Assembly: GCA_028279595.1 (NCBI GenBank)
Contig: JANQNK010000003.1
Coordinates: 176,568-240,567, forward strand
Origin: Thermoplasmatota archaeon
GTDB lineage: Archaea; Thermoplasmatota; JAKEGO01
Direction: 5' to 3'
Length of the DNA: 64,000 bases
Shown: piece by piece, positions 1 through 64,000 of the stretch
How the letters are laid out: the number at the start of each line of letters is the position of its first letter
Position numbering within the stretch: the stretch's first letter is position 1
Position numbers and translations under genes: made by a program
Notes under the pieces: generated by a model
Databases searched by the model: none
Told to the model about the DNA's origin: nothing
What the model saw: the letters and a program-made list of their open reading frames with translations, nothing else

Positions 1-256
1 CGATCTGTGTGCCAGCTATTGCCGGTACAGCCAGCATCACCGCTGTGCGAGGTTTCACATGGCCGAGCTTCCTGTGGGTCGCACTTCCGGATAATGTTAT
101 GATAATTATCGCAACGAGCGAGGTGGCGATCGCAACGTGCGGATCGACCCCTATCAGGATGAGGGAGGGTACTATGATGATGCCTCCCCCGATACCCAGG
201 AGACCGCTGGCCAACCCGGCCAGGAGACCGATGATAACCCCCACCAGTGGGTCCAT
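1..256 (-). CDS. TauE/SafE (DUF81) family membrane permease, N-terminal part only (gene runs off the left edge)
   Basis: Absent from the ORF track because it is truncated. Reverse translation from the ATG at 256..254 gives MDPLVGVIIGLLAGLASGLLGIGGGIIIVPSLILIGVDPHVAIATSLVAIIIITLSGSATHRKLGHV. This is the Gly-rich first TM signature typical of TauE/SafE permeases. Confidence 0.6.
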   Translation of the reverse strand, partial: MDPLVGVIIGLLAGLASGLLGIGGGIIIVPSLILIGVDPHVAIATSLVAIIIITLSGSATHRKLGHVKPRTAVMLAVPAIAGTQI

Positions 257-401
257 GGTACCGGAAAAGAGCGGTCGTATTTAAGGTTCCCCGGGTTAAC
301 CTCCCGAACGCCAAGCCGTACCAAAGTCCATCAGGCATTGGCCGCTTCAATATATATTGTCGCCAAAGCCCTTTGGTCGGGAACCAACATTTATATGAGG
401 G

Positions 402-620
402 ATGCGATTCCCACAGGATAGCATGCAGGTAGAGATGGACAGGGTGGACTACATCACGGAGACCGCCCTCACGATCAGGGACACCCGTCGGAGGACGACG
501 GTTCCCAAGGCGATAGTCGACCGACTGGAGCTGGAGAACGGCGACAAGATCAGGTGGATAATGTTCGACGACAAGTCGATAGTGATCACCAAGGTCAAGA
601 ACGGTTTCTCCGAGGATTGA
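402..620 (+). CDS. AbrB/MazE/SpoVT-type (swapped-hairpin) DNA-binding protein
   Basis: Motif RRRTTVPKAIVDRLELENGDKIRWIMFDDKSIVITKV resembles the SpoVT-AbrB fold. The true start may be the ATG at 423. The gene lies directly upstream of a TauE gene. Confidence 0.55.
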   Translation: MRFPQDSMQVEMDRVDYITETALTIRDTRRRTTVPKAIVDRLELENGDKIRWIMFDDKSIVITKVKNGFSED

Positions 621-634
621 GGGACTGATAACGC

Positions 635-1576
635 ATGGTGTTCCTCGATCCTGCCTCAATCGTCGTTATCGGCTTCATATCCCAGTTCATCAACGGTTCG
701 CTGGGAATGGGCTTCGGAGCGACCTCGTCTTCGCTCTTCATAGGCCTGGGTCTCTCCCCGGTCATAGTGTCTGCATCGGTGCACATCGGCAAGGTCTTCG
801 CAGGCTTCGTTTCGGGGGCCTCGCATCAACACTTCGGCAATGTGGACAAGGAGCTGACGATGAGGTTGACGGCCATGGGTGTCGTCGGCGGCGTCATCGG
901 AGCCTTCTTCCTTTCGAGGCTGGCCACCGACTTCGTGGTCCCGTTCATCGCGATAATCCTGCTCATCATGGGCCTTCGTATCTTCCTTCGTTTCTTCATC
1001 CAGAAGGCAGAGGCCCATCCTGGTCCCCCCTGGGGGCAGTTCTCCACCAGATTGCTTATCCCGCTGGGTTTCGTCGGAGGCCTCGTCGATGCATTCGGCG
1101 GAGCGGGCTGGGGCCCGATCTGCATGGCCTCTCTGGCTGGCAGGACGAAAAAGGAGATCCGTGTCCTCATCGGGTCGGTGAGCATGGCGGAGTTCTTCGT
1201 CTCACTCGCAGTGGTCGCTACCTTCATAGTGCTCCTCGGTGAGGGGGGTTTCTTCCTGTGGCTCGTCTTTCCTTTAGTGATAGGAGGCGTCCTGGCAGCA
1301 CCGATAGCGGCCTATGCCACGACCAGGATCACACCCACCAGGCTCGGTATGGTCGTGGGCATATTCCTGGTCGTGATTAACACCATCACTCTTGCAGGAT
1401 CGCCATTCCTCACGGACGGGCCGATACCCGTTCCATCGGCCGCGATCGTGATCATGATCACATCGGCCGTGCTGTTCACCGTTTGGTGGAAGAAGTGGCG
1501 TCTGATCAAGACCAGGGAGGAGAGACAGAGGGCTCGGCGCAGGTTCGGCCGGGCCTTCAGGCAGAGGAAGGCGTAA
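635..1576 (+). CDS. TauE/SafE family sulfite/anion exporter-like membrane protein
   Basis: 313 aa and multi-TM, with Gly-rich helices (INGSLGMGFGATSS, FGGAGWGPI) and a basic C-terminal tail. Divergent from a second TauE gene at 1..256. Confidence 0.7.
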   Translation: MVFLDPASIVVIGFISQFINGSLGMGFGATSSSLFIGLGLSPVIVSASVHIGKVFAGFVSGASHQHFGNVDKELTMRLTAMGVVGGVIGAFFLSRLATDFVVPFIAIILLIMGLRIFLRFFIQKAEAHPGPPWGQFSTRLLIPLGFVGGLVDAFGGAGWGPICMASLAGRTKKEIRVLIGSVSMAEFFVSLAVVATFIVLLGEGGFFLWLVFPLVIGGVLAAPIAAYATTRITPTRLGMVVGIFLVVINTITLAGSPFLTDGPIPVPSAAIVIMITSAVLFTVWWKKWRLIKTREERQRARRRFGRAFRQRKA

Positions 1577-1610
1577 CGTTTTTAATGACGTAGCGTTGCT
1601 GGGTATCCCT

Positions 1611-2480
1611 ATGTCGGAAGAGAAGGGCTGTGGCTGTGGCACCAAAAACGACGTCAGCGATGAGGAGATCAGGCGCATCGTCAGGGAGGGCTATGCCCAG
1701 ATATCCAACGAGGGATCCTGCTGCAATCCGGTCGTGTCCAGCACGCCCAGCGACACCGATGACCTCGCAAGGCACATCGCGAAGAAGATGGGCTATTCCA
1801 CCGAGGAGCTCGACTCCATCCCGGACGGGGCAAATCTCGGTCTGGGATGCGGGAACCCTGTCGCTCTCGCTTCGTTGGAGGAGGGCGAGACCGTCGTCGA
1901 CCTAGGGTCTGGCGGAGGGCTCGACTGCTTCCTCGCCGCTGACCGGGTCGGTGAGACCGGCCGCGTCATCGGCGTGGACATGACCCCCGAGATGATCGAG
2001 AGGGCCCGCGGGAATGCCGCATCCGGGAACTACACCAATGTTGAGTTCCGCTTCGGCAAGATCGAGGAGCTGCCCATCGACGATGGAACGGTCGATGCCG
2101 TCATATCCAACTGCGTGATCAATCTCTCCCCGGACAAGGCGCGGACCTTCGCAGAGGCGTATCGTGTCCTGAAGCCCGGCGGCCGCCTCATGGTCTCCGA
2201 CATAGTCTTGCTGTCCGAGATCCCCGAATCCATCCGGAACAGCGCAAAGGCCCTGGTAAGCTGTCTGGGCGGAGCGGTGATGAGGGACGAGTACCTGCGG
2301 CTGATCGAAGAGGCTGGATTCGAGGGCACCAAGGTCATCGACGAGATGGTCTTCCCGGTATCGGAAACGTCCAACGTCCCCACGGAGTCGGTCTGCTGCG
2401 GACCCGAGGTCTCCGAAGACGACATCGCCCGCGCCGAGGGCCAGGCAGTGACGGTGAAGGTACTGGCCTGGAAGCCGTAG
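1611..2480 (+). CDS. arsM: Arsenite S-adenosylmethionine methyltransferase-like (ArsM/AS3MT family)
   Basis: SAM motif VVDLGSGGGLDCF. ArsM-type cysteines occur in GLGCGNP, ISNCVINLSPDK and VSCLGGA, plus N-terminal CGCG/CC pairs. The ATG at 1611 is preferred over the TTG at 1596 used in the ORF track. Confidence 0.8.
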   Translation: MSEEKGCGCGTKNDVSDEEIRRIVREGYAQISNEGSCCNPVVSSTPSDTDDLARHIAKKMGYSTEELDSIPDGANLGLGCGNPVALASLEEGETVVDLGSGGGLDCFLAADRVGETGRVIGVDMTPEMIERARGNAASGNYTNVEFRFGKIEELPIDDGTVDAVISNCVINLSPDKARTFAEAYRVLKPGGRLMVSDIVLLSEIPESIRNSAKALVSCLGGAVMRDEYLRLIEEAGFEGTKVIDEMVFPVSETSNVPTESVCCGPEVSEDDIARAEGQAVTVKVLAWKP

Positions 2481-2529
2481 GCAACGTAGAAGGATTTTAT
2501 AGTCGGTCCCCGATAGTCGAACGGGTACC

Positions 2530-3084
2530 ATGGAGATCGACGACACCCCCGTCAGCCAATGGGGTATACTGAAGATGCTGACCGTCGTCCTGTGTCTAGC
2601 GATATTCGTGAGTCCGTTCCTTCCACAGTACTGGTACGAGGAAGAGACCCGTCACGCCATCACCCTCGAGGTGATCGACACCGAGGACAAGGACGTCAAC
2701 GGGTTCGACGACGATTCCGTCGGTGGCGCTTCCAACGGTCAACTTTACGTCCTCTGCAGCATGTTCATCCTAGGGTTCATATTCATCGGACACGAGATCT
2801 CGGTGGAGATCCGTGGAGACAAACAGCGGATAAACGAACTTCTTGCGATGGCGTTCGCTTTCGTCATGTTCGTACATTCAGCAAGCTTCTCCTGGTGGCT
2901 GGCGGACCAACTCGAGGACCAGTACACCGATGCGGGAGTCGGAGTTGGTGTTTATCTTGTGGTGTTCTGCTCGCTTATCCTGATGTTGACCACATACCTC
3001 CTGTGGAGGGAGAGGGAGCGCCCTGACTTCGCGATAGTCACGGACAAAAGGGAAGACCTAGCACCTACCGCGGACGGTCGTTGA
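2530..3084 (+). CDS. Hypothetical integral membrane protein
   Basis: 184 aa ORF with about 4 hydrophobic helices. Its stop lies 1 nt before the next ATG, suggesting an operon with 3086..4075. Confidence 0.45.
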   Translation: MEIDDTPVSQWGILKMLTVVLCLAIFVSPFLPQYWYEEETRHAITLEVIDTEDKDVNGFDDDSVGGASNGQLYVLCSMFILGFIFIGHEISVEIRGDKQRINELLAMAFAFVMFVHSASFSWWLADQLEDQYTDAGVGVGVYLVVFCSLILMLTTYLLWRERERPDFAIVTDKREDLAPTADGR

Positions 3085-3085
3085 G

Positions 3086-4075
3086 ATGGTAAGACGCCCA
3101 GACAATGTCTCCCAATTGGACCTGATCTACATCTTCGGTAAACCCCATGAACTGATCAAGTTCACGGTCATCCTACTATTGTTGGGACTGTTCTCATATC
3201 TCTTCAGTTTCATGTTCATGTTTGCTCAATGTTATTGTCCAGAGGAAGTCATCGGGTTCTTCCTGCTCGGTAATTCCTTCTTTCTGTTCGCCATACTCAT
3301 GACTCTGATCTCAAAAAAACAATCCTCTGAGAAAGGATTGTCCTCCTCCCAGGCCTTTTCACTTTCCGCATTACTAGGATTTCTCGTCGGATTTCCTCTT
3401 TACACATTTCCTCCGTATTATGAACGCCCCGATCAGCTCATATGCTTCTCGGCCTGCCTTGTGCCGACCCTTGGTCTTGTGATCGCGGCTGGTAACCTCC
3501 TCTTAACGACGATTCGTGAAACCCGTGCCCTGGAAAGCGTAAATAGATCTGATGCGTCCTTAAAGGAATTGAGAACCAGCAGGCCGTCAACGAGTGCTCG
3601 AAAGTACTATCCCCGATCAGCAGAGTCCGGAAAAGCTGCGTCTAGGAGCATCCCCCTCTTCATTTTCGTTGCGTTCATTGTAGCCTACCCGATAATGACG
3701 AACCTTCCAGAATATTTCACCGGAATGAGTACACCCACCGCTACGATGGAGCTGAACCAAACAACAGATGGTAACTACACATTGAACACATCCTCATTGG
3801 ACATTTCTTCTGTCCGACTCGAATGGGTCAAGATACAAATCATAAATCGGACCCGAGTCCCGGTCTATCAGATCGATCTCGATGATCTTAACTCGACTCA
3901 AAATTTTTCATCCACGGTTCAGTTCATCGACAATGATGATGACTATCGTTGGACCGAAGGGGACGAATTCCACGTTGCATCCGCTGACAACGGTGGCTAT
4001 GCAGAACCAGGATTCATAATCCGTTTGATATTCGATCCTACAGATAAAACCATTGCATCGGTCGAATTCAACTAA
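3086..4075 (+). CDS. Hypothetical membrane protein with a C-terminal extracytoplasmic beta-rich domain
   Basis: 329 aa with several TM helices. The C-terminal about 120 aa is rich in NxS/T sequons. The gene is visibly lower in GC than its flanks. Confidence 0.5.
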   Translation: MVRRPDNVSQLDLIYIFGKPHELIKFTVILLLLGLFSYLFSFMFMFAQCYCPEEVIGFFLLGNSFFLFAILMTLISKKQSSEKGLSSSQAFSLSALLGFLVGFPLYTFPPYYERPDQLICFSACLVPTLGLVIAAGNLLLTTIRETRALESVNRSDASLKELRTSRPSTSARKYYPRSAESGKAASRSIPLFIFVAFIVAYPIMTNLPEYFTGMSTPTATMELNQTTDGNYTLNTSSLDISSVRLEWVKIQIINRTRVPVYQIDLDDLNSTQNFSSTVQFIDNDDDYRWTEGDEFHVASADNGGYAEPGFIIRLIFDPTDKTIASVEFN

Positions 4076-4272
4076 CGGTTCTGATAGGTCGCTATGAAAC
4101 GCTCCAGCGAGCGGTCGTATGTCCTCTCGACATCAGCTGGGAATAGGCAACCTGGAAGCTCTCCATTCCTCCAGTGCTTCTTCAGGCATTCGCAGCACTT
4201 CCCCCTGGTGCCGCACGAGGTGTAGGTACAGGTACAATTCTCGGCATTCTCTTCGAGATGACATTCGACCAT
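4072..4272 (-). CDS. Small cysteine-rich protein (conserved C-x-C ... CC-x-C pattern), function unknown
   Basis: 66 aa: NCTCTYTSCGTRGKCCECLKKHWRNGELPGCLF. It sits immediately downstream of etfA on the same strand. Confidence 0.45.
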   Translation of the reverse strand: MVECHLEENAENCTCTYTSCGTRGKCCECLKKHWRNGELPGCLFPADVERTYDRSLERFIATYQNR

Positions 4273-4390
4273 GGTCTCACATCCGTCGTCAACGCTTCGG
4301 TCAGCTACGGCATCCGCGCGCCCGCACTAACACCCTGCGGGTGTGCGTGCGGTAGCGTCACACCTGTGATTGAAAGGGATAATGACCCGA

Positions 4391-5380
4391 TCAGTCCATG
4401 TCCTTGAGCGCCTGTGTCATGGCAGGGACGATGTCGTGCAGGTCCCCGACGATGCCGTAGTCGGCGACCTTGAAGATGGTCGCTGTCGGGTCCTTGTTTA
4501 TCGCGACGATGACGGTGGATCCCATCATTCCGGCCCTGTGCTGGACGGAACCGCTGATGCCGCAGGCGATGTAGAGTTCGGGCGAGACCGTCTTTCCGGT
4601 CTGTCCGACCTGGTGGTCCTGGGCTATCCAGCCGTTGTCCACTGCGACACGGGAACCGCCGACCTCTCCTCCGAGGACCTCGGCGAGCTGGCGGATGTTC
4701 TCGAATCCGTTCTCGCTTCCGACGCCCCTTCCACCGGCGACGATTATCTTCGCCTCCTCGAGGTTGACGGTCTTCCGGGCCTCCTTCACCACTTCGAGGA
4801 ACTTGACCATCATGTCCGCGTCGACGGATTCGAAGTCGACCTTGACGACCTCGCCTGTCCTCGACGTGTCCGGCTCGATCGGTTTCATGACCCCCGGCCT
4901 GCATGTCGACATCTGCGGCCTCTTCTCGGGGCACATGATCTGCGCCATGAGGCTGCCGCCGAAGGTCGGTCGTGTCGAAACGAGCAGTTTCGATTCCGGA
5001 TCGATGTCCAGGCCGGTGCAGTCAGCTGTCAGTCCTGTGTACAGCCTCTGGGCCACACGGGGCGCGAGGTCCCTTCCGATATGGGTGGCCGGGAACACCA
5101 CGATCTCGGGCTTGTACTCCTCGATGATCTTGCATGCCGCCCTCGTGTAGGGGAGCGTAAGGAAATGTTCGACCTCGGGCGCGTCCGCGAGATAAACCGT
5201 GTCCGCTCCGTGCGCAAAGAGGTCCTGTGCCATGGACTCGACGCCGCTCCCTATCAGGATGGCCCCGAGCTTGACACCGAGGTCGTCGGCGAGCTTCCGG
5301 CCCGAGCCGAGGAGCTCGAAGGCGACCTTCTGGATCGTCCCCTCACGCTGTTCCGCATAAATGAAAACATCACCTGTCAT
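4391..5380 (-). CDS. etfA: Electron transfer flavoprotein alpha subunit
   Basis: Starts MTGDVFIYAEQREG at the ATG at 5380. C-terminal FAD-binding signature: VGQTGKTVSPELYIACGISGSVQHRAGM. The ORF-track version (to 5830) is an Arg-rich out-of-context extension that overlaps etfB. Confidence 0.85.
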   Translation of the reverse strand: MTGDVFIYAEQREGTIQKVAFELLGSGRKLADDLGVKLGAILIGSGVESMAQDLFAHGADTVYLADAPEVEHFLTLPYTRAACKIIEEYKPEIVVFPATHIGRDLAPRVAQRLYTGLTADCTGLDIDPESKLLVSTRPTFGGSLMAQIMCPEKRPQMSTCRPGVMKPIEPDTSRTGEVVKVDFESVDADMMVKFLEVVKEARKTVNLEEAKIIVAGGRGVGSENGFENIRQLAEVLGGEVGGSRVAVDNGWIAQDHQVGQTGKTVSPELYIACGISGSVQHRAGMMGSTVIVAINKDPTATIFKVADYGIVGDLHDIVPAMTQALKDMD

Positions 5381-5385
5381 TTGAA

Positions 5386-6174
5386 TCACCTCAGCACGTT
5401 CTTGTCTTGAAGACGTTCGATAAGCGTGCCGGCGGCCTCCTTTGCCGTCCCCTCTATGAGCTCGCCCTCCCTCTTCGGGACCATGACGAAGGTCTTCTTG
5501 ACCTGGGTAGGCGAACCCTTCAGCCCGATCTTGGCCTCGTCGGCGTTCAGGTCGGCGGCGGTCATCTTCCCGACCTCCTTGTCCCTGTACGCGGTGACGA
5601 TGCCCTTGATGGTCGGATAGCGCGGCTCGTTCAGATCGCCGATCACAGTAATGACGGCGGGCAGCGACGTCTCGAGCGTCTCGTGTCCGTCCTCGAGGGC
5701 GCGCTCGATGACCGCCTTGTCGCCCGATATCTCGACCTTGCGTGCGTAGGTCACCTGTGGGAGCTCCAGCGACTCCGCGAGCTGGGGTCCGACCTGGGCC
5801 GTGTCCCCGTCGATGGCCTGCCTGCCGCATATGATGAGATCGAACTTCCCGATGGCGTTCACCGCCCTTGCGATGGAGTAGGCCGTTGCCCAGGTGTCTG
5901 ATCCTGCAAAGGCTCTGTCGGACAGAAGGATCGCCTCGTCCGCACCCATCGCGAGGGACTCCCTCAGCGCGTCGTCGGCCTGCGGTGGACCCATGGTCAG
6001 GATTGTTATCTTCCCGCCCTCCTTCTCGCGGATCCGGAGCGCCTCCTCGATGGCGTGCTTGTCATCGGGGTTGATGATGCTCGGCACACCCTCGCGGATG
6101 AGCGTTCCCTTCTTCTCGTCGATCCTTACATCGTTCGTGTCTGGCACCTGTTTTATACAGACGATAATATCCAT
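5386..6174 (-). CDS. etfB: Electron transfer flavoprotein beta subunit
   Basis: MDIIVCIKQVPDTNDVRID... is a typical EtfB N-terminus. The stop lies 5 nt before the etfA start. Confidence 0.85.
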   Translation of the reverse strand: MDIIVCIKQVPDTNDVRIDEKKGTLIREGVPSIINPDDKHAIEEALRIREKEGGKITILTMGPPQADDALRESLAMGADEAILLSDRAFAGSDTWATAYSIARAVNAIGKFDLIICGRQAIDGDTAQVGPQLAESLELPQVTYARKVEISGDKAVIERALEDGHETLETSLPAVITVIGDLNEPRYPTIKGIVTAYRDKEVGKMTAADLNADEAKIGLKGSPTQVKKTFVMVPKREGELIEGTAKEAAGTLIERLQDKNVLR

Positions 6175-6178
6175 TCGA

Positions 6179-7318
6179 TCACCTCAGCAGGCTCCCCGCG
6201 ATGACCATCCTCTGGACCTCGGATGTACCCTCGTAGAGCTCCGTGATCTTCGCGTCCCTGTACAGCCTCTCGACCGTGTAATCCTTAATGTAACCGTATC
6301 CGCCGTGGACCTGGATCGCATCCCGCGTTACGCGGACCGCCACGTCCGAGGCCATGAGCTTCGCCATCGCCGCGGCGACGCTGTACGGTTTTCCGGAATC
6401 CTTGATGTAGGCCGCCTTCCTCACCAGGTGGCGGGATGCGGCTATCTCTGTGGCCATGTCCGCCAGCATCCACTGGATGGCCTGGAACTTGGAGATGGCC
6501 TTTCCGAACTGCTCCCTCTCCTGGGAGTACTTCACGCTCTCCTCCATCGCGGCCTGTGCGATCCCGACCGCCTGGGAGGCGATGCCGATCCTGCCGCCGT
6601 CCAGGGTTCCCATTGCGATCTTGAACCCCTTTCCCTCCTGTCCGAGGAGGTTGTCGGCCGGGACGGCCATGTCCTCGAAGAAGAGTTCGGCTGCTCCGTT
6701 CCCGCGGATACCCATCTTGTCCTCGACCTTCCCGACGGAGAAACCGGGGAACTCGCGCTCGACTATGAACGCGCTGATACCTCGCGCTCCAGCGGTCGGG
6801 TCCGTGAGTACGAATATGACGAACGTCTCTGCCGCCTCGGCGTTCGAGATGAAGACCTTTGAACCGTTGATGATGTACTCGTCGCCCTCCTTCACGGCGA
6901 CGGACCTCTGGGACCCCGCGTCCGTCCCGGCTCCGGGTTCCGTTAGGCCGAACGCACCGAGACGTTCACCCCTGGCCACGGGGCCGAGGTACTGCTCCTT
7001 CTGGGACTCGGTACCGAACTTCTCGAGGGGGTGGCACACCAGTGAGTTGTTGACCGACATCAGTACGCCCGTCGTGGCGCAGGCCTTCGAGACCTCCTCC
7101 ACGGCTATTGTGTAGGAAACGGAATCAACGCCTCCGCCGCCGTACTTCGGGTCCGTCATCATGCCGAGGAGCCCGAGCTTCGCTAGCTTCGGGACGGTCT
7201 CCCGGGGGAAACGGCCCTCCTGGTCGATCTCCTGCGCCAGGGGTGCTACCTCCTTCTCGGCGAAGTCCCGCACGGTCTGCTGGACGAGACGTTGCTCCTT
7301 CGTCAGTTGAAAATCCAT
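6179..7318 (-). CDS. Acyl-CoA dehydrogenase (short/butyryl-CoA dehydrogenase-like)
   Basis: 379 aa with ACAD motifs (GLTEPGAGTD, QVHGGYGYIKDYTVERLYRDAKITELYEGTSEVQR). It lies 4 nt upstream of etfB. Confidence 0.9.
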   Translation of the reverse strand: MDFQLTKEQRLVQQTVRDFAEKEVAPLAQEIDQEGRFPRETVPKLAKLGLLGMMTDPKYGGGGVDSVSYTIAVEEVSKACATTGVLMSVNNSLVCHPLEKFGTESQKEQYLGPVARGERLGAFGLTEPGAGTDAGSQRSVAVKEGDEYIINGSKVFISNAEAAETFVIFVLTDPTAGARGISAFIVEREFPGFSVGKVEDKMGIRGNGAAELFFEDMAVPADNLLGQEGKGFKIAMGTLDGGRIGIASQAVGIAQAAMEESVKYSQEREQFGKAISKFQAIQWMLADMATEIAASRHLVRKAAYIKDSGKPYSVAAAMAKLMASDVAVRVTRDAIQVHGGYGYIKDYTVERLYRDAKITELYEGTSEVQRMVIAGSLLR

Positions 7319-7456
7319 CTAGTGCACTCTCCAGATGTCTGGTCGAGCAATTGGATTTCCTTACTTAAACGTTTTCGTGACAGAGGGGTCCGACGGTCCC
7401 CTGACCAATCGATGAACGTCGTTACGGAATGCGTAACTGAGATGGACCACTTGCGA

Positions 7457-8830
7457 CTATCTCAGAGTCCTCCTCCGGCGTTTCGCTGATATCGGGATGA
7501 CCACCGCCATGGACAGGAATATCAGTCCTGCCTCGAATCCAGGCGTGCCCTCGTCCTCATCCTCGGCCTCCTTCGGCGAGATGTATGCCGTGTACACGGG
7601 ATCGTGCTCGATCCGATAGCCGTTCCATTCGGGGAATGCCACGGCGTACCAGAAGTGACCGAACTTGAACGCATGGGCCGCGAAGAACATGAACACCTGG
7701 GGATTCTTGAACAGGGTCTGGTAGTAATCCGTCATCGCGTAGCAGGTCAGGGTGAACAGTCCGAGCGAGAACCCTGCCTGCCATCTTACGATCCCGAACT
7801 CCTCGTTCCTTGGAGCGACGAGCATGTTGTACGCCTGGATGTCGTCGCCTATCGTGGTGCCGTTGGTCTCGTCGATGAGGTCGTACGTTCCCCTGTAACC
7901 GACCTTGAACGCCCTCTCGTTGCTTTCTCCTACCTTGACCTCGAGGTCGTCCGTGACGTCGGTGATGTTCCCGTCGAGCTCGTTCCCGTCGAAGTGATGG
8001 AGTGCGAACTTCGATGTGAAGACGCTCACGTAGTGGACGACGGATATGCCCATCGTGTCGGGGATATCGGTGACATTGAGCTTGAATGGGATTCCGAGGA
8101 AGACCCCCCATAGTTCGGTGACCTGGCCGATCTCGTAGAACGTCTCCGCCCTGATGGTGTCCTCGCCGAAGGTCACCTCGTAGGTGATGGTCAGTTCACT
8201 GAACTTGACGATGTATCCGGTGGCGAGCCAGATCGACAGCTGGTTGGGAACGGCGACGGCGTAGAGGTTCCGGTATCTCATCCCGAAGGTGTACGTGTGT
8301 CCGTCCTTGTCGATGTCTATGACGTCGACCTCCGGTGCGTAGGTCTCGTTCGTCTCGTTGCCGATGACCTCACCGATGCCGAACGGGATCGCGAACAGTG
8401 TCTCCTCGTTCCCGGGGTCCGGAAGCATGTTCTGACCGGGTCCGGTGCCGTTGTACGAGTCGTTGTAGGTCATCAGGAACGCCAGGACGGCGCCCAGGAA
8501 GACCTCGTGGCCGCCGGGGGTCCAGTAATGCATCCCAAAGAGCTGGTACGGCAATGTGGAGACGTTGTTGTCCTTGGTGTAATCGCGGAACGCGATCAGG
8601 AACGCCTGTGCGTCCCCCTCCTGGACGTAGGACATCGCGAACCTCGCGTCCCCTCCGTCGTGTTCGATCGTTATGTTGTCGTTCGTCCACATGTCCTCCT
8701 CGAAGGTGTGTCCGAGGAGCTCCTCCTCCTGACCCTTCTCCCATTCCGTCGGCACGACGGCCGATACATTGGGTGTCAGGAGCATTCCAACTACGATAAC
8801 TATCACGTACGTTGTGACCCATCCCTTCAT
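7457..8830 (-). CDS. Secreted protein with a PGF-CTERM archaeosortase sorting signal
   Basis: Signal peptide MKGWVTTYVIVIVVGMLLTPNVSA, from the ATG at 8830 with a GGTGG Shine-Dalgarno upstream. C-terminus: acidic linker, then PGFEAGLIFLSMAVVIPISAKRRRR. Confidence 0.6.
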   Translation of the reverse strand: MKGWVTTYVIVIVVGMLLTPNVSAVVPTEWEKGQEEELLGHTFEEDMWTNDNITIEHDGGDARFAMSYVQEGDAQAFLIAFRDYTKDNNVSTLPYQLFGMHYWTPGGHEVFLGAVLAFLMTYNDSYNGTGPGQNMLPDPGNEETLFAIPFGIGEVIGNETNETYAPEVDVIDIDKDGHTYTFGMRYRNLYAVAVPNQLSIWLATGYIVKFSELTITYEVTFGEDTIRAETFYEIGQVTELWGVFLGIPFKLNVTDIPDTMGISVVHYVSVFTSKFALHHFDGNELDGNITDVTDDLEVKVGESNERAFKVGYRGTYDLIDETNGTTIGDDIQAYNMLVAPRNEEFGIVRWQAGFSLGLFTLTCYAMTDYYQTLFKNPQVFMFFAAHAFKFGHFWYAVAFPEWNGYRIEHDPVYTAYISPKEAEDEDEGTPGFEAGLIFLSMAVVIPISAKRRRRTLR

Positions 8831-9045
8831 GGTTCCCACCTAAGTAAACATCGGACTCAGGGTATTTAATCGTACTGAAAACCGGATATGTCCCTCCCAC
8901 CAGCCCCCCTCCCCAACCTAGAATGACACTCAGGACCTAGCGATGGGTCCATTAAGAAAACCATAACTGACCCCCCGCCGGGTCCCCCCCAACGTAGAAT
9001 GACAGCCAGAATTGGACGACAGACCGAGGAACCAGGTCGAGTACC

Positions 9046-9435
9046 TTATGCTAGGTTGTCCAACATCATCTCGACGGCGGTGCCGATCTCGTCGCCCTCG
9101 TCTGAGGACCAGAAGCGTGAGAGAGACGTCTCGATGCCACCGCGGACGTTGGCGGTCACAAGGACATGGACCCACTTCGGCTTTACCGCGTCAATGAAAT
9201 CATCGACGACCGTGTTCAGGAGGTCCTCGTGTATCGTGCGTTCGTCCAGGAACTCGACGAAGTAGAGCTTCAGGGACTTGAGCTCGACCAGGGCCGCCTC
9301 GGGCTCATAGGTGATCATCACCCTGTAGTAGTCCGGAAGCCCGGTCATCGGACAGCGGGAGACGACCTCCGCGGTGTCCAACCTGATGGCGTATCCCTTG
9401 TCTTCGTTGGTGTTCTCGAGGGTCTCCAATGTCAT
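9046..9435 (-). CDS. queF: QueF family protein (preQ0 reductase or archaeal QueF-like enzyme)
   Basis: 129 aa with a catalytic Cys motif (SRCPMTGLPD) and the QueF motif ELKSLKLYF. Confidence 0.8.
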   Translation of the reverse strand: MTLETLENTNEDKGYAIRLDTAEVVSRCPMTGLPDYYRVMITYEPEAALVELKSLKLYFVEFLDERTIHEDLLNTVVDDFIDAVKPKWVHVLVTANVRGGIETSLSRFWSSDEGDEIGTAVEMMLDNLA

Positions 9436-9763
9436 CGATGTTCCTCCCCGCGGGATGATGAGGTCGGTCTCGATATAAATAAATCACCGCCGTGGGCCCG
9501 CAAATGTTCAAAGCGTTACAGATATGGTTATATACCCATCATTCCGAGGTAAGTTCGAGGGCGGGAAACGGCCCGGTCCAGCACTTATCGATCCTCGCGT
9601 TCCGGGCTCCATCCCCTTTTCAAGATCCCGCTCTCACAGACGCCACCCAATGGGGGCGTGGGAGCGGTCCTTCGCCGGGGTCCCGAAATGACCGGCATGC
9701 AGGACCACACCCCATACACCTCCTGCGCCCCCCAACCCATTTCCGTTACATTTCTGCAAAACG

Positions 9764-9771
9764 TTTAATAT
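9764..9771 (+). promoter_or_regulatory. TATA-box-like element upstream of the DUF835 gene
   Basis: TTTAATAT lies about 30 nt upstream of the ATG at 9802, consistent with a short-leader archaeal promoter. Confidence 0.3.
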
Positions 9772-9801
9772 CGTCCGTTTGATAGTGTCCATGGTGCTCG
9801 T

Positions 9802-10320
9802 ATGAACGGTGAAGAAGCCCCTGGACAGGAATCCCGACAGCGCAACATCATGGACCTCGAGCTGAAGAAGGGCGTATCATATCTCATTGTAGATCACATC
9901 GAGGACGCATACACCCTCTTCAAACGCTATTCCAGGGAAGCGAAGGGTATGTGCGTCACGAGGACCCCTCCCGAGGAGGTCGAACATATTTACGACGTCC
10001 ACAACGTCACCTTCAAGTGGCTGACGCACCTGAAGGTCGACCAGGGCGTCCGACCGACCGAGCTCCACATCCTCTTTCCCTCGATCCAGCAGTTCATGGA
10101 GGGTGGAGACTTCATCATAATCCTCGACGGTCTCGAGTACCTGAAGGTGCACAATGGCTTCGACGAGATATTGAAGTTCATCCAGTCCTTCAGGGACCAC
10201 GTCTACATGAAGAAGGGACTTCTTCTCGTGCCGGTCTCCCATGATGCGCTATCACCCATGGAGATATCCCTGATTCGGAGGGACCTCATGCCGATCGAGG
10301 ACCTCCTCAAGAAGCTCTAG
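9802..10320 (+). CDS. Stand-alone DUF835 domain protein
   Basis: Aligns by eye with the C-terminal module of the 875-aa protein at 50782..53409 (YLIVD...CVTRTPPE...FKWLT...IILDGLEYLKVHNGFDEILKFIQSFRD). Confidence 0.6.
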   Translation: MNGEEAPGQESRQRNIMDLELKKGVSYLIVDHIEDAYTLFKRYSREAKGMCVTRTPPEEVEHIYDVHNVTFKWLTHLKVDQGVRPTELHILFPSIQQFMEGGDFIIILDGLEYLKVHNGFDEILKFIQSFRDHVYMKKGLLLVPVSHDALSPMEISLIRRDLMPIEDLLKKL

Positions 10321-11264
10321 TTCTCCGTTTCCGGAACGGCCAGCTCCTCATCTGGAGCCTTGAGCAGGAGCCTGAGGTCGTCCAGGAGTCCGAGGTAGAC
10401 GCCGTCGATCAGGAAAACCTTCGCCTTCTCAAGGTCGACGTAACCGTTCCGGAGGAACGGCCCGAGGAGGTCGTCGTCCTCGTTTACCGGAGATCCCGAC
10501 CCGTACTCGCTGAATGCGGGCATTACGATGGCTTCGCCGTCAGGCTTCTCACCATACCTCTTCAGGAACGGCTCCTCGGCGATCGGTGCGCGCATCCAGC
10601 AGACCTCCGACATTCGGGTACCGAGGTCGTCCCTGAACGCTACGGAAGGGTGCTGATGCCCCATTACAACGACCTTCTGTTTCGCCACCTCAGGAGTAGG
10701 ATATGAATGACCGTGGAACAGACCAACTCCCTCAATCACGATACCTGTCGCCGGATGGACCGTGATAAGTTCGGGATAGTCGGCCCAGCCCGGGACCAGT
10801 TTGGACAACGATCCGTCGTGGTTACCTGGGACAATGTGTACGGGAACGATGTCTGCGACCGCCTTGAGGAAGTTCGGGACCTCGTCGGCCTCCTGCTGCG
10901 CTATGGCCCCTATAGAGTTCTTGACATCTCCGAGAAGGACGATCTCCTCGGCGCCGGTGTCCTCCACGAGCGATTTGATTCGTCTCAGAAGTCCCTTTGT
11001 CTGGCTAGGTAAAGTGACACCTGCGTCATGGTACTCGGCCTCGATACCGACGTGGAGGTCCGCTATCACCAGGACCTTCCTCTTGCCGTCGATGAGGAGC
11101 GCAGCCTCGTCGGGCACGGGTTCTACGTTCACGAGCCACCCAAAGCGGACATGTGTAAAAAGGGTATCCCGAAGCCGAACGAACTGATAGCAGGAGCACT
11201 GGGACCGGGCGCTTAAGACCACGTTGACCTCCATGAATAACGTCCGGGCCAAGTGCTCCCTCAT
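10317..11264 (-). CDS. Metallophosphoesterase (calcineurin-like; MJ0037-type)
   Basis: Motifs VLVIADLHVG, LLGDVKN, VPGNHD and GHQHP. The true start may be internal (for example the ATG at 11234). Confidence 0.75.
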   Translation of the reverse strand: MREHLARTLFMEVNVVLSARSQCSCYQFVRLRDTLFTHVRFGWLVNVEPVPDEAALLIDGKRKVLVIADLHVGIEAEYHDAGVTLPSQTKGLLRRIKSLVEDTGAEEIVLLGDVKNSIGAIAQQEADEVPNFLKAVADIVPVHIVPGNHDGSLSKLVPGWADYPELITVHPATGIVIEGVGLFHGHSYPTPEVAKQKVVVMGHQHPSVAFRDDLGTRMSEVCWMRAPIAEEPFLKRYGEKPDGEAIVMPAFSEYGSGSPVNEDDDLLGPFLRNGYVDLEKAKVFLIDGVYLGLLDDLRLLLKAPDEELAVPETEN

Positions 11265-11291
11265 CCGGTTATGAAAATTGATAATTGGAGA

Positions 11292-11319
11292 CCACCCCCG
11301 GGCCCATCCCCGGGGGTGG
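11292..11319 (-). terminator. Strong GC hairpin abutting the left att repeat; probable relic terminator of the tRNA before integration
   Basis: CCACCCCCGGG / CCCGGGGGTGG forms an 11-bp stem with a 6-nt loop. It ends 1 nt from the 18-bp repeat. Confidence 0.4.
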
Positions 11320-11320
11320 A

Positions 11321-11338
11321 TGGTGGGAGCACTGGGAT
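11321..11338. repeat. Left att direct repeat (partial copy of the tRNA-Trp 3' end)
   Basis: TGGTGGGAGCACTGGGAT is identical to 20009..20026. Confidence 0.85.
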
Positions 11339-11387
11339 GAGAAGCCCACCGAGTACCTTGAGAATCTGAATCAATACGGCCAATTCA

Positions 11388-11406
11388 TTCGAGAATTGTT
11401 CTCGAA
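11388..11406. promoter_or_regulatory. Perfect palindrome (candidate operator) at the left end of the element
   Basis: TTCGAGAA-TTG-TTCTCGAA, about 50 nt upstream of the first small ORF. Confidence 0.3.
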
Positions 11407-11453
11407 CCGTCCTCCGAGGATCGGTCAAACCGCTTAGTTAGGGTTGATGTACA

Positions 11454-11582
11454 ATGGAATCGGAACTGAGTGATGAGGTTAACGAGAGGAAAGAACTAAA
11501 GAAGCACGCCGAGGACATCGAAAAGGCATTCGACTACAATCCCGAATGGAACCACCTGAAAAAGAAGAAGAAGAAGAGGTGA
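11454..11582 (+). CDS. Small basic/coiled hypothetical protein (42 aa)
   Basis: Below the ORF-track cutoff. MESELSDEVNERKELKKHAEDIEKAFDYNPEWNHLKKKKKKR. It ends 4 nt before the next ATG. Confidence 0.25.
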   Translation: MESELSDEVNERKELKKHAEDIEKAFDYNPEWNHLKKKKKKR

Positions 11583-11586
11583 ATTT

Positions 11587-11973
11587 ATGGAATCATCGGG
11601 GACTGAACTTCCTGAATTCTCTCATTTCGACGTTGCACCTCACGGCATACCCATTCGAGTTGACATTCCAAAGGACGGTGTCTATGTCGGCCGTGTTCTC
11701 GAATCGGAACTCCTTAATCCGAATAAGGAACCGGTGAACTCCGTCTTCTATCATGTGAAGATCCTCACGGTAGAGTGTGAGTGTGAACCTTCTCTTACCG
11801 TTTACGATATTCCTCGACTCCGCTGTCCAATAGACGAGCAGGAAATCGTGTCCATTGGAAACGTCCTTGTCATCAATGTATTCCTCATGAGTCAACGGAT
11901 GGTTTTGACTCCTTTATCCGAAATCAAGCAGTCATTGAACATGATCAAAGAGGTCCAGGGGGCTTTGTTTTGA
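11587..11973 (+). CDS. Hypothetical protein (element cargo)
   Basis: 128 aa. The ATG is preceded by GAGGTGA at SD distance. Preferred over the antisense ORF 11593..11895. Confidence 0.4.
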   Translation: MESSGTELPEFSHFDVAPHGIPIRVDIPKDGVYVGRVLESELLNPNKEPVNSVFYHVKILTVECECEPSLTVYDIPRLRCPIDEQEIVSIGNVLVINVFLMSQRMVLTPLSEIKQSLNMIKEVQGALF

Positions 11974-12380
11974 AGTTGTCACCTGAGGAGACGATCACTC
12001 ATACGCAAGCTGGCTCGTCACGTCTCCTTCAAGAGCGGAACGTCCCCATCGATACAGTCCTCCCCCCGGACCTCGTCCTCCTCACAGTGTTCGTTGAATG
12101 CAAGAACGGAATGGCCGTCAGAGACTATGATGTAGTAGTGACGGGTGAGGACGAAGTCTTCCGAGGTAGAACCGATAAGACCGGCCACATCGACTTCTAT
12201 GTCCCTGACGGTCAAGAGATGATGATCGTCAACGGGGATGACGTTTACGAACTGTACATGGAAGGCAACGGATATGTAACGCTTACGTCTCCGACGGACC
12301 TACCGCCGAAAAGACCACCTTCAGCGTCACTTCTCGAATCATTGCTATTGCCACAGGGTAGTCAACGTCCTTCCACTTAG
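11970..12380 (+). CDS. Hypothetical protein (element cargo)
   Basis: 136 aa. The TTG start overlaps the previous stop by 4 nt. The middle part looks beta-sandwich-like and the tail is Pro-rich. Confidence 0.35.
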   Translation: MKLSPEETITHTQAGSSRLLQERNVPIDTVLPPDLVLLTVFVECKNGMAVRDYDVVVTGEDEVFRGRTDKTGHIDFYVPDGQEMMIVNGDDVYELYMEGNGYVTLTSPTDLPPKRPPSASLLESLLLPQGSQRPST

Positions 12381-13139
12381 TGTCACGCTTTTCGCATGTC
12401 GTCCGGGGTATTGGTGATTCCGATCCTCTCTCATCTTCTCCCGGGCCCCCGGACGGCATGTATTATAAATTCGATAAGTAATTCCAATATCCCAACTGAT
12501 GAATGAGATAATACTATGACAAATGTAGAAGGATACTATTCATCTATTTTGTAATTGGTTCAGTTACGATTATAATAATTCGTATTCCCAATTGAAGGAT
12601 ATGAATAGGATCCATATTTAGTTGTTCTAATGTAGATGATGAGTTTAACCGGGAATAAGAAAATTGGTAGAGATGTACCTCACCAGTAACTAACGACATC
12701 GAAGACGATGGTATACTTGAACATTATTTTGTAACTGACAATGGTTACACATATGTTATTAAACCATATGGTGGATATATATGGAAGGTACGTACCAAGG
12801 GTAATTTCAGAGGTACTGGGTGCTTTGTTTTTTCTTGCTAGGGCATGGTAAGTTAATATTTGATAATCTGATGATGATAACAATAATTATACACCATTGA
12901 TGCAAAGAAAGGTGTTATATTATATACATTAAAACAACTGTAAGAAACTGTTCTATTAACCAATATCCATTGGAATGAATAATTAAAAATAGAAGTATAA
13001 TAAATTGGTTTCAATCCTATAGTACTGTTATGGTATTGTTTTATTATTAGAAGATGTCGCTATCTAATGTATATTTATGGTCATATACTATTTATACCTG
13101 TAAATTCGCTTCTATTTTGTTAATGAATTGAAGTGGTCA

Positions 13140-13373
13140 ATGGTCTTACGACGTGATAGTATGGGCTCTAGAAACCTAAAAAAGATTAGCGTGAAAAAGA
13201 TCAAATTTTATTCTTATTTATTGTTATATTTGATTGGATGGGTATTTTTTATCGTGGGTACAGTTCATTTAATATTGTGTTACGACCAAAAAGACTTTCG
13301 GACTCCATTTATTCTAATTATAGGTATAAATTTAATTTTCTTGAGTTTATACCATATTGACTCGGATTACTAG
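13140..13373 (+). CDS. Small two-TM membrane protein
   Basis: An ATG-started version of the track ORF. Two hydrophobic helices: YLLLYLIGWVFFIVGTVHLIL and PFILIIGINLIFLSLY. Confidence 0.3.
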   Translation: MVLRRDSMGSRNLKKISVKKIKFYSYLLLYLIGWVFFIVGTVHLILCYDQKDFRTPFILIIGINLIFLSLYHIDSDY

Positions 13374-13379
13374 TGTTAA

Positions 13380-13700
13380 CCGATAAGGCTATCCAAGTAT
13401 CGGGGCGTTGTTTTACACGTGTACCCGTCTCACACGTGTAACAACAACGTAGGCGGGAGATGAACGGTAACGTTCATCGAGGGGGCTATTCCCTATACTG
13501 TTTTTCAATTCTAACCGTAATAGGTATTGTCTCCGTGGATCTACCGTCGCACCCTCCCGTTAGGACGACAGAAGGAGGGGCGGTCTATTCTTTTCTACCT
13601 CGATCTTCTCTGTATTCTCTATGCCCCTCCCGGCGTCCGTGGGGAGGGGTGCCGACCGGGTCGCCGCAGGCGACCCCTATGAATCTAATTTAAGGTCGGC
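13380..13700. other. GC-rich, hairpin-dense non-coding patch inside AT-rich cargo (candidate structured RNA or origin/regulatory region)
   Basis: At least 5 stable stem-loops, including GATGAACG-GTAA-CGTTCATC and nested GCCGACC[GGGTCGCC-GCA-GGCGACCC]...GGTCGGC. Confidence 0.3.
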
Positions 13701-13884
13701 AGGTTGAGAGGAATTAGAATGTTTGAAAATGAAAACATTAGCTATTCCTATGAAATTCTTAAGAAAACGTCCGAAAAGGGGTTGTGAGAACTCTTTGGGG
13801 ATTTTCATTTTATAAATACTTTGGATACAATGGTCCTAAAGTTATATGTAGTATACAAGTATATACACTAAAAGTAGTGGTAAA

Positions 13885-14175
13885 ATGGGCGATTACACGA
13901 CCGTAAAGATCAGCAAGGATACTCTTCGATTAATGGACCGCGTTCAATCCTTTTTCACCTATCGTTACGGTAAGAAATTGACCAAGGATCAAGTCCTTCG
14001 TACAGCTCTTCTCAAGTTCGATTATCGACTAGCTAGTAATCTTCATCAAACGGACCTCTCTTTCAACGAATATATCAAGATGCTCGAGGACGACGTCGGC
14101 TTGTCTTCGTCCGAAGGAGAATGGAAGACCTTCAAGGGCGTGAAAGTGTGGTGCGGTCCCGTCAATAAACGTTAA
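13885..14175 (+). CDS. Ribbon-helix-helix-like small DNA-binding protein
   Basis: N-terminus TTVKISKDTLRLMDRV...KLTKDQVLRTALLKF has a beta-strand/helix/helix pattern. A TATA-like GTATATAC lies about 25 nt upstream. Confidence 0.4.
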   Translation: MGDYTTVKISKDTLRLMDRVQSFFTYRYGKKLTKDQVLRTALLKFDYRLASNLHQTDLSFNEYIKMLEDDVGLSSSEGEWKTFKGVKVWCGPVNKR

Positions 14176-14366
14176 TACTGTTTTACTGAAATTGGAGTTG
14201 GGGGTCCCCCGGTAATAACATGAGATCATTTCGGAGGTAAGTACCGGATCGGACACGGTCCCTTCGTAATTCACTGGGATTACAAATAAAAACCTACCAC
14301 GTAAAAAAATGGTCAATGGAGATATAAGGGATGGTGGACTATTTGAAAATAGCGGAGTGGTGATAT

Positions 14367-15674
14367 ATGAAGGGAATAATCACTAAATGGATTGTTATTC
14401 AAATAATCGTTTTATTAATTATTAGTTCGGTGACATATTTATACGGGAAAGAGTTGAAGAAAGAGGAAGAAGAAATAGTGGGTCGGTATAAAACTAGAAA
14501 TCCTAACGATATTATATTCGATAAGACTATGACATATACATTATATCAATCAATGATTGGTGATTTACATATTGAGAATTCTCTGGATCAATTTCCGTTT
14601 ACGCCAGAAAATGAAAATCAGACAAGATATGATAACAATAATTATACAAATTCGTTTTATGCAGATTGTCAAGTAACAACAAATTCGTCACATGTAACAG
14701 ATGAAAACTTAGTATGGATGTTTCCAGATCCATGGGATGATGGAATGCGACCCATGGGGTCGGTTCTATTAACAACATATGTGAATATTACACATGATTG
14801 TCATCTTAATGATGCGTTATTCAGTTTCTGGTTAACAGCTCGGTGTGATGATGAAGAATATAAAAATAGCCAAATCGATTTTAAAATGAAATCTTCAATA
14901 TTATTACCTGATAAATTGATGACAGATCGATTAAGAGATACTAGGGGTCGGATGATGTTTTCTCCAAATGAGACAATTCGTGTTGGAGAGCAGAAGCAAA
15001 TTATCTTTGATTTTAATTTCATAAATCCTTCGACATGGAGATTAAATACGGGTGATAAATTATTATTTCAGTTACAATATTGGATTATGAATCCAATAAT
15101 ATTAGATCCAATTCAAAACGTGTCAGAGGAAAATGTACCGGTGAAATTATTTTTAATTTATGGTGGTGTTAATCCATCTTATTATAATATTTCATTAGAA
15201 AGGGGTATTGGATTAATTCATGAGATTGATTATTCATTTAATGAACCAAACGAATATCGATATTGTTTTATTCCTCCAATTAATCATTCGATTAATAAGG
15301 TAACATTAGTTATTGAGGGATTAAATCTAGAATATATTTCTTTTTATTCCTCCTTGTCAATGAATAATGGTGATAGACTAAACAAAAGTTGGGTTTATAT
15401 TTATTTACCATATAATTACCATCCCTGTTTAACTCTTCGGTTTCAATTAGAAATGATTAATGGTGAAATTGGATCTTTTAAAACGTATCTTGATGGTGAA
15501 CCCGAACAAAGGTATGTAAGGGAAGGTAAGGAGGGAATTCATGATGATGTTATGTTTTTGTTAAATATTGTGATTCCGGTATTTTCGTCTGTAATATTAA
15601 TTCAAATAGCGTATAGATATCAAAAGAAAAAGGATTCTCAGAAGTCAGTAAAGTCAGAAAACTTTCATGATTAA
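14367..15674 (+). CDS. Membrane-anchored (N- and C-terminal TM) putative surface glycoprotein, ORFan
   Basis: 435 aa with an N-terminal hydrophobic helix, many NxS/T sequons, and a C-terminal TM (VIPVFSSVILIQIAY) followed by basic residues. Confidence 0.5.
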   Translation: MKGIITKWIVIQIIVLLIISSVTYLYGKELKKEEEEIVGRYKTRNPNDIIFDKTMTYTLYQSMIGDLHIENSLDQFPFTPENENQTRYDNNNYTNSFYADCQVTTNSSHVTDENLVWMFPDPWDDGMRPMGSVLLTTYVNITHDCHLNDALFSFWLTARCDDEEYKNSQIDFKMKSSILLPDKLMTDRLRDTRGRMMFSPNETIRVGEQKQIIFDFNFINPSTWRLNTGDKLLFQLQYWIMNPIILDPIQNVSEENVPVKLFLIYGGVNPSYYNISLERGIGLIHEIDYSFNEPNEYRYCFIPPINHSINKVTLVIEGLNLEYISFYSSLSMNNGDRLNKSWVYIYLPYNYHPCLTLRFQLEMINGEIGSFKTYLDGEPEQRYVREGKEGIHDDVMFLLNIVIPVFSSVILIQIAYRYQKKKDSQKSVKSENFHD

Positions 15675-15979
15675 TGACGAGTGACGTAGCGATATTTATG
15701 TATTGTATATCCCGCTAATGTGTTTAATGTGAAGGAAAAACCTTCGCAAACTCCTACTCTAGCGTTAAAAAACGTAAGAAAAGGGGTCATCACAACAATT
15801 GGTGTTTGAGAAATTATTTATAGAATAAACGTATAGTATAATCCATGTCAGTGAAAATGGAATTTCAGTTTGAATTATCGAAGAATATCGCTGATATTGA
15901 TCAAATATTAATGAATATTGAAGCAAGTGATGATGAATTATTCGATTTACTGTATTTATAGGTAAATGACGGTGTATTA

Positions 15980-16549
15980 ATGGCTCATAAAAGAGGTAAG
16001 GGAAAGAAGAAAGGTGGGAAGATTGAACCATTTCCTGAAGCATTAAAACGAGTTGAGGTATTAGCTCGAAGACTTAATCGAAAGGTTGAACGTGCCGTAG
16101 CAATACAGACTACTCCTGAAGAGGAAAAGGAATTCCATTCAATACTTGTTGAACATGGAAAATTTGCAATACCATTTCGTTGTGAAGGTGAAGTGGTTAT
16201 TTGTTTCATGCCTATTGGTATCGAAAAAGAAGTTAAAGAAAAATTTAAAGGAGTACCGTATGAAAAGCGGAGACGGTTATATTTTCACTTATTACGAGAT
16301 CTACAATTGAGTAACAGAGTTGGATATACAATAAAACCTCTTGGGATTAAGTTGATTGATCAAATTGATGAAGTATATTTAGAATGTAGCAGTATTATTG
16401 AGGATACGAGTGGTGAATCTGCAAATAGACTTGCAGATATTATTCAAGAAATGGTCATTATGATGTTAAAGGCTGGGAAATATTTTGGTGGTGAAGAAGA
16501 AAAAAGTGATTCGAAACCGGATACTTTTACGGTAATGTATCATCAATAA
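15980..16549 (+). CDS. Hypothetical protein with a basic N-terminus, co-oriented partner of the cyclase-like gene
   Basis: 189 aa, starting MAHKRGKGKKKGGK. It ends 15 nt before the next ATG. Confidence 0.45.
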   Translation: MAHKRGKGKKKGGKIEPFPEALKRVEVLARRLNRKVERAVAIQTTPEEEKEFHSILVEHGKFAIPFRCEGEVVICFMPIGIEKEVKEKFKGVPYEKRRRLYFHLLRDLQLSNRVGYTIKPLGIKLIDQIDEVYLECSSIIEDTSGESANRLADIIQEMVIMMLKAGKYFGGEEEKSDSKPDTFTVMYHQ

Positions 16550-16564
16550 TAGGTTGAGGATAAG

Positions 16565-17341
16565 ATGGAAAAACGGTTTGTGGCATTTTTCGATGTGTTG
16601 GGTTTTTCCGATCAAATTCAGCGGACAAGTGCAAAAAATGTGATGAAAGAGTATTCGAAATTTATTCAGGACTTATCCAAATCGGAAGGTTCGGAACTTA
16701 ATGCGTTTATTAGTTCAGATTCAATTATTGTATATACTGAGGATTTATCTGTTGAATCATTTAAATCTATAGTGGATTATTCGGGTAGGTTGTTTGTTAG
16801 AGCTTTTCGTAATCATTTTCCATTACGTGGTGCAATAGATGGTGGAGAATTCGAAATTAGTGATGATCGTCTAGTATATGTTGGTCGTGCATTAATTCGG
16901 GCATATAAAGCTGCTTCATCTCAAAAATTGTCAGGTGTGATTTTAACACCCAATTGTGAAATGGTCTTAGAATCATCGGAATATGCTGGAATTCTCGAAG
17001 GAATGGATCGATCATTGAAACTAATTCAAAGGTCAATACAGATAAAAACTTCTGGTGTCTCTGGTTCATCTGACCGTGAAGGAATTCGGTATTGTGTTAA
17101 TTGGGTACATGTTTTACACAGTGGTCGAGGCAGTCGGAAGGAACAGATGACGAAAAAGGAATTTTACTCAAAATTTGTACCAAAACGTAAGGCTGATTTT
17201 ATTTTTGAATTAGATGTTGAAGAAAAAATCGAAAATACATATGGATTTTACGATTATACATATAAAATATTATCTCAGACTCGGTTTTTACCTCGTGGTA
17301 AAAGGGAAATTTGGCGTAGAACTATCAAGAAATCAAAATAG
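16565..17341 (+). CDS. Class III nucleotidyl cyclase-like protein (remote, motif-level)
   Basis: FFDVLGFS (cf. FADIVGFT), FISSDSIIVY (cf. IGDAYMA), LRGAIDGGEF (cf. RIGIHTGPV), VGRALIRAYKAASSQKLSGVILT (cf. GDTVNLASRLES..PGQILVS). Both metal-binding Asp positions are present. Confidence 0.5.
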   Translation: MEKRFVAFFDVLGFSDQIQRTSAKNVMKEYSKFIQDLSKSEGSELNAFISSDSIIVYTEDLSVESFKSIVDYSGRLFVRAFRNHFPLRGAIDGGEFEISDDRLVYVGRALIRAYKAASSQKLSGVILTPNCEMVLESSEYAGILEGMDRSLKLIQRSIQIKTSGVSGSSDREGIRYCVNWVHVLHSGRGSRKEQMTKKEFYSKFVPKRKADFIFELDVEEKIENTYGFYDYTYKILSQTRFLPRGKREIWRRTIKKSK

Positions 17342-17525
17342 ACTGTTTTCAATGATGTATAATTGTGGTTGTATGGAATTCAATGACGCATAACTATCGA
17401 TGTGCGTCAAGATCGTTATGAATATGAGATGGGCTGATGTTTACATGTAGGTATCTGCGTTTGGTGAAATCCGAGAAAATTTTATGGATTAACGAAATTA
17501 TGAATGTGAATGTGAATATGAGGCG

Positions 17526-17924
17526 TCATAATTCCAATTTTGCTTGCGGTGATAATGGATCAGGGAATGAGTTTAGAATGAATTGGTGGAGTTTGTATGA
17601 TAAGAAAATCGTGTAACATGATGACACACCGATTACAGGTAATGTAATATAAGGATTGGATGAGAATGAAATTGCGATTGTGTTTAATGTTATTATTATT
17701 ACTCCAATTGGAAGTACGAGTAATACTTTTTTCAGTTCAGTTCGAACTGATGTTGCTACTGTGATGGCTTGAGGGGGTGTTGGTATAGATTCGAAATAGG
17801 GGCGTAGTAAATTCTTCCAATTATCTACGTATCTTACTAGACCTATGAATACTAAACCGATTAAAGCTGCTAATGATTGCGCAAATGTAGAAAGAATCCA
17901 TATTGATTGTTCTTCGGTTACCAT
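17526..17924 (-). CDS. Small multi-TM membrane protein
   Basis: 132 aa with 3-4 hydrophobic helices. Convergent with the cyclase-like gene. Confidence 0.45.
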   Translation of the reverse strand: MVTEEQSIWILSTFAQSLAALIGLVFIGLVRYVDNWKNLLRPYFESIPTPPQAITVATSVRTELKKVLLVLPIGVIIITLNTIAISFSSNPYITLPVIGVSSCYTIFLSYKLHQFILNSFPDPLSPQAKLEL

Positions 17925-17980
17925 GAATAATGAGTGGGTGACTAATGTAAAAAAGTTTGTAAAAAAATAGTCAATGCCGA

Positions 17981-18622
17981 TTATAAAAAGTTGATGTTAT
18001 CATATTTGAATGTTTCAACCCAATCCGGAAAATTTTCAAAACATTGGTGCAAATCAAAATGATAATCTTTGAAGATGTCAGAGTGAGTTTCGGGTAGTGG
18101 TAATATATTACGCATTTCAAAGACAAATAAATCTAGAGGGTAAATGTCGGTTGGGAATAAAAATCCAGGTCCTGTATTGGGTATGAAATTTCCCGCGGGA
18201 TATCGTGGAATTTCATAAAAGGGGTTAAATCTGTGGCAAATCGTGCTGATTCGTGAAGAATGAAGAAATGGATAATTTCGATTCTTATCGAGTAATCTAC
18301 ACTGGTTGAGTAATTCCTCAAGATCGTGTATTCTATTCGGAATCTCATTATGATTTGCGTATTTAATGAATGATTTTAGGTATAATTCAATACATTGTTG
18401 AGCTTCAAAAAAACTGTAGGGATAAATGTGGTGATAGAACAGGATTCGGGATAAGAAATAATGAAGGTCTGCTGAAGAAATGAAAATGGTGTAACTCATG
18501 TTTTTAAGTTTGGTGTCGAAATCAGGATCTTTAATACGTTTCGATATGTTAACAAATTCTTTATTTTTTAAAGTTGTTAGTTCGTCTACGTACATCTTTA
18601 CATCATCTAATAGTGATTTCAT
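17981..18622 (-). CDS. HEPN domain protein (classical PF05168-like)
   Basis: AQQCIELYLKSFIKYANHNEIPNRIHDLEELL matches the HEPN helix pair (A.Q..EK.LKA....HDL..L). FYEIPRYPAGNF matches the conserved YYIPTRYP motif. Confidence 0.65.
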   Translation of the reverse strand: MKSLLDDVKMYVDELTTLKNKEFVNISKRIKDPDFDTKLKNMSYTIFISSADLHYFLSRILFYHHIYPYSFFEAQQCIELYLKSFIKYANHNEIPNRIHDLEELLNQCRLLDKNRNYPFLHSSRISTICHRFNPFYEIPRYPAGNFIPNTGPGFLFPTDIYPLDLFVFEMRNILPLPETHSDIFKDYHFDLHQCFENFPDWVETFKYDNINFL

Positions 18623-18716
18623 TATTCATCGGTATAATGGAGTAACATTGTATAAAAATGTGTAATAAAAATGGTTAATGTGCACTATATATGTGGAGAT
18701 ATGTGGTGAATTGTGA

Positions 18717-18887
18717 CTAGGGGGGTAGTGGTTTGTAGCGGTCTTCAAGGATATTTAGATAATATCTTGTTGCCTCTTTGATGATATCTGCTCTGTTGTT
18801 GTAACCAGCATCTGGATAGTCTGAAAGGAAGTTGTCAATTCGGTTAAGTAGGTTGTTTGGTAAACTAACAGAAGTATGTCGGGGCAT
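18717..18887 (-). CDS. Ribbon-helix-helix (CopG/Arc-like) protein, 56 aa
   Basis: Below the track cutoff. MPRHTSVSLPNNLLNRIDNFLSDYPDAGYNNRADIIKEATRYYLNILEDRYKPLPP. Divergent from the integrase across a 100-bp TATA-rich spacer. Confidence 0.55.
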   Translation of the reverse strand: MPRHTSVSLPNNLLNRIDNFLSDYPDAGYNNRADIIKEATRYYLNILEDRYKPLPP

Positions 18888-18987
18888 GTCTCAAAATGGG
18901 TCTAAGAACTATATAAAACATGTAAATATTTAAATGGAAATATGGCTGTAGATATATTTATATATGCATATTTGTATTGTGGTGTAG

Positions 18988-19971
18988 ATGCCCACCGATG
19001 TGGAGGTCGTGAAAACATCTGAAATTTCCGTGTTAGAGCGCTGGATACAGGAGATGCGAGCTCGGAACGTAGGCGATTATACAATTAAGCGATATCGTGC
19101 GGTTATCGAGCCATCACTTTCCTTCGCCTTGGATGAGGGTTATCCTGACCCTATTGATTGGGATATCATTCAAGTTGGATCAATTCTTGATGGTATAGGT
19201 CGCAACTCCTGGAAGATCCGTGTGATGAAGCTGTTCTTAAAGTGGGTCGGGAACGACGTCCTTGTGAAGAACAGGATACTTCATCCGAAGCATCAACATC
19301 TTGGTCGATGGCTAAATCAGAACGATTGTCAAAAGCTTGTTACTCTTGCCCAAACCCCACTTGAACGAGTCGTCATCCACTTTATGATGGAGTTGGGACT
19401 ACGACGAACTGATCTCTTACGTCTACGTGTGTTAGATATCGATTTCAGTTGCTCCCGCGTTAACGTACGAGGTAAAGGCTTTCATGACGGCAAGCTACGT
19501 GTTCTCCCATTCCATCCTTGTTCACAAGAGGTAATCCGGTCATATCTCGAATACCGCGAATACGTTTTCCAAGTTGCACGTCAACGAAGTATTACTCAAC
19601 CCGAGGATCCTGAAAATCTCCTCGTATACGAAAGAGGCGGAGAAGTCATAGGATACAAGAGCACCGCCATCGATAATCTCATTCAACGACTAGCGTCACG
19701 TCTAGGATTTCATTTCAGTTCTCACGATCTTCGGAGAACCTTCGGTCGCAACCTTTACTATGCGACAAATCGTGATATCGCAGTAGTTTCTTACGCTCTC
19801 GGTCATAGTGATATCCGGACCACGATGAAGTACCTGGGTCTAGGATATGATGACCTTCAAAAAGGCATGGTAGACATGGCGAAGATGTGGGAATCGCAAC
19901 CACATATTGCCGCCGAAGTGGTACTAAAACGGCGAAATGGAGGACCTAGCAATGAACCCAATTCAGGCTGA
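18988..19971 (+). CDS. int: Tyrosine recombinase / integrase (XerC/D-like phage integrase family)
   Basis: Catalytic signature residues in LRRTDLLRLRV (R), HDLRRTFG (H-x-x-R) and LGHSDIRTTMKY (H...Y). The stop lies 38 nt from the right att repeat. Confidence 0.85.
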   Translation: MPTDVEVVKTSEISVLERWIQEMRARNVGDYTIKRYRAVIEPSLSFALDEGYPDPIDWDIIQVGSILDGIGRNSWKIRVMKLFLKWVGNDVLVKNRILHPKHQHLGRWLNQNDCQKLVTLAQTPLERVVIHFMMELGLRRTDLLRLRVLDIDFSCSRVNVRGKGFHDGKLRVLPFHPCSQEVIRSYLEYREYVFQVARQRSITQPEDPENLLVYERGGEVIGYKSTAIDNLIQRLASRLGFHFSSHDLRRTFGRNLYYATNRDIAVVSYALGHSDIRTTMKYLGLGYDDLQKGMVDMAKMWESQPHIAAEVVLKRRNGGPSNEPNSG

Positions 19972-20008
19972 AACAACTGAAAAACCCCGCAAAAGCGGGG
20001 AAAACGAC

Positions 20009-20026
20009 TGGTGGGAGCACTGGGAT
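20009..20026. repeat. Right att direct repeat (within the tRNA-Trp 3' end)
   Basis: TGGTGGGAGCACTGGGAT. Its reverse complement ATCCCAGTGCTCCCACCA covers part of the T-stem, the acceptor 3' strand, the discriminator and CCA. Confidence 0.85.
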
Positions 20027-20069
20027 TCGAACCCAGATCAGCGGGTTTCGCCTATCAGGCAAAGTGGCT

Positions 20070-20133
20070 TTGGGGTCGTTGCTCCAGTTAGTCATCACGA
20101 CATCAGCAAACCCGTTGCAACTCATTTCCCCAA
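20070..20133 (-). ncRNA. Box C/D guide RNA module embedded in the tRNA-Trp intron
   Basis: Terminal stem TTGGGG/CCCCAA. Canonical internal CTGA (D') and GTGATGA (C'); degenerate AAUGAGU (C) and ACGA (D). The guides CGGGTTT and ACTGGAGC are complementary to positions 38-42 and 31-37 of the same tRNA. Confidence 0.55.
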
Positions 20134-20232
20134 TGCGGGTAACTGGAGCCCGCGAGGATGCCAGGTTACCCCATGCTCCCACATGCTCGAGAGCATCCTC
20201 CGGGTCCCGTCGGAGCGGTCGGTCCACTGGGT

Positions 20233-20340
20233 TCAAGCCTTGCGCTGACGCAGCGCCTTCTGCCGGCGCCGCATGCGCTTCTTGCGCCATTTCCAGCGCA
20301 TGTTGCCCTTCTTCTTCCAGCTTCTCGAGCCTCTCTTCAT
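20233..20340 (-). CDS. rpl41e: Ribosomal protein L41e (35 aa micro-gene)
   Basis: Below the track cutoff. MKRGSRSWKKKGNMRWKWRKKRMRRRQKALRQRKA matches the archaeal/eukaryotic L41e RWKWRKKRMRR core. It ends 52 nt upstream of the tRNA-Trp 5' end. Confidence 0.7.
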   Translation of the reverse strand: MKRGSRSWKKKGNMRWKWRKKRMRRRQKALRQRKA

Positions 20341-20382
20341 GAGCCACTCTCCGTTGACTGCGCTGGAATAACTGGTTCTCCT

Positions 20383-20390
20383 ATTTAAAG
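20383..20390 (-). promoter_or_regulatory. TATA box for the rpl41e(-tRNA-Trp) transcription unit
   Basis: The minus strand reads CTTTAAATAGG about 45 nt upstream of the rpl41e ATG. No TATA-like element is visible between rpl41e and the tRNA. Confidence 0.4.
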
Positions 20391-20480
20391 GTTGATAGGT
20401 TGGTTCAGTCTCTCAAAAGTGTGTTGGTATGTACCTTTCAATGTGGGAACGTGTATATATCCAAAATCACATTCCGTGGT

Positions 20481-21638
20481 ATGAAGATATGGGTGGCCAC
20501 CTTAGTTTTCATATTAGTGCTCAGTGGATATGGGGCGCGAGCATCTTTACCGGTTCAACAGCTTGAAGTCAGTAATGTGTATAGGACTGCAAATCCTGAT
20601 GTATTCAATGATACGATCGTCTGGGAAAGAGATGATCCTTGGCATGACCGCATAATTCAATCATACGATATTCGGTCTAACACCAAATCTATCGTAACCA
20701 ATCAAACCAGATTCTATTCGAACAATCTTAGCTGTGACCTTAGAGGAAAAGCACGTAATCCCACTGCACTCGAAGATGCGATCATATGGCAGGATGAAAT
20801 ATTCTATGATTGGTCACAGACGATCGATGGGATTGTATATTTGAATCTTACTAATGGACAGCTGTCATTAGTATCAAATGCAACGGAATATTCCGTCAAT
20901 CCAGACGCTTATGGAGACATCATCGCATGGGAATCAGGCTGGGATCAGAAGAATATCACATATCATCATATCTCAACTAACGAAACCATTAAAATCGATA
21001 GAAAATACAACCAAATCACACCGCAGGTGTATCAGAATTATCTTGTCTGGAATGAATATGATGGGGTCCCCTCTGTCGGTTGGACTAGGATCTACGTGAA
21101 GAATTTAATCACAAGCGAAATCGTCCAAGTAGGTGGAGATGGTGTAAAGTCCCCCTCCATTTATGGTGACAAAATTGTCTACGAGCATTGGGTATTTCCA
21201 GATGATGAAGGTGATGAACTCATTCGAGACATATACATGCATAATCTAACAAGTGGAATTACAATCCCCATCTGCACCGATCCTGGTGATCAATTGATCC
21301 CTAAGATCTATGAGGATCAAATTGTTTGGATTGACAATAATGATGGCGGATACCATATCGTATCTCACAATTTACAAACCGATGAAACTCTTAAGGTATG
21401 TACAGATCCCGAATTCGATCGGTACCATGTCGACATTCATGGAAATGTAGTCGTATGGAGCGGTCATAATGAGGACGAATCAAGGTTGTTTTATTCGAAT
21501 CTTTCATGGGAGCCGATTCCCGATCCGCGAATAATCGAAACTATCGATAATGGATCCATAACCTCTGAAGTGATCATTGGATCATTGATTGTGCTGGGTA
21601 TCATCGGACTTGTAGGTTTATGGAAGCAAAAGTCCTGA
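20481..21638 (+). CDS. Secreted, C-terminally anchored 7-bladed beta-propeller repeat protein (TolB/PD40-like)
   Basis: Signal peptide MKIWVATLVFILVLSGYGARA. Seven repeats of the type P.(I/V)(Y/F)(G/E)D.IVW...D(I/R)Y..NL.T. C-terminal TM VIIGSLIVLGIIGLVGLWKQK. Low GC. Confidence 0.6.
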   Translation: MKIWVATLVFILVLSGYGARASLPVQQLEVSNVYRTANPDVFNDTIVWERDDPWHDRIIQSYDIRSNTKSIVTNQTRFYSNNLSCDLRGKARNPTALEDAIIWQDEIFYDWSQTIDGIVYLNLTNGQLSLVSNATEYSVNPDAYGDIIAWESGWDQKNITYHHISTNETIKIDRKYNQITPQVYQNYLVWNEYDGVPSVGWTRIYVKNLITSEIVQVGGDGVKSPSIYGDKIVYEHWVFPDDEGDELIRDIYMHNLTSGITIPICTDPGDQLIPKIYEDQIVWIDNNDGGYHIVSHNLQTDETLKVCTDPEFDRYHVDIHGNVVVWSGHNEDESRLFYSNLSWEPIPDPRIIETIDNGSITSEVIIGSLIVLGIIGLVGLWKQKS

Positions 21639-21654
21639 TAGACTTACGAATGAT

Positions 21655-21696
21655 CAAAAAAGAAAAAAAAGAAAGAGTGAGCGCCTCGCGGCGCTC
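21655..21696 (-). terminator. Hairpin plus oligo-T terminator downstream of ssb (also closes the convergent gene)
   Basis: GAGCGCC-TCGC-GGCGCTC (21679..21696) is followed on the minus strand by CTTTCTTTTTTTTCTTTTTT. Confidence 0.5.
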
Positions 21697-21727
21697 GATT
21701 GTCTGTTGGGTGTGTCACAACCGGTTC

Positions 21728-22153
21728 TCAGAACCTGTTGTATCCGCCGCCACTGCCGCCATCCCTGCCTCCGTAGCGGGGATTCCTGCGGGGCATGTCG
21801 AACTCCCTGTCGGACATGTTGGTCTCGGTGTTGGCCTCGAGCTCCTCTTCGGCTTGGCTCATTGAGCCGTACTTGCCGATGTTGAGCCTCATGTGGCCCC
21901 TGACCAGGGAGATGTAACCGTTGTCCACCTGTAGTACGTCCCCGACGCTTACCTGCTCGGCCTGATCGTCCCAAAGGGACATCAGGATCCCGCCGGTGTC
22001 GTCCGCGACGAGTGCCTCGGTGACCATCCTGGTCGGTCCGAACCTCGAGGGTATCTCCTTCGGCTCGGATTTTTCGACTACCTTCACAAGAACGTACGCC
22101 CTCTTTGACTCGGGCGACAGTTCACTGACGCTTACACGCTCTTCGCCTTCCAT
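21728..22153 (-). CDS. ssb: Single-OB-fold ssDNA-binding protein (SSB, NABP/SOSS-B-like) with a Gly/Arg-rich tail
   Basis: LVADDTGGILMSLWDDQAEQVSVGDVLQVDNGYISLVRGHMRLNIGKYG parallels the hSSB1-type OB fold. Tail: RRNPRYGGRDGGSGGGYNRF. Confidence 0.7.
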   Translation of the reverse strand: MEGEERVSVSELSPESKRAYVLVKVVEKSEPKEIPSRFGPTRMVTEALVADDTGGILMSLWDDQAEQVSVGDVLQVDNGYISLVRGHMRLNIGKYGSMSQAEEELEANTETNMSDREFDMPRRNPRYGGRDGGSGGGYNRF

Positions 22154-22246
22154 GGTAATGCCTCATTGTCTTTTATGGTCCTTCGCTCTGGGACCACCCT
22201 ATCGACAGGACATCTAGTATAACTATCTTTGCCCGGCCCTTATCGT

Positions 22247-22744
22247 TCACATCGGGTCCACTGGCTCGACCTCGTCGGTCTCGTCGAAGAGCTTCCGGCT
22301 GCGCTCCAGGATCTCCACCGATTTCAACTCACCGATGAGGCGGTCCTCGCCGTCGACGATGGGAAGGTCGTTGAGGTGGTGCTCGACTATGAACCGCGTC
22401 GCCTCGACGACGGTGGTGTCGTGCATCACCGGGGTGGGATCATCCATGAACTCGTCGACGTTCTCCTTGAACACCTCGCGGAGGAAACGGAAGTACGACG
22501 TGATGCCGACCTCGCGTACCTTGAGCCTGTAGCCCACCTGCCGCATGAGGGTGTTTATCGTTACTGTCCCGACGAGGACCCCTTCCTCGTCGACGACGTA
22601 CACCTTCGTCGACTGGTCAGCTCCGATCAGCGCGTCGATGGCATCGCTGAGCGGGCTGCCCAGCGTCACTGATGCCGCCACGCATTCGCATCCTTCCATT
22701 ATGTCCTCGACGGTCTGGTCGAGGATGTGCTTCTCTTCCGGCAT
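22247..22744 (-). CDS. CBS domain pair protein
   Basis: 165 aa with two CBS-like repeats (VYVVDEEGVLVGTVT; LPIVDGEDRLIGEL). The start lies 2 nt from the MscS stop. Confidence 0.7.
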   Translation of the reverse strand: MPEEKHILDQTVEDIMEGCECVAASVTLGSPLSDAIDALIGADQSTKVYVVDEEGVLVGTVTINTLMRQVGYRLKVREVGITSYFRFLREVFKENVDEFMDDPTPVMHDTTVVEATRFIVEHHLNDLPIVDGEDRLIGELKSVEILERSRKLFDETDEVEPVDPM

Positions 22745-22745
22745 T

Positions 22746-24257
22746 TCACTCTCCCTCCTTTGCCATGTGGACCGTCGTCTGCGGGAACGGTATGTCGATG
22801 CCCGCCTTCTCGAACCTGTCGTGGACCTCGGTGTTCAGATAGTCGTCCACTGACCACCTGTTGTCCCTGTCGTCCAGCCAGACGATGACCTTGAACATTA
22901 TCGCGGAGTCACCCAGATCGCTGAACCGGATCACGGGCTGGAGGTCCGGATCGTCCTTCAGGATGTGCTCGTTCGCGTCGATTATCTCCTTCAGGATGGC
23001 CTTCACCTGGCGTGTGTCGGAATCATAGCCCACTCCGATGTTCTTGGAGATCTTGCCGGGATCGTCCGCATTGTCGAAGAGCGCGATGATGTCGGACCCG
23101 ATCTTGTTGTTCGGTATCGTGACCATCGCCGCGTCCGAGTATCGATACAGACGGGTCGACCTCAGCCCGATCTTCCTGACCTGGTACCAGGTGTCGTTCC
23201 CGAGGATGATGTTGTCACCCTTCTTGAAGGGCCTGTCCGTGAGGATGAAGATCCCGCTGAAGAAGTTCGATAGGGTCTCCTGCGCGGCGAAGGCGATGAC
23301 CATGCTGATCACCACCCCTCCTGCCACGAAGAGGGTGAGATCGATCCCGAGGTGACTGAGAAGTGCTCCCAGCGCTATGATCCCGATGATCACAACACCG
23401 ATCTTCTCTATCAATGGGATTAGCATGTCGTCGAGGTCCGTCGCGGTCTTGCGGGACATGATGTGTCCGTAGAACACCACGACCTCCTTGAAGATCTTGT
23501 ATGCCATGTAGAATATTATTATCGTGAACACGAGGTAGTAGATCTGATCGAACAGTGAGATCAACCATCCCGGTATGATGTGGTCGATCACCCTCAGGGA
23601 GACGATCGCACCATAGAGGAACAGGAGCACGATGATCGGCGTGTGCACGATGGCAAGGACCCTGTCGTCGAGCTTGTTCTTGGATTTCTTCGTCCAGTGC
23701 TTCACGACCGGGTCCATGGTGATCACTGCGAGGAACGAGATACCCAGCCAGAGGAGGACGTTCATGACGAAGATGCCGTAGGCGTTGTCAAGCGGCGGAC
23801 CGAAGGGATTCTCCCAGATCCCGAAGACGAGGTCAGTGTCCACGTCGGGTTTGGGTTCGTCAATGGTGATCACGACCTTGTGTTCCGAGTACTTGACCGG
23901 TGATCCGTTCTGGTAGACCATGAACTCGACGCTGATGCGTTCCCTGCCCTCTGCATCCGTTGGGACCACAACTGTGAGCGTGAAGGTGCGTGCATCCGAA
24001 TAGGGAAGGAACGTGGTCATCGGTGACATGGATATGTTCCATCCGCCGATCTCCGATATCGTAACGTTCACGGTGAAGTTCATCTCGAGCTCATCGACGT
24101 TCCTCAGCGTCCAGATGAACTCGTACGTGTCCCCCTTGTTGACATCCCGTTCGTAACCGTCGATCTCGATGATGTCGACGGTCTCCGCACCTACGGCAGG
24201 CGCGAGGAGTATCGTCAGGACTGCGAGAATGACTATCGCTAGCTGCTGTCGCATCAT
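22746..24257 (-). CDS. Mechanosensitive ion channel (MscS family) with an N-terminal extracellular Ig-like domain
   Basis: Signal peptide, about 150-aa beta domain, TM helices, then the MscS core ETLSNFFSGIFILTDRPFKKGDNIILG...VRKIGLRSTRL...VTIPNNKI. Confidence 0.8.
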   Translation of the reverse strand: MMRQQLAIVILAVLTILLAPAVGAETVDIIEIDGYERDVNKGDTYEFIWTLRNVDELEMNFTVNVTISEIGGWNISMSPMTTFLPYSDARTFTLTVVVPTDAEGRERISVEFMVYQNGSPVKYSEHKVVITIDEPKPDVDTDLVFGIWENPFGPPLDNAYGIFVMNVLLWLGISFLAVITMDPVVKHWTKKSKNKLDDRVLAIVHTPIIVLLFLYGAIVSLRVIDHIIPGWLISLFDQIYYLVFTIIIFYMAYKIFKEVVVFYGHIMSRKTATDLDDMLIPLIEKIGVVIIGIIALGALLSHLGIDLTLFVAGGVVISMVIAFAAQETLSNFFSGIFILTDRPFKKGDNIILGNDTWYQVRKIGLRSTRLYRYSDAAMVTIPNNKIGSDIIALFDNADDPGKISKNIGVGYDSDTRQVKAILKEIIDANEHILKDDPDLQPVIRFSDLGDSAIMFKVIVWLDDRDNRWSVDDYLNTEVHDRFEKAGIDIPFPQTTVHMAKEGE

Positions 24258-24355
24258 GCTCCCGCATTGAACGGTCCCTTATTTGATTCTTTTCCTGACC
24301 TAGAACGATTCCCCAAATGAGGTGTCAAGTCCCCGATCGGTACGAGGGTGAGGCC

Positions 24356-24703
24356 TCAGATCATGTGGTGGATCAGCGGAAGCTGCTCCAGCGGGAAGCT
24401 GTAGTCCATGCCGAACCTGTCGTCGAGGAACCTGCGCCCCTCTCCCGTGATATCGTAGGAAAGGAGCGCTGCGAAGAAGTCTCCCCCCGTTCGAAGCTCG
24501 TTAGAGGGAGAGATAAGTCCCTCCCTCTCCAGATGATCCAGATGACGTGTGAGGTCCTCGCGTGACCTGTTGAGCAGGAGGATCAGCTCCATCATCGAAG
24601 TCCTGCCGTCGGTATGGTCTGCTACGATCTCCATGATCCTGGTATCGATAATACTGTTACCCCGCGCCGCAGCCCTTCCCTTGAACGTGCAATCCACCAC
24701 CAT
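24356..24703 (-). CDS. Winged helix-turn-helix transcriptional regulator-like protein
   Basis: IMEIVADHTDGRTSMMELILLLNRSREDLTRHLDHLEREGLIS is a wHTH pattern. The minus-strand TTTATATA at 24752..24759 is a candidate TATA box. Confidence 0.5.
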   Translation of the reverse strand: MVVDCTFKGRAAARGNSIIDTRIMEIVADHTDGRTSMMELILLLNRSREDLTRHLDHLEREGLISPSNELRTGGDFFAALLSYDITGEGRRFLDDRFGMDYSFPLEQLPLIHHMI

Positions 24704-24966
24704 GTCACCACCTTGCTTGCCCTCTTCGCAAGGTAATTTGTGCGTTTTGAGTATATAAACCCCCTTTGGTTATTTGACACGGTCCTCACGTGGTGTAATA
24801 CAAGCGAATATGCGCTAAATGGGTCTGAAAGTGCCGAAAACGCAGGAATCCGGACGGTGGTATCACGGAAGCGACGCCCCAAAAGAGTTGATCGCCGGAC
24901 GCTGCACCCTGTGGGGGGGAGATGAGCGTCTACGGCATCGATGGGGACCCGATGCAATGTGGGGCG

Positions 24967-25077
24967 TCACTTCCCGTTTTTCATCCTGAGCAGCAACTGG
25001 ACCCTGTACAGGTTCGTCAGGACGCGCGCCCTTCCGAACTCGATGGTCTCGATCGGTCCAGCCGTCGTGTCGTACAT
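24967..25077 (-). CDS. Candidate 36-aa small protein with its own TATA and SD
   Basis: MYDTTAGPIETIEFGRARVLTNLYRVQLLLRMKNGK. GGTGG lies 7 nt upstream, and the minus-strand TTATATAG lies at 25123..25130. Confidence 0.25.
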   Translation of the reverse strand: MYDTTAGPIETIEFGRARVLTNLYRVQLLLRMKNGK

Positions 25078-25223
25078 GTTTCGCCACCGTCCATTTCGCT
25101 GCAGAAATACACCCGTTTCACGCTATATAAGCGGACCTTGGTTACTACCTGAAACCCTTGGTGGTATGCCTCAAACATGCCCTGAAACGGGCGTTTTTCG
25201 GCGTTTTAAGGGTGAAGTCCCGA

Positions 25224-27077
25224 TCACCTTCTCCGGCGGAATACCGCGAACAGAGCGATCGTGGATACGACCGTCAACATGAGGGTGAACTCGGGCACCT
25301 TCTCGGGTGCATCATTATCCGTCATGTTTCCGAGCGGGTATCTATCCTCGGCGCTCCCGGCCCCGTCGATCGGATACGTTCCGGTGCCGTTCCAGTCCGA
25401 CCAGTAGTTACCCTCGCTGTCATCGTCGTCCCAGAGGTTCGTGGACGAGCTGTCTGCACCCTGGGAGCCGGTGCCTCCGTTGTTCACGATGTTGTTGTGG
25501 TGGATGCTCATATCCGAACAGGACGACAGTTCGATACCGTAGGCGTTGTTGTTGAATATCTCGTTCCATGCGATGGTGCCGTTGTCCGACGAGTAAAGGT
25601 AGATCCCTTGGGCGCTCCCCTCGTAGACCGAATTGTTTGTGATGGTCAGTCTGGACGTTGAAGCCGCTCCGTAGATCCCCTGGTCCGTGTTGTCATCGAA
25701 GTCATTGCCGGATATGGTGCAATCCTCGATGCCCGTCATCATGCGGACACCGTTGTCCGAGTTCTGGCGGAGGGTGTTGTTCGTGATCGTGGTGTTGTGG
25801 CTGTTCTGGTGCACGTAGATGCCATCGCTCCACGAGTTGTTGATCGTGTTGTTGTGTATCAACGACATGTACGAATCCCTGACCCAGATCCCGTCTCCAG
25901 TTCCCCACATGATATGGGAGTCCTGGATCGTGGTGTACTCGCACCAGAAGTACACATAGATCGATGTGATCCCGTTCTTCGTGAAGGTGCATCCCTCGAT
26001 CAGTGTGTAATGCGACCTGAAATATAGGACGATACCGCGCAGACCGTCCCTTATCGTACAGTTCCTTATCACGGTGGACATTGCCCACTCGGTCTCGATG
26101 TTGCTGCTCCCGCCTCCGCTGATGTAACTGTCCGCCACCGTGCAGTTCTCCGAGGTCTGGATGAAGATCCCCCGGTAAACGCCCTTGAACGTCCCGTTCG
26201 TGACATTGATCCAATCGCACTGGTGCATGGATATGGCCGTGTCCGTGTTCTCCGTCGAGAACCCATCGAGATCGATGTCCGCACAGTTCGCAAGTATCAC
26301 CATACCGACGCTGGTCGGAACGGAAACGTCGCTCGAGTTCGTCAGATAGTAGACGGGCAATCCGTTTACATCGGTGTTCTCGAACCAGTGCGTTGTCGTC
26401 CTGGCCTCCAACGAACCATCCAGGGACGGGCTGTCGTAGTTGAATGTGGTATCGGTGAAGTTGACGAGTGTCGTCGAATCGATGCTGAATCCGAATCGCG
26501 AGTTGTTCTCGAAGGTGCAATCGTTCACCCGCGCCCTGTTCACCTGGAACAGACTGACCCCATTCCATGAGTTGTTGTGTATGTAACAGTTGGTGAGCTT
26601 GAGGCGGTCAGCGTTGTAATAACGTATCCCATCAGTGGAACCGGTTATCACCGTATCGATTATCTCGAGGTCATCGTAGTCATCGTCGTAAATTCCGTGG
26701 GTCCAAATACCCGATCCGTTCCCTACGATCGTGAACCCCTTGATGGTGACCTCGTCCGAGATGACGTTGACCGCATAGTCGTTCCCCGGACCCTCGATCA
26801 GCACGAGGTCCGAGCCGTTCCCCTTCATCCAGATATTGTTGTCGATATCGATGCTCTCGTAGTAATTACCCTCGTAGACCCTGATCCTCTTCTGCCCGAC
26901 GGAGGCGTTGGACCCGGTGGCGTCGATGGCCTCCTGGATCGTTCCGTAATCGGCCCAGGTCCCGTTGTCGTCATCCACGATTATCTGTCCCTCGGCCTCC
27001 CCTGTCACCAGAACGAGACCGGCGAACAGCAGGAATCCGAAGCATAGCAGTATCAGTATCCTCTTGTAACCCCACAT
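25224..27077 (-). CDS. Right-handed parallel beta-helix (PbH1/NosD-like) surface protein with PEF-CTERM
   Basis: Signal/TM N-terminus and many N-x-I/V-x-N beta-helix rungs. C-terminus: APEKVPEFTLMLTVVSTIALFAVFRRRR. Confidence 0.7.
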   Translation of the reverse strand: MWGYKRILILLCFGFLLFAGLVLVTGEAEGQIIVDDDNGTWADYGTIQEAIDATGSNASVGQKRIRVYEGNYYESIDIDNNIWMKGNGSDLVLIEGPGNDYAVNVISDEVTIKGFTIVGNGSGIWTHGIYDDDYDDLEIIDTVITGSTDGIRYYNADRLKLTNCYIHNNSWNGVSLFQVNRARVNDCTFENNSRFGFSIDSTTLVNFTDTTFNYDSPSLDGSLEARTTTHWFENTDVNGLPVYYLTNSSDVSVPTSVGMVILANCADIDLDGFSTENTDTAISMHQCDWINVTNGTFKGVYRGIFIQTSENCTVADSYISGGGSSNIETEWAMSTVIRNCTIRDGLRGIVLYFRSHYTLIEGCTFTKNGITSIYVYFWCEYTTIQDSHIMWGTGDGIWVRDSYMSLIHNNTINNSWSDGIYVHQNSHNTTITNNTLRQNSDNGVRMMTGIEDCTISGNDFDDNTDQGIYGAASTSRLTITNNSVYEGSAQGIYLYSSDNGTIAWNEIFNNNAYGIELSSCSDMSIHHNNIVNNGGTGSQGADSSSTNLWDDDDSEGNYWSDWNGTGTYPIDGAGSAEDRYPLGNMTDNDAPEKVPEFTLMLTVVSTIALFAVFRRRR

Positions 27078-27205
27078 GGTTATCCCGGCCAGAAATCGAG
27101 GAAGGGTTACTTAATGCTACCTGATGGTTTGACCCGGACCCGTCCATCCTGGCTCCTACCACCCGCCCATTGTCTCCAACGCTGGTGCGGGGTCCAGATC
27201 CGACC

Positions 27206-28648
27206 TCAATATCTGCGTCTGCGGACGACGATGGCCATGAGGAACATCGCTGCCAGCGAGATCATCACTGTGAATTCCGGGACCTTCTCAGGAGCGTTCG
27301 TCGGGAATGGGTCGTCAGCGGGCGCGTCGTCCTCGGCGTTCCCTGCCCCGTCAAGCGGATAAGCTCCGGTGCCGTTCCAGTTGTCCCACCAGTTGCCCTC
27401 GGATCCGTCCGTCCATTGATTATTGCCGGTCTCGTCCGCCGCCTGCGGCGAGTTGTGGTTCTTCAGGAAGTTGTTGTGGTGGATGACGTTGTTCCAGCAG
27501 TCCCAGCCGACATAGACGCCGTACTCATCGTTCCAGATGATCTCATTGTAGGTTATCGTGTTGTTCTCGGAGCTCCCCAGTCCGATACCGTACAGCAAGT
27601 TGTACTGGTATGTGCAGTTAGTGATGAAAGTCCAGTTGCAGTTGATCAACGTCGTTCCGTTGTAGGAGTTGTTGAAGACGTTGCAGACCATGAAGGCGTT
27701 CCGGTCGCTCATGGTCATCAGGACGCCGTCGTAGGTGCTCTCGCTGATCTCGGTGTTCTTGAAGAGGTTGTCATGGCACAGGTACATGTATACCCCTCTC
27801 CAGGTATGGTTGGATATCGAACAGTTGTCGAATGTGTTGTTGTTGCAGGATTCCAGGCTCAACCCATCGTAGTTGTCCCACTTGAAACCATTCTCGTGGA
27901 AGGTGGTGTTCCGGAAGGTGTTGTTCTCAGCGCTGTACCAACCCAATCCCTCGTAGTAGTTCCTCGAGAGGTCGCACATCTCGAACGTGTTCCAGTATAC
28001 CTGCCAGCCGCCTATCCCGGCCCCAGTGGTCCGGTTCACGGTACAGTTGTAGAAGTAACTGCCGTTGACGTAGTGCATCTGGATGCCGACCTCGGCGCCC
28101 CTCATGAAGAGGCTGTTCGTGAACGTCACGTTGTCTATTGTCTCGAGGTTCACATTATGGGTCCTGTAGACGTAGAGGTTGTCGAAATAGCTCCAGTTGA
28201 CGTTGACGAGGTTCAGCCCGTAACTGTCGGAACCGAAGGTCCTGTTCATGGAGCAATTATATGCCCGCGCGTTGGAGCAGTTCTGAATGTCCAGGATCCC
28301 GTACCTGTACCGGTGGCTAGTCATCCCGATGTTCTCGATCTTCACGTCATCGGCCCTGACCGCGATCGCGCTCCCGTCCTGCCCGCCATCCACGATGGTC
28401 TCGTTCGTGCCGTTGCCGATCAACCTCATCGACTTGTTCACGACGACGTTCTCCTCGTACAGGCCCTCGTGGATGAAGATCCAGTTCCCGGCCGTCGTGT
28501 TGTCGATCGCATCCTGGATGTTGTCGAAATCCGCTCCAGCCCAATCATCGTCGACAGTGACCTCCAATGGTCTTCCACCAACCAGTCCTGCAGTAACAAG
28601 CACGATCGAAAGCAATCCGACTATCGTCAACATTCGTACCGGTCCCAT
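27206..28648 (-). CDS. Right-handed parallel beta-helix surface protein with PEF-CTERM (paralogue)
   Basis: Same architecture. C-terminus: APEKVPEFTVMISLAAMFLMAIVVRRRRY. The ATG at 28648 is preferred over the GTG at 28654. Confidence 0.7.
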   Translation of the reverse strand: MGPVRMLTIVGLLSIVLVTAGLVGGRPLEVTVDDDWAGADFDNIQDAIDNTTAGNWIFIHEGLYEENVVVNKSMRLIGNGTNETIVDGGQDGSAIAVRADDVKIENIGMTSHRYRYGILDIQNCSNARAYNCSMNRTFGSDSYGLNLVNVNWSYFDNLYVYRTHNVNLETIDNVTFTNSLFMRGAEVGIQMHYVNGSYFYNCTVNRTTGAGIGGWQVYWNTFEMCDLSRNYYEGLGWYSAENNTFRNTTFHENGFKWDNYDGLSLESCNNNTFDNCSISNHTWRGVYMYLCHDNLFKNTEISESTYDGVLMTMSDRNAFMVCNVFNNSYNGTTLINCNWTFITNCTYQYNLLYGIGLGSSENNTITYNEIIWNDEYGVYVGWDCWNNVIHHNNFLKNHNSPQAADETGNNQWTDGSEGNWWDNWNGTGAYPLDGAGNAEDDAPADDPFPTNAPEKVPEFTVMISLAAMFLMAIVVRRRRY

Positions 28649-28715
28649 TTTCACACCTCTGGTCGGCGCCCCCGCGCCAACTGACGAATCGAAGCTTTAC
28701 GTAATAAATCTTCCC

Positions 28716-30989
28716 TCAGTCCTTCCTCGGAAGCGTCCTGCCCATCTGGAAGCCCAGGAACAGGGCGACCGCGATGGAAGCGATGGTCAGTCCGAGCATC
28801 GCGAACATCAGCCAATCGTCGGTGAAGTCATCGGAACTGTCGGGCCTTGAACGGATGTCGTCCACCTCGAACAGTTCTGTCTCAATGGTGATGTAACCGC
28901 CGGAGTACTGATCAGATGGGGGTCCGAAGTCGTACGGCGATGTGTCACGGGAAACGGGAGCTTTCGCTACGGTGCCCGGAGCCACGCGAATGTCGACGTG
29001 GGTCGTGTACTCTATCCTCGGCTCGGGGAACTCGTCCTCGGGCCCGTCTATGAACACCTTGACCGCCTCGCCGTGTACGTTGAAGTGGGCCCAGCCGGGG
29101 CCGGACACATCCGACTCCCACACCTTGGTCCCGTCGTTGTCGAACGGCTGGGGTACCAGGTCGTTCTGTCCGTCACCGTCGAGGTCGGCCCAGACGTCGA
29201 CGTTCCCCCACGTGAGCTCGTCGTAGTTGATCGGCTCCCAGTGGAACGTGACGGTGATGTGCTCCGAACCCTCGGGCAGATGGACACGGTGCGCCTGGTC
29301 GGTCGCGTAGGATCCCGCAGGCGACGTTGGATTCTGGCTCTGGTTGATGAAGTTCGCCCACTCCCCGCGCCAGGTGGTCTTCAGGATGTCCGTCGCCGAC
29401 CATATCTCCTTCTTCGAGAGTATCTCTCCGTAGATGGTCAACGCCGTGTCCACCGAAGCGTCGGGATTGTCGGGCTGACCGTCGTTGTTGTCATCCGCGG
29501 TCCTGAGCTCCTCTAGTACGAGACATACGGCTACCGCCTTTGTGGCGTTGACAACCCCGTATCCCTGCGCGAAATCGAAGGGCTTGTCATTGATGCCGTC
29601 GTCGAACTGATCAGGGATCAGGTTGCTCCCGGTCGGCTCGATGTAGTCGGCGGTCATCTTCATTATGTACTCGGCCTCGTGGATACGGGTGTTCTCCATG
29701 GAGTCCCAGTCGTCGAATTCGTTGGTCGAGTTCGGAGTGAACTCCTCGTGATAGTCGCTGACCTTCATACTGGGAGCGGCCTGCCACATCAACGCGGCGA
29801 GTCCGGCCACGTGTGGACATGCCATGCTCGTACCGTTGATGGCCATGTAGTACATGTCCTCGTCGATCCGCTGGTAGGTGTCCAGCCACGTGCCCCGGGG
29901 TGTCGTCGCCCATATGTTCTGGCCCGGCGCGGCAACGTCCGGGTAGGTATCGAAGTTCCCGGCCTGTCCGCGGGAGGAGAAACCCTCGATCGCATTGCCC
30001 GCCTTGGCCGCTGCGGCAACACCGATCACCGCAGGAGTGTTGGACTGACCGCTTGTGTTGATTGCACGTCCGTCACCATTGTCATTGCCGGCGGCGAAGA
30101 CAACTACGACATTGTTCTCGTAGGTGAGCTTCTCCGAGATGATGCTTACAGGGGAGTCCGGATTGTACTCCTGTCCCGCGCCGCCCCATGAATTGCTGAC
30201 GACCCTGATGTTGTGCGGGTTGTTCCCCGGTCTGCTGTGGTCGTAGACGAACCACAGCCCCTCGACGACCTCCCAGTTCACCGGGGTCCAGTCGCCGCCG
30301 ACCCCAATGAGGTTCGCTCCTGGGGCTACACCCTTCCGCAGACCGCCGGATGCATCGCCGTTCCCAGCGACTATCCCTGCGCAGTGCGTCCCGTGGCCGT
30401 ATGACGTATCGGTGTTCTCCATCTGGGTCCACGGCTCGCCAGCGCTGCTGTGCCAGTTCTCAAGGGTCTTCTCCCTGTAATCGAGGTCGGGATGACCGGC
30501 GTCGACCCCGGTGTCAACAACGGCAACGGTCACTCCGCGTCCGTCGATGCCCAGCAACATGGCGAGGTCGTCGAGCTCCTGGTCGGGTGCCCCATCGCGG
30601 ATGGGTACCCTGTTCCAGACGTCCTGCGCCCCGATCGTGGCCGTGGACAGCTGCAGGTTCAGATGGACCGGATAGTTGTGCTCCATCCACTTGACCGCGT
30701 CGAGACCGCTGACCGCGAGCAAACCGTCCTTATCACCCGAGATGAGCATTGCGCCGAGTTCATCGATCGTGTCCAGGACCCGAACGTCCACGCTGTAAAC
30801 GGAATCCATCTCACCCGGATCCGAGAACATGACCACGACCTCCTCTCGGTCGCCGGGTCCCATGTCGTGGATGATCTCGATGAGATTTGGGTCGATGACG
30901 GAGAGCTCGACGTCCGTCTCGGCTGTGGTCGAGACCGGTATGAGAACGGTCGATATCAGCAGGATTGCTATGAACGGAGCGGCCTTCAT
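28716..30989 (-). CDS. Subtilisin-like serine protease (peptidase S8), C-terminally membrane anchored
   Basis: Catalytic triad in VAVVDTGVD, HGTHCAG and GTSMACPHVAG. The signal peptide MKAAPFIAILLISTVLIPVSTTA starts at the ATG at 30989. The track ORF is extended to a GTG at 31073. Confidence 0.85.
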   Translation of the reverse strand: MKAAPFIAILLISTVLIPVSTTAETDVELSVIDPNLIEIIHDMGPGDREEVVVMFSDPGEMDSVYSVDVRVLDTIDELGAMLISGDKDGLLAVSGLDAVKWMEHNYPVHLNLQLSTATIGAQDVWNRVPIRDGAPDQELDDLAMLLGIDGRGVTVAVVDTGVDAGHPDLDYREKTLENWHSSAGEPWTQMENTDTSYGHGTHCAGIVAGNGDASGGLRKGVAPGANLIGVGGDWTPVNWEVVEGLWFVYDHSRPGNNPHNIRVVSNSWGGAGQEYNPDSPVSIISEKLTYENNVVVVFAAGNDNGDGRAINTSGQSNTPAVIGVAAAAKAGNAIEGFSSRGQAGNFDTYPDVAAPGQNIWATTPRGTWLDTYQRIDEDMYYMAINGTSMACPHVAGLAALMWQAAPSMKVSDYHEEFTPNSTNEFDDWDSMENTRIHEAEYIMKMTADYIEPTGSNLIPDQFDDGINDKPFDFAQGYGVVNATKAVAVCLVLEELRTADDNNDGQPDNPDASVDTALTIYGEILSKKEIWSATDILKTTWRGEWANFINQSQNPTSPAGSYATDQAHRVHLPEGSEHITVTFHWEPINYDELTWGNVDVWADLDGDGQNDLVPQPFDNDGTKVWESDVSGPGWAHFNVHGEAVKVFIDGPEDEFPEPRIEYTTHVDIRVAPGTVAKAPVSRDTSPYDFGPPSDQYSGGYITIETELFEVDDIRSRPDSSDDFTDDWLMFAMLGLTIASIAVALFLGFQMGRTLPRKD

Positions 30990-31010
30990 CGTCGGAATTA
31001 TGGTCACTGA

Positions 31011-31018
31011 ATATTTAA
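31011..31018 (-). promoter_or_regulatory. TATA box for the S8 protease (near-leaderless)
   Basis: Minus-strand TTAAATAT, about 25 nt upstream of the ATG at 30989. Confidence 0.35.
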
Positions 31019-31072
31019 GATTGGCGCCTTCATGCAATTGGGATGCTGGGTGGTGCGGTATGATCTGGGCCA

Positions 31073-32560
31073 CTAGGGCGGCTGTACGGATCCCCTCGGT
31101 CCAGTCTCGGGCATGTCGGGGACCATCGGCAGGGCGATAGTGACCTTGGTCCCTTCGTCCACGGCGCTCTCTATCGAGAGCCGTCCGTAGTTACGCTCGA
31201 CCATGTCCCTGACCATCGCGAGACCGCTGCTGGTCGGATCCTCCGCGCTGGTGGCATAGGGGTCCAGTGCGCTCCTCAGCTTCTCGCTGGATATCCCGGA
31301 ACCCTCGTCAGAGATCATCACCTTCAGGTAGGAGCCCTCCGGAAGCTCCATCTTGACCCTCTCGATCTCCTCGAGGTCCTTGAGCTGTATGGATATTGAA
31401 CCACCCCCCTCCATCGCCTCGATGGCATTGTCCACCAGGGTTATCAGGGTCGACTGCAGATCGACGGCGCTCGCGTACACCCGGTACTCCCCTGGGTCGG
31501 CCTCGAATGATATCTGCACGTTGTCCGGCAGTCCCATCCTCATCATCTTGACCGTACCCTTCATGAGGATCAGGAGACTGTGCTCCGATGCTGACTCCGA
31601 GGTCATTCCCGTGACGTCGAGGACCTGGTTCACGAGCCTCGAGCATCGCTTGCCTCCGGTGTATATCTCACGTAGCCACTCACGCATCTCCTCGTCCTCG
31701 AGCTTGGTGTAAACGAGCTGTGAGGCGCCGATGATCATGTTGAGGATGTTGTTGACCTCGTGGGCAAGGCCCATTCCCATTGCGGACATCGCGTCGAGCT
31801 TCTGGGCCCTCCGGGCCTCCTTCTCGAGGACCCGGTGTTCGGTGACGTCCTGTGCAAGCCCCATGATCGAAGGCTCGCCGTGGTATGTAACGCCTGTCGT
31901 CGTGATCTTGACCATCCTGTACCCCTCGCGGGTCTTCATGCGGATCTCGGAGTTGGGTGTCTCGCCCTTGACCGCCCGCTCGTACAGGTCCTGCATCTTC
32001 TCCCTGTCGGCCGAGTGGATGGTGTCGGTGAAGTAGAGGCCTTCGAGCTCGGACCTGTCGGTCTCGAGGATCCGTTCCATGCTCTGGTTGGCATAGCGGA
32101 ACTTGCCCTTCTGGAGCATGAAGATGCCGGAGGGATTGTGCTCGGCGAGGGTCCTGTAGACCTCCTCGCTGGCTTTCAGCCTCGCCTCCATCTTGTGCCT
32201 GTAGAGGGCCATCTGTATGGTGGTGTGGAGCTCCCGTCCCTCGAAGGGCTTCAGAAGATATCCGTAGGGGCTGGTCTCCCTCGCCTTCTCGACGGTTGCG
32301 TTGTCGGAATAGGCGGTCAGGTAGACTATCGGGATGTCGACCTTGGAACGTATCTCACCCGCGGTCGCGAACCCGTCCATCTCCCCCTTGAGCTTGATGT
32401 CCATCAGGATGATGTCAGGTCTGTCGGACAACGCGGTGTCGACGGCGAGGGCGCCGCTGGACGATATTCCGGTGACCTCGTAACCCATGTTGATGAGGCT
32501 CCGCTTGATGTCCTCTGCGACGATCCTCTCGTCCTCGACGATCATTACCCTGGTTTCCAT
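31073..32560 (-). CDS. Hybrid sensor: receiver + PAS + HisKA/HATPase histidine kinase
   Basis: REC (MIVEDE...IILMDIKL...KPF), PAS, H-box LAHEVNNILN, ATPase G-boxes (DEGSGI; SSGLAMV). Confidence 0.8.
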   Translation of the reverse strand: METRVMIVEDERIVAEDIKRSLINMGYEVTGISSSGALAVDTALSDRPDIILMDIKLKGEMDGFATAGEIRSKVDIPIVYLTAYSDNATVEKARETSPYGYLLKPFEGRELHTTIQMALYRHKMEARLKASEEVYRTLAEHNPSGIFMLQKGKFRYANQSMERILETDRSELEGLYFTDTIHSADREKMQDLYERAVKGETPNSEIRMKTREGYRMVKITTTGVTYHGEPSIMGLAQDVTEHRVLEKEARRAQKLDAMSAMGMGLAHEVNNILNMIIGASQLVYTKLEDEEMREWLREIYTGGKRCSRLVNQVLDVTGMTSESASEHSLLILMKGTVKMMRMGLPDNVQISFEADPGEYRVYASAVDLQSTLITLVDNAIEAMEGGGSISIQLKDLEEIERVKMELPEGSYLKVMISDEGSGISSEKLRSALDPYATSAEDPTSSGLAMVRDMVERNYGRLSIESAVDEGTKVTIALPMVPDMPETGPRGSVQPP

Positions 32561-32633
32561 CCACTCACCGGTCGATATTCATGGTTAGACCGCGATACTA
32601 TCGATTGCCCCGCATCTGATCTCTGCTGCTTCC

Positions 32634-33326
32634 TCACTTGGCGATCGTGATGCCGCCAGCGCCTATGTCATACGTCATGAGTTCGGTCGGCGTCGGCGTG
32701 TTCCGCATCTTGATGATGTCCATCGCGCGCTCCCTGTTCCCCGTGTACGGATTGTCGCGCTTCTGCAGGCGTATGGCCCCGTGGGCCCAGAAGAGCGCCA
32801 TGTCATTGAACTCCTTGGAGGTCGCGCTGTCGATAATGACGAGGGCTGTAATCCCTTTCCGCTTGAGGCCGTGGATGAGGAGGCCGAACTGGTCCTTGAA
32901 GTCCTGGACCGTGAGGTTCGCCGTGTAGCTGCCGAGGCTGTCAATGACGACCGCCTTCGTTCCCTCCGGGAGGTCCTGGAGGATCCCGACGAAGTTGCCC
33001 TTCCTGGCCTCGTGGGTGATGATCATTGCCATCTCCATCTCGATGTCGTCGAGGGTGGCAAGGTCCATGAAGTTCAATGTGCCGGCGTCCTTCGGGCCCT
33101 TGAGGTCCCACTCGAACGATTCCGCCTGCGCTATGAGGTCGTTCGGGTCCTCCTCGCTGGCCATGTAGACGGTGTTCAGCCCCGCCTTCATGCATGCATT
33201 GACGAATTGGAGGCAGAATATGGTCTTTCCCGCTCCTGCGTTCCCAGTCACCACGATCGTCCTGCCAACCGGAAATCCGCCGAGCGCCTCATCGATGCCC
33301 TCTATCCCCGTCGATATCCTGTCCAT
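32634..33326 (-). CDS. KaiC-like / RecA-superfamily single-domain ATPase
   Basis: GIEGIDEALGGFPVGRTIVVTGNAGAGKTIFCLQF (Walker A) and AVVIDSLGS (Walker B). The ATG at 33326 is preferred (track GTG at 33335). Confidence 0.75.
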   Translation of the reverse strand: MDRISTGIEGIDEALGGFPVGRTIVVTGNAGAGKTIFCLQFVNACMKAGLNTVYMASEEDPNDLIAQAESFEWDLKGPKDAGTLNFMDLATLDDIEMEMAMIITHEARKGNFVGILQDLPEGTKAVVIDSLGSYTANLTVQDFKDQFGLLIHGLKRKGITALVIIDSATSKEFNDMALFWAHGAIRLQKRDNPYTGNRERAMDIIKMRNTPTPTELMTYDIGAGGITIAK

Positions 33327-33363
33327 CTTCCACACACTCCGTCAAACCGTTATCCGTTCCTTC

Positions 33364-34578
33364 CTATTTATCCTTCGTGCTGATGTTGTACTCGAAGCTG
33401 CAGGTGTCCGCTCCGCCGGCGATGGTGGTCTTGTGTGCCACCGACACCTTCTCGTCCGTCCATCCCGCGCTCCTCATGACCATGGTCCGGCACACGAGGC
33501 AGAACACAGGGTTCCCCCGTGCCTCCTCTACCCACGGACATGCCTTGAAATGCAGTTCATCACCGACCATCTCGGTCTCGATGCCGACGTCCTGGAACAG
33601 CGTGGCTATCCATCCCTGAAGGCACTGGAAGTCGGGAAGCTGTTCCGATCCCTCTTCAAGGGAGCAAACCGAATCCTCGAGGAATCGGGGCCTCATCTGG
33701 GCCTCGAAGCGCTCCGCGAAGCTCTTGATGAGCTCGTCCCGGACCTTTGCGGGGACGCTGCCAGCGAATACCGGCAGGGCGCTGATGAGGAATCCATAGA
33801 CCTCTCCCTTGGCCTTCTCGCGCTCTAGCGCTTCCGCCTTCTTCCGTTCCGTGATGTCCCTGAAGAACCCTCTGGTCAGGACGACCTGACCGTCCTTCAC
33901 GAGCGCATTGACGTTCCCCTCGACGGTTATCCGGTCCCCATCCTTGGTCATGAACTCGGTCTCGATACCGGCGAGGGGACTGCCCGACATGACCTCCTTG
34001 AACATCACCATGCATTCCTCGCGATGATCGGGGCAAATGATGTCGAATACGTTCAGACCGGGTAGGTCCTCATCGGCAAATCCCAGGGTCTCCTTCCATG
34101 CCCGGTTCACATGGATGATCTCACCCTGTGGACCGACCTGCTGGATCAGGTCCATCGAATTGTCGAAGAGGTCCCGCAGATGGGCCTCGCTCTCTCGGAG
34201 ATCCGTCTCGAGCTTGTGCTTGTGGAGGGCCATCTCGATGTTCGTGTGGAGTTCCCTCTCCTCGAAGGGTTTGAGTATGTACCCGAACGGATCGGTCAAT
34301 TTTGCCCTTGATAGTGTATCGTCATCCGAGTATGCGGTGAGGTAGACGATCGGTATGTCCATCCTCTCGCGGATACGCTCGGCCGCTTCGACGCCGTCGA
34401 TGTCGCCCTTGAGGACTATGTCCATCAGGACCAGGTCGGGTCCCTTGTCGATGGCCAGGGCGACTGCGTCGTCACCCGTGGCGGCCGCACCCACGATGTC
34501 GTATCCGAGCGCCTCCAGGGTCGACTGGATGTCCATCGAGACTATGCTCTCGTCCTCGACGACCAGGATCCCGGTCAT
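33364..34578 (-). CDS. Response regulator: receiver + PAS + Cys-rich C-terminal output domain (methanogen-output-domain-1-like)
   Basis: REC (ILVVEDE...LVLMDIVL...KPF), a PAS module, then an about 150-aa domain with FKACPWVEEARGNPVFCLVCRTMVMRSAGW...TCSF. Confidence 0.7.
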   Translation of the reverse strand: MTGILVVEDESIVSMDIQSTLEALGYDIVGAAATGDDAVALAIDKGPDLVLMDIVLKGDIDGVEAAERIRERMDIPIVYLTAYSDDDTLSRAKLTDPFGYILKPFEERELHTNIEMALHKHKLETDLRESEAHLRDLFDNSMDLIQQVGPQGEIIHVNRAWKETLGFADEDLPGLNVFDIICPDHREECMVMFKEVMSGSPLAGIETEFMTKDGDRITVEGNVNALVKDGQVVLTRGFFRDITERKKAEALEREKAKGEVYGFLISALPVFAGSVPAKVRDELIKSFAERFEAQMRPRFLEDSVCSLEEGSEQLPDFQCLQGWIATLFQDVGIETEMVGDELHFKACPWVEEARGNPVFCLVCRTMVMRSAGWTDEKVSVAHKTTIAGGADTCSFEYNISTKDK

Positions 34579-35621
34579 TGACCCTCACTCCTCTTCTTCG
34601 ACTTCTGCTCCTGGAACTCAACGGTGAACTTCGTCCCATCTGAGCTGTCGATATCGATGGTCCCGTCGAGCTGGTCCACGAGCGTGTTCACCAGCTGCAT
34701 TCCGAGTGAGTCGGTAGAAGCGAAGTCGAAATCGTCCGGCAGGCCCACGCCGTCGTCCGCCACCCTGAGCATGTATCCGCCGTTGGTGCTGGCCAGGGTG
34801 ATGAAGATCGTCCCCTTACGATCGTCGGGGAACGCGTACTTGAAGGAGTTGGAGGCCATCTCCGTTATCATGAGACCGCAGGGAATGCCCGTCTCCACGT
34901 TCAGGTTGATGTCCTCGATGTTCATCTCGATGGCGACGTTCTTCGACGTTGCCGAGTAGGTCCTGCGGAGCTGGTTGATGAGGGTCCTCGTGTAGTCCGA
35001 GAAATCGATGGACTCGAGGTCGTCGGACCGATAGAGACGCTCATGGACGAGCGCCATGGACTTGACGCGGTTCTGGCTCTCCCTGAAGATGTCGAGGACG
35101 ACCTCGTCCTCGATGAAGCGTGATTGTAACTGTAACAGGCTGGAAACGATCTGGAGGTTGTTCTTGACCCTGTGATGGATCTCCTTGAGGAGCCAGATCT
35201 TCTCCTCCAGGGATCTCTTGATCTGCTCTTCCGCCTTCTGCCGCTCGATGCCGTACCTGATGGCCTTCACCAGCAGGGCCCCGTCGGCCTTCCCCTTGAC
35301 GATGTAATCCTGCGCCCCCTCGCGCATGGCCCTCAAGGCTATCGTCTCGTCGTCGAGTCCGGTCATCACGATGATCGCGGTCGACGGCGCATGCGCATTC
35401 ATGACGAGGAACGTGTCGAAACCGCTCGAATCTGGAAGTGTGAGGTCTAGGAGTATCAGATCGAACTTCTCGTCGTTGATGAGGTCGATGCCCTCCTTCA
35501 GCGTCTCGACCCTCTGGAGGTCGATGCTCGTGGCACCAACCTCGAGTAGCATCTCCTGCATCAGCCGGGCGTCGCCCGGATTGTCCTCGACCAACAGGAC
35601 CTTCGTGGTTAGGTCATCCAT
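34575..35621 (-). CDS. Receiver + HisKA_2 histidine kinase
   Basis: REC ([10 protein letters not shown]...[10 protein letters not shown]), H-box [17 protein letters not shown], HATPase ([11 protein letters not shown]; DDGVGLP; SLGMQLV). The stop overlaps the next ATG (ATGA). Confidence 0.8.
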
Positions 35622-36105
35622 CTCCGTCACCGCGCGGGAGCTTCACCAGCGTGAGCCAGAAGTTCTCGATCGATTTCACGACCTCCATGAACTGTCCGAG
35701 ATCCACCGGCTTCGTGATGTAGCAGTTTGCATGATGATCGTACGTGTTCAGGATGTCCTCCTCCGCCTTCGATGTCGTGAGGATGACCACGGGGATCAGC
35801 TTGAGGTCGTCGTCCGCCTTGACCTCCGCCAGGACCTCCCTGCCGTCCTTCTTCGGAAGGTTCAGGTCGAGAAGGACGATGTCGGGACGGGGCTTCTCTG
35901 CGTACTTCCCCTCCTTCCTGAGGTACTCCATGGCCTTCTGTCCGTCGTCAACGACGTTCAGATTGGTGCGCACCTTCCCATCCTTGAACGCCTCCAAGGT
36001 GAGGCGCGCGTCCCCGGGATTGTCCTCCACAAGCAATATCTCAACGGTCTCTCCCATCTTGTTCACTGCCATCATCTCTCCCTCGAAGCTCTCTCCATCC
36101 ATCAT
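35614..36105 (-). CDS. Stand-alone receiver (Rcp1-like single-domain response regulator)
   Basis: [13 protein letters not shown]...[13 protein letters not shown]...ILTTS...ANCYITKP...ENFWL. Overlaps both neighbouring genes. Confidence 0.8.
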
Positions 36106-39100
36106 GGCGTCTCACTCCTGTTAATCGGGAAGGTGAAATTAAAGGTTGCGCCCTCGCCGGGCTCGGACTCGACCCAGATCTCCCCACCGTGTCTTTCCAC
36201 TATCCGCTTGCACACCGCCAGACCGATCCCGGTGCCCTCGTACTCCTCCCGGCCATGAAGCCTCTGGAAGATGACGAATATGCGCTCCTTGTACTCCGGA
36301 TCGATGCCTATGCCGTTGTCCTTGACGGATATCTTCCACATCCTCTCTTCCTGCTCCACTCCCACGTGTATCTTCGGCGAAGAGTCGCCGCGGAACTTGA
36401 TCGCGTTGGCCATCAGGTTCTGCATGAGCTGCGCGAGCTGCGACGGGTCTCCCGAGATGGGAGGGAGGTCATCGTGGGTGATCTCGGCACCGCTCTCCTC
36501 TATAGCTATCTTGAGGTTCGCGGTGGCGATGTCGAATATCTTCTGGAGTTCGAGGGGTTCGAACGGCTTTCCCCTCGTATTGACGCGTGAGTATTGAAGC
36601 AGGTCGTTGATGAGCGTCTGCATCCGCTTCGCTCCGTCCACGGCGTACTCGATGAACTCGTCGGCGTCGTCGTCAAGCTTGCCCTTGTACCGGCGTTCGA
36701 GGAGCTGGACATAGCTGGCGACCATCCTCAATGGTTCCTGCAGGTCGTGGGAGGCCACGTAGGCGAACTGCTCCAGTTCCTTGTTGCTTCGCTCCAGCGC
36801 CTTCGCGTAGTCCTGGACGTCATGCTCCACCTGACGCCTGAGCGTGATGTCCCTGACGGCTCCGAGCTCGGCGTAGTCGCCGTCGAACATGATGTTGGAT
36901 ACCGAGAACTCGCAGTACCTAACGTTCTTTCGACGTGTCATGATGCGCGCCTCGTAGGTGTGGGGGGCGCCCTTCCCCTCACGCCGCGCCTTGGTGACCT
37001 CCTCAATGACCTCGCGGTCCTCGGGGTGTATGAGATCGAGCATGCTCATCTCCATGAGCTCCTTGGTGTTGTACTCGGTGATGTCGCAGACCCTCTCGTT
37101 GATGAAGACCAGTCCGCCGATGGCCTCGATGTAGACCCCGTCGTGGCTCCTCTCGACGAGGGTCCTGTACTTCTCCTCGCTCTCCCGGATGGCCTCCTCG
37201 ACCTTCCGTCTCGCGCTTATGTCCCTTGCGATACCCTGGATCGCTACCGGGACCCCTCCCTTCAGGACGAGCGATGACATGACCTCGACCCAGACACGGC
37301 TGCCGTCCTTGCGCTTGAGCCTGAACTCCACAGGGTCCCGCTGATAACCGACCTTCATCAGCTCCTCCACGGTCCCGAACGCCTTCTCGAGGTCCTCCTC
37401 CTCGAGCAGGGTAGCAAAGTTCACTCCGCCGATCTCCTCCTTCCTGTATCCTGTAAGGTCCTGGGCCGCCTGGTTGGCGTCTATGAAGTGACCCTCGAAA
37501 TCGCTAGTGTAAACGGCGTCCATCGAGCCGTCGAAGAGGGACCTGTACCTGTCCTCCATGTCCTTGATCGCGATCTGTGCCTGCCTTCTCTGAATTGCGA
37601 CCGAGGCCTGGTTGATCAATGCCTCGATGAGCTCCAGGTCCTCGAGCTCGTTCTTCCTCTTCGGTATGATAATAACTGAACCGAACTGCTTTCCCTCGTT
37701 GATTATCCCCATCTCGTAGATGCTCCTGATCCCCATCATCCTGCCGCCGGTATTGATCACGGATGCAGGCAGGACACCGCTCGTCAATGCGGCGAGGTCC
37801 CCCTCCAGTTTCTTCAGATGGGGTCTGTCACCCTTGAACCTGGCTTCATCGGTCAACGGGAACTCCATCCCGACGATGTCCTTCCCGATGAGCTTCAACG
37901 CCTTACGCGCCTTATCATCGATCCCGTGGACGGACCTTATGACCATGGCGTCCTTCCTATCATCATAGAAGAGCATGAAGATGTATCCCTTGCCGATCTG
38001 TTCGAGGACCTTGTCCCCGATGAACTCGAAGATGTCGTACTCCATGGGAAGGTCGGCGTACTCGACGGTCATCTGCGAAAGCAGTGCCATATCGTGGAAG
38101 TACTTCCTCTCCTTCTCCTGGGTCTTTCGCCTCTCCGTGACGTCCCGCCCCAGCATGACCAGGCCCTGGACGTTCCCGGACGCGTCCCTGATCACCGAGG
38201 TCGTGAAGGAGACGGGTATCGATCTACCGCCAGGTCGCATGATGCTGGCATCGAGGTACTTCTTCGCGTCCTTTCCGACGACCTGCTTGTACCATCTCTC
38301 GCCAAGGGCCTTCCCGTCGCTGCCGGTGAATATCTTGGTCATCGGCATCCCGATGAGGTACCGCTCGGTCATCCCGGTGAGCCTGCTAGCGGCCTTGTTG
38401 ACCTTGACGATCGTCCCTGTGCTGTCGACGAGGAAGAGCGAATCCGACATGTTCCTTGTGATGTTCCCGGCGGCTGTCGCGGGATTGATGTTGAAGAGGC
38501 CGTACTTCGATATCCCGTATGCGATGAAGAAGTTACCGAAGGTGAACGACGTTATCTGCATCTCCGGATAACGGCTTCCCGCCAGCATCTGGCCGATGGA
38601 TGAGAAGCTTCCGAAGAGGATCGGGACCACGAGGCCCACGGTCACGAACTTCGCCTGCCCTTTCTTTTCCGCATCCTCCTGCTTCAGGTAATAACTGAGG
38701 CAGAGGTAGAGTGCGAGGAAGCTCATGAGGACGGCCCAAATGGGAATGACCGCTCCGATGATCGGGTCCCCCATGCTCTCGTAGGTCCATCCCCAGTAAT
38801 ACTTATCGGGGCGTCCCATGAACTCATCCATGAACAGGCCGAACGACGACAGGATGAAGGCGGGACCGTAGATCAGGACGTATGAGAGCCTGCTTTTGAG
38901 GAATTCGGTCGATTCCGTGTAGACCAGTGCGAAATTCAGGAGGAGCGCGACGGCGAAGGGCCACAGTGTATAGGCCTTCAACCAGAATTCCGCCATCTCG
39001 TAATCCCCGGCTATCCTGAGCTGGAACTCGATGAATGCGAAGGCGGCGATCGTCAATGAGAGGATCGCGAACATCCGGCTCTTCTGATCGCTCGAATTCC

Positions 39101-39185
39101 TCAGTACGATATGGGCGACGAACGCCGAGACGACGAACGCGTTGAACGAGAGGTATGCATAGATGTTCAGTTGCGCCCCCTCCAT
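36102..39185 (-). CDS. Membrane sensor kinase: 7TM N-terminal domain + PAS + GAF + 2x PAS + HisKA + HATPase
   Basis: About 230-aa polytopic N-terminus, H-box [14 protein letters not shown], ATPase motifs (NLMANAIKF; DNGIGI; GTGIGLAV). Confidence 0.8.
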
Positions 39186-39399
39186 ACTAGGGAGCCATGA
39201 ACGATACCTCTGGATGGACCGTGTCCGGAAAATTCGGTTCCACCAGCGTCATAGCGCTTTCGTCCCACCGACTCCACCGCTCAACGAATGTCCCTGTATA
39301 CTATATATGTGTTATGTGCTCGTAACCCTTGTATTCCTGCAAATAACCACGGTCCTTTATATATGAAACAGGACCGTCGATATCTCGGTTCGACGGTGT

Positions 39400-41583
39400 T
39401 CAGGTCCTGTCCTTGTACTTCAGGTCCTTGAACCTGATCACGAACGCGGTCCCGCCGCTCCTGTCGATCTCCACCGTTCCGTCAAGGTGGTCGGTCAGTG
39501 ATCCTATCAGCTGCATGCCGAGCGTGTCCTTTGCCCCGATATCGATCCCTTCAGGCAGACCGACGCCGTCGTCGGATATCCTGAGCTCGTACTCGGAGTC
39601 AGCAGTCTCCTTCAGAAAGAGGGATATCTTGCCCTTCCTTCCCTCCGGGAAGGCGTACTTCAGTGCATTGGATATCAGTTCGTTCGCAATGAGCCCGCAA
39701 GGGATACCCGTGTCGATGCTGAGGTGGATGTCCCCGACGTCGATCTCGTACGCGACGACCTCCGAGTTCACCCCGTAGGACTGGAAGAGGAACGACGTGA
39801 GTGTGGAAAGATACTCACCGAAGTCTATCTTGGCCAGGTCATCGGACTCGTAGAGCTTCGCGTGTAAAAGCGACATCGTCCTGATGCGGTTCATGCTCTC
39901 CATGAACATCAGATGCGAGACGTCGTCCGAGACCTTCTTCGACTGCAGGTGCAGGAGGCTGGATATGATCTGGAGGTTGTTCTTGACCCTGTGGTGGATC
40001 TCCTTGAGGAGGATCTCCTTCTCCCTCAGGTTGGCGCGGATCCGCTCCTCAGCCTTCTTCCTCTCCGTGACGTCGCGGCCGACCTCGATGACCCCGATCA
40101 CTAGGCCGTTCTCGTCGAAGTGACGGCTTGCATTCCAGGCGACGGTCCTCTCGCCGCCGTACTTGGTCTTGATCACCGTCTCGTGGTCCTGGTCCATCTC
40201 CCCTCCGCCGAGGATCCGGTTGAACCTCTCCTTGACGGCCTCCCTGGCCGTCTTGTCCGGATAGAGCCATTTCCAGATCTCGGTCCCGCCCACGATATCC
40301 TCCGATTCGTAACCGCTAATGGTCTCCGCCGCCTTGTTCCACACTAGGACGTTCATGCTGTCGTCCATGACCGTGAGCCAGTCGTTCGCGTTGTCGACGA
40401 TGAACTTGAGGAAGTTCGAGACCTTCTCGAGCTCGATCTCCGCCCTCTTCTGCTGGGTCACGTCCTTGACGGCGATCCCGAGCCTGCTGCCCGGCATCCT
40501 GAAGGCGCGGATGTTGTAGTAGCCCTCCGACAGCTCGCCCTTCAGGTGGAACGCCTCCTCCTCGAAGGGTTCGCCGGTTCTCATGACCTCGAGGAAGGCG
40601 TCCTTGAGCTTCAGGTCGGCGATGGGCGGCCAGATGTCCTCCATCTCCCTGGCTATCCACTCGTCCACGGAGCGTTTGATCAGGCGCTCGGCCTCCGGGT
40701 TCCCCTCGAGTAGCACCAGGCGGTCCTTGCCTTCGCGCTGGAATATGAGGAGTCCGGTCGGGATCGACCTCACGATGTCGGCGGAGGTCTGGAACGATTC
40801 CATCAGCGCCTTGGCGGCCCGAAGCCTCTCCGTTACGTCGTGGAACACGACCATCACAACGCCTATGGTCCCCATCTCGTCCTTGATGGGCGTCCCGCGG
40901 TACTCGATCATCTGCTCCGAACCGTCCTTCGAAATGAGTACAGGGTTCTCCGCCCTCTGCTTTTCCAGCTCCCCCTCGAGGATCTGCTGGGCGGTGTTCG
41001 TGAACCTCTCACCGCTCTGGTCGTCGACCACCCTAAAGACGTCGTCCAGGGCCTTTCCGTATGCGTCCTCCTGGGACCATCCCGTCAGCTCCTGGGCAAT
41101 CGGATTGATGTAGGTGACGATGCCGTCGGTGTCGGTCGTGATCACGGCATCTCCGATGCTCTGCAGGACGGTGGAGAGCCATTTCTCGCTCTCTCGGATG
41201 CTCTTGTCGATCCTGTGCTTGTTGAGGGCCATTTCGATGCCCGTGAACAGGTCCCGGTCCTCGAATGGCTTCAGTATGTATCCGAACGGGTTCGTCTGCT
41301 TCGCCCTGTCCAGTGTGACCTTGTCATTGTACGCCGTGAGATAGATTATCGGTATGTCGAGGAACGATCGGATCCTGTCGGCCGCCTGGACGCCGTCCAG
41401 ATCGCCCTTCAGTTGAATGTCCATGAGGACCAGGTCGGGCCTGTAGGTCTCGGCGCTCTCGACGGCCTCGGCGCCCGTGGACGCTATCCCGCACACGTCG
41501 TAACCCAGCGATTTGACCCTGTACTGGATGTCCTTCGCGACGATCTTCTCATCCTCTACGACCAGCACCTTGATGTTCGCCAT
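39400..41583 (-). CDS. Receiver + multi-PAS + HisKA_2 histidine kinase
   Basis: REC (VLVVEDEKIV...LVLMDIQL...KPF), 3-4 PAS modules, [17 protein letters not shown], HATPase. The ATG at 41583 shares 1 nt with the upstream stop. Confidence 0.8.
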   Translation of the reverse strand: MANIKVLVVEDEKIVAKDIQYRVKSLGYDVCGIASTGAEAVESAETYRPDLVLMDIQLKGDLDGVQAADRIRSFLDIPIIYLTAYNDKVTLDRAKQTNPFGYILKPFEDRDLFTGIEMALNKHRIDKSIRESEKWLSTVLQSIGDAVITTDTDGIVTYINPIAQELTGWSQEDAYGKALDDVFRVVDDQSGERFTNTAQQILEGELEKQRAENPVLISKDGSEQMIEYRGTPIKDEMGTIGVVMVVFHDVTERLRAAKALMESFQTSADIVRSIPTGLLIFQREGKDRLVLLEGNPEAERLIKRSVDEWIAREMEDIWPPIADLKLKDAFLEVMRTGEPFEEEAFHLKGELSEGYYNIRAFRMPGSRLGIAVKDVTQQKRAEIELEKVSNFLKFIVDNANDWLTVMDDSMNVLVWNKAAETISGYESEDIVGGTEIWKWLYPDKTAREAVKERFNRILGGGEMDQDHETVIKTKYGGERTVAWNASRHFDENGLVIGVIEVGRDVTERKKAEERIRANLREKEILLKEIHHRVKNNLQIISSLLHLQSKKVSDDVSHLMFMESMNRIRTMSLLHAKLYESDDLAKIDFGEYLSTLTSFLFQSYGVNSEVVAYEIDVGDIHLSIDTGIPCGLIANELISNALKYAFPEGRKGKISLFLKETADSEYELRISDDGVGLPEGIDIGAKDTLGMQLIGSLTDHLDGTVEIDRSGGTAFVIRFKDLKYKDRT

Positions 41584-43388
41584 CAATCTTCCTCCTTTCC
41601 TTCCTCGAACTCGATCCTGAACCCGACGCCCGGTCCGTTCAGGATCTCAATGCTGCCCTCGAGCTGCTCGACCAGGGTCCTGATCAGGACCATGCCCATG
41701 GATTCCATCTCCCGGGGGTCCGCGCCCTCGGGCATACCGATCCCGTCGTCAACGACGCTGAGCACCATCCCCCCTTCCTCGGACCTATGGAACCCGATCG
41801 TAATGCTTCCCTCGCGGCCGTCTGGGAACCCGTGCTTGAGGGAGTTGGAAACGAGTTCGTTGATCATGAGCCCGCAGGGGATCGCAGCGTCGATCCCTAG
41901 ATGGATGTCCTCGACGTCCATTCCGATGGTGACGCTGCCGGTCTCGTGGAGGTACGACCTCTTGAGTCCCGATATCAATGTGTCGATGTAGTCCAGGAGC
42001 TCGATCCTCGACAGGTCCTCCGACCGGTAGAGCTTCTCGTGGACGAGCGCCATGGACTTGATGCGGTTCTGGCTGTCCCTGTAGAGCTCTTCCGTCGGGA
42101 TGTCCTTCCCGAGCTCGCCCTGGAGGTTGAGCATGCTGGAGATCACCTGGAGGTTGTTCTTGACCCTGTGGTGTATCTCCTTCAGCATCAGTTCCTTCTC
42201 CCTCAGTGACGCCTTCGTCCTCTCGTCAGCCTCGACCCTCTCCGTGACGTCGGAGATGATATGGACCGCGCCCGTGATCGCACCGTTCTCGTCGAGGATC
42301 GGATCGATGGTGATCTCGAGCCAATTGTCGTCGTATCGGATCACCTTCGTAGCCCGGGCACGCGACCTGAGCACGTCACCCATCGGGCATCCCGATTCGG
42401 GTCCCTCCGGACCCCCGATGAGCTCGTAGCAGTTGGATCCGATGATCTCCGTGAACGGCTTCCCGATGAGCTTCGCGGTGGCCCTGTTGCACTGTATGAT
42501 CACGCCGTCCTCGTCCAGAAGACTGACGGCGTCTCCCATGGAGTCGAATGTCGACACCCACTGGCGGACGGCCGTTCCCAACGCCTCCTCCGCCCATCTC
42601 CTGCCCGTGATGTCGATGAAGGTGACGAGGTCTGCGAAGTGACCGCCGTACTCGATCGTCTTGGAGTACATATCGACCCATTTGGTCTCCCCGGCCTTGT
42701 TGATCAACCTGTACTGGTAATTGTTGACGACGTCCTTCTCGCCGGCCTGCTTCTTCCTGGCCTGCTCCATGACGAAGTCAAGGTCCTCGGGATGTATGAC
42801 GTTCGCGAACTCGTTCGGTGCCCAGGAGGTTATCTCGTCGATGGAGTAGCCCGTGGCGTTAGCGGCCGCCTGGTTGGCATACTTGAAGACGCCGTCCTGC
42901 AGGATGGCTATCCCTAGAAGCGACTGCTCCGACAGGAGCCGGAACATCTCCTCGCTGTCCTTGAGGGCCCGCTCGATCATGATCGATTCGGTGACGTCCT
43001 GGAAGCTCCCTTCGTAATAGTCGAGGTCTCCCTTCTCATCCCTTATCTCGCGGGAGTTCTCGACCATCCAGATGGTCCCGCCGTCGACCCGTCTCATCTG
43101 GGCCGTGAAGTTCTGGACCACGCCGTGCTCGGCCATGTTCCTCGTCCATTCGCGGCGAACCTTGTCATCCACGTAGAACTCCCCGGCGTTCATACCGCGA
43201 AGGGTATCGAGGTCCGGGCATCCGAGCATCTCGAGAAGTGCCGGGTTCGCGTCGACGACGTCCCCCGAAGGGGTCGTCCGGTACAGCCCTATCGGTACCC
43301 TGTCGTACAGGTCCCCGAGGTCCCGCTCGATGCCTCCGGCTCCCCGTCCCTTCTCCGCCTCGCCTGCTTCCACCTCAGGTCTTTTCAT
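41583..43388 (-). CDS. Multi-PAS + HisKA_2 histidine kinase
   Basis: 3 PAS modules, [17 protein letters not shown], HATPase (NELVSNSLKHGF; DDGIGMP). The ATG at 43388 is preferred over the TTG at 43400. Overlaps the upstream REC gene. Confidence 0.8.
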   Translation of the reverse strand: MKRPEVEAGEAEKGRGAGGIERDLGDLYDRVPIGLYRTTPSGDVVDANPALLEMLGCPDLDTLRGMNAGEFYVDDKVRREWTRNMAEHGVVQNFTAQMRRVDGGTIWMVENSREIRDEKGDLDYYEGSFQDVTESIMIERALKDSEEMFRLLSEQSLLGIAILQDGVFKYANQAAANATGYSIDEITSWAPNEFANVIHPEDLDFVMEQARKKQAGEKDVVNNYQYRLINKAGETKWVDMYSKTIEYGGHFADLVTFIDITGRRWAEEALGTAVRQWVSTFDSMGDAVSLLDEDGVIIQCNRATAKLIGKPFTEIIGSNCYELIGGPEGPESGCPMGDVLRSRARATKVIRYDDNWLEITIDPILDENGAITGAVHIISDVTERVEADERTKASLREKELMLKEIHHRVKNNLQVISSMLNLQGELGKDIPTEELYRDSQNRIKSMALVHEKLYRSEDLSRIELLDYIDTLISGLKRSYLHETGSVTIGMDVEDIHLGIDAAIPCGLMINELVSNSLKHGFPDGREGSITIGFHRSEEGGMVLSVVDDGIGMPEGADPREMESMGMVLIRTLVEQLEGSIEILNGPGVGFRIEFEEGKEED

Positions 43389-43839
43389 CCGCAACACCAA
43401 GACTCTCGTTCAGTATGAGCCAGTAGAGATTGAGCGCCCGAACCATCTCGAGCAGTGAATCGAAATTGACGGGCTTGACGAGATACGAGTTGGCGCCGAG
43501 GTCGTAGGCCCTCTTGATGTCCGAGATCTCCTTTGAGGAGGTCAGCACGACCACCGGCAACCTGCTCAGGCCCGGATGCTTGCGGAGCCAAGCGAGCACG
43601 TCGAACCCGGAGCTCCGGGGGAGCTTTAGGTCCAGGAGGAGCAGGACCGGATGGGGATACGCTTCCCTGTCAGCGTACTGGCCGTTCCCGGCCAGGTAGT
43701 CCAGCGCCTGGTCTCCGTCCTCTACGACTTGGATCGGGTTCCCGATCTCGGCCTTCTTGAATGCCCTCTTCACGAGCAGTACGTCGTTCGGGTCGTCCTC
43801 GACGAGCAGGATCGTGTAGTTCTCGACGTTCATCTTCAT
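43375..43839 (-). CDS. Stand-alone receiver (Rcp1-like)
   Basis: ILLVEDDPNDVLL...LLLLDLKLPRSSG...VLTSS...ANSYLVKP...LYWL. ATGA overlap with the upstream kinase. Confidence 0.8.
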   Translation of the reverse strand: MKMNVENYTILLVEDDPNDVLLVKRAFKKAEIGNPIQVVEDGDQALDYLAGNGQYADREAYPHPVLLLLDLKLPRSSGFDVLAWLRKHPGLSRLPVVVLTSSKEISDIKRAYDLGANSYLVKPVNFDSLLEMVRALNLYWLILNESLGVADEKT

Positions 43840-46800
43840 TCCTCCCTCAGGAGCTCGAACCAGAATCGGCTGCCCTTTCCGACCTCCGATTCCAGACCGA
43901 CGTTCCCGTTCATCCGGGCGACTCCCTTCCGCACGATCGCGAGCCCGATGCCCGTCCCGGGGAACTCCTCGGAGCCATGTAAACGCTCGAACACCCTAAA
44001 AATCTGTTCCTGGTGCTCGGGAGCTATCCCGATGCCGTTGTCCTCCACCCAGATCCGGACCCAATCCTCCCTGTCCTCGGCGTATATCCGGAGGTCTGGC
44101 TTGTCGTCCGGATCGACGAACTTGATGGCGTTCGTCACGAGATTCACTATCACCTGCGTGAGTGTCGGCGGGTTTCCCATGACCGAAGGCATGTAATCGC
44201 CCACCGTGATCTTCACATCCCTCGCCGACAGGTCGTGCCTCAGGTGCTCGAGGATCTCCTCGACCACCTCGCTGAGCTCCACCGGCTCGGGCGTGATATC
44301 CGTCAGGCTGAGCCTGCTGTAGACCAGGAGGTCCTGGATGAGGGAGTCCATCCTCTCGGACCCGCTGATGATCCTCTGGGCGTACTCCCTGCCCACGTCA
44401 TCGAGCTTCTCGCCGTAGTCCTCCATCAGGGCCTGGCTGAACCCGTACATGGCTCGCAGGGGAGCCCTGAGGTCGTGTGATACGGAGTATGCGAACGCCT
44501 CGAGCTCGGCGTTGGACTCCTCGAGCTCTGCCGTCCTGTCCGCGACGAGCTCCTCGAGGTGACGCCTGTAGATGATGAGCTCCTCCTCGGCGTACTGTCT
44601 CTGTATGGCAGCGCCGAACGTGTCCGCAGCGACCTTGATGGCGTCAAGTTCCGCGTTGGACCATACCCTCTCGGTCCGGCACTCGTCGAATCCGATGGTC
44701 CCCCACCAGTCGTGTCCTACGAAGATCGGGGCGAAGGTCACCGAGCGGACGCCAAGGTCCATGTACTGGGCCCTCCACCGGTCCGGGAAGTCACGGACGT
44801 GACCCTGGGTGACCTGCTGTCTCGAGAGAGGCCCCTTCCAGAAGGCCAGCCGTGATTCGTTGATCGGGATGGTGTTCACTGCGAGGTCCGTCTGCGGCTT
44901 GGCTATCGCACCGGTCCACTCGTAACGCAGTGTGGTGAGCATGCCGCCGCCAGGGACGGGTTCGTTCTCGTAGATGTAGACGCGGCAGACGTCGGTCCCA
45001 TTGCCCAGGCGTGACAGGATCTCCTTGATCCCCTCCTCCCAGTATGTCGTCTCGAGGAAACGCTCTGCAGCGAAGCCCACGGCCTCGAGGATGTCGTCCC
45101 GGCGGCGTATGTCCTCCTCCGCCTTGATCCTCTCGGTTGTGTCGGTGATGAAGCCCTCGAGGGCCTGCAGGTTGCCGGCCTCGTCGAACACTCCCTGGCC
45201 CTGCTCCCACACCCACCGCTCCTCGCCCCGGGCCGTATGGATCCTGTAGACGAGCTGGAACGGTTTGTTATCTCGGAGGCTGGTCTGGATCTCGTTCCAG
45301 GCGTACTCCCTGTCGTTGGTGTGGATGAGCTCCGTGTACGCGAGCTGCTTGTTACCGATCAGCTCGGACGGGTGGTGGTCGGTAAGGTCGAGGCACCCCT
45401 CGCTGATGAACTCCATTGTCCTCTCCCTGTCGTTCCGGCACCTGTAGGCCATCCCTGGGAGGTTGCTCATCAGGGTCGCGAGAGCCCTCTGGCTCTCCTC
45501 GAGCGCACTCTCGGCCGTCACGAGGTCCGCGATGTCCAGGACGACCGCGTACGCACCCTTGTAGTGTCCCTCGGTGTCGTAGACGGGAACGGCCGACGTG
45601 ATTGTCTGCACCCTCGATCCGTCCTTCCTGATGTATGCGACCTCGTAGGAGTTCGATCCCCCCTCCTTCCTCATGCGCATCTGCTCCTCCATTATCCGGA
45701 GGTTGTCCTCGTCGAGGAAATCGGTCACCGGCCGTCCGATGATCTCGTCCCTGTCATAGCCGAGGATCTCGCAGTGCCTCTCGTTCACGTAGATGATGAC
45801 CCCGTTCTCGTCCCTGATGCCGAGCCCCTCGCTCATCGTCTCGACGAGGGTCCTGTACCTCTCCTCGCTCTCGAGGAGTGCGCCCTCAGCCTGCTTCGCT
45901 TCGGTGATGTCCTCGAAGAGGGAAACGAAGTAACCCTCCCTCGGGCTGTAGGCCGACACCGAGAACCACCTGTCGAAGGCCCTGATGTTGATGATGAACC
46001 TGGTCTGCTTGCCCGTGGTCGCCACCTGGCCGAAGATCCCTATCATATCGGGGTCCGAATCCCGGACGTCGGGGATGACATCGGTGGCGTTCTTGCCGAT
46101 TATCTCCTCCCTGGTCAGTCCAGTGAAGCTCTCGAAGGAGTCGTTGACCTCGAGGAAGACCCAGTCCTTGACTGATCCGTCGTCCCCGGTCACGACCTTG
46201 TTGTAGGCGAATCCGTTGAACATGTTGTCGAACAGGGACCTGTAGCGCAGCTCGCTCTCCTGCAGCGCTTCGAGGGCCCACTTCCCTTCGGTGATGTCGA
46301 CGAGGTACCCTTCGAGGTAGCCCTCTTCCGGGAATATCTGCGCAGACAGGCTTCCCCAGAAGACCGTGCCGTCCTTCCTCTTGAAGCGGGTCTCGAAGTT
46401 GTCCACCTTCCCGGCGACCTTGAGCTTGGCCAGAAGTCTTTCCCTGGCGCTCGGGTCGATGTAGAGGTCCCCTGATCTGAAGTCCTCCATGAAGAGTTCC
46501 CTGTCGGTGTATCCGAACAGGCGCGAGAGCTGGGCGTTGCACTCGATGATCTCCCCCGTCGAGATCCGGGTCCGGTACAGTCCGACCAGAGCGCTGTCGA
46601 AGAGGTTCTGGTACTTCTCGGTGCTCTTGATGAGCTCCTGCTCGACCTTCTCCCTCTCGTCGACCTCCTGCTTGACATGGTCGTACGCCGTCCTCAGCTC
46701 CGTCGTCCTCTCCTCGACGATCTCCTCGAGATGGTCCCTGTGCTGACGGAGCTCCTCCTCCGCCTGTCTCCTGAGCGTGATGTCGCGCACCGATCCCAGG

Positions 46801-49361
46801 GTCGCATAGTTGCCCCCGTAGCCGATCCTCGAGACTGAGAACTCGCAGTGCCTCGGGTTCTCCATCTTCGTCATGATCTGGGCCTCGTATATGCTGGGTA
46901 CCCCTTCGCCCGCCTCCCTGCGGGCCTCAAGGTCCCCGACGGTCTCCCTGTGGTCGGGGTGTATGAGGTCCTGCATCGACATGTCGTACAGTTCCTCCTT
47001 CGAGTAGCCGGTGATCTGGGACGTCCTGTCGTTGACGAATAGGAACCTGTCGCCCTGGTAGATGTATACCATGTCGTGACTCTGCTCCACAAGGTTCCTG
47101 TACCTCTCCTCGCTCTCCACCATGGCCTGCTCGGCCTGCCGCCTGCCAGTTATGTCGCGGACCGCCCCCAGGGATGCCGGGGAGCCCTCGTAGACGATCC
47201 TCTCGACCGAGAACTCGCAATGCCGTTCCGTGCCGTCCTTCGAGAGCACCCGGGCCTCGTAGACCCTCGGGGCGTCCTCGTTCTCCTCCCTCTGCCTCTC
47301 GATCGTGACGGCCCGGTCCCCGTCCTCATCGTGGAGCAGTTCCTCGAGCGACATGCCGATGAGTTCGGTCTTCGGGTATCCCGTGATCTCGACCGTCCTG
47401 TCGTTGCAGAACACGAACCTGCCGCCCTGGAGGATGAACACGAAGTCGTGGGACCGCTCGATGACGGTCCTGTACCTCTCCTCGCTCTCCTTCAGGACCT
47501 CCGCCCACTGGCGTCTCTCCGTGATGTCCCTGACAGTGGCCTGAAGAACCCTCTTCCCGTGGAGCGTGAAGGCGGTCAGCCACACCTCTGCCGGGAAGTC
47601 GGTGCCATCCTTCCTCCGGTGGACCCACTCGAAGCGGTTGTGGCCCTTCTCGAAGGCCGTTGCGATGCGCTCGTCCGCGGCCTCCATGGAATCGGTCCCG
47701 TCCGGCTGGGTGGGCGGGGACATGTCGGCGGGATGTGCGGTGACGAACTCGTCCATCGACGAAAGCCCGAACATCCTAAGTGTCGCCTCGTTGCAGTCGA
47801 AGAAGCCCTTCTCGTCGAGGAGCATTACAGCATCCATTGACGATTCGAAGAGCGTCCGGTAGCGTTCCTCGTTCTCCCTGAGGGCCATCTCGGCCTTCGT
47901 CCTCTCGGTCACGTCTATCATCTGCGTGACGTGGCCTCCCTCGAAGAGCGAGAGCTCGAACTGGACCATCCTCTTGGTCCCGTCCCTGCAGGTGAGCTGG
48001 AATACGTTGGTCTCGGGCTCGAGCCCCGAGATGATGAGATTGATGTTCCGCCTGACCGCCTCGCGATACCCCTCGGTCGGATAGAGCTTCTCGTTCCACA
48101 CGTCGATGTGCTCCATGTCCTCGTGGGTGTATCCGGTGAGGGCCTCGGCGGCCGGATTGATCGAGATGATGGTCCCGTCGACGAGGACGACGATGGTGGG
48201 GATCGGGTTCTTCTCGATCGCGGCGAGTAGCCGTTCCTCGGTCCTCGAGCGCTCCGCGGCCTCCGTCTGGAGCCGCTCGTTGGCCATTATGAGCTCGTCC
48301 GTGCATGCCTCGAGCTCCGCTATGTCCGCGTCGTAGGGCTTCGCGGCGGCCTTCTCCGGAGGAATGGCCGGTCTCGCAATGCTCATGACCATCCGCTCGC
48401 CCTCGATGACCTGGATGTGGGAAATGAGCCTTACCGGCAGGATGGTCCCGTCCTTCGCCCTGACGAGGGTGTCCATGGTCGCCTTTCCGTTCACGGTGAG
48501 GTCGTCGAGGTACCTGAAGATGTGTTCACGGTCCTCGGAGACGTCGAGGTCCTGCGGCTTCAGTTCGAGGAGTTCCTCGAGGGTGTATCCGAGACGTGCG
48601 CACCCGATCTCGTTCACTGCGACGAACTTGGCCGGTATCCCGTTCTCATCGAGCTCGTTCATCATCATCGGGTCTGCGATATCATCGAACAGATCGCTGA
48701 TCCCACGGGCCAATAGCGGTTTACCCAGCATTATGGACGGTTGAACGGGTTCCTGGTATTCGACAGGTGGCGTCCCTTCGACGTGCACCACCGGCTTGGG
48801 CCTCTCCTCTGCTATCCCGCCGAACGTTCTATGGACGACCTCCTCAGGTCCCATCTCGGACTGTGGAACCGCCTCGACCACTGTCGGCTCATCATCGTCA
48901 TCCGGAGCCTCGTCTACCACAGGAGGTCCCACCAGAGATGCATCCGGGGCCGAGGAGTCCACCGGTCCTTGATATGGGATGGGTTCCGGCTCAACGATCG
49001 TACCTTCGGGGATATCGGCATCCGCTTCGAGTACCGGGATCGCAGTGACATACTGTTTCGTCAGGGCCGCGTCACCGCTGAGGACGTCGTCGATGACGTC
49101 CGAGAGGTTCTTCCCCACCGGGACAAGGAGCACGGTCGTGTCCGGGCTGCGCTCCCATATCTCCCTGGCGATCAGCATCTGGTCCGACCAGTCGACCTCC
49201 CGGTCGATGATAGCGATGGACAGGTCCTGAGTACCAACGTGGGAATCAAGGAGGGACCAGTCGGTTATCGGTACGAACTCGGCGGGCTTTCCCTGGAGGG
49301 CGCTGGCTAGGCCTTCCAGAGCATGAGAACTCGTAACCAGCCCGATCCTTTCTCCCGCCAT
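43836..49361 (-). CDS. Giant (1841 aa) multi-PAS/GAF HisKA histidine kinase
   Basis: Receiver-like N-terminus, acidic/Pro-rich linker, about 10 PAS modules, one GAF, H-box FAYSVSHDLRAPLR, HATPase (NLVTNAIKF; DNGIGI; GTGIGLAI). Confidence 0.8.
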   Translation of the reverse strand: MAGERIGLVTSSHALEGLASALQGKPAEFVPITDWSLLDSHVGTQDLSIAIIDREVDWSDQMLIAREIWERSPDTTVLLVPVGKNLSDVIDDVLSGDAALTKQYVTAIPVLEADADIPEGTIVEPEPIPYQGPVDSSAPDASLVGPPVVDEAPDDDDEPTVVEAVPQSEMGPEEVVHRTFGGIAEERPKPVVHVEGTPPVEYQEPVQPSIMLGKPLLARGISDLFDDIADPMMMNELDENGIPAKFVAVNEIGCARLGYTLEELLELKPQDLDVSEDREHIFRYLDDLTVNGKATMDTLVRAKDGTILPVRLISHIQVIEGERMVMSIARPAIPPEKAAAKPYDADIAELEACTDELIMANERLQTEAAERSRTEERLLAAIEKNPIPTIVVLVDGTIISINPAAEALTGYTHEDMEHIDVWNEKLYPTEGYREAVRRNINLIISGLEPETNVFQLTCRDGTKRMVQFELSLFEGGHVTQMIDVTERTKAEMALRENEERYRTLFESSMDAVMLLDEKGFFDCNEATLRMFGLSSMDEFVTAHPADMSPPTQPDGTDSMEAADERIATAFEKGHNRFEWVHRRKDGTDFPAEVWLTAFTLHGKRVLQATVRDITERRQWAEVLKESEERYRTVIERSHDFVFILQGGRFVFCNDRTVEITGYPKTELIGMSLEELLHDEDGDRAVTIERQREENEDAPRVYEARVLSKDGTERHCEFSVERIVYEGSPASLGAVRDITGRRQAEQAMVESEERYRNLVEQSHDMVYIYQGDRFLFVNDRTSQITGYSKEELYDMSMQDLIHPDHRETVGDLEARREAGEGVPSIYEAQIMTKMENPRHCEFSVSRIGYGGNYATLGSVRDITLRRQAEEELRQHRDHLEEIVEERTTELRTAYDHVKQEVDEREKVEQELIKSTEKYQNLFDSALVGLYRTRISTGEIIECNAQLSRLFGYTDRELFMEDFRSGDLYIDPSARERLLAKLKVAGKVDNFETRFKRKDGTVFWGSLSAQIFPEEGYLEGYLVDITEGKWALEALQESELRYRSLFDNMFNGFAYNKVVTGDDGSVKDWVFLEVNDSFESFTGLTREEIIGKNATDVIPDVRDSDPDMIGIFGQVATTGKQTRFIINIRAFDRWFSVSAYSPREGYFVSLFEDITEAKQAEGALLESEERYRTLVETMSEGLGIRDENGVIIYVNERHCEILGYDRDEIIGRPVTDFLDEDNLRIMEEQMRMRKEGGSNSYEVAYIRKDGSRVQTITSAVPVYDTEGHYKGAYAVVLDIADLVTAESALEESQRALATLMSNLPGMAYRCRNDRERTMEFISEGCLDLTDHHPSELIGNKQLAYTELIHTNDREYAWNEIQTSLRDNKPFQLVYRIHTARGEERWVWEQGQGVFDEAGNLQALEGFITDTTERIKAEEDIRRRDDILEAVGFAAERFLETTYWEEGIKEILSRLGNGTDVCRVYIYENEPVPGGGMLTTLRYEWTGAIAKPQTDLAVNTIPINESRLAFWKGPLSRQQVTQGHVRDFPDRWRAQYMDLGVRSVTFAPIFVGHDWWGTIGFDECRTERVWSNAELDAIKVAADTFGAAIQRQYAEEELIIYRRHLEELVADRTAELEESNAELEAFAYSVSHDLRAPLRAMYGFSQALMEDYGEKLDDVGREYAQRIISGSERMDSLIQDLLVYSRLSLTDITPEPVELSEVVEEILEHLRHDLSARDVKITVGDYMPSVMGNPPTLTQVIVNLVTNAIKFVDPDDKPDLRIYAEDREDWVRIWVEDNGIGIAPEHQEQIFRVFERLHGSEEFPGTGIGLAIVRKGVARMNGNVGLESEVGKGSRFWFELLREE

Positions 49362-49483
49362 TCGACCACAGTGCCCTCTGACCGGGGCAGTATAGTAATG
49401 GAGCGTTATAAAAGGTTTTTATTTATTGCTGGACTGGCGGATACATTCGAGAGGACGATCGGCCTGACCATGCCTCTCGGGCT

Positions 49484-49879
49484 TCAGGACGTTATGGTAC
49501 TACTTCCTTCCATTCCACGCAGGAGTAGCGCCCTTTCGACCACCGTGAGGATCTCAGCGTCGCAGAAGGGCTTGATTATCAGACCATGGGACCGGGTGCC
49601 ATGGATCCTCTCCATCGTCGCATCGTCCGCATTGGCCGTGACATGGACGATCGATGCGTCGCACTTCCTGCTTATGATGCTCGATGCCTCGATCCCGTCC
49701 ATATCCCCCTTCAAATGGACATCCATGAGGACGAGGTCCGGACCCTTCTCAATGACCTTCGACACGGCATCGAATCCCGTCCTGACCATATCGACGACCC
49801 TGTAGTTCCACTGTTCCAATCGCCTCTTGAGGTCCCTAGCGATGAGCATCTCGTCCTCTACAATGATTATCGTTCTCAT
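49484..49879 (-). CDS. Stand-alone receiver domain protein
   Basis: IIIVEDEMLIA...LVLMDVHLKGDMDG...IIKPF. Confidence 0.8.
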   Translation of the reverse strand: MRTIIIVEDEMLIARDLKRRLEQWNYRVVDMVRTGFDAVSKVIEKGPDLVLMDVHLKGDMDGIEASSIISRKCDASIVHVTANADDATMERIHGTRSHGLIIKPFCDAEILTVVERALLLRGMEGSSTITS

Positions 49880-49888
49880 GGGGTGACC

Positions 49889-50341
49889 TCAAGCGTCTGA
49901 TGGGCTCGGCTCGTTGTTGATCGATGCTGCCAGGTCCCTCGATAGGGGTTCCTCGACCATCCTGCACTGGTCATTCAGAGCTCGACGCATCACTACGGAT
50001 TCGATTATCGAGACGAGTTCGTTGTCCGAGAACGGTTTGATTATCACATCAGAGGACCTGAGTCCAAGGCGGTCCATTGTTGATGGGTCACTGCTCGCGG
50101 TCACGAAAAGAACTGCACTATCGCACTTTCTGGTGATGAATTCAATGGTCTCTATCCCATCCATGGCGCCCACAAGCTGGATGTCCATCAGGATGATATC
50201 GGGGCATGTCTCGATGGCCGTCGAGACCGCCTCCTCTCCCGTTCTGCTCATGCCGATGACCTCGTAGCCGAGCCTCTCGAGCCGGTGTTTGAGATCCGTG
50301 GCTATTACCATTTCATCCTCTACGATCAGAACCCTATTCAT
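49889..50341 (-). CDS. Stand-alone receiver domain protein
   Basis: MNRVLIVEDEMVIA...IILMDIQLVGAMDG...IIKPF. The ATG at 50341 is preferred; the track ORF (to 50464) adds 41 implausible residues. Confidence 0.75.
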   Translation of the reverse strand: MNRVLIVEDEMVIATDLKHRLERLGYEVIGMSRTGEEAVSTAIETCPDIILMDIQLVGAMDGIETIEFITRKCDSAVLFVTASSDPSTMDRLGLRSSDVIIKPFSDNELVSIIESVVMRRALNDQCRMVEEPLSRDLAASINNEPSPSDA

Positions 50342-50502
50342 GAGGCCCACCTCCTGTTGCAGGGTTGGGGCCCGGGTAACGGGGGACCTTGCAAAAGGCG
50401 GAGGTGATGCCACCGATGCAGGTAGAAGACGCAATATCGTCCCCGGACCCATGTGATTGTTCATCCTGATGAATCGAAATTCCCACTGTCCATCCCCCTT
50501 GT

Positions 50503-50688
50503 TCAGTTCCTGATATGGTTGACCTCGATGTTGTTCGCCTTCGAAGTGCAGACCATTGCCATCCAGGTCGACGGCCTTATTCCCAGTTCCTTGCTGATCT
50601 GTTTGATCTCATCGTAGATCTGCTCCTGGAGGGTGATCGTGACCCTGACCTTCCTGCCATCGTTCTGATGCACTTCGACGTCTTGCAT
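50503..50688 (-). CDS. Small ribbon-helix-helix-like protein
   Basis: RKVRVTITLQEQIYDEIKQISKELGIRPSTWMAMV has a beta/helix/helix pattern. Confidence 0.45.
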   Translation of the reverse strand: MQDVEVHQNDGRKVRVTITLQEQIYDEIKQISKELGIRPSTWMAMVCTSKANNIEVNHIRN

Positions 50689-50781
50689 GATACTACAAGG
50701 TGCTTTTCAAAACCATATTGTTTCTGTAAAGAACGTGGAAAACGTTGAAAGAATCAGTTTTCGATCTTATCCCGGAACGGT

Positions 50782-53409
50782 CTATCTCTTGAACAGGCTC
50801 CTCCCCTTCTCCGTGAGGTCGAAGGATTTGGACTTCCCTTTCCTCGTTTCGGATATGTAACCAAGCCCTGTCAGTTGATTCACGCGTTTCCTGGCGGTCG
50901 GCCGGCTGATCCTCAGCTCCTCCACGAGGGTAAGATATGTCGGGCTGATGTTCTTGTCGTGCTGGTCGACGATTAACCGGAGCACATCCATCAATTGAGC
51001 AGACAACATCGTTTCGTGGAGCGGCAGTAGGTCCTCGCATTCGATCTCCAGCTGTCGCATCTGGGATTCATCGATAGCATCCGGATTTGCAGCGATTATC
51101 ACTATCAGGTCCTTGAGGTAGGCCAATTCCCTGACCTCCTGGACGAATGCCAATGTCCTGTCGAACCCGTTCTTCGTTGATAGGTATCCGATACCATCGA
51201 TCAGAACGGCCTCTCTGGGAGAGAGTCCCTCGATGGTCCGCTCTATACCTTCAACGTCCGGCGAGAACGCCTCCTCGCTCTCTCGGCTGGCAAGCCAGTG
51301 GAAGTCGTACTCACCTTGGATGGACCGTCTGAACGACTTCTCCGGCGTTCGCGAGAAGACCGTGGTATACAGGCCGATATTTAGCAGGTCCTGCAGGGAC
51401 TCGAGAGAGCGGTCTGAAACCTTCTCCTTGACGAGGTAGGTTCCACCATCCTCGAGTCGATATCTCATCAATCGCCTTCTCAGTTCCATCTCAGCCTCCT
51501 TCCGGTGCGTGATGTCCCTCCCAGATGCGAAAAGGATGTTCTTATCCGGGTCCGGATTGATGGTCCATGCGACCCAGCGTGTACTTCCATCCTTCGCCAT
51601 CATGAGGTCCTCGACCCGTAGGCTCCTCTCTCCCCGCTCCATGGCTTCTTTGATCCTAGCCAGGTTCTTCCCAACGGTCCGAGGGTGGATGATATCGAGG
51701 ATCGATCGTGAGATCAGGTCCGTCTCCTCATATCCCAGGATGTTATGGAATGATGAATTGACCTTCATGAACGTGTAATCCTCCAGGTCGACCATGCAGA
51801 CGAGGTCCGATGATACCTCGAAGTAGCTCTCGATCTCCCTTTCCATCTCCTTCCGCTCAGTAAGGTCGACGATGGTCTGGAAGAGGTACGTCTTTCCGCC
51901 GATCTCTATCAACTGACCGTGGAAGAGCCCGTACTTCTCGGTCCCGTCCTTCGCTATCGCCTTCAGCTCGATCCCTGAATAGAGACCGTCCCTCCTGATC
52001 AGCTCCACGAGTGTCCCGACGTCAGCTGGATCGACGATCGCAAGCTGGTCCCGTGTCTTCCCTATGATCTCATCCCTCTGGTATCCCAATTTCCGGATGC
52101 CGTTCTCGTTCATATCGATGATCCGGCCGTCCTCGAGGTTGCTGATGACAAGCACGTTCGGGCTAGTCTCGAACAGTTTGTGGAACTTTTCTTCGCTCTC
52201 CATTAGGGCCATTTCCGACTCCTTCCGTCGTGTTATGTCCCGCCCGATGGAGATCATGTACTTCGGCTCACCAGAATCGTCCTCGATGACCGAGACCTGG
52301 TATTCTGTAGGGACCCTTCGACCGTCCTTGCATATCAATTCCAGCTCGATCGTTCCGGTCCCTTCATCGATGACCGTCTGGATGAAAGAGCCAGCCTCTG
52401 CGAGGTCCTCTTCGCTGTAATACGAAGCCGGAGCCGGCATCCCGGCTATCTCCTCGTCGGTGTAGCCAGTGACATCGTTGAAGGCCTTGTTCCATCTGAT
52501 CGCTTTTCCGGTCGCCGGTTCGAACAGGAAGAATGTGTCCATCTGAGCGTCGAGGGCAGTATCGGTGAATTCCTTCTCCTCTAGAAGTGCCTTCTCCGCC
52601 CTCCGTCGCTCGCTGATATCCTTGGCGTACACGGCAATGCTCAAGACCTCCCCGTCCGTGTCGAAGACCGGATACAGACTGTTCTCGAAGTACCTTCCAT
52701 CCCTTTCATCCTCGAACCTTACTGGCTTCTTTGTACCAACGACCATCTCGGCGTACTTCAATCTCGATTCCACCAGGGTTGGCGGCAGGTAGTCGGTTAT
52801 TTCTGATCCGACCAATGCATCCGGACTTCTGCCAAGTCGGTCCGCCGCGATATCATTGATCGCCAAAATCCTTCCGCCCTCTCCGACCAGCATGGCGGAC
52901 TCCAAGGGAGCGTTCAGGAGGGCCTTGAGCAGCTCCTCGTCCTGACGCATATGGTTCTCCCTTTCCATCTGCTCGGTGATATCACGGACTATCGCCTGGA
53001 TTATCGTCTCCCCATCGAACTCGACGCAGTTGAGCGAGACCTCTGCGTCGAACTCGGTCCCGTCGAGTCTGGAATGCTTCCAGTAGAACCTCTGGTCCCT
53101 TCCCTTGACGCATGACGTGATCATCTCCTGTGCCTTATCCTTGGAAGACCTGCCATCCGGTTGTATCTCTGGAGAAAACTCCCATGGGCTCCGACCGATG
53201 ATGTCCTCCTTCGATTTGCAACCGTAGATCTCGAGCGTTTTCGGGTTGCACTCCGTGAAGATTTCGCCATCCATCGTGAAGATGGCATCATTGGCCTTTT
53301 CGAACAGTGTCCGATATCTGATCTCCGACTCTGATTGGGAATCTACTGCAGACTCACCTGCATTCATTGCAGTCACCCCGATGGATAATTTCCATCGTTC
53401 TGAATCCAT
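50782..53409 (-). CDS. One-component sensor/regulator: about 5 PAS + DUF835 + C-terminal wHTH
   Basis: Repeated PAS modules, a DUF835 block (YLVKE...FSRTPE...FHWLA...VLIDGIGYLSTKNGFDRTLAFVQEVRE), and the wHTH tail LVEELRISRPTARKRVNQLTGLGYISE. Confidence 0.7.
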   Translation of the reverse strand: MDSERWKLSIGVTAMNAGESAVDSQSESEIRYRTLFEKANDAIFTMDGEIFTECNPKTLEIYGCKSKEDIIGRSPWEFSPEIQPDGRSSKDKAQEMITSCVKGRDQRFYWKHSRLDGTEFDAEVSLNCVEFDGETIIQAIVRDITEQMERENHMRQDEELLKALLNAPLESAMLVGEGGRILAINDIAADRLGRSPDALVGSEITDYLPPTLVESRLKYAEMVVGTKKPVRFEDERDGRYFENSLYPVFDTDGEVLSIAVYAKDISERRRAEKALLEEKEFTDTALDAQMDTFFLFEPATGKAIRWNKAFNDVTGYTDEEIAGMPAPASYYSEEDLAEAGSFIQTVIDEGTGTIELELICKDGRRVPTEYQVSVIEDDSGEPKYMISIGRDITRRKESEMALMESEEKFHKLFETSPNVLVISNLEDGRIIDMNENGIRKLGYQRDEIIGKTRDQLAIVDPADVGTLVELIRRDGLYSGIELKAIAKDGTEKYGLFHGQLIEIGGKTYLFQTIVDLTERKEMEREIESYFEVSSDLVCMVDLEDYTFMKVNSSFHNILGYEETDLISRSILDIIHPRTVGKNLARIKEAMERGERSLRVEDLMMAKDGSTRWVAWTINPDPDKNILFASGRDITHRKEAEMELRRRLMRYRLEDGGTYLVKEKVSDRSLESLQDLLNIGLYTTVFSRTPEKSFRRSIQGEYDFHWLASRESEEAFSPDVEGIERTIEGLSPREAVLIDGIGYLSTKNGFDRTLAFVQEVRELAYLKDLIVIIAANPDAIDESQMRQLEIECEDLLPLHETMLSAQLMDVLRLIVDQHDKNISPTYLTLVEELRISRPTARKRVNQLTGLGYISETRKGKSKSFDLTEKGRSLFKR

Positions 53410-53505
53410 TTAACCTTTTCCATGTTCTTTCAGGAAAACGGCTAGCCAGTAGGTAAATTGAAAGGGTGATTTTCAATGAAGTGGAAATAGTCACTAATGG
53501 TGGTC

Positions 53506-55044
53506 TCACTTGGCCTTGGGGAGTTCTATCCAGAACTTGCTGCCCTTGCCGGGGGCGGATTCGACACCAACATAACCGTTCATACGGTCCATTCCCTTCT
53601 TTACTATAGCCAATCCAAGGCCGGTACCGGGATAGGACTCGAGGCTGTGCAACCTCTCGAAGACCTGGAATATCTTCTGCTGATACTCGAACGGGATCCC
53701 GATCCCGTTGTCCTCGACCCAGACCCGGACGATGTTCTCCTCCTCCTCGGCGTAGATCCTCACGATCGGAACGACGTTCGGATCGACGAACTTGAAGGAG
53801 TTCGTCATGAGGTTCATGAAGACGGTGGTCAGGGTCGGCCTGTGGGCGATGACCTCGGGCAGAGGGTCGTCGACGAAGACGTCGGCCTCCTTCTCCTGGA
53901 CCATCGTCTCGAGCTGGGCTACCGCGTCGAGCACCACCGATTCGAGATGGACCCTCTCGGTCTCGATGTCAGGGATGTTGAGCCTGCTGTAGATGAGGAG
54001 GTCGGATATCAGCGAGTCCATGCGCCCCGAGGCCCCGACGATCCTGTTGAGGTAGTCGACACCTGTCTCGTCGAGCACCTCTCCGTAGTCCTCCATCAGG
54101 GCCTGGCTGAATCCCTCCATGGCCCTGAGAGGCGCCCTCAGGTCGTGTGAAACGGAATAGGCGAAGGTCTCCAGAGCGGCGTTCGCCTCGGCGAGCTCCT
54201 CGTTCGTGTCCTCGAGCTCGGAGGTCCTCTGATCTACGAGGTCCTTCAGATGTTCCCGGTATCTGGTGAGCTCTGCTTCCGCAGCCTTCCTCTCGGATAT
54301 ATCACGGATCGCGACCACAAGGCCGGTTATCTCGCCCTGCTCGTTGTATATGAAGGAGCCCTCGAACTCAACGTCAAGGTCTCCCCGGGACGCCGTCCTG
54401 ATCACGGATTCCTTCAGCCCCATGAGGGCGATGTGCGCACCCTGCTCCGCTCCCTTGGCATTGCTCTCGGCGCTGTGGTCCTTCACGCCCACGACGTCGA
54501 TGACCTCGTTGAGAGGCCTGTCCATCGAGTCCTGGATGCTCCACCCGGTGATCTCCTCGGCCATCGGGTTCATGAAGGTGATCTTCCCATCGGTGTCGGA
54601 GGCGACGATTCCGTCCTTGATGCTGTTTAGCACGGTGGAGAGCCACTTCTCGTTCTCCTTCATCCTCAGCTCCACGCCGTGCTTCGAGAGGGCCATCTCG
54701 ATCGTCGTGTAGATCTCCCTCTCCACGAATGGCTTGATGATGTAGCCATACGGTTGGGTCCCCTTCGCCCTGTCCAGTGTCGTGTCGTCGGCGTATGCCG
54801 TGAGATAGACGATGGGGATATCCTCCTCGGCGCGTATCTTCTCGGCGGCGCTGATACCGTCCATCTTCCCCTTGAGCCTGATGTCCATTATGACGAGGTC
54901 GGGGAGCTCCTCGAGGGTCTGGTCAATAGCCTTCTTGCCGGACCCGACTATTCCGATAACGGTATAGCCCAATCTGTCCAGGGTGTTCGCGAGGTCCTTT
55001 CCGACCAGCTGTTCGTCCTCGACGATCAATATCCTAGCTCTCAT
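53506..55044 (-). CDS. Receiver + PAS + HisKA/HATPase histidine kinase
   Basis: REC (ILIVEDEQLV...LVIMDIRL...KPF), PAS, H-box FAYSVSHDLRAPLR. The kinase core closely parallels that of the 1841-aa protein. Confidence 0.8.
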   Translation of the reverse strand: MRARILIVEDEQLVGKDLANTLDRLGYTVIGIVGSGKKAIDQTLEELPDLVIMDIRLKGKMDGISAAEKIRAEEDIPIVYLTAYADDTTLDRAKGTQPYGYIIKPFVEREIYTTIEMALSKHGVELRMKENEKWLSTVLNSIKDGIVASDTDGKITFMNPMAEEITGWSIQDSMDRPLNEVIDVVGVKDHSAESNAKGAEQGAHIALMGLKESVIRTASRGDLDVEFEGSFIYNEQGEITGLVVAIRDISERKAAEAELTRYREHLKDLVDQRTSELEDTNEELAEANAALETFAYSVSHDLRAPLRAMEGFSQALMEDYGEVLDETGVDYLNRIVGASGRMDSLISDLLIYSRLNIPDIETERVHLESVVLDAVAQLETMVQEKEADVFVDDPLPEVIAHRPTLTTVFMNLMTNSFKFVDPNVVPIVRIYAEEEENIVRVWVEDNGIGIPFEYQQKIFQVFERLHSLESYPGTGLGLAIVKKGMDRMNGYVGVESAPGKGSKFWIELPKAK

Positions 55045-58000
55045 CGCCCGTCTCCTCTTCTATCTTGAATACGATGTTGAACGACGTTCCCTTCTTCCTG
55101 TCGAGGTCGATCTCACCCTCGAGCTGGGACACGAGGGTGGTTACCAGTTCCAGTCCGAGGGTCTCGGTGTTACGGAAATCGATCTCTTCCGGGATCCCGG
55201 ACCCGTTGTCCTTGATCCTGAGGGCCATCATCCCCCCGTCATCGGCCAGTGTCACCTCTATGCGCCCCTTCTGGCCCTCGGGGAACGCGTGCTTGAGGCT
55301 GTTGGAGATCAGTTCGTTGACTATGAGGCCGGCTGGAACACCCCGGTCGATGCCGATGAAGATCGGTTCTCCGTGGACGTCGAACCTGATCTTGTTCGGG
55401 TCGACCCCGTAGGATTGCATCAGATGGGTTCCAAGGCTCTCAATGTATTCGTAGAAATTGATCCTGGACAGGTCCTTTGATTGGTAGAGCTTGTCGTGGA
55501 TGAGTGCCATTGACCTAACACGGTTCTGGCTCTCGTTGAAGACGGACCGCATGGCATCCTCGTCGATGTATCCCGCCTGGAGGTTGATCATTGACGAGAT
55601 CACCTGCATGTTGTTCTTTACACGGTGGTGGATCTCCTTCAGCATCACCTCCTTCTCGGCGAGGGAGTCACGGATCACCTTCTCGGCCCTCTTCCTCAGA
55701 GTGATGTCCCTGCAGATGAGCTCAAGCCCGGATACCTGCCCTCCTTTCGTGATCAATCCGGGGAATATCTCGAGCCAGGTGCGGCCCTCTCCAGTATCGA
55801 TCTTCACCTCGATCGGACCTATGTCCTCCCCTTCAAGGAGTTGGAGGAACATCTCGAAATAATCGTCTATCCTGTCCTCCTCCACGAAGTCGAGGTCTGC
55901 GAACGAGCGCCCCCGAATGTCCTCCTTCGGGAATATGGCGATGCTCGATGTCGCAGCGTTGTAATCCATGATCTTCCCTTCGGAATCGATGATCACGATG
56001 GCCTCCGGAGATGCGTCGAAGAGGTTGCGATACCTTTCCTCACTCTCCATCAGGTCGATCTCCGACCTCTTTCTCTCGGTTACGTCGTGAAGTACCGTGA
56101 TCACCCTTGTGACCTCGCCACCTTCGACCACCGGGATCTTCGAGGTCTCAGTGATGATCCTCCTCCCATCGATAACATTGTCTTCATTCGTTCCTAATGG
56201 TTCCCGGCCATCTATGACCTGATTGTACTCTTCCCACACGGTCGGGGGAAGGAAGGGAAAGATATCCGGGAGCTTCCTATCCATGAATGGCCCCTCGATA
56301 CCCAACCCCGACGTCCACTCTGTGAACCTGTCGTTGTGGAGTACTATCCTCAGGTCTGTGTCGACCACATGGAGCGGGTCGATCATGGAATCGATCGTCG
56401 TCCTGTAGAACCTCTCGGACCGTCGGAGGGTCTGATCGGCCTTCATCCGTTCCGTGATGTCCCGGGTCATGCTCTGCATGTACTCCTTGCCGCCGAAGGA
56501 GACCTTGGTACTCTCGAACTCGATCGGGACGAGGGCGCCGCCCGGTTGCAGGAAGTCGAGCTCTGCGGAACCACCCTGCCCCTCCTTGGCGATCCTGAAG
56601 AAGGTCTTCCTTGCGGCATCGACCTTGTCCTCAGGTCTCAGTTCCCATATCCTCATACCACATAGGGAATCGTAATCCCTTCCCGTCTGCCTCTCGAACT
56701 CGGAGTTGCAATCGACGATCACTCCGGTCTCGACGTCGATCAGGACTATCCCGTCCTTAGCCTCCTCGAACAACGATCTGTACTTCTCCTCGCTCTCCAT
56801 GATAGCGACATTTACCCTCTTCCTCTCGGTGATGTCCTTCGAAACTACACAGAGGGCATCCTGGCCGCCCACAGGGATGACCACACCGCTGACCTCGACG
56901 TCGATCTTCGTGCCGTCCTTCCGGATGTAGCTCCTCTCGCCGATGAACTTGCTCCTCTCGGCGAGCAGGTCCTCGATCTTGGAATCGATATCGTCCTTGG
57001 GGTGATCTATGAACGAATAGATCATGAGGTCGTCCATCTCGTTATCGTCATAGCCGATGAATCCCTGGAATGCAGCGTTCCATTCAGTGACCTTTCGGGT
57101 TTCAGGGTTCATGATGAATATTCCGTTGGGGCTCTGTTCTATAGCAGCCCGGTACTTGGCCTCGCTCTCCCTCAATGCCTCTTCCGCCTGCTTCCTCTCG
57201 GTGATGTCTGTGAAGGCTGCTACCATTACCCCTGGGGATGTCTGGAAGGCGTGTACCTCGAACGCGCCGGCGATCCTGTCGTCCTGATACTCGACATGCT
57301 CCGTCCTCCACGGTATACCGTTTCCAGCGGCCCGGCGGTACATGTCCGGTATCTCAGTCCCATCCAGCGGCGGGAACGCCTCCTCGATGGTCTTTCCGAT
57401 GAACTGCTGGTTGTCAACACCTAGTATATCGTCGGCCGTACGGTTCGCACCGACGAAGACAAGGCGTCCGTCGTCGGAGAGAGCGTAGATGTGCATGCCG
57501 ATGGGCGTCGAGTTGACTATGTTCCTGAACCCCTCCTCGCTCTCCCTGAGCGCCTTCTCGGCCGCCTTGCTCTCCGTGACGTCGCGGATGACCCCCTGGT
57601 ACCATGTGCTCTCCCCATCGTCGCCCGTACGCAGCGTCGCTGTAAGCAGACAGTCCACGACCGCACCCTTCTTGTGATCAAGCTGGATCTCGAAGTCCCT
57701 GACGAACCCGCGGGATTCGATCTCGGAGATGAACCGCGCCCTGTCCTTCGGGTCCCTGTAAAGCTCTGCGACGTTCATCTCCCGTAGTTCGGACATGGGA
57801 TAGCCGAGGAGGTCGATACCTGCCTGGTTGAGCTCCACGAAGTTCCCGTCCCTCGTCGTGATGAAGACCGGGTCCCTGGAGCTCTCGAAAAGTGTCCTGA
57901 ACTTCTCCTCCGAGACCTTCAGGGCATCGAGGATCAATGCCTGTTCCGAAATGTCGGTGACGATGCCGAGGATCGCCCTGCCACCCTCGTAATCGATCAG

Positions 58001-59251
58001 TTTGGAGGTCACAATCGCCCGGATCTCGTCTCCACGTTTCGTCAAGAGGGAGTACTCGTATGGATCGACATCCTTCCCCGCAGCGTGCTTGGCGAAGCTG
58101 TCCTTTACCGTGTCCAGTGAGGATGGTGCGATCAGCGACAGGAAATTGAAATCGGGTGAATAGAGCTCTTCACGCTTGTAGCCCATGACCTCCTCCGACT
58201 TCTGGTTCGCATATACGATCCTGCCCATGTGGTTGATGAATATCATGTTGGGTGACTGCTCGGCGAGGGTCCTGAACTTCTCCTCGTTCTCGCGGAGGAC
58301 CACCTCGAAGGTCTTCCTTTCGAGGGCATTTCCGATGGTCTCACCCGTAAGACGCATGAGCCCGATGATGTCGTCCGCCCAGCCCTTCTCCATCTTCACG
58401 GAGTCGAAGCCGATGAACCCGATGATGGTATCGGAATAGACCATTGGAACGATGATCATCGACTTGATGCCCTCGCGCTCGAACTCCTCCTTCTCGGCCT
58501 GGGCCTCCGGTCCGAGGTCGGCGACCCTGGGGACGTGGACGACCTCGTTCTTCTCGATCATCTTCAGCGACCACTCGAAGGCCTGCCTGGGAACATCCTT
58601 GAGATGCTCGATCATCGGTTGGATGTCCTCGGCACACCACTCGTGGGTGTTGCTCATGGTATCGCCGTCGGACGAGAACTGGAATATGTAGCACCTGTCC
58701 ACACCGGCGAACTCGCCCAGGAGCTGGAGGACGTGTCCGATCTCGTTGTCCACCTCGTCTGCAGGGACGTTGATGAAATCGGATGAGATGGTGGCGATCA
58801 AACGCTCGAACTCCATCCTGTATTCGATAGCTTCCTCCGCTCTCCTCTTCTCGGAGATGTCGCGGACGAACGCCCACATGCTCTCCGGCATTCCCTTCTC
58901 GTCACTGGTAAGATAAGTGACTATCTCGATGGGAAAGACGCTCTTGTCCTTCCGTATGTACTCCTTCTCGTAGATATCTGAGAAACCGCGTTTGAGGACC
59001 TGTTCTTGAATGACCTTCGCTTCCTCCTCGTGCCATCTCTCCGGCGTGATGTCCTCGTACGAAAGTTTGGCGAGCTCCTTATCCGAGTAGCCAAGCATGT
59101 CCCGAAATGCCGGGTTCGATTCGATGATCGTGCCTTCCATGTCGACCCTGGCGTAGCCGTCCCTGATGCGGTTGAACAGTTCCTGATATCCGTTCGGGGT
59201 CTTCTCGACCGCCTTCCTACCCGAACCTGATACCTTCTTCTTATCCGCCAT
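55034..59251 (-). CDS. Multi-PAS/GAF + HisKA_2 histidine kinase (about 1405 aa)
   Basis: About 9 PAS modules and one GAF-like module, [17 protein letters not shown], HATPase. The ATG at 59251 (MADKKK) is preferred over the track start at 59353, which overlaps the upstream gene. Confidence 0.75.
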   Translation of the reverse strand: MADKKKVSGSGRKAVEKTPNGYQELFNRIRDGYARVDMEGTIIESNPAFRDMLGYSDKELAKLSYEDITPERWHEEEAKVIQEQVLKRGFSDIYEKEYIRKDKSVFPIEIVTYLTSDEKGMPESMWAFVRDISEKRRAEEAIEYRMEFERLIATISSDFINVPADEVDNEIGHVLQLLGEFAGVDRCYIFQFSSDGDTMSNTHEWCAEDIQPMIEHLKDVPRQAFEWSLKMIEKNEVVHVPRVADLGPEAQAEKEEFEREGIKSMIIVPMVYSDTIIGFIGFDSVKMEKGWADDIIGLMRLTGETIGNALERKTFEVVLRENEEKFRTLAEQSPNMIFINHMGRIVYANQKSEEVMGYKREELYSPDFNFLSLIAPSSLDTVKDSFAKHAAGKDVDPYEYSLLTKRGDEIRAIVTSKLIDYEGGRAILGIVTDISEQALILDALKVSEEKFRTLFESSRDPVFITTRDGNFVELNQAGIDLLGYPMSELREMNVAELYRDPKDRARFISEIESRGFVRDFEIQLDHKKGAVVDCLLTATLRTGDDGESTWYQGVIRDVTESKAAEKALRESEEGFRNIVNSTPIGMHIYALSDDGRLVFVGANRTADDILGVDNQQFIGKTIEEAFPPLDGTEIPDMYRRAAGNGIPWRTEHVEYQDDRIAGAFEVHAFQTSPGVMVAAFTDITERKQAEEALRESEAKYRAAIEQSPNGIFIMNPETRKVTEWNAAFQGFIGYDDNEMDDLMIYSFIDHPKDDIDSKIEDLLAERSKFIGERSYIRKDGTKIDVEVSGVVIPVGGQDALCVVSKDITERKRVNVAIMESEEKYRSLFEEAKDGIVLIDVETGVIVDCNSEFERQTGRDYDSLCGMRIWELRPEDKVDAARKTFFRIAKEGQGGSAELDFLQPGGALVPIEFESTKVSFGGKEYMQSMTRDITERMKADQTLRRSERFYRTTIDSMIDPLHVVDTDLRIVLHNDRFTEWTSGLGIEGPFMDRKLPDIFPFLPPTVWEEYNQVIDGREPLGTNEDNVIDGRRIITETSKIPVVEGGEVTRVITVLHDVTERKRSEIDLMESEERYRNLFDASPEAIVIIDSEGKIMDYNAATSSIAIFPKEDIRGRSFADLDFVEEDRIDDYFEMFLQLLEGEDIGPIEVKIDTGEGRTWLEIFPGLITKGGQVSGLELICRDITLRKRAEKVIRDSLAEKEVMLKEIHHRVKNNMQVISSMINLQAGYIDEDAMRSVFNESQNRVRSMALIHDKLYQSKDLSRINFYEYIESLGTHLMQSYGVDPNKIRFDVHGEPIFIGIDRGVPAGLIVNELISNSLKHAFPEGQKGRIEVTLADDGGMMALRIKDNGSGIPEEIDFRNTETLGLELVTTLVSQLEGEIDLDRKKGTSFNIVFKIEEETGDES

Positions 59252-59318
59252 GCCGTCACCGTCGGGACCTGCCGTATCGAGTTCTAAGTTAAATAAGGTT
59301 ACTGCCGTCCAGCGGTGT

Positions 59319-62057
59319 TCACTCCGTGAACCCGATGACGAACCGGGTCCCATCGTCCCGGGAGAGCTCTATGGACCCCTCGATCTGCTCCACCAGCGTG
59401 GTCACGAGCTCCATCCCCAGTGACTTCGTGTCCCTGAAGTCGATGTCCTGGGGGATGCCTATCCCGTCGTCGCTGTAATCGATCGTTATCCTCCCGCCGG
59501 ATTCCCCCTCGAAATTGACGAGGATCCTACCTCCCCGTCCATCGGGGAATGCATGCTTCAGGGAGTTCGAGATGAGTTCGTTGAGGATCAGTCCGACGGG
59601 CACCGCTCTGTCGATCCCAAGCTTGATGTCCGAACCGTCGACCCGGATCGTGATACCGGATGCGTCCGCACCGTACGAATGGATCAGCTGACCCCCGAGT
59701 GTCTGGGTGTACTCCATCAGGTCCACGCCGGAGAGGTCCGCCGACTGGTAGAGCTTGTTGTGGATCAATCCCATCGATTTCACGCGGTTCTGGCTCTCGT
59801 CGAAGATCTTGAGCATGTCCTCATCCTCTATGTACGTGGCCTGGAGGCTCAGCATGCTCGAGATCACCTGCATGTTGTTCTTGACCCTGTGGTGGATCTC
59901 CTTCAGTAGCACTTCCTTCTCCTTCAACGAGTCCTCGATCAGGGCCGCCGCCCTCTTCCTCTGGGTGATGTCGTGGATAATACCCTGATACCCGATGGCG
60001 AGGCCCTTCTCGTCCTTGCGGACGGACGAGGTTATGATGCAATCGATGACGCTCCCGTCCTTCCTCCGGAACTGCGTCTCGAAGTCCTTCACGTAGCCCT
60101 TCTGCTCGATCTCCTTCTGAAAGACGAACCTTTCCTCGGGGTTTACATATATCTGGTCAGCAGGCAGGTCCTCGATGTCCTGCGGCGAATAGCCAAGCAG
60201 GGCGTAGGCCGCTGGATTGAGGTCGACGATCGTCCCGTCGCGTCGAGTGATATAGACCGCGTCCATCGACTGCTCGAAGAGGGACTTGTACCTCTGTTCG
60301 CTCTCCAGATGCTTCATCTCACCGAGCTTGCGTGCAGTGATGTTCTCCATTTCGCCGATGATGTACATGGGATCCCCCTCGGAATCCCTGGCGAGCACGA
60401 CAGTGAGATTCACCCAGATGATGTTCCCATCCTTGCGGACGGCTCTCTGTTCGATGGTGAAGGCTGGGATCCGTCCCTGCATCAGCTTCGACATCAGATC
60501 GAAGCTCTCCTGCATGTGGTCCGCATGGGTGATGTCCATCCAGGTCATCTTGAGGATCTCATCCTGCGTGTATCCGACCATATCGCAAGCGACCTGGTTG
60601 AACTTCACGAACTTGCCCTCCGGAGTGGCCAAGGCCCTTCCGATGGTGGCATGGTCGAACGCCAGCCGAAACATCTCCTCGCTCTCTTCGAGGACCCTCG
60701 CGGACCTTGCCCTCTCGCTGATGTCTCGGACGAACACGAGAGTTGCCGGGCTTCCTTGATAATCGATGATATTAGCGTTTATCTCCACAGGGACACTTCC
60801 TCCGCTGCCCTTGACCGTGATCTCGTAGACACTCTCGACAGCCTCACCTCTCTTTCGGCGCTCATAACGCTCCATGGTCGCCTTCCGGTCCTCGGGCGAG
60901 ATCAAGGATGAGAAGTCCGTCGTCGAGATATCCTCCTCGGTCAGTCCTGTGATTTCCAGGACCCTGTCGTTCCAGAAGACAACCCTGTCGTTCTGGAGTA
61001 CGGCGATCCCGTCATTCCCCTTCTCGAAGATGGAGGAGTACTGCACCTCCAGCTCCCGCCTGGCGTGCTCGGCCCGGTTCCTTTCGGTCACATCCTTCGT
61101 GATGACCTGGATCGCCACGATCTCCCCGCCCTTGCGGACCAATCCGGGTAGGATCTCCAGGTCCAGTCGGACGTCCCCCTCCTCGATGACGACCTCGAAC
61201 GGCTCGACCTCCTCGCCCGCGATGATCCTTTCGAAGATCCCCATTAGTCGCTCCAATTCGTCCTCGGGGACCAGGCCAAGCTCGAAGAACGTCTTTCCAA
61301 TCACATTCTCACGCGGTAGGCCCAATATGTGTGACTGGACGCCGTTGTAGTCTATGATCACTCCGTCGGTATCCATGATGGCTATACCTTCAGGAGAGGA
61401 CTCGAAGAGGTTCCGGTAGCGCCACTCGCTGTCCACCATGGCCTCGACAGCCAAGCGCTTCTGTAGAAGGACAGATGCTACCCTGACGAATGTCTCGATG
61501 GTCGTCTTCTCCTTGAGTCCCGGACTGCGGAGGATGAGGGAGATGTTGCCGAAGATCTGTCCCTCCCAGGAGAGGTCTATGGAGTGGATCTCCTTAATAC
61601 CCAATATCTTCTCGACGGTCCTCGAGACCCCCTTCGACAATTTTCCCGAGGTCAGCGTGTGGAGATTGTCGGGGAGTCTAACGATCTCCCCCCGATCGAG
61701 GTCGAATCCCTCCCTCTCGAAGATCGGGAACTCCATTCCCACGGGATCCCGTTTCAAGGTGTCCATGAGGAGCTTCGAACCCTTTCCCAGGCCCACCAGT
61801 GACCGTATGGTGGATATCTCCTTCTGCTCGTCGATCTCGCTGATGACGACGATCCCGTCACCGATCAATTCCTGGACCTTCTCGGCTACGAAAAGATATG
61901 CGTCATCGTCCGCCGACAGTTCCACCATGGCGGTCGATGTCTCGGCAAGCCAATCCAGTCCGTGGGTCCTTGACTGCGGGCCAGTCGCGGAGGACCTCCT
62001 CATCCTTCGTCCTTTCTCCGATGCCCGTCCAACCCTGCCTTTTCCTTCGGCCGTCAT
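59319..62057 (-). CDS. GAF-like + multi-PAS + HisKA_2 histidine kinase
   Basis: N-terminal about 200 aa is GAF-like, then 5 PAS modules, [17 protein letters not shown] and HATPase. The ATG at 62057 is preferred over the TTG at 62063. Confidence 0.75.
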   Translation of the reverse strand: MTAEGKGRVGRASEKGRRMRRSSATGPQSRTHGLDWLAETSTAMVELSADDDAYLFVAEKVQELIGDGIVVISEIDEQKEISTIRSLVGLGKGSKLLMDTLKRDPVGMEFPIFEREGFDLDRGEIVRLPDNLHTLTSGKLSKGVSRTVEKILGIKEIHSIDLSWEGQIFGNISLILRSPGLKEKTTIETFVRVASVLLQKRLAVEAMVDSEWRYRNLFESSPEGIAIMDTDGVIIDYNGVQSHILGLPRENVIGKTFFELGLVPEDELERLMGIFERIIAGEEVEPFEVVIEEGDVRLDLEILPGLVRKGGEIVAIQVITKDVTERNRAEHARRELEVQYSSIFEKGNDGIAVLQNDRVVFWNDRVLEITGLTEEDISTTDFSSLISPEDRKATMERYERRKRGEAVESVYEITVKGSGGSVPVEINANIIDYQGSPATLVFVRDISERARSARVLEESEEMFRLAFDHATIGRALATPEGKFVKFNQVACDMVGYTQDEILKMTWMDITHADHMQESFDLMSKLMQGRIPAFTIEQRAVRKDGNIIWVNLTVVLARDSEGDPMYIIGEMENITARKLGEMKHLESEQRYKSLFEQSMDAVYITRRDGTIVDLNPAAYALLGYSPQDIEDLPADQIYVNPEERFVFQKEIEQKGYVKDFETQFRRKDGSVIDCIITSSVRKDEKGLAIGYQGIIHDITQRKRAAALIEDSLKEKEVLLKEIHHRVKNNMQVISSMLSLQATYIEDEDMLKIFDESQNRVKSMGLIHNKLYQSADLSGVDLMEYTQTLGGQLIHSYGADASGITIRVDGSDIKLGIDRAVPVGLILNELISNSLKHAFPDGRGGRILVNFEGESGGRITIDYSDDGIGIPQDIDFRDTKSLGMELVTTLVEQIEGSIELSRDDGTRFVIGFTE

Positions 62058-62152
62058 ATCCAACCACCCTCACCTAGACCATAGGTCCCGGTTCCGCCGA
62101 CCAGCCTTTGGCTCTATGTATAACATCGTTCACGATAATGAACCTTCGCACT

Positions 62153-62596
62153 CTAATCTTCAGGCTTCGCCAGCTGCACCGAGCAGTAGAGGTTGACCGC
62201 CTTGGCGAGCTCGAGGTACTCCTCGAACTTGACGGGTTTGACGAGATAGAAGTTGGCTCCAAGCTCGTCAGCCTTGTCGACGTCGGCACCGGACTTTGAG
62301 GATGTCAGCATCACGACCGGCAGCTCCTTCAGGTCCTTGTGTCCCCGTATCCACTTGAGCAGTTCGTGACCGGAGATACGCGGCATGTTGACATCCAGCA
62401 GTACCATCGACGGGAACGGGTGCTTCTTCCTGTCACTGTATGGCTTCTTACCCTCGAGATATGCCTTGGCGCTCTCTCCGTCCTCGACAGCTTCCACGGG
62501 ATAGGGCATCTCCGTCTTCTTGAACGCCCTCTTTATCAGAAGTATATCGTTGGGATCGTCGTCGACGAGGAGTATCGTGTTCTTCGAGGCCGTCAT
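62153..62596 (-). CDS. Stand-alone receiver (Rcp1-like)
   Basis: ILLVDDDPNDILL...MVLLDVNMPRISG...MLTSS...ANFYLVKP...LYC. The minus-strand TATA-like CTATATATCC lies about 25 nt upstream. Confidence 0.8.
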   Translation of the reverse strand: MTASKNTILLVDDDPNDILLIKRAFKKTEMPYPVEAVEDGESAKAYLEGKKPYSDRKKHPFPSMVLLDVNMPRISGHELLKWIRGHKDLKELPVVMLTSSKSGADVDKADELGANFYLVKPVKFEEYLELAKAVNLYCSVQLAKPED

Positions 62597-62741
62597 ATCG
62601 GGGTGAATATGTCAGGAGCGGATATATAGATTGTCATACATCGAACGGCGCTGGGTTCGCCCCGCCACCGTCCATTCCGGTGGTTCCCACCCACTCAAGG
62701 CCAAGAATGCTGGAGCGGGACCAGTTGAGCAGGGTCAGGGC

Positions 62742-64000
62742 CTACACCATCGGGCTCACTGTCAGGATGTAACCCTTGATCTCGTTCCCGACCCGGCGGG
62801 GGCAGACGTTCGCGTGGAACCTCTTCCTTCCCTCGGTCATCGCGGCGGTGATCTTGGTAGCGGCCCGCCCCTCCCTGAGGGCGTCCTTCATGGTCTCGAT
62901 AAACTCGCGCCTCTCCGTGACGAGTCGTTCGACCGGGCTCCCGACGATCGCCTCCTCCGGTGCTCCAAGCATCGTCGAGGCCCTCGCGCTCATGTGGAGC
63001 ACGGTCCTGTCCACGTCGATCACAACGACGCCCATCCCGGGCAGTGAATCTATTACGCTCTTGAGGAAGTTGATCCGTCCGGAGAGGTTGTCGCGCTCGG
63101 CCCTGTCGCCCGTGGCGTCCGAAAGGTCCCCGTGCACGCCGATGAGCTTGCCTGACCCGTCGTAGATGGCCTCCAGGTGCTCCGACACGTAGACGGTCCT
63201 ACCGTCCTTCCGGAGGACCCTGTATTCGTCGTTGGGCTCGAACTCCTTGAACTTGATCAATTTCAATAGCTTCTTCTTCAGATGATCGGCGTCCTCCGGG
63301 TGCACGATCTTCGTAAGGAAGTAGGGTATCCCCATCGCCTCGTCGGACTCATATCCGAGGAGCCGTTCAGTATCACCGGTGACCTCCTCCAGCTCCCCGC
63401 CCGTGCTCATCCTGAAATGGACGGTCCCCGGCTCCGCCGCGGCCGCGATCCTCTCCTTGATCGGAGAACCTATGAGGTGCATCGCCTCCGGTCCCCGGAC
63501 CACGCGCCACTCGACCTGGAGATCGCCGCCCGTTTTCATGAGTATCGGGAACTCGAACGTGTCGGACGACCCGAGGGCAGTGTCCGCCTCGCCCTTCTTG
63601 ACCACCGGCACAATGTCGTGCCACATCGTCCCCTCGATGTCCGACGCTGTGAACCCCGTCGTCTCGAGGAACGCTCCGTTGGCGTGGACTATTCGCCTCT
63701 CCTTGGAGACCCGCAGGTAGAGTTCGCTGAGGGATTCCATGATCTCGCCGTTCATGGCGATCTCACGCTCCCTGTCCTCCACGGTCGTGTGCATCTCGCC
63801 GATCTTCCCCTTGAGTGTCTCTATCTCGGACCGAAGGTCGTCGCCCTTTCCTGTCGAGTCCGTGACGTCCCTCATGAACCCGAGGATCTGGTCGGAGTCC
63901 GGTCCTGCAGGCGTCAATTTCGTCCAGGTGTGGCCTGGTCCGCCCGCGGGCCGCTCGATACGGAGCGGCAGTTCCCGCGACTCGCCCTTGGCCGCCCTGC
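62742..64000 (-). CDS. Multi-PAS sensor protein without a kinase core; 5' end beyond the window
   Basis: The reading frame stays open upstream of the track TTG start (63917) to the window edge (...RAAKGESRELPLRIERPAGGPGHTWTKLTPAG...). There are 3 PAS-like modules, no H-box and no HATPase. Confidence 0.6.
   Translation of the reverse strand, partial: RAAKGESRELPLRIERPAGGPGHTWTKLTPAGPDSDQILGFMRDVTDSTGKGDDLRSEIETLKGKIGEMHTTVEDREREIAMNGEIMESLSELYLRVSKERRIVHANGAFLETTGFTASDIEGTMWHDIVPVVKKGEADTALGSSDTFEFPILMKTGGDLQVEWRVVRGPEAMHLIGSPIKERIAAAAEPGTVHFRMSTGGELEEVTGDTERLLGYESDEAMGIPYFLTKIVHPEDADHLKKKLLKLIKFKEFEPNDEYRVLRKDGRTVYVSEHLEAIYDGSGKLIGVHGDLSDATGDRAERDNLSGRINFLKSVIDSLPGMGVVVIDVDRTVLHMSARASTMLGAPEEAIVGSPVERLVTERREFIETMKDALREGRAATKITAAMTEGRKRFHANVCPRRVGNEIKGYILTVSPMV

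Follow-up and report, generated by a model that had tools for sequence, protein, structure and literature searches.

Related integrative elements of archaea

Cryptic integrated elements (CIEs) of archaea were defined for Thaumarchaeota (Krupovic et al., 2019; PMC6563490). They are integrase-bearing multigene inserts of 2.6 to 98 kb between att repeats, often in tRNA genes, without signature genes of viruses, casposons or conjugative elements; they carry RHH/wHTH regulators and toxin-like and defence-like cargo, and their replication protein is often not identifiable (PMC6563490). Type II or "pNOB8-type" elements (She et al., 2002; reviewed in PMC8371274) carry archaeal integrases of the classical, non-suicidal kind: the integrase gene stays intact after integration, the att site lies outside its reading frame and a tRNA gene serves as target (PMC8371274). 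Pleolipovirus-like archaeal proviruses combine a tyrosine integrase and a tRNA att site with a gene for a membrane-anchored glycoprotein (PMC10919331).

We analyzed a stretch of 64,000 nucleotides (hereafter the window; contig JANQNK010000003.1, positions 176,568 to 240,567) from an uncultivated Thermoplasmatota archaeon. An 8.7-kb segment of the window is very probably a cryptic integrated mobile element with a classical, non-partitioned integrase, about 8.67 kb in size (11339–20008 plus one 18-bp att copy). It is foreign AT-rich DNA inserted precisely at the end of a tRNA-Trp gene. Since related organisms have the site empty, it is a real mobile island, but one of an ordinary kind, whose cargo consists mostly of genes without assigned function. 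All of the CIE features listed above recur in it; it differs from the described CIEs in its host phylum, Thermoplasmatota, and in its cargo, which is almost all orphan and in which no gene was found to be shared with other elements.

Structure of the insertion site

The first-pass annotation had placed the segment between exact copies of an 18-bp direct repeat, TGGTGGGAGCACTGGGAT, and both copies were confirmed (Table 1). No further copy occurs in the window even with two mismatches allowed, none of 100 shuffled sequences gave at least two matches, and the bases immediately flanking the repeat are not alike between the two copies. The right copy had been described as the end of a complete tRNA-Trp gene; this proved correct, and the search that allowed introns placed the gene on the minus strand and revealed an intron of 96 nt following position 37. 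This intron has box C/D-like motifs, includes a weak match to the Rfam sR40 C/D-box family (20074–20129) and is kept in relatives. Because of it the gene is missed by default tRNA finders: neither ARAGORN with default settings nor Rfam at the gathering threshold reported a tRNA at the site. The spliced tRNA (76 nt) folds into a canonical cloverleaf, and its CCA is genomically encoded inside the repeat.

The hairpin between the integrase and the tRNA gene is an element-borne terminator-like structure that stands in for the host hairpin CCACCCCCGGG...CCCGGGGGTGG, which, as comparison with relatives revealed, now adjoins the distal att copy. The element presumably passes through a circular intermediate, whose attP core would match the terminal 18 nt of tRNA-Trp exactly, and may be mobile at present. 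Recombination of attP with the chromosomal tRNA-Trp gene (attB), catalyzed by the element's own non-partitioned tyrosine integrase, would involve a crossover within the 18-bp identity. It would restore a complete tRNA followed by the element-borne hairpin and T-run, while the opposite border of the insert would keep a second copy of the tRNA 3' end.

Table 1. Features of the integrated element and its insertion site (window coordinates)
Feature	Position	Strand	Remarks
Degenerate third tRNA 3'-end copy	11186–11204	.	12-nt exact core GGAGCACTGGGA; 116 nt outside distal att
Distal att copy (attL, window orientation)	11321–11338	.	Exact 18-bp duplicate of tRNA-Trp 3' end; in relatives this position is fused straight to the tRNA
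Left-end gene trio, 42, 128 and 136 aa	11454–12380	+	About 50% GC; not in empty sites
AT-rich stretch, 29% GC, poorly coding	12461–13384	.	Contains one 81-aa ORF with two TM segments (13128–13373)
G+C-rich (53%) non-coding island, 320 nt	13385–13705	.	Dense near-perfect hairpins
96-aa ORF	13885–14175	+	No family assigned
Orphan of type-I membrane glycoprotein architecture, 435 aa	14367–15674	+	N-terminal hydrophobic segment, C-terminal TM, 9 N-x-S/T sequons
189-aa ORF	15980–16549	+	Directly upstream of cyclase-like gene
Class III nucleotidyl-cyclase-like fold (predicted), 258 aa	16565–17341	+	phrog_23933, 5e-8; 56 homologues
Predicted membrane protein, 132 aa	17526–17924	-	Downstream of HEPN gene; two TM segments by hydropathy
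HEPN-domain protein, 213 aa	17981–18622	-	PF05168, 4.3e-11, above cut-off
RHH-like protein, 56 aa	18717–18887	-	Divergent from integrase; weak matches to NikR N-terminal (3.7e-5) and RHH_1 (0.046)
Tyrosine recombinase (integrase), intact, 327 aa	18988–19971	+	Convergent with tRNA; stop codon ends 38 nt before 20009
G+C hairpin followed by T5, terminator-like	19985–20000	-	Directly 3' of tRNA on the tRNA strand; top terminator-like match of the scan
Proximal att copy	20009–20026	.	Last 18 nt of tRNA-Trp, CCA included
tRNA-Trp(CCA), target gene, intact	20009–20180	-	ARAGORN, introns allowed
Parts of tRNA-Trp	Exon 2, 20009–20046; intron, 20047–20142; exon 1, 20143–20180	-	

The integrase and its family

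The intact tyrosine recombinase noted earlier beside the right repeat was recovered by profile searches (PF00589, 6e-19; phrog_1 integrase, 1e-26). Its catalytic residues R139/R140, K163, H246-x-x-R249, H273 and Y282 are invariant across 20 integrase homologues. Assignment of the element to the pNOB8-type rather than the SSV-type stands for behaviour only, as in She's type II: the integrase is unsplit, the att site is outside its ORF and a tRNA gene is targeted. The nearest curated or solved relatives are archaeal XerA-like recombinases (106 bits to the XerA profile, under its 220-bit cut-off; top PDB sequence match Thermoplasma acidophilum XerA, 1e-13), and, unlike the pNOB8-type, this element has no conjugative plasmid backbone.

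The integrase family is common in Methanomassiliicoccales/Thermoplasmata MAGs, and its members there have 26–46% protein identity to this integrase and the same catalytic residues. Related integrases from these groups lie at 80 genome loci (L013–L092), of which 25 have a convergent tRNA at -15 to +177 nt from the end of the integrase match, the layout seen here, and a second att copy at two of the 25 delimits elements of 5.1 and 2.6 kb. Target genes in the relatives are tRNA-Ala, -Pro, -Ile and -Gln, whereas the target here is tRNA-Trp. In the closest relatives the integrase ORF ends within the tRNA, its C-terminus (...GGPNGI and stop) being encoded by the tRNA complement; here, in contrast, it stops 38 nt short of att and its tail, GGPSNE, is only a decayed tRNA-like relic.

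Base composition and non-coding regions

The first-pass annotation gave about 58% GC for the flanks and about 27% for the interior. The former value holds; the latter fits only the AT-richest lines, the interior having 37.6% overall, 20 points under the host, and being mosaic: 49.6% at 11339–12460, 29.4% at 12461–13384, 53.3% at 13385–13705, 33.8% at 13706–18987 and 46.6% in the integrase gene, with a core of 29–34%. This mosaic (50%/30%/47%) leaves open a composite origin by more than one acquisition. GC skew is strand-specific (+0.26 to +0.37), irrespective of gene orientation. The G+C-rich island has MFE z-scores of -4.6 and -4.2, one per strand, matches no Rfam family and no viral contig, and is a candidate ori or ncRNA.

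The AT-rich stretch and hairpin island (12461–13705) could also be the origin of an integrated small plasmid whose initiator is one of the orphan ORFs. The proximity of a 0.9-kb, poorly coding stretch to a palindrome island and the strand-specific skew are consistent with this, and many of the cryptic integrated elements of archaea are suspected to be plasmids (PMC6563490). Against it, the element yielded no Rep, primase, helicase or MCM, none of its real ORFs has a P-loop NTPase/Walker A motif, and a search for iterons gave none. The predicted attP junction had no match in JGI metagenome contigs, no episomal contig was found, and neither that search nor the Logan contigs discussed below showed excision or a circular form directly. 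We consider an integrated plasmid unlikely.

Cargo genes

The cargo of the cryptic element is accessory and probably defence- or addiction-like. It comprises the cluster of RHH, HEPN and membrane protein genes, a protein with the class III cyclase fold, a surface glycoprotein that is an orphan, and several small orphans; some of these may serve in defence. PADLOC gave no support for a defence role of the cargo and no match for the HEPN protein. The RHH-like protein may be a regulator. The 132-aa membrane protein matched no family in profile scans, and the 189-aa ORF had no match in Pfam, PHROGs, NCBIfam or PADLOC scans; its AF2 model from the single sequence was too poor to be used (pLDDT 43.8).

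The 258-aa protein, whose family has no Pfam entry, is confidently predicted to have a class III nucleotidyl-cyclase fold. Its AF2 model (pLDDT 86.8, pTM 0.86) matched adenylyl/guanylyl cyclases in a Foldseek search of the PDB (E 2e-7, prob 1.0, TMt 0.6–0.69), viral cyclase/GGDEF matches were found too, and D10, S51-D52-S53 and R88-G89 are invariant in the family. Class III-type cyclases occur in Pycsar-like cyclic-nucleotide defence systems. The protein resembles these in its predicted fold, in the conservation of both candidate metal-binding Asp residues and in the defence-type neighbourhoods of its bacterial homologues, which adjoin DUF3427/PLD-helicase, YobI-ATPase and SLFN_AlbA_2 proteins. 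It differs from them in that no recognizable cNMP-binding effector adjoins it, the gene next to its homologues is not conserved, and PADLOC models gave no convincing match for any of 38 family members.

The element and all cargo proteins are singletons at 90% clustering, found in one genome and one sample only, and no cargo homologue lies near any of the 80 related integrases; for this reason no element family can be defined beyond the integrase. The earlier failure to recognize a capsid, replication initiator or conjugation gene was borne out by Pfam, PHROGs, NCBIfam and PADLOC scans of the element, which detected no capsid, packaging, replication or conjugation genes, although the queries of these negative profile searches are orphans of high divergence (10 of 13 predicted ORFs were scanned, and 8 of these 10 are without a Pfam family).

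The element could instead be a small membrane-containing provirus, pleolipovirus-like or of another pleomorphic or spindle type. The 435-aa glycoprotein would be its spike or fusogen, as its membrane segments and sequons allow, and the 81- and 132-aa proteins with two TM segments each would be virion membrane or capsid proteins. The size lies within the pleolipovirus range of 7–17 kb, such viruses have integrases that use tRNA genes as targets, and VP4-like proviruses have been reported from Methanomassiliicoccales (PMC10919331); the skew could reflect a ssDNA or rolling-circle phase. However, the 435-aa protein matched only itself among 1.84 billion representatives and nothing in phage collections or the PDB, and neither it nor the other candidate structural genes have a PHROG or Pfam match. 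Unlike pleolipovirus-like proviruses, the element lacks detectable VP4-like homology, an NTPase and an ORF6-like gene, and neither an RCR endonuclease nor another Rep was found in it. The ORFs that lie upstream of 13 related integrases include DNA methyltransferase, type ISP R-M enzyme, Mrr and helicase families as well as ordinary host genes; the top 25 families listed contain none for capsid, terminase, portal or conjugation proteins. A provirus is quite improbable.

Empty sites in relatives and integrity of the assembly

Comparison of the joined flanks with relatives, a check proposed in the first-pass annotation, yielded three independent colinear metagenome contigs from relatives about 79% identical to the window (L006 from ENA; L004/L005 and L094 from JGI), from organisms whose flanking proteins are 86–89% identical to those of the window. 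In each the tRNA-Trp 3' end joins the left flank directly, through ...GTGCTCCCACCA followed by TCCACCCCCGG; att is present once and the 8.7-kb insert is lacking. This arrangement is a precise empty site, and the left repeat copy is, as previously proposed, a duplicated tRNA fragment. Precise absence between repeats would also result if ancestral, non-mobile host DNA had been deleted in relatives between two chance repeats. This is very improbable, as the repeat is a tRNA 3' end, the insert has an intact integrase of a tRNA-targeting family and a GC content far below that of the host, and the empty state occurs in all three diverged lineages. An assembly or binning chimera, which the MAG source, the abrupt GC shifts and a break of the Logan contigs inside the element (13681–13703) might suggest, is hardly credible: independent Logan contigs of SRR20820740, 100% identical to the window (L002, 4448–13703; L001, 13681–21715), cross both att junctions with no branch, and the junctions fall exactly on the tRNA-derived repeat adjoining the integrase.

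Outside the integrated element, the degenerate third copy of the tRNA 3' end equals attL plus its two preceding bases at 16 of 19 nt. It is kept in relatives and is probably a relic of an earlier integration; in L004 it matches at 17 of 18 nt and is followed by a 0.83-kb insertion.

Precise insertion of the element at tRNA-Trp

The 8.7-kb stretch is indeed an integrative element with exact boundaries, and its mode of integration is textbook. The 18-mer TGGTGGGAGCACTGGGAT occurs twice in the 64-kb window and has no further copy there with two mismatches allowed, and two matches to it were obtained in none of 100 dinucleotide-preserving shuffles. The identity between the two att copies is exactly 18 bp, and the adjoining outer bases differ. 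The target gene is missed by default ARAGORN and by Rfam at the gathering threshold, both of which reported no tRNA in the window, because it contains an intron. When introns were allowed, ARAGORN revealed tRNA-Trp(CCA) on the minus strand, split downstream of the anticodon loop by an intron after position 37; in an Rfam e-value scan the tRNA was misaligned (18 bits) and a match to isrK was spurious. The spliced 76-mer forms a canonical cloverleaf, and its last 18 nt, including a genomically encoded CCA, are the repeat. Thus, as the first-pass annotation had proposed, exact direct repeats bound the insert, and one of them completes the target tRNA-Trp gene, as expected for type II elements. 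A 10-mer, CACTGGGATT, at position 14272 was taken as a chance match. The coordinates of the features are collected in the table.

Features of the element and its surroundings (window coordinates)
Feature	Coordinates	Size	Properties
Membrane-protein ORF	3086-4075	329 aa
Third tRNA-Trp 3'-end copy	11186-11204		degenerate; 12-nt exact core
Distal att copy	11321-11338	18 bp
Segment	11339-12460		GC 49.6%
Segment	12461-13384		GC 29.4%; barely coding
Segment (palindrome island)	13385-13705		GC 53.3%
Segment	13706-18987		GC 33.8%
o435, orphan glycoprotein	14367-15674	435 aa	type-I membrane glycoprotein architecture
o258, cyclase-fold protein	16565-17341	258 aa	only library match phrog_23933, function not given there
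HEPN protein	17981-18622	213 aa	PF05168 4e-11
RHH-like protein	18717-18887	56 aa	divergent from int, upstream of HEPN gene
Tyrosine recombinase (int)	18988-19971 (+)	327 aa	GC 46.6%; PF00589 6e-19; phrog_1 integrase 1e-26
Hairpin + T5	20000-19985 (-)
Proximal att copy	20009-20026	18 bp	3' end of tRNA-Trp
tRNA-Trp(CCA)	c[20009,20180]
tRNA-Trp intron	20047-20142 (-)	96 nt
Arg/Lys-rich ORF	20240-20347 (-)	35 aa
Lineage-specific segment	20400-21647	1.25 kb	GC 41%

The host has not been cultivated; its integrase and flank proteins are present verbatim in Logan assemblies of SRR20820740 and on a single NCBI contig of 313 kb. Three of the Logan contigs match the window at 100% identity and cross both att junctions (L002 corresponds to window 4448-13703 and L001 to 13681-21715), which speaks against a chimera at the places where the GC content changes. 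The named homologues of the flank proteins are from Thermoplasmata/Thermoplasmatota MAGs. A search of genome contigs for loci with a homologue of the flank phosphoesterase found none, so these contigs hold no close representative of the species. Homologues of the flank metallophosphoesterase with an identity level of 86% were found on two JGI contigs (L004 and L005) and one ENA contig (L006), all syntenic with the window at a nucleotide identity of ~79%. The shared order comprises peptidase S8, beta-helix proteins, MscS channel, CBS and OB-fold SSB, followed by a 35-aa Arg/Lys-rich ORF, tRNA-Trp, metallophosphoesterase, DUF835, QueF, acyl-CoA dehydrogenase and ETF.

In all three contigs the tRNA-Trp gene, with a 92-nt intron, continues directly into what is, in the window, the sequence to the left of position 11321. 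Alignment of the joined flanks, the empty-site test suggested in the first-pass annotation, was positive in L006, in L004/L005 and in a fourth contig, L094 (SSB 89% identical), which has the same empty junction; with L006 and L004 the joined flanks align continuously through ...GTGCTCCCACCA and TCCACCCCCGG, leaving one att copy. The element has inserted precisely, and a copy of the duplicated tRNA 3' end stands on either side of its 8.7 kb. Its two att sites and intact integrase, together with the empty sites of the relatives, make it a clean example of a mobile element from a poorly sampled archaeal lineage.

A tRNA-Trp 26-mer matched 10 loci in metagenomes; nine of them were from unrelated organisms, and none of the 10 carried an integrase at tRNA-Trp. 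The predicted attP junction (32-mer) had 0 matches in JGI metagenome contigs, and no branching of the Logan contigs was seen at att. With its perfect repeats and unbroken int gene, the element would probably be competent for excision. The hairpin with T5 directly 3' of tRNA-Trp is the best terminator-like site of the region; this element hairpin takes the place of the host post-tRNA hairpin, which is now beside the distal att copy.

The tRNA-Trp intron contains box C/D-like motifs (AUGAG, CUGA and GUGAUGA) and two guide stretches, AACUGGAGC, complementary to the anticodon loop GCUCCAGUU, and CGGGUUU, complementary to AAACCCG in the position-39 region. It is conserved in L004 and L006 at 92 nt, and we take it to resemble the methylation-guide intron of Haloferax volcanii pre-tRNATrp.

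A degenerate third copy of the tRNA-Trp 3' end lies outside the element, 116 nt beyond the distal att copy. It is kept in the relatives, and in L004/L005 it is 17/18 identical (GTCCCAGTGCTCCCACCA; L004 9114-9131). In these two contigs a lineage-specific insertion of 0.83 kb (L004 9125-9958), which encodes a 256-aa membrane protein, comes next. The third copy and this insertion suggest repeated integration and decay at tRNA-Trp.

The integrase and its family

The tyrosine recombinase gene recognized in the first-pass annotation stops 38 nt short of the att core, as described there, and att lies outside the ORF. The enzyme is full length, since it aligns end to end with homologues of 310-350 aa. 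The catalytic R-K-H-x-x-R-H/W-Y set of tyrosine recombinases is present, with R139/R140, K163, H246-x-x-R249, H273 and Y282 invariant in 20 homologues of 22-40% identity (alignment A2). The best PDB sequence match was XerA of T. acidophilum (1e-13), and the XerA score was 106 bits vs. the NCBIfam equivalog cut-off of 220 bits; the protein is XerA-like but not XerA. A chromosomal XerA dimer resolvase was ruled out by the same cut-off and by the position of the gene within an insert missing from relatives. No match to the integrase was found in viral_contigs, and its identity to anything in the phage and plasmid collections was only 27-33%.

The distribution of the family was studied in one genome per GTDB species with a 7-sequence alignment as the query, the 20-sequence alignment being too diverse for a locus scan. 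The scan revealed 80 loci, nearly all of them from Methanomassiliicoccales or Thermoplasmata MAGs. A tRNA gene on the opposite strand (Ala, Pro, Ile or Gln) was located -15 to +177 nt from the end of the int match in 25 of the 80 loci, and this convergent int-tRNA layout is common to them and the window. The family is thus an abundant Thermoplasmatota integrase family that systematically targets tRNA 3' ends. A second att copy was detected in only two of the related loci (10 kb upstream available), delimiting elements of 5.1 kb with a 15-nt repeat (L015) and 2.6 kb with a 35-nt repeat (L027). Small elements such as these are candidates for the backbone of genetic tools. Upstream of 13 related integrases, the families encoded include DNA methyltransferase, type ISP R-M enzyme, Mrr, DUF4143/AAA_14 and helicase, and ordinary host genes are present as well; the top 25 families listed contain none typical of virions or conjugation.

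The int ORFs of the closest relatives extend into the tRNA and stop there, overlapping tRNA-Ala or another tRNA by ~20 nt. In L007, for example, the tRNA-Ala 3' end, read as its complement GGTGGACCGAACGGGATTTGA, codes for the integrase C-terminus ...EIGGPNGI (stop) (L007 1187-1220). The tail of the window integrase, ...GGPSNEPNSG (stop) (DNA GGAGGACCTAGCAATGAACCC, 19934-19962), is a decayed tail of the GGPNGI (stop) type, while the actual att beyond the ORF end matches tRNA-Trp. From this sequence resemblance we infer that the target may have switched in the past from an Ala-type tRNA to tRNA-Trp, and the int 3' end would then be a fossil att, with its tRNA-Ala-like site at 19936-19960. This apparent switch of att specificity, with a tRNA-like fossil att in the int 3' end, is a lead worth pursuing.

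In a Methanomassiliicoccales MAG (L008 937-1030), the tRNA overlapped by a related integrase was called tRNA-Pyl(CTA) by ARAGORN. This call is doubtful, as the sequence suggests a tRNA that contains an intron and whose acceptor arm is of the Ala type.

Composition of the element

The GC content of 58% given for the flanks in the first-pass annotation was correct, while the ~27% given for the interior applies only to its AT-richest lines; the 8,670-bp interior has 37.6% GC and is a mosaic. Within it, surrounded by DNA of ~30% GC, lies a 320-nt non-coding island with near-perfect palindromes (e.g., GTTGTTTTACACGTGT...ACACGTGTAACAACAAC); its MFE z-score is -4.6 for one strand and -4.2 for the other. 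No Rfam family was found for the island, a 42-nt hairpin had no match in viral_contigs, and a tandem-repeat search of the AT-rich region gave no convincing iterons. A Logan contig break coincides with the right edge of the island (13681-13703).

The plus-strand GC skew is +0.2 to +0.37 across 12461-18987, where genes of both orientations are located, and +0.26 to +0.37 over the minus-strand genes at 17526-18887; no matching AT skew was found across 12461-18987. The GC skew of the core is an asymmetry of the DNA strands, not of the coding strand. The barely coding 29% GC stretch, the palindrome island next to it (together 12461-13705) and the GC skew of the core would fit an element that was once an episomal replicon.

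Cargo genes

All four libraries were applied to 10 ORFs, and a Pfam family was assigned to just two of them, the integrase and the HEPN protein. Eight of the cargo proteins are present in a collection of 15 billion proteins, where each is a singleton when clustered at 90% identity; the exact sequence of a ninth (136 aa) is absent from it. Tblastn with 12 cargo ORFs and the 412-aa ORF located outside the element revealed no match in the 80 related integrase loci. A six-frame search for the Walker A motif [AG]x4GK[ST] was negative for all real ORFs of the element. Finally, no capsid, terminase, portal, Cas1 or VirB4/VirD4-like protein was detected in the larger cargo ORFs with Pfam, PHROGs, NCBIfam and PADLOC, the sensitivity being limited by divergent orphans; with the same limit, the earlier impression that the element has no recognisable capsid, replication or conjugation gene holds in these libraries.

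The 56-aa protein shows weak resemblance to the RHH N-terminus of NikR/CopG, and the HEPN gene is followed by a gene for a 132-aa two-TM protein. No nucleotidyltransferase partner was detected next to the HEPN protein, its neighbours being the RHH-like and membrane proteins, and a HEPN-MNT toxin-antitoxin module was rejected on this ground. PADLOC found nothing in the element ORFs, and the PDB contained no useful match for the HEPN protein or the 136-aa protein.

The cargo lead worth pursuing is o258, a member of an unannotated cyclase-fold family in defence-type neighbourhoods. It has 56 homologues of ~245 aa, mostly bacterial; the family is distributed mainly in Bacteroidota-type bacteria and also in phages (phrog_23933), and D10, S51-D52-S53 and R88-G89 are invariant in it. 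Neither o258 nor its homologues belong to a Pfam family. The PDB sequence search gave only a weak match to CyaB (E 1.1), and a fold search was needed. The AlphaFold model (pLDDT 86.8, pTM 0.86) resembles the catalytic domains of class III adenylyl/guanylyl cyclases (Foldseek E 2e-7, probability 1.0, TMt 0.6-0.69) and also matches viral cyclase/GGDEF proteins. The neighbourhoods of the homologues (loci L009-L012) are defence-island-like, with a DUF3427/PLD-helicase, and with a YobI-ATPase together with an SLFN_AlbA_2 protein. A Pycsar/CBASS-type cyclic-nucleotide defence system was rejected, since PADLOC gave no convincing match for o258 or its family and no nucleotide-sensing effector is recognisable beside the gene.

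Mechanism and classification

Classical integration by a tyrosine recombinase is the best-supported model for the element. The attP site on a circular form would recombine with attB at the tRNA-Trp 3' end, with the crossover within the 18-bp identity; this would restore tRNA-Trp and place a second copy of its 3' end at the opposite end of the insert.

In She's behavioural scheme elements with an unsplit int are type II ('pNOB8-type') and those with a split int are SSV-type, or suicidal (PMC8371274). As the int gene is not split, the element is type II, 'pNOB8-type' in the behavioural sense only, and the class preferred in the first-pass annotation is retained in this sense. It shares with type II integrase elements an intact int, direct repeats of which one completes the tRNA, and an unoccupied attB in relatives. 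[quoted passage not shown] The gene content fits the class of 'cryptic integrated elements' of archaea, which carry an integrase and none of the signatures of viruses, casposons or conjugative elements, and in which a Rep often cannot be recognised (PMC6563490).

The most interesting rival is a pleolipovirus-like provirus, as such proviruses exist in Methanomassiliicoccales (PMC10919331) and o435 has the right membrane architecture for a VP4-like spike or fusogen. However, similarity to VP4 is not detectable: o435 resembles no virus or PDB spike in sequence, had no match in phage records or the PDB, and matched nothing beyond itself among 1.84 billion representatives. Moreover, the hallmark NTPase of the morphogenetic module is absent from the element. 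We consider it improbable that the AT-rich core (12.5-19 kb) represents an unseen small Thermoplasmatota virus or plasmid lineage and/or that o258 represents an undescribed single-gene nucleotide-signalling defence family. The orphan glycoprotein, small membrane proteins, palindrome-rich putative origin and GC skew could fit the former; as to the latter, the o258 family may be shared by islands of archaea, defence islands of bacteria and phages.

Lineage-specific segments near the element

The low-GC segment across the tRNA from the element is a replacement between the terminator of the SSB gene and the promoter of the 35-aa ORF; L004 and L094 have ~45 nt at this position, and no integrase or repeats were found in it. 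It contains the 412-aa ORF, whose product is anchored in the membrane, has 10 N-x-S/T sequons and shows repeated motifs that include W; a comparison of this membrane glycoprotein with o435 revealed no homology. The Arg/Lys-rich ORF (MKRGSRSWKKKGNMRWKWRKKRMRRRQKALRQRKA), just upstream of tRNA-Trp, is conserved in L004, L006 and L094; it has no Pfam match and presumably resembles ribosomal protein eL41. A GC dip (48%, 3001-4000) coincides with the 329-aa ORF, whose place in the syntenic L004 is occupied by a 65-aa DUF6485 gene, and this region may be a further lineage-specific replacement.

Follow-up and report, generated by a model that had tools for sequence, protein, structure and literature searches.

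A 258-aa protein encoded on a low-GC mobile element of a Thermoplasmata-like archaeon has a class III nucleotide cyclase fold, complete with the residues that bind the metals, and is a very divergent member of a widespread, uncharacterised family of proteins of about 240 aa (PHROG 23933). Across this family D10, D52, R/K88, G89 and G94 are conserved, the Asn, Arg and Lys of the canonical catalytic set are missing, and the gene is solitary and found in mobile, restriction-modification (R-M) and defence contexts. To judge from these sequences, the protein is probably a stand-alone conflict enzyme that uses NTPs. The explanation that in our judgement fits best, and that we favour with modest confidence, is that of a solitary, mobile cyclase-fold family, whose members would be two-metal, NTP-consuming homodimers acting as single-gene conflict or defence factors.

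According to this explanation, the 258-aa protein would be a homodimeric, two-metal enzyme that consumes NTPs, either as a nucleotide cyclase or as a related nucleotidyltransferase, and its basic, helical C-terminal tail would either regulate the active site or complete it. Canonical class III cyclases are head-to-tail dimers with their active sites at the interface, and they turn NTP into cNMP and PPi. The gene would act alone, and not as the signal-making half of an operon that links a cyclase to an effector, and members of the family pass singly between genomes by way of integrative elements, prophages, plasmids and defence islands.

Here the window means the whole stretch of 64,000 nucleotides that was analysed, and its relevant features are collected in the table below. 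The preliminary description of this DNA had drawn attention to three ORFs (the cyclase-like gene, a 189-aa ORFan and a membrane protein gene), and the coordinates and strands that it gave for them are correct.

Features of the mobile element and of the 258-aa protein, in positions of the window
Feature	Positions	Strand	Remarks
Left repeat copy (putative att)	11321..11338	.	3' end of tRNA-like sequence on minus strand
189-aa ORFan	15980..16549	+	Co-oriented, 5' of cyclase-like gene; N-terminus MAHKRGKGKKKGGK, Lys/Gly-rich
Cyclase-like gene	16565..17341	+	258 aa, stand-alone; highly divergent class III cyclase fold
Cyclase-homology core, about residues 1-180	16565-17104	+	258-aa protein
D10 codon	16592-16594	+	258-aa protein
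D52 codon	16718-16720	+	258-aa protein
R88 codon	16826-16828	+	258-aa protein
K161 codon	17045-17047	+	258-aa protein
Basic helical C-terminal extension, conserved, residues 181-258	17105-17338	+	258-aa protein
TM132 (132-aa membrane protein)	17526..17924	-	2-3 TM helices; ends run RHH-HEPN-TM
HEPN213 (213 aa)	17981..18622	-	PF05168 HEPN, E 4.3e-11, above gathering score
RHH56 (56 aa), possible ribbon-helix-helix	18717..18887	-	Heads minus-strand run; matches below threshold
Tyrosine recombinase (integrase) of element	18988..19971	+	PF00589, E 6.2e-19
tRNA-like remnant	20009..20085	-	Acceptor stem, GAU anticodon-like arm, T arm, CCA; no D arm

A class III cyclase fold with a non-canonical catalytic set

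Searched with the 258-aa sequence alone, Pfam, NCBIfam and PADLOC gave no match, nor did phmmer against the PDB, and the informative approaches were the family profile, the structure model and hhalign. The protein matches phrog_23933 at 5e-8. Its AF2 model (pLDDT 86.8, pTM 0.86) was compared with the PDB by Foldseek, and every one of the best 50 matches is a class III AC/GC domain (probability 1.00, E down to 2e-7, target-normalised TM 0.6-0.69); the best BFVD matches are likewise cyclase-domain proteins. The class III cyclase-type catalytic domain proposed in the preliminary description is thus borne out, as the fold search returned cyclases and not some other fold. Indeed, when aligned profile to profile with genuine class III cyclase domains (hhalign; 86% probability, E 4.7e-6), the family shows its sequence blocks in register, with D10 and D52 mapping to the two metal-binding Asp and R88 to the phosphate Arg of IRxG (IRxGINTG aligned). 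In cyclases the two Asp belong to F-x-D-x-x-G-F of beta1 and to G-D of the beta2-beta3 hairpin, and the Arg to R-x-G-x-x-x-G of beta4. The sole sequence match of the family profile in the PDB, to CyaB (3r5g), is weak (E 1.1) and aligns the same motifs.

The four blocks by which the domain had been recognised (FFDVLGFS, SSDSIIVY, LRGAIDGGEF and VGRALIRAYKAAS..SGVILT) are all present and in the order claimed. They represent no chance resemblance, since they are supported by the hhalign register, the Foldseek matches and a near-invariant Asp pair. The fourth block does align with the VNxAxRxE helix (alpha4) of cyclases, but it lacks the catalytic Asn and Arg of that helix. The palm/CHD fold is common to the 258-aa protein and to class III cyclases such as Spirulina CyaC (1wc3), human sGC (2wz1), M. 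tuberculosis Rv1900c (1ybt) and P. aeruginosa CyaB (3r5g) over about 190-200 aligned positions, at 9-18% sequence identity, and the motif order, both metal Asp and the beta4 Arg-Gly are shared with them as well.

Conservation was assessed in an alignment of 124 family sequences, with D10 and D52 counted over the non-gap sequences. Both metal-binding Asp, which the preliminary description had noted in the single protein, are conserved in the homologues (D10 in 121/122, D52 in 121/123). Over the 124 sequences, S51 is found in 122, S53 in 116 (with Thr in 7 more), G89 in all 124 and G94 in 122, while position 88 is Arg in 108 and Lys in 16. Other canonical positions are not conserved: that of the transition-state Asn (111) is occupied by V, T or I across the family (I in the window copy), that of the transition-state Arg (115) is variable (K in the window copy), and the purine-specifying Lys of the D-K-x-x-G-D motif corresponds to position 48, where the family has variable, hydrophobic residues. 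In class III cyclases the base is specified by Lys/Asp for ATP and by Glu/Cys for GTP. Because the Asn, the Arg and the base-specifying Lys are not conserved, canonical cNMP synthesis is uncertain. K161 is a probable counterpart of the cyclase beta7 Lys. In addition, the window copy deviates at four strongly conserved family positions (E117A, W122L, Y156R and P159Q), and, having lost these residues, it could be a decaying copy.

The domain is followed by a C-terminal extension that had been described as basic and about 100 aa long. It is basic (20 K+R versus 10 D+E), but it measures about 78 aa, as the cyclase fold reaches to about residue 180, and it carries a family-specific motif, F..H.K...KIENT.

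A dead or repurposed palm domain has to be considered in the light of these data, that is, a pseudo-cyclase that would make no product but would bind a nucleotide or nucleic acid and so serve in sensing or regulation. In its favour, the transition-state Asn and Arg and the base-specifying residues are missing family-wide, and both the basic C-terminal tail and the absence of four conserved family residues from the window copy would agree with it. However, the metal Asp pair, the flanking Ser, R/K88, G89 and G94 are near-absolutely conserved across phyla, as expected of an active two-metal centre, and dead paralogues usually lose the residues of the metal centre first. We regard a pseudo-cyclase as unlikely.

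A solitary gene in mobile, R-M and defence contexts

The homologue loci that we surveyed covered 80/187 genome matches, with ORFs called by a crude caller, and partners were sought by BLAST clustering of the flanking ORFs, Pfam and PADLOC. Apart from type I R-M, no recurring neighbour cluster was found around the homologues. In five loci, all from Firmicutes, the gene order is hsdM-hsdS-X-hsdR, where X is the cyclase-like gene, co-oriented with hsdS and hsdR and closely packed between them. Other homologues adjoin a type IV restriction enzyme of the PLD-helicase-DUF3427 type, an AAA_21 ATPase or, at a locus that also has HEPN_AbiV (two genes away) and SIR2+DUF87 nearby, Shedu SduA, and one homologue, on a Bacillus plasmid, is fused to GmrSD_N. 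Family members are also present on 14 IMG/VR contigs and in one phage record, and the distribution as a whole is patchy, extending over mobile elements, prophages, plasmids, defence islands and R-M operons. PADLOC recorded 232 model families among proximal genes versus 72 among distal ones, figures that are per-model counts and fall short of a rigorous test of enrichment. At many homologue loci the neighbours are housekeeping genes only, for example TGT, SHMT, TrkA, RluD-like and PolA.

These housekeeping loci, together with the class III fold itself and the automatic naming of some members in UniRef as 'Guanylate cyclase domain-containing protein', would suit an ordinary cyclase of physiological cAMP/cGMP signalling that lies on the island by chance. 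Against this, PF00211 gave no match at E<=1 when searched with the window protein, and it missed 38/38 family members; the purine-specifying and transition-state residues are missing, and no sensory or regulatory input domains are present. Moreover, unlike class III cyclases, the family is solitary and mobile, with a patchy spread on mobile elements, prophages, plasmids and R-M operons, and it carries the basic tail of about 78 aa with the KIENT motif; the GC content of the gene in the window is foreign to its host. An ordinary signalling cyclase is therefore an improbable reading of the gene.

Returning to the solitary conflict factor that we prefer, the R-M loci offer an instructive parallel. 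In E. coli the prr locus, which encodes the PrrC anticodon nuclease, has the order hsdM-hsdS-prrC-hsdR, and the five Firmicutes homologues occupy the same slot between hsdS and hsdR. PrrC and the 258-aa protein are unrelated in fold and chemistry, and most family members lack the R-M context, as does the window. By analogy, the slot suggests the logic of a latent effector guarded by R-M. A more ambitious proposal, which we put forward tentatively and consider possible without thinking it likely, is that the family, with its signature FFDILGF / SDSII / PLRGAI..G / KIENT, constitutes a single-gene antiviral system of bacteria and archaea in which a minimal cyclase-fold enzyme would combine sensor and effector. 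Its non-canonical site, perhaps completed by the conserved K221 and N224 of the C-terminal tail, might yield a nucleotide that is toxic or terminates chains, or might deplete an NTP pool, and in some lineages a type I R-M complex might hold it in restraint, as in the case of PrrC.

The family can also be compared with Panoptes (the minimal Cas10-palm cyclase mCpol plus a 2TM-beta or CARF-TM effector), in which a minimal palm-domain nucleotide cyclase of about 200-250 aa likewise serves in conflict, together with small membrane effectors. The two differ in that the structural neighbours of the 258-aa protein are class III and not Cas10/GGDEF domains, in the motif (SDS versus GGDD), and in that the 258-aa family has neither an mCpol match in Pfam nor a conserved TM partner. 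To our knowledge, the immune enzymes with a cyclase fold (Pycsar, Pucsar, Cas10, mCpol) have so far been signal generators with a dedicated effector. The 258-aa family differs from these, as it keeps the metal centre and not the canonical catalytic set, has no linked effector and occupies defence slots. If active, it would imply either a new product chemistry or a nucleotide-based defence that works without a separate effector, and the gene in the window would join the small number of cyclase-fold conflict genes recorded from archaea.

Neighbouring genes and the proposed three-gene module

The preliminary description had joined the cyclase-like gene, the 189-aa ORFan and TM132 into a candidate variant of a Pycsar-type system. 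If so, the cyclase would make a cNMP on infection, TM132 would be the membrane effector and the ORFan a sensor or regulator. The cyclase fold and its metal Asp are genuine, and the three genes share one mobile element. Pycsar and Pucsar systems, which make cCMP, cUMP or cGMP when infection triggers them, are conserved two-gene units (PycC or PucC with a CNBD-TIR or a pJV1-spdB3 3TM effector). They resemble the present case in having a stand-alone class III-fold protein on mobile DNA and in defence contexts, and the window also happens to have a small TM protein close by. The TM effectors known from Pycsar and Pucsar belong to the pJV1-spdB3 family and are small proteins of the 3TM type (bioRxiv 10.64898/2026.08.12.744502), so that to pair a stand-alone cyclase with a small TM protein would not in itself be far-fetched.

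However, the neighbours do not behave as partners, and the three genes were never seen together elsewhere. The ORFan matched only itself among 5.8 billion (5.8e9) proteins and had no Pfam, NCBIfam, PHROG or PADLOC match; its single-sequence AF2 model (pLDDT 44) is, at that confidence, unusable for a fold search. The Lys/Gly-rich N-terminus attributed to it is there, as is the 15-nt gap (16550..16564) that separates it from the cyclase-like gene and that contains a GAGG Shine-Dalgarno-like motif. With such a gap the two genes may be co-transcribed. Having no homologue, the ORFan is nevertheless element-specific and not a conserved partner of the family.

TM132 was correctly described as convergent with the cyclase-like gene (184-nt gap), but a simple hydropathy scan gives it two clear TM helices and perhaps a third, instead of three or four. 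It lies 56 nt downstream of the HEPN gene, on that gene's own strand, and it has no PADLOC or Pfam match. Three small homologues were found among 1.8 billion (1.8e9) representatives, and at the two of these three loci that were examined neither adjoins a cyclase-like or a HEPN gene. More generally, when all the neighbours in the window were sought by tblastn at about 100 homologue loci, none of them was found, and small multi-TM genes adjoining family members are not enriched (6/179 versus 31/432). The preliminary description had itself remarked that it could recognise no cNMP-binding domain in either neighbour; Pfam gives none in the window neighbours, and no TIR domain, and both are also absent from the 25 commonest Pfam families of 147 family neighbours.

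On the side of the enzyme, none of the PADLOC PycC models matched the window protein or any of 5 relatives at E<=1, whereas 4 ordinary CHDs, used as a positive control, match 7-13 PycC models each, down to 1.5e-31. Unlike Pycsar and Pucsar, then, the 258-aa family has neither a PycC match nor a conserved effector gene, and TM132 belongs to another transcription unit. A Pycsar-like module is accordingly very improbable, and the grouping of the three genes is an accidental juxtaposition. TM132 was rejected as a Pycsar-type effector for want of a PADLOC match, of co-occurrence and of any enrichment of TM neighbours, and its gene goes together with that of the HEPN protein on the opposite strand.

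This HEPN gene, which immediately precedes the TM gene on their common strand, had escaped the first reading. A motif scan places its Rx5H motif at residues 124-130 (RISTICH), and HEPN213 is, from its sequence, a candidate RNase toxin; phmmer against the PDB was uninformative for it. No MNT partner lies beside it, and the RHH-like gene upstream has weak matches only, below threshold, to RHH_1 (E 0.046) and to a HicB-like family (E 0.26), which would make RHH56 a candidate antitoxin or regulator.

That the cyclase-fold protein signals to this HEPN RNase, as Cas10 does to Csm6/Csx1 in type III CRISPR, is the least probable of the readings considered: HEPN213 with its Rx5H motif lies 640 nt away on a common element, and at one homologue locus a HEPN_AbiV gene is two genes off, but HEPN213 has no CARF, SAVED or other nucleotide-sensor domain recognisable by Pfam, its gene follows an RHH-like gene of its own on the other strand, and no HEPN relative was found beside other family members. 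HEPN213 was rejected as a cyclase-controlled RNase because it has no recognisable sensor domain and was not found to co-occur with the family.

The mobile element and its integration site

The cyclase-like gene is cargo of a low-GC element of about 8.7 kb, integrated at a tRNA-like site. The host is a Thermoplasmata-like archaeon, as the best named matches of the flanking EtfA are from Thermoplasmata, at 80% identity. The preliminary description had already spoken of element cargo, and a low-GC island, a tyrosine integrase and a direct repeat were all found. The GC content of the island is 26-35%, against about 58% in its surroundings. Its DNA has no similarity to known phages or plasmids, and no R-M genes were found on it by Pfam or PADLOC. 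An exact 18-nt direct repeat, TGGTGGGAGCACTGGGAT, occurs at 11321-11338 and again at 20009-20026. Neither ARAGORN nor Rfam called a tRNA at the att site, where the fold shows a tRNA-like remnant that has no D arm. The right att copy is formed by the 3' 18 nt of this remnant and adjoins the integrase.

A divergent class III cyclase fold

The 258-aa protein does adopt the class III cyclase (palm) fold, with a conserved core of two Asp residues, Arg and Gly, and is best described as an uncharacterised variant of the cyclase-fold superfamily. It matched nothing in Pfam, NCBIfam or PADLOC at E<=1, and phmmer against the PDB returned nothing meaningful. A collection of 5.8 billion proteins yielded 55 homologues, mostly of about 240 aa. 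An alignment of 38 homologues, in which D10, S51-D52-S53-I54 and R88-G89 are invariant, gave an AlphaFold2 model with pLDDT 86.8 and pTM 0.86. The best 50 PDB structure matches of this model are all class III adenylyl/guanylyl cyclase catalytic domains, including sGC (2wz1), CyaC (1wc3), Rv1900c (1ybt) and Ma1120 (5d0h), with E down to 2e-7, probability 1.00 and target-normalised TM-scores of 0.6-0.69 over about 190-200 columns; among viral models, the top matches are likewise cyclase-domain proteins. Similarly, hhalign matched the family to a profile of four plasmid-borne domains annotated as class III cyclases, P. aeruginosa CyaB included (86% probability, E 4.7e-6, 140 columns). This alignment places D10 on the first metal Asp (F-x-D-I-x-G-F), D52 on the second (G-D), R88-G89 on I-R-x-G-I-N-T-G and the block VGRALIRAYKAAS on the helix G-x-x-V-N-x-A-x-R-x-E. 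Across 124 family sequences, D10 is kept in 121/122, D52 in 121/123, S51 in 122, S53 in 116 (Thr in 7 more), R88 in 108 (Lys in 16 more), G89 in 124/124 and G94 in 122. The cyclase sequence blocks and both metal-binding Asp residues that the preliminary description had read in this gene are therefore borne out, the blocks far beyond chance.

The family also departs from canonical cyclases, having lost their Asn/Arg and base-specifying residues. By hhalign, the transition-state Asn/Arg of the V-N-x-A-x-R-x-E helix fall on positions 111 (V/T/I) and 115 (variable), neither of which is conserved, and the purine-specifying Lys (D-K-x-x-G-D) falls on position 48, which is hydrophobic. None of 38 members reached Pfam PF00211, even at E<=1, and no PADLOC model of PycC, the Pycsar cyclase, matched the 258-aa protein or five relatives at E<=1; as a positive control, four ordinary cyclase domains matched 7-13 of these models each, to 1.5e-31. 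Thus, the protein resembles class III cyclases in fold and metal centre but differs in three defining sequence features and in the curated model. The fold reaches about residue 180, via a beta-hairpin in which Y-x-[VI]-P-x-K is conserved, so the family-specific C-terminal part spans some 78 residues; K161 probably corresponds to the K-G lysine of cyclases. The C-terminal part is helical and conserves F204, K209, K221, N224 and T225, with a 'KIENT' motif. It is basic, as first described (20 K+R versus 10 D+E), though shorter than the 100 aa then estimated. Four positions that the family strongly conserves are altered in the copy studied here (E117A, W122L, Y156R, P159Q). A palm domain repurposed for a non-catalytic role would accommodate the lost residues; with the metal Asp pair near-invariant, we regard it as unlikely.

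Distribution and possible mode of action

A genome scan found 187 relatives, and the 80 loci kept span Bacteroidota, Bacillota, Verrucomicrobiota, Planctomycetota, Pseudomonadota, Nitrospirota and two archaeal MAGs. Further members lie on IMG/VR viral contigs (14), in a phage record (one) and on plasmids (two). Databases label the family only as hypothetical protein or, automatically, 'guanylate cyclase domain', its PHROGs entry (phrog_23933) reads 'unknown function', and we found no published description of it in the literature. Clustering of the flanking ORFs gave no conserved partner, type I restriction-modification (R-M) being the sole recurrent context. In five homologue loci (L011, L016, L018, L066, L068; for example L018 5087-12038), the order is hsdM-hsdS-cyclase-like-(X)-hsdR, the genes lying tens of nt apart on one strand. 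The hsdS-hsdR slot is that of the anticodon nuclease PrrC in the E. coli prr locus, and these five homologues share its position. L066 and L068 hold an extra unannotated 501-aa gene in the slot.

Other contexts were also seen: a type IV restriction enzyme of the PLD-helicase-DUF3427 type; an adjacent Shedu SduA, with HEPN_AbiV and SIR2+DUF87 close by; an AAA_21 ATPase; and, in a Methanobacteriota locus, a STAND-TPR protein two genes upstream. On Bacillus wiedmannii plasmid p536 (NZ_CP036072.1; L101 6419-7732), the cyclase-like module is fused in frame behind an N-terminal GmrSD_N/DUF262 domain (E 8.7e-7) in a 438-aa protein, where it takes the place of the DUF1524 nuclease of GmrSD enzymes. 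Many loci have housekeeping neighbours only, as might be expected of a physiological cyclase; alongside the R-M slots and the lost residues, we consider that explanation decidedly unlikely. The family is a solitary, horizontally mobile gene, whose association with conflict systems is suggestive by context and not rigorously quantified.

We infer that the protein would form a head-to-tail dimer, as in other class III enzymes, and use two metals for attack on an NTP. Family-specific residues, possibly from the C-terminal KIENT helix, would replace the missing catalytic and specificity residues, so that substrate or product may be non-canonical. Such a protein would act as a one-gene conflict factor, perhaps by making a toxic nucleotide, draining NTPs or signalling to an unlinked receptor, with the R-M complex possibly acting as its guard in some Firmicutes. 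As a whole, we hold this reading to be probable, if only just. It is more tentative, and rather unlikely, that the family gives bacteria and archaea a single-gene, nucleotide-based defence that needs no effector; if true, this would be a new kind of nucleotide-based defence.

The neighbouring genes

The three ORFs first described lie exactly at the coordinates and strands reported (Table). The 15-nt gap between the two plus-strand genes contains GAGG, a ribosome-binding-like motif. The 132-aa gene converges on the cyclase-like gene across 184 nt and is the last of a minus-strand run (17526-18887) of RHH-like, HEPN and TM genes spaced 94 and 56 nt apart. The run looks like a toxin-antitoxin or abortive-infection-type system that the element carries as a cargo of its own. 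The HEPN gene had gone unmentioned.

Table. Features of the element and its surroundings (window positions)
Feature	Position	Strand	Details
Partial third repeat copy	11186-11204		133 nt from left att
Left att	11321-11338		18-nt exact direct repeat TGGTGGGAGCACTGGGAT, putative att site
GC-rich patch	13395-13700	+	long perfect hairpins
435-aa protein	14367-15674	+
189-aa ORF	15980..16549	+	N-terminus MAHKRGKGKKKGGK
258-aa cyclase-like ORF	16565..17341	+
132-aa ORF	17526..17924	-
HEPN protein, 213 aa	18622..17981	-	PF05168, E 4e-11; Rx5H motif RISTICH
RHH-like ORF (weak), 56 aa	18887..18717	-	first of minus-strand run
Tyrosine integrase	18988..19971	+	PF00589, E 6e-19; at island end
Right att	20009-20026		second copy of the repeat
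tRNA-like sequence	20009-20085		adjoins integrase
412-aa protein	20400-21638	+	beta-propeller repeats (TIGR04275, 5e-22)
MscS-like channel	22746-24257
NosD-like beta-helix protein	25224-27077
PAS-domain histidine kinases and response-regulator hybrids	31073-39185, 53506-55044, 62742-63917	-	host flank; several, among the ORFs scanned

The proposed defence module of cyclase, ORFan and facing TM protein is not supported and should be downgraded. Among 5.8e9 proteins, the 189-aa protein matched only itself; it had no family match, and its single-sequence model (pLDDT 44) is unusable. By tblastn against 104 fetched loci, no element gene lies beside any homologue of the 258-aa protein. The 132-aa product is indeed a membrane protein, with two clear TM helices, perhaps three, by hydropathy scan, rather than 3-4. 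It has just three small homologues among 1.8e9 representatives, and neither a cyclase-like nor a HEPN gene was present at the two of their loci examined. Since Pycsar-type cyclases are reported to pair often with small 3TM pJV1-spdB3 effectors (Pucsar preprint, 10.64898/2026.08.12.744502), the idea of a TM partner was tested across the family: small TM proteins (<=300 aa, at least 2 TM helices) account for 6/179 of the immediate neighbours versus 31/432 of the distal genes, with no enrichment. Moreover, cNMP-binding and TIR domains do not figure among the 25 Pfam families seen most often in 147 immediate neighbours. On every point that could be tested, the PycC models included, the protein differs from Pycsar/Pucsar systems, and likewise from Panoptes. 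The three-gene Pycsar-like module is thus highly improbable, and a cyclase-to-HEPN pair, with no relative of the HEPN gene beside the homologues at the fetched loci, is more improbable still. This leaves a divergent cyclase-fold family that stands alone, occurs in defence slots and is carried here on an archaeal element.

The element and its surroundings

That these genes are element cargo was confirmed by the low-GC island, integrase and direct repeat around them. GC is 26-35% at about 12.6-19 kb versus about 58% elsewhere in the window, and the two repeat copies (11321 and 20026) delimit an element of about 8.7 kb. Read on the minus strand, the repeat forms the 3' terminus (..ATCCCAGTGCTCCCACCA) of the tRNA-like sequence, which folds with acceptor, GAU anticodon-like and T arms plus CCA and has no D arm; neither ARAGORN nor Rfam called it. 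The partial third copy suggests repeated integration at the att site. No DNA-level relatives of the element were found among deposited phages and plasmids. The host is an archaeon; the best named relatives of the flanking EtfA are from Thermoplasmata MAGs (identity up to 80%).

The GC-rich patch (about 50%, within 29-35% GC) folds far more stably than shuffled sequence, with an MFE of -126 kcal/mol (z = -5.07) that none of 100 shuffles equalled. Rfam gave no match for the patch, which may serve the element as an origin-like region or encode a structured non-coding RNA. Throughout 12600-19000, G exceeds C on the plus strand (skew 0.16-0.47 per 400 nt) whichever strand codes, so that the sense strand of the minus-strand genes at 17526-18887 is rich in C. 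This suggests that the element replicates or mutates asymmetrically between its strands, e.g. through a single-stranded stage. The 435-aa and 412-aa proteins each have an N-terminal signal/TM segment and a C-terminal TM anchor. The latter, whose repeats are of Methanosarcina type, is encoded just beyond the right att, in a stretch of 40-50% GC that could have been left by another insertion.

Follow-up and report, generated by a model that had tools for sequence, protein, structure and literature searches.

Receivers without a fused HTH domain are the documented norm in archaeal two-component systems (Galperin 2018, PMC5847659). HisKA_2 proteins are known to act as phosphotransferases below a lone receiver (PMC5964349). 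The phosphodonor of PhyR belongs to the HisKA_2 family, and MA4377 of M. acetivorans relays to several receiver (REC) domains, a MetOD1 regulator among them. Some lone receivers serve as phosphate sinks: LovR does so in Caulobacter, and LhfD of R. palustris has been described as one for BphP2/3, not being required for the response (PMC6879726). The array described here, about 20 genes in ~37.3 kb, all on the minus strand, from an uncultured archaeon that is probably a member of Thermoplasmata, is a large example of this already known type of signalling system.

The window, that is the whole 64,000 nt stretch analysed, holds the array from position 31,073 to its right edge (Table 1). This part is ~96% coding, gaps adding up to 1205 nt in 32,928 nt; g18, at the edge, extends the array ~4.35 kb further (whole gene at 4246-9855 of locus L001). 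Pfam identified 9 histidine kinases of 351-1841 aa (g1, g4, g6, g7, g8, g10, g14, g15, g16) and 10 REC domains. Four kinases carry an N-terminal REC (g1, g4, g7, g14), five RECs stand alone (g5, g9, g11, g12, g17), and the tenth belongs to the g3 regulator. These counts, the strand and the ORF coordinates agree with the original prediction. A 2018 census counted 998 kinases in the 108,246 proteins of the archaeal class that is richest in them (Galperin 2018, PMC5847659). At that rate, 9 kinases within 19 consecutive genes have, by our own arithmetic, a binomial P of ~1e-13. Neighbouring genes share the strand of the array as well: to the left the run passes through an S8 peptidase, two beta-helix proteins and MscS, and to the right through three unrelated genes.

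Table 1. Genes of the array, with positions in the window.
Gene	Position	Strand	Features
g1	31073..32560	-	REC (class A)-PAS-divergent HisKA-HATPase (Pfam); last gene of the array
g2	32634..33326	-	one-domain KaiC-like ATPase; KaiC PF06745 1.1e-48
g3	33364..34578	-	REC (class A)-PAS-MetOD1 response regulator; MetOD1 PF18546 4.3e-34
g4	34575..35621	-	REC (class B')-HisKA_2-HATPase, without sensor domain (Pfam)
g5	35614..36105	-	lone receiver, class B; Pfam 2.4e-18; residues kept
g6	36102..39185	-	7TM, 3 PAS, HisKA, HATPase; HisKA_7TM 6.3e-15
g7	39400..41583	-	REC (class A), 3 PAS, HisKA_2, HATPase (Pfam, motifs)
g8	41583..43388	-	3 PAS, HisKA_2, HATPase kinase (Pfam, motifs)
g9	43375..43839	-	lone receiver, class B; Pfam 3e-20
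g10	43836..49361	-	1841-aa kinase: ~7 PAS, GAF, HisKA, HATPase (Pfam, motifs)
g11	49484..49879	-	lone receiver, class A'; Pfam 9.4e-19; residues
g12	49889..50341	-	lone receiver, class A'; Response_reg 1.3e-17; start uncertain, longest ORF to 50464
RHH protein	50503..50688	-	61 aa; RHH_3 7.3e-5, above cut-off; paired with g13
g13	50782..53367	-	5 PAS, DUF835, winged HTH; DUF835 2.4e-18
g14	53506..55044	-	REC (class A)-PAS-HisKA-HATPase (Pfam, motifs)
g15	55034..59251	-	kinase: PAS, GAF, ~7 PAS, HisKA_2, HATPase (Pfam)
g16	59319..62003	-	kinase: 4 PAS, HisKA_2, HATPase (Pfam); start giving 894 aa, as in the L001 gene call
g17	62153..62596	-	lone receiver, class B (phytochrome-response-regulator-like); Response_reg 6.8e-21
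g18	62742..64000 (C-terminal part)	-	PAS/GAF-only, 1869 aa in full

More than 40 PAS/GAF sensor modules, nearly all cytoplasmic, are spread across the array; g6 is the only membrane sensor. The kinases had been described as PAS/GAF-rich, which does not hold for all, as g4 has neither module, and g1 and g14 one PAS each. H, N, G1 and G2 boxes are kept in 9/9 kinase cores (in g1 the H-box His is kept and G2 partly degenerate; g16 features the H-box EIHHRVKNN and intact N, G1 and G2), and D/E12, D13, D57, T87 and K109 in all 10 receivers. In g17 the first of these residues is D12; in g12, Y106 is changed to V and phospho-acceptor residues are kept. None of the 10 RECs is fused to an HTH or Hpt domain matching Pfam at E<=0.01. 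The missing DNA-binding response regulator, correctly noticed earlier, is no peculiarity of the locus; it is the archaeal rule (PMC5847659).

Seven junctions overlap by 1-14 nt, and all the overlaps quoted previously are present, given ATG starts. Tight overlaps are limited to three groups: g15-g14 (11 nt), g10-g9-g8-g7 (ATGA at g9/g10, 14 nt at g8/g9, 1 nt at g7/g8), and g6-g5-g4-g3 (4 nt at g5/g6, 8 nt at g4/g5, ATGA at g3/g4). Gaps number eleven, and AT-rich heptamers are 70-fold enriched therein. Five genes, g17, g15, g13, g10 and g6, are preceded by AT-rich, TATA-like boxes. Those of g17 (32 nt upstream), g15 (45 nt), g10 (TTTTATAA, 51 nt) and g13 precede the start codon by 24-66 nt, a distance at which archaeal promoters are expected; the 214-nt gap before g6 holds two ATATATA boxes, at -123 and -178. 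Because of these boxes, promoters being called on AT-richness alone, the array seems to be divided into some six transcription units and not to form a single operon, g10 heading the four-gene operon g10-g9-g8-g7, and g6 the operon g6-g5-g4-g3(-g2-g1). A single translationally coupled 33-kb operon, encoding a signalling complex of fixed stoichiometry, would fit the use of one strand, the 96% coding density and the seven overlaps, and is nevertheless very improbable: the gaps measure 9-214 nt and six contain AT-rich boxes, the same-strand run passes into unrelated genes at both sides, and some relatives lack g15-g16 and have other genes inserted, the remaining order being undisturbed. Fixed stoichiometry, moreover, is not implied by overlapping codons alone.

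Kinases belong to two families, HisKA and HisKA_2, and receivers to two classes. Class A includes the receivers of g1, g3, g7 and g14, mutually 52-62% identical, to which g11 and g12 are related. The nearest database relatives of g11 are <=50% identical and mostly REC-only proteins, with no DUF835 fusion among its nearest homologs. Class B includes g5, g9 and g17, and the related g4. In PDB sequence matches class B resembles the phytochrome regulators Rcp1, RcpA and RcpB (E 1e-25 to 1e-33; in g9, which matches other phytochrome regulators too, 1e-25 to 4e-33), and the matches of class A include the PhyR receiver, which ranks below 3cg0 (E 7e-17 to 1e-15).

Family and class are combined according to one rule. 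The 5/5 overlapping kinase-receiver junctions of the array have either a HisKA kinase preceding class B (g10>g9, g6>g5) or a HisKA_2 kinase preceding class A (g15>g14, g8>g7, g4>g3). Junctions with a receiver within 250 nt downstream of a kinase core were also counted in 80 loci of other species, a biased sample, since loci were picked via class-A homology; 54/54 junctions fit (26 HisKA>B, 28 HisKA_2>A, no cross-class pair), a count which includes receivers fused C-terminally to hybrid kinases and some class assignments at just 27-32% identity. One exception occurs in relatives: the receiver that comes after a HisKA_2 kinase is class-B-like there, though degenerate (D57S, T87A).

The operons g10-g7 and g6-g3 are paralogous, and both start with a HisKA kinase, which is followed by a lone receiver, then a HisKA_2 kinase, and lastly a REC-PAS-output gene. 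A third copy of this cassette, g18-g17-g16/g15-g14, is altered. The first-kinase slot is filled there by g18, yet its full-length product has at least 6 PAS and 2 GAF domains and neither HisKA, HATPase nor output domain in Pfam; its ortholog in a relative is of equal length and 76% identical. The whole cassette was found also in a planctomycete, a Gemmataceae bacterium (locus L033: PAS-GAF-HisKA kinase, REC, REC-HisKA_2 at the position matching g4, REC-PAS-kinase). Locus L021 of a Thermoplasmata MAG has it too, as do relatives whose nucleotide identity is 76-81%. The original prediction would have the array stay together in relatives, and so it does in part. At this distance (~78%) the locus lies between the same flanks and its downstream half is kept; the g14 ortholog is 81% identical. 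The upstream half is reshuffled, with genes gained and lost, which argues against a tightly co-adapted whole. More distant archaea retain just g6-g1 or just g3-g2; a g1 ortholog persists in L083 and L021. Across archaeal classes the sole conserved part is the MetOD1 regulator with the KaiC gene directly downstream, adjacent in ~19 Methanobacteriaceae species and L021 (~20 other archaeal loci).

Such data may be read as the product of local duplication and recombination, which would have clustered independent two-component modules, each kinase serving its neighbour only, with no integration across modules. Kinase cores and receivers of the array are mutual paralogs (g15/g16 60% identical, g10/g14 59%, g3/g7 62%, g9/g17 53%), g6 and g10 have PAS segments in common, and the gene turnover upstream, the several separate promoter-like boxes and the survival of g3-g2 alone point the same way. 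This reading is possible, though on the unlikely side. The receiver is the sole or main N-terminal input of four kinases (g4 has nothing else), which must therefore stand downstream of some other kinase; 9 kinases face 6 non-kinase receiver proteins, only one with a recognisable output domain; and the conservation of the four-gene order in a bacterium and in relatives indicates that selection has acted beyond the level of pairs.

A lineage-specific expansion of archaeal two-component genes, in about six transcription units, with cassettes wired in cascades, has a slightly better than even chance of being correct. The wiring is proposed on the basis of adjacency and family membership; what the lone receivers do, how phosphate moves at each step, and any connection with g13, the RHH protein or target genes are all inferred. 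A PAS-rich HisKA kinase would phosphorylate the small class B receiver, which would control the HisKA_2 kinase in one of three ways: fused to it as an input domain (g4), acting on it as a distinct protein (g9 with g8, g17 with g16), or returning its phosphoryl group to the histidine of HisKA_2. The latter kinase would phosphorylate a class A receiver fused to PAS and an output, which may be a further kinase (g7, g14, g1) or the Cys-rich MetOD1 domain (g3). Since class A receivers gate further kinases, cassettes could be linked in series, forming a single branched network that takes its input from the PAS/GAF modules.

Alternatively, lone receivers could be phosphate sinks or phosphatase partners, as LhfD and LovR, damping kinases rather than acting as relay or allosteric links. 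Each cassette would then consist of a HisKA kinase with its sink and, separately, of a HisKA_2 kinase with its REC-PAS-output. Both g8 and g16 have PAS inputs of their own and intact ATP-binding boxes, so that an upstream kinase is not needed. This is rather improbable, as g4 fuses a class-B-like receiver directly to a HisKA_2 core with no other sensor, a fusion-type argument for control of HisKA_2 by class B. In addition, the beta1-alpha1 stretch of 12 residues is identical in g4 and the lone receiver g5, which fits a single kinase, g6, serving both, and the order lone REC, HisKA_2 kinase recurs three times in the array, and in L033 and L021.

In the cascade model final outputs would act via protein-protein contacts, not through receiver-HTH fusion, MetOD1 with the adjacent KaiC-like g2, and the PAS-iKaiC(DUF835)-wHTH protein g13 with the RHH protein. 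The same four candidates had been listed originally. Four Cys of the g3 protein do not vary among 9 homologs. The g2 product matches KaiC, PH0186, PH0284 and SSO2452 in the PDB, keeps Walker A (GNAGAGKT), the EE pair and Walker B, and is predicted from these motifs to be an active ATPase. The DUF835 domain of g13 is an inactivated KaiC-like domain: no Walker A motif is present in the g13 sequence, and the C-terminal model (pLDDT 86) matches FlaH, KaiC and RecA folds. The model ends with a helix-helix-helix-hairpin winged HTH, sequence matches to TubR/TFE being weak. g13 is a sensor-regulator working without phosphorylation, and with its RHH partner is likely the DNA-binding end of the system. 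In relatives, a PAS-DUF835-wHTH gene is followed by an RHH gene twice. g11, g12, g13 and the RHH gene are tied to the kinases by position alone.

Wiring in multi-step cascades, rather than one-to-one pairs, is plausible, given the four receiver-input kinases and the alternation of classes and families in a repeated order. The term phosphorelay, also proposed, does not apply in its classical sense, since Hpt domains and C-terminal receivers are both missing from the array. The gene logic of the cassette is the same as that of the BphP2/3-LhfD-LhfE-LhfA system (PMC6879726).

The minus-strand genes located to the right of position 31073 form a compact signalling array, transcribed from high to low coordinates. 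The long ORFs originally listed from this position to the right edge match exactly those found here, and the junction overlaps reported with them were all retrieved once ATG starts were used. The array region is about 96% coding, and gaps total 1205 nt. The domain content determined by Pfam agrees with the number of kinases and receivers first proposed: 9 kinases, 4 of which carry an N-terminal receiver, 5 lone receivers, and 10 receivers in total. Sensor modules are abundant (at least 41 PAS and at least 4 GAF, each protein being counted by its highest number of matched stretches). The description of the kinases as PAS/GAF-rich does not hold for all of them; in g4 the receiver is the sole sensor domain. 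The only membrane-bound protein of the array is g6. Genes and other features are listed in the table.

Signalling genes and additional features of the locus (array domains from Pfam; coordinates refer to the window unless a contig is named)
Feature	Coordinates	Strand	Content
g18	62742-64000 (L001 4246-9855)	-	PAS/GAF only; truncated at window edge
g17		-	REC
g16		-	4 PAS, HisKA_2, HATPase
g15		-	PAS, GAF, ~7 PAS, HisKA_2, HATPase
g14		-	REC, PAS, HisKA, HATPase
g13		-	5 PAS, DUF835
RHH gene		-	61-aa RHH_3 protein
g12		-	REC
g11		-	REC
g10	43836-49361	-	~7 PAS, GAF, HisKA, HATPase; 1841 aa
g9		-	REC
g8		-	3 PAS, HisKA_2, HATPase
g7		-	REC, 3 PAS, HisKA_2, HATPase
g6	36102-39185	-	7TM, 3 PAS, HisKA, HATPase
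g5		-	REC
g4		-	REC, HisKA_2, HATPase
g3		-	REC, PAS, MetOD1
g2		-	KaiC
g1	31073-32560	-	REC, PAS, HisKA, HATPase
MetOD1-KaiC pair	32634-34578; also L003-L021, L047		REC-PAS-MetOD1 gene, then one-domain KaiC-like ATPase
DUF835-RHH pair	50503-53367; L085 1-3825; L088 12179-15426		PAS-DUF835-wHTH gene, then small RHH gene
Pseudo-receiver	L088 18287-18739		class-B-like, D57S and T87A
Downstream genes	22746-30989	-	S8 subtilase (signal-peptide-like start), two NosD-like beta-helix proteins, MscS-type channel
Low-GC island	12000-21700		33-47% GC, ~58% around
Tyrosine integrase	18988-19971		in low-GC island
HEPN-domain protein	17981-18622		in low-GC island
Metabolic genes	635-7318		acyl-CoA dehydrogenase, electron-transfer flavoprotein subunits, arsenite methyltransferase, TauE-type exporter

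The array continues past the window. The Logan contig L001, whose sequence is identical to that of the window, runs beyond the right edge and completes g18, which measures 1869 aa and contains PAS/GAF modules only, with no kinase domain. The array thus spans from 31073 to the equivalent of position ~68351, or ~37.3 kb. Upstream of g18, L001 carries three unrelated genes on the same strand, followed by a divergent giant gene; downstream of the array, genes encoding an S8 peptidase, two NosD-like beta-helix proteins and an MscS channel also lie on the same strand. All array genes are on the minus strand, as noted originally, but strand uniformity is a property of a ~49 kb region and not of the array alone. 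The clustering of the signalling genes is far beyond chance. An ortholog of g18 of equal length and 76% identity is found in a relative; since length is maintained at this level of divergence, g18 is not a recent pseudogene, and could serve as sensor partner for neighbouring kinases. The subtilase, beta-helix and channel genes keep the same order in relatives and, by position alone, are possible targets of the array.

Kinases belong to two families, HisKA (g1, g6, g10, g14) and HisKA_2 (g4, g7, g8, g15, g16). Either domain is accompanied by HATPase_c in 9/9 proteins, and alignments indicate that all nine cores retain the histidine of the H-box together with the N, G1 and G2 boxes. H-boxes are of the SHDLxxPL or [10 protein letters not shown] type. 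The g1 core is the most divergent, and its G2 box is partly degenerate. Similarly, the residues E/D12, D13, D57, T87 and K109 are kept in 10/10 receivers aligned with E. coli CheY. Receivers can be sorted into class A, including g1, g3, g7 and g14 (52–62% identity) and, as a sister pair, g11 and g12, and class B, including g5, g9 and g17, with g4 more distant. Class-B receivers start with LLVEDNPxD and feature the insertion typical of phytochrome response regulators. The receiver g9 matches PDB entries 5ic5, 5brj, 4zyl, 1k66, 1k68 and 1i3c (Rcp1, RcpA, RcpB and related proteins; E 4e-33 to 8e-25). The beta1-alpha1 stretch is identical in g4 and g5. In the PDB, class A is closest to 3cg0 (E 3e-31), which is a receiver from a REC-PAS-GGDEF protein. 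Further down the ranking are, among others, 1s8n (E 9e-21), whose depositors named it a putative antiterminator, and receivers of PhyR (E 7e-17 to 1e-15).

Long stretches, for example CEFSVS...[12 protein letters not shown], are nearly identical between one PAS module of g6 and two neighbouring ones of g10, and g10 of a relative carries a 336-nt insertion in the region where these stretches are shared, which suggests exchange or duplication of PAS modules between and within array genes.

The two kinase families and the two receiver classes are associated in a regular manner. All overlapping kinase-to-receiver junctions in the array are either HisKA followed by class B, with g9 and g5 each overlapping the stop codon of a HisKA kinase, or HisKA_2 followed by class A. 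The rule was analyzed in 80 loci from species-representative genomes, recovered by using g3 as query. In 25 loci the class-A anchor is immediately preceded by a kinase core, which in every case is of the HisKA_2 type. Taking all junctions together, 26 are HisKA to class B, 28 HisKA_2 to class A, and none is cross-class, in counts which include some C-terminal receiver fusions and some low identities, and come from a sample biased toward class A. Two sets of tightly overlapping genes, g10-g9-g8-g7 and g6-g5-g4-g3, feature a common order: HisKA kinase, class-B receiver, HisKA_2 kinase, class-A receiver-PAS-output protein. A third copy, in altered form, is made by g18-g17-g16/g15-g14. The order of the two tightly overlapping sets is also found in a Gemmataceae bacterium, in which a PAS-GAF-HisKA kinase, a 153-aa REC protein (4-nt overlap), a REC-HisKA_2 protein and a REC-PAS-kinase-REC protein follow each other.

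It is conceivable, though on balance doubtful, that these genes make up a portable four-gene cassette common to bacteria and archaea, iterated in the array, which runs a His-Asp-His-Asp relay devoid of Hpt and ends on a MetOD1/KaiC effector pair. According to this scheme, a HisKA sensor kinase would come first and an Rcp1-like lone receiver second; a kinase or phosphotransferase of the HisKA_2 family would be third, and a receiver-PAS-output protein of the PdtaR/PhyR-like type last. The four steps would proceed by the alternation of two mutually insulated kinase/receiver families. The cassette would occur three times in the array, chained through receiver-gated kinases, and the relay would end at an effector pair conserved across classes, in which the MetOD1 regulator is Cys-rich and the KaiC ATPase has one domain. 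If true, a portable cassette would physically join the KaiC signalling hub proposed for archaea with phosphorelays of the bacterial type.

Other types of circuitry were considered. The absence of HTH-fused receivers, remarked upon at the outset, was borne out, as no HTH-type Pfam family was matched at E<=0.01 in any REC-containing protein of the array. No Hpt domain (PF01627) was matched by Pfam in array proteins, and the kinase-linked receivers are N-terminal in four cases out of four, none being C-terminal; a phosphorelay in the classical multistep sense was accordingly discarded. CheA, CheW, MCP and CheB/CheR families had no match in the array or its flanks, and the system is not of the chemotaxis type. 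A scan with a strict TATA pattern gave no match, and was replaced by a looser count of AT-only heptamers, which are 70-fold denser in gaps than in coding sequences. Heptamers precede the starts of g17, g15, g13 and g10 by 24–66 nt, and are also found before g6 and the peptidase gene. From composition alone we infer about six transcription units (g18; g17-g16; g15-g14; g13 through g11; g10-g7; g6-g1), in place of a single translationally coupled operon. What stands of the network first proposed is that the array likely works as a cascade; neither a single operon nor a classical phosphorelay was retained.

Output functions are plausibly carried by few proteins. The MetOD1 domain of g3 (PF18546; Pfam E 4.3e-34) has four cysteines invariant across 9 homologs, in the motifs C-PW, FCLxCR and CxF. 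Its single-sequence structure model reached a pLDDT of 55 only, and a word-indexed protein search with the domain returned 0 matches. The adjacent g2 is a single-domain protein of 230 aa, matched by KaiC in Pfam (1.1e-48) and in the PDB (1e-25). As Walker A (GNAGAGKT), the catalytic EE pair (SEED) and Walker B (VVIDS) are intact, and conserved in 4 homologs, g2 is predicted to be an active one-domain KaiC-like ATPase. It is not the double-domain KaiC of the cyanobacterial KaiABC clock, and no KaiB or KaiA family was matched by Pfam in the locus. REC-PAS-MetOD1 genes followed within 30–90 nt by a one-domain KaiC-like ATPase gene were observed in ~20 loci from Methanobacteriaceae and Thermoplasmata; in one additional locus (L037) MetOD1 is present without a KaiC gene.

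The protein g13 (DUF835, Pfam 2.4e-18) lacks the Walker A motif GxxGxGKT in residues 655–790. The model of its C-terminal 235 residues (pLDDT 86) has a FlaH/KaiC/RecA-like fold followed by a winged helix; the best match is FlaH (4yds, E 1.3e-5), and KaiC and RecA were also matched. The modelled fold is consistent with DUF835 being an inactivated KaiC, as proposed in the literature (PMC5847659). The DUF835-wHTH region retrieved only 2 matches in a word-indexed protein search, and none in metagenomes. Genes of the PAS-DUF835-wHTH type followed by a small RHH gene are a recurring pair; the window has one such pair and relatives have two, with diverged sensor parts (44–67% identity). Evidence from fusions tying g11 and g12 to DUF835 was sought and not obtained, the nearest homologs of g11 being plain REC-only proteins.

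Conservation of the array varies with distance. In JGI metagenome contigs of 76–81% nucleotide identity the locus is kept between the same flanking genes, and genes from g10 to g1 have identical order and encode proteins 72–95% identical. In the upstream half, g16 and g15 are absent, g14 comes directly after g17, and two PAS-DUF835-wHTH/RHH pairs and a HisKA_2 kinase are found in addition. Two of the retrieved contigs (L087 and L088) also carry a class-B-like pseudo-receiver overlapping the stop codon of a HisKA_2 kinase, and a truncated, 98-aa copy of g11. Among species representatives, a Thermoplasmata MAG (L021) alone was matched at the DNA level; it retains g6 to g1 at ~70% identity. In ~19 Methanobacteriaceae species only the MetOD1 regulator and KaiC pair is found (37–41% and 50–55% identity); in Methanobacterium ERen5 it resides beside uvrB/uvrC, with no kinase nearby. 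The array, for which conservation as a unit was to be checked, is therefore kept as a locus at short range only, being reduced to one operon at medium range and to one gene pair at long range.

The notion that the array is a mobile island was rejected, since its GC content matches that of the surroundings and its flanks are conserved in relatives. The integrase resides in a separate low-GC island 10 kb away, together with the HEPN-domain gene and several ORFs without Pfam match; this island is probably an integrated element unrelated to the array. No tRNA genes, Rfam families or tandem DNA repeats were found in the window. The metabolic genes at its left end point to a heterotroph rather than a classical methanogen, despite the presence of a 'methanogen output domain' in the locus.

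The two-component systems of archaea have been catalogued, but experimental tests of them are very scarce. As the majority of kinases in archaea are orphans, gene order gives no hint of their partners. What sets the locus apart is the grouping of nine kinases with ten receivers, in an order from which signalling partners may be proposed. The association of HisKA with class B and HisKA_2 with class A yields a small and concrete set of phosphotransfer predictions, and the conserved MetOD1 regulator and KaiC pair provides a testable entry to the output of archaeal receivers lacking DNA-binding domains.

Many of the single components are known. According to the census of Galperin, Makarova, Wolf and Koonin (2018; PMC5847659), most regulators of archaea are devoid of DNA-binding domains, HTH-fused ones are nearly absent, and ~40% are REC-only; the lack of an HTH regulator in the array is thus expected, was already predicted by archaeal genomics, and overturns nothing. 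REC-(PAS)n-HisKA-HATPase, REC-PAS-MetOD1 and DUF835 (inactivated KaiC) are listed architectures, the first being typical; MetOD1 is described as a V4R/HNOB-like Cys-rich domain, and a role as signalling hubs is proposed for proteins of the KaiC family (PMC5847659). Mostly cytoplasmic kinases with many PAS/GAF domains are common to census and array. In contrast, the census, which proceeds protein by protein, includes no 37-kb contiguous array, repeated four-gene order, or MetOD1 regulator and KaiC pair. It lists MetOD1 for Methanobacteria and Methanomicrobia only, and arrives at no more than 3 kinases and 4 regulators for 11 genomes of Thermoplasmata (PMC5847659), whereas the nearest DNA-level relative of the locus is a MAG of the latter class. 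In Methanosarcina acetivorans, MA4377 passes phosphate to a REC-only protein encoded downstream as well as to other receivers, a MetOD1 regulator among them, and REC-only proteins have been proposed as hubs (bioRxiv 10.1101/2024.10.04.616672). The receivers of MA4377, a classical hybrid kinase, are C-terminal, while those linked to array kinases are N-terminal, and M. acetivorans kinases are mostly orphans scattered over the genome, while nine are contiguous here.

Two bacterial systems can be compared with the cassette. The R. palustris Lhf system includes the phytochrome kinases BphP2/BphP3, the lone receiver LhfD (Rpa3017), the REC-kinase LhfE (Rpa3018) and the regulator LhfA (PMC6879726). 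The gene logic is the same, namely HisKA sensor kinases, a phytochrome-type lone receiver, a short REC-kinase (LhfE being likened irrespective of kinase family) and a receiver-output protein, and class-B receivers of the array match phytochrome regulators in the PDB; g9 and g5 are Rcp1/RcpA/RcpB-family lone receivers adjoining a HisKA kinase. The array differs in its archaeal host, in the iteration of the cassette, and in the final regulator, which is a REC-PAS-MetOD1 protein or another kinase and not a transcription factor. A PAS_2-GAF-PHY core was not found: Pfam gave no PHY match in g6 and g10, which thus lack a phytochrome photosensory module, and the sole PAS_2 match, a weak one (E 1e-3 to 3e-4), is in the kinase-less g18. 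In the alphaproteobacterial stress relay many PAS/GAF kinases load the lone receiver MrrA/SdrG, from which HisKA_2-family proteins (PhyK/PhyT/LovK) take phosphate to act as phosphotransferases for PhyR; Hpt is absent, its role being taken by the DHp domain of HisKA_2 (PMC5964349, PMC5898713). The PhyR receiver among class-A PDB matches is a point of likeness. Lone receivers of the array lack the FATGUY motif, the beta4-alpha4 region of g5, g9 and g17 reading LTTSK or LTSSK and not PFxFATGGY; no PhyR sigma-like domain was found in the array by Pfam, and NepR and EcfG are also absent. Array HisKA_2 proteins keep all ATP-binding boxes, which suggests that they may be true kinases. The cassette mechanistically resembles both systems, but is a member of neither, as it has no PHY module, FATGUY motif or PhyR/NepR/EcfG. 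What the analysis adds are three inferences from sequence: a rule for kinase-receiver junctions, a cassette that is iterated, and a MetOD1-KaiC pair that is conserved.
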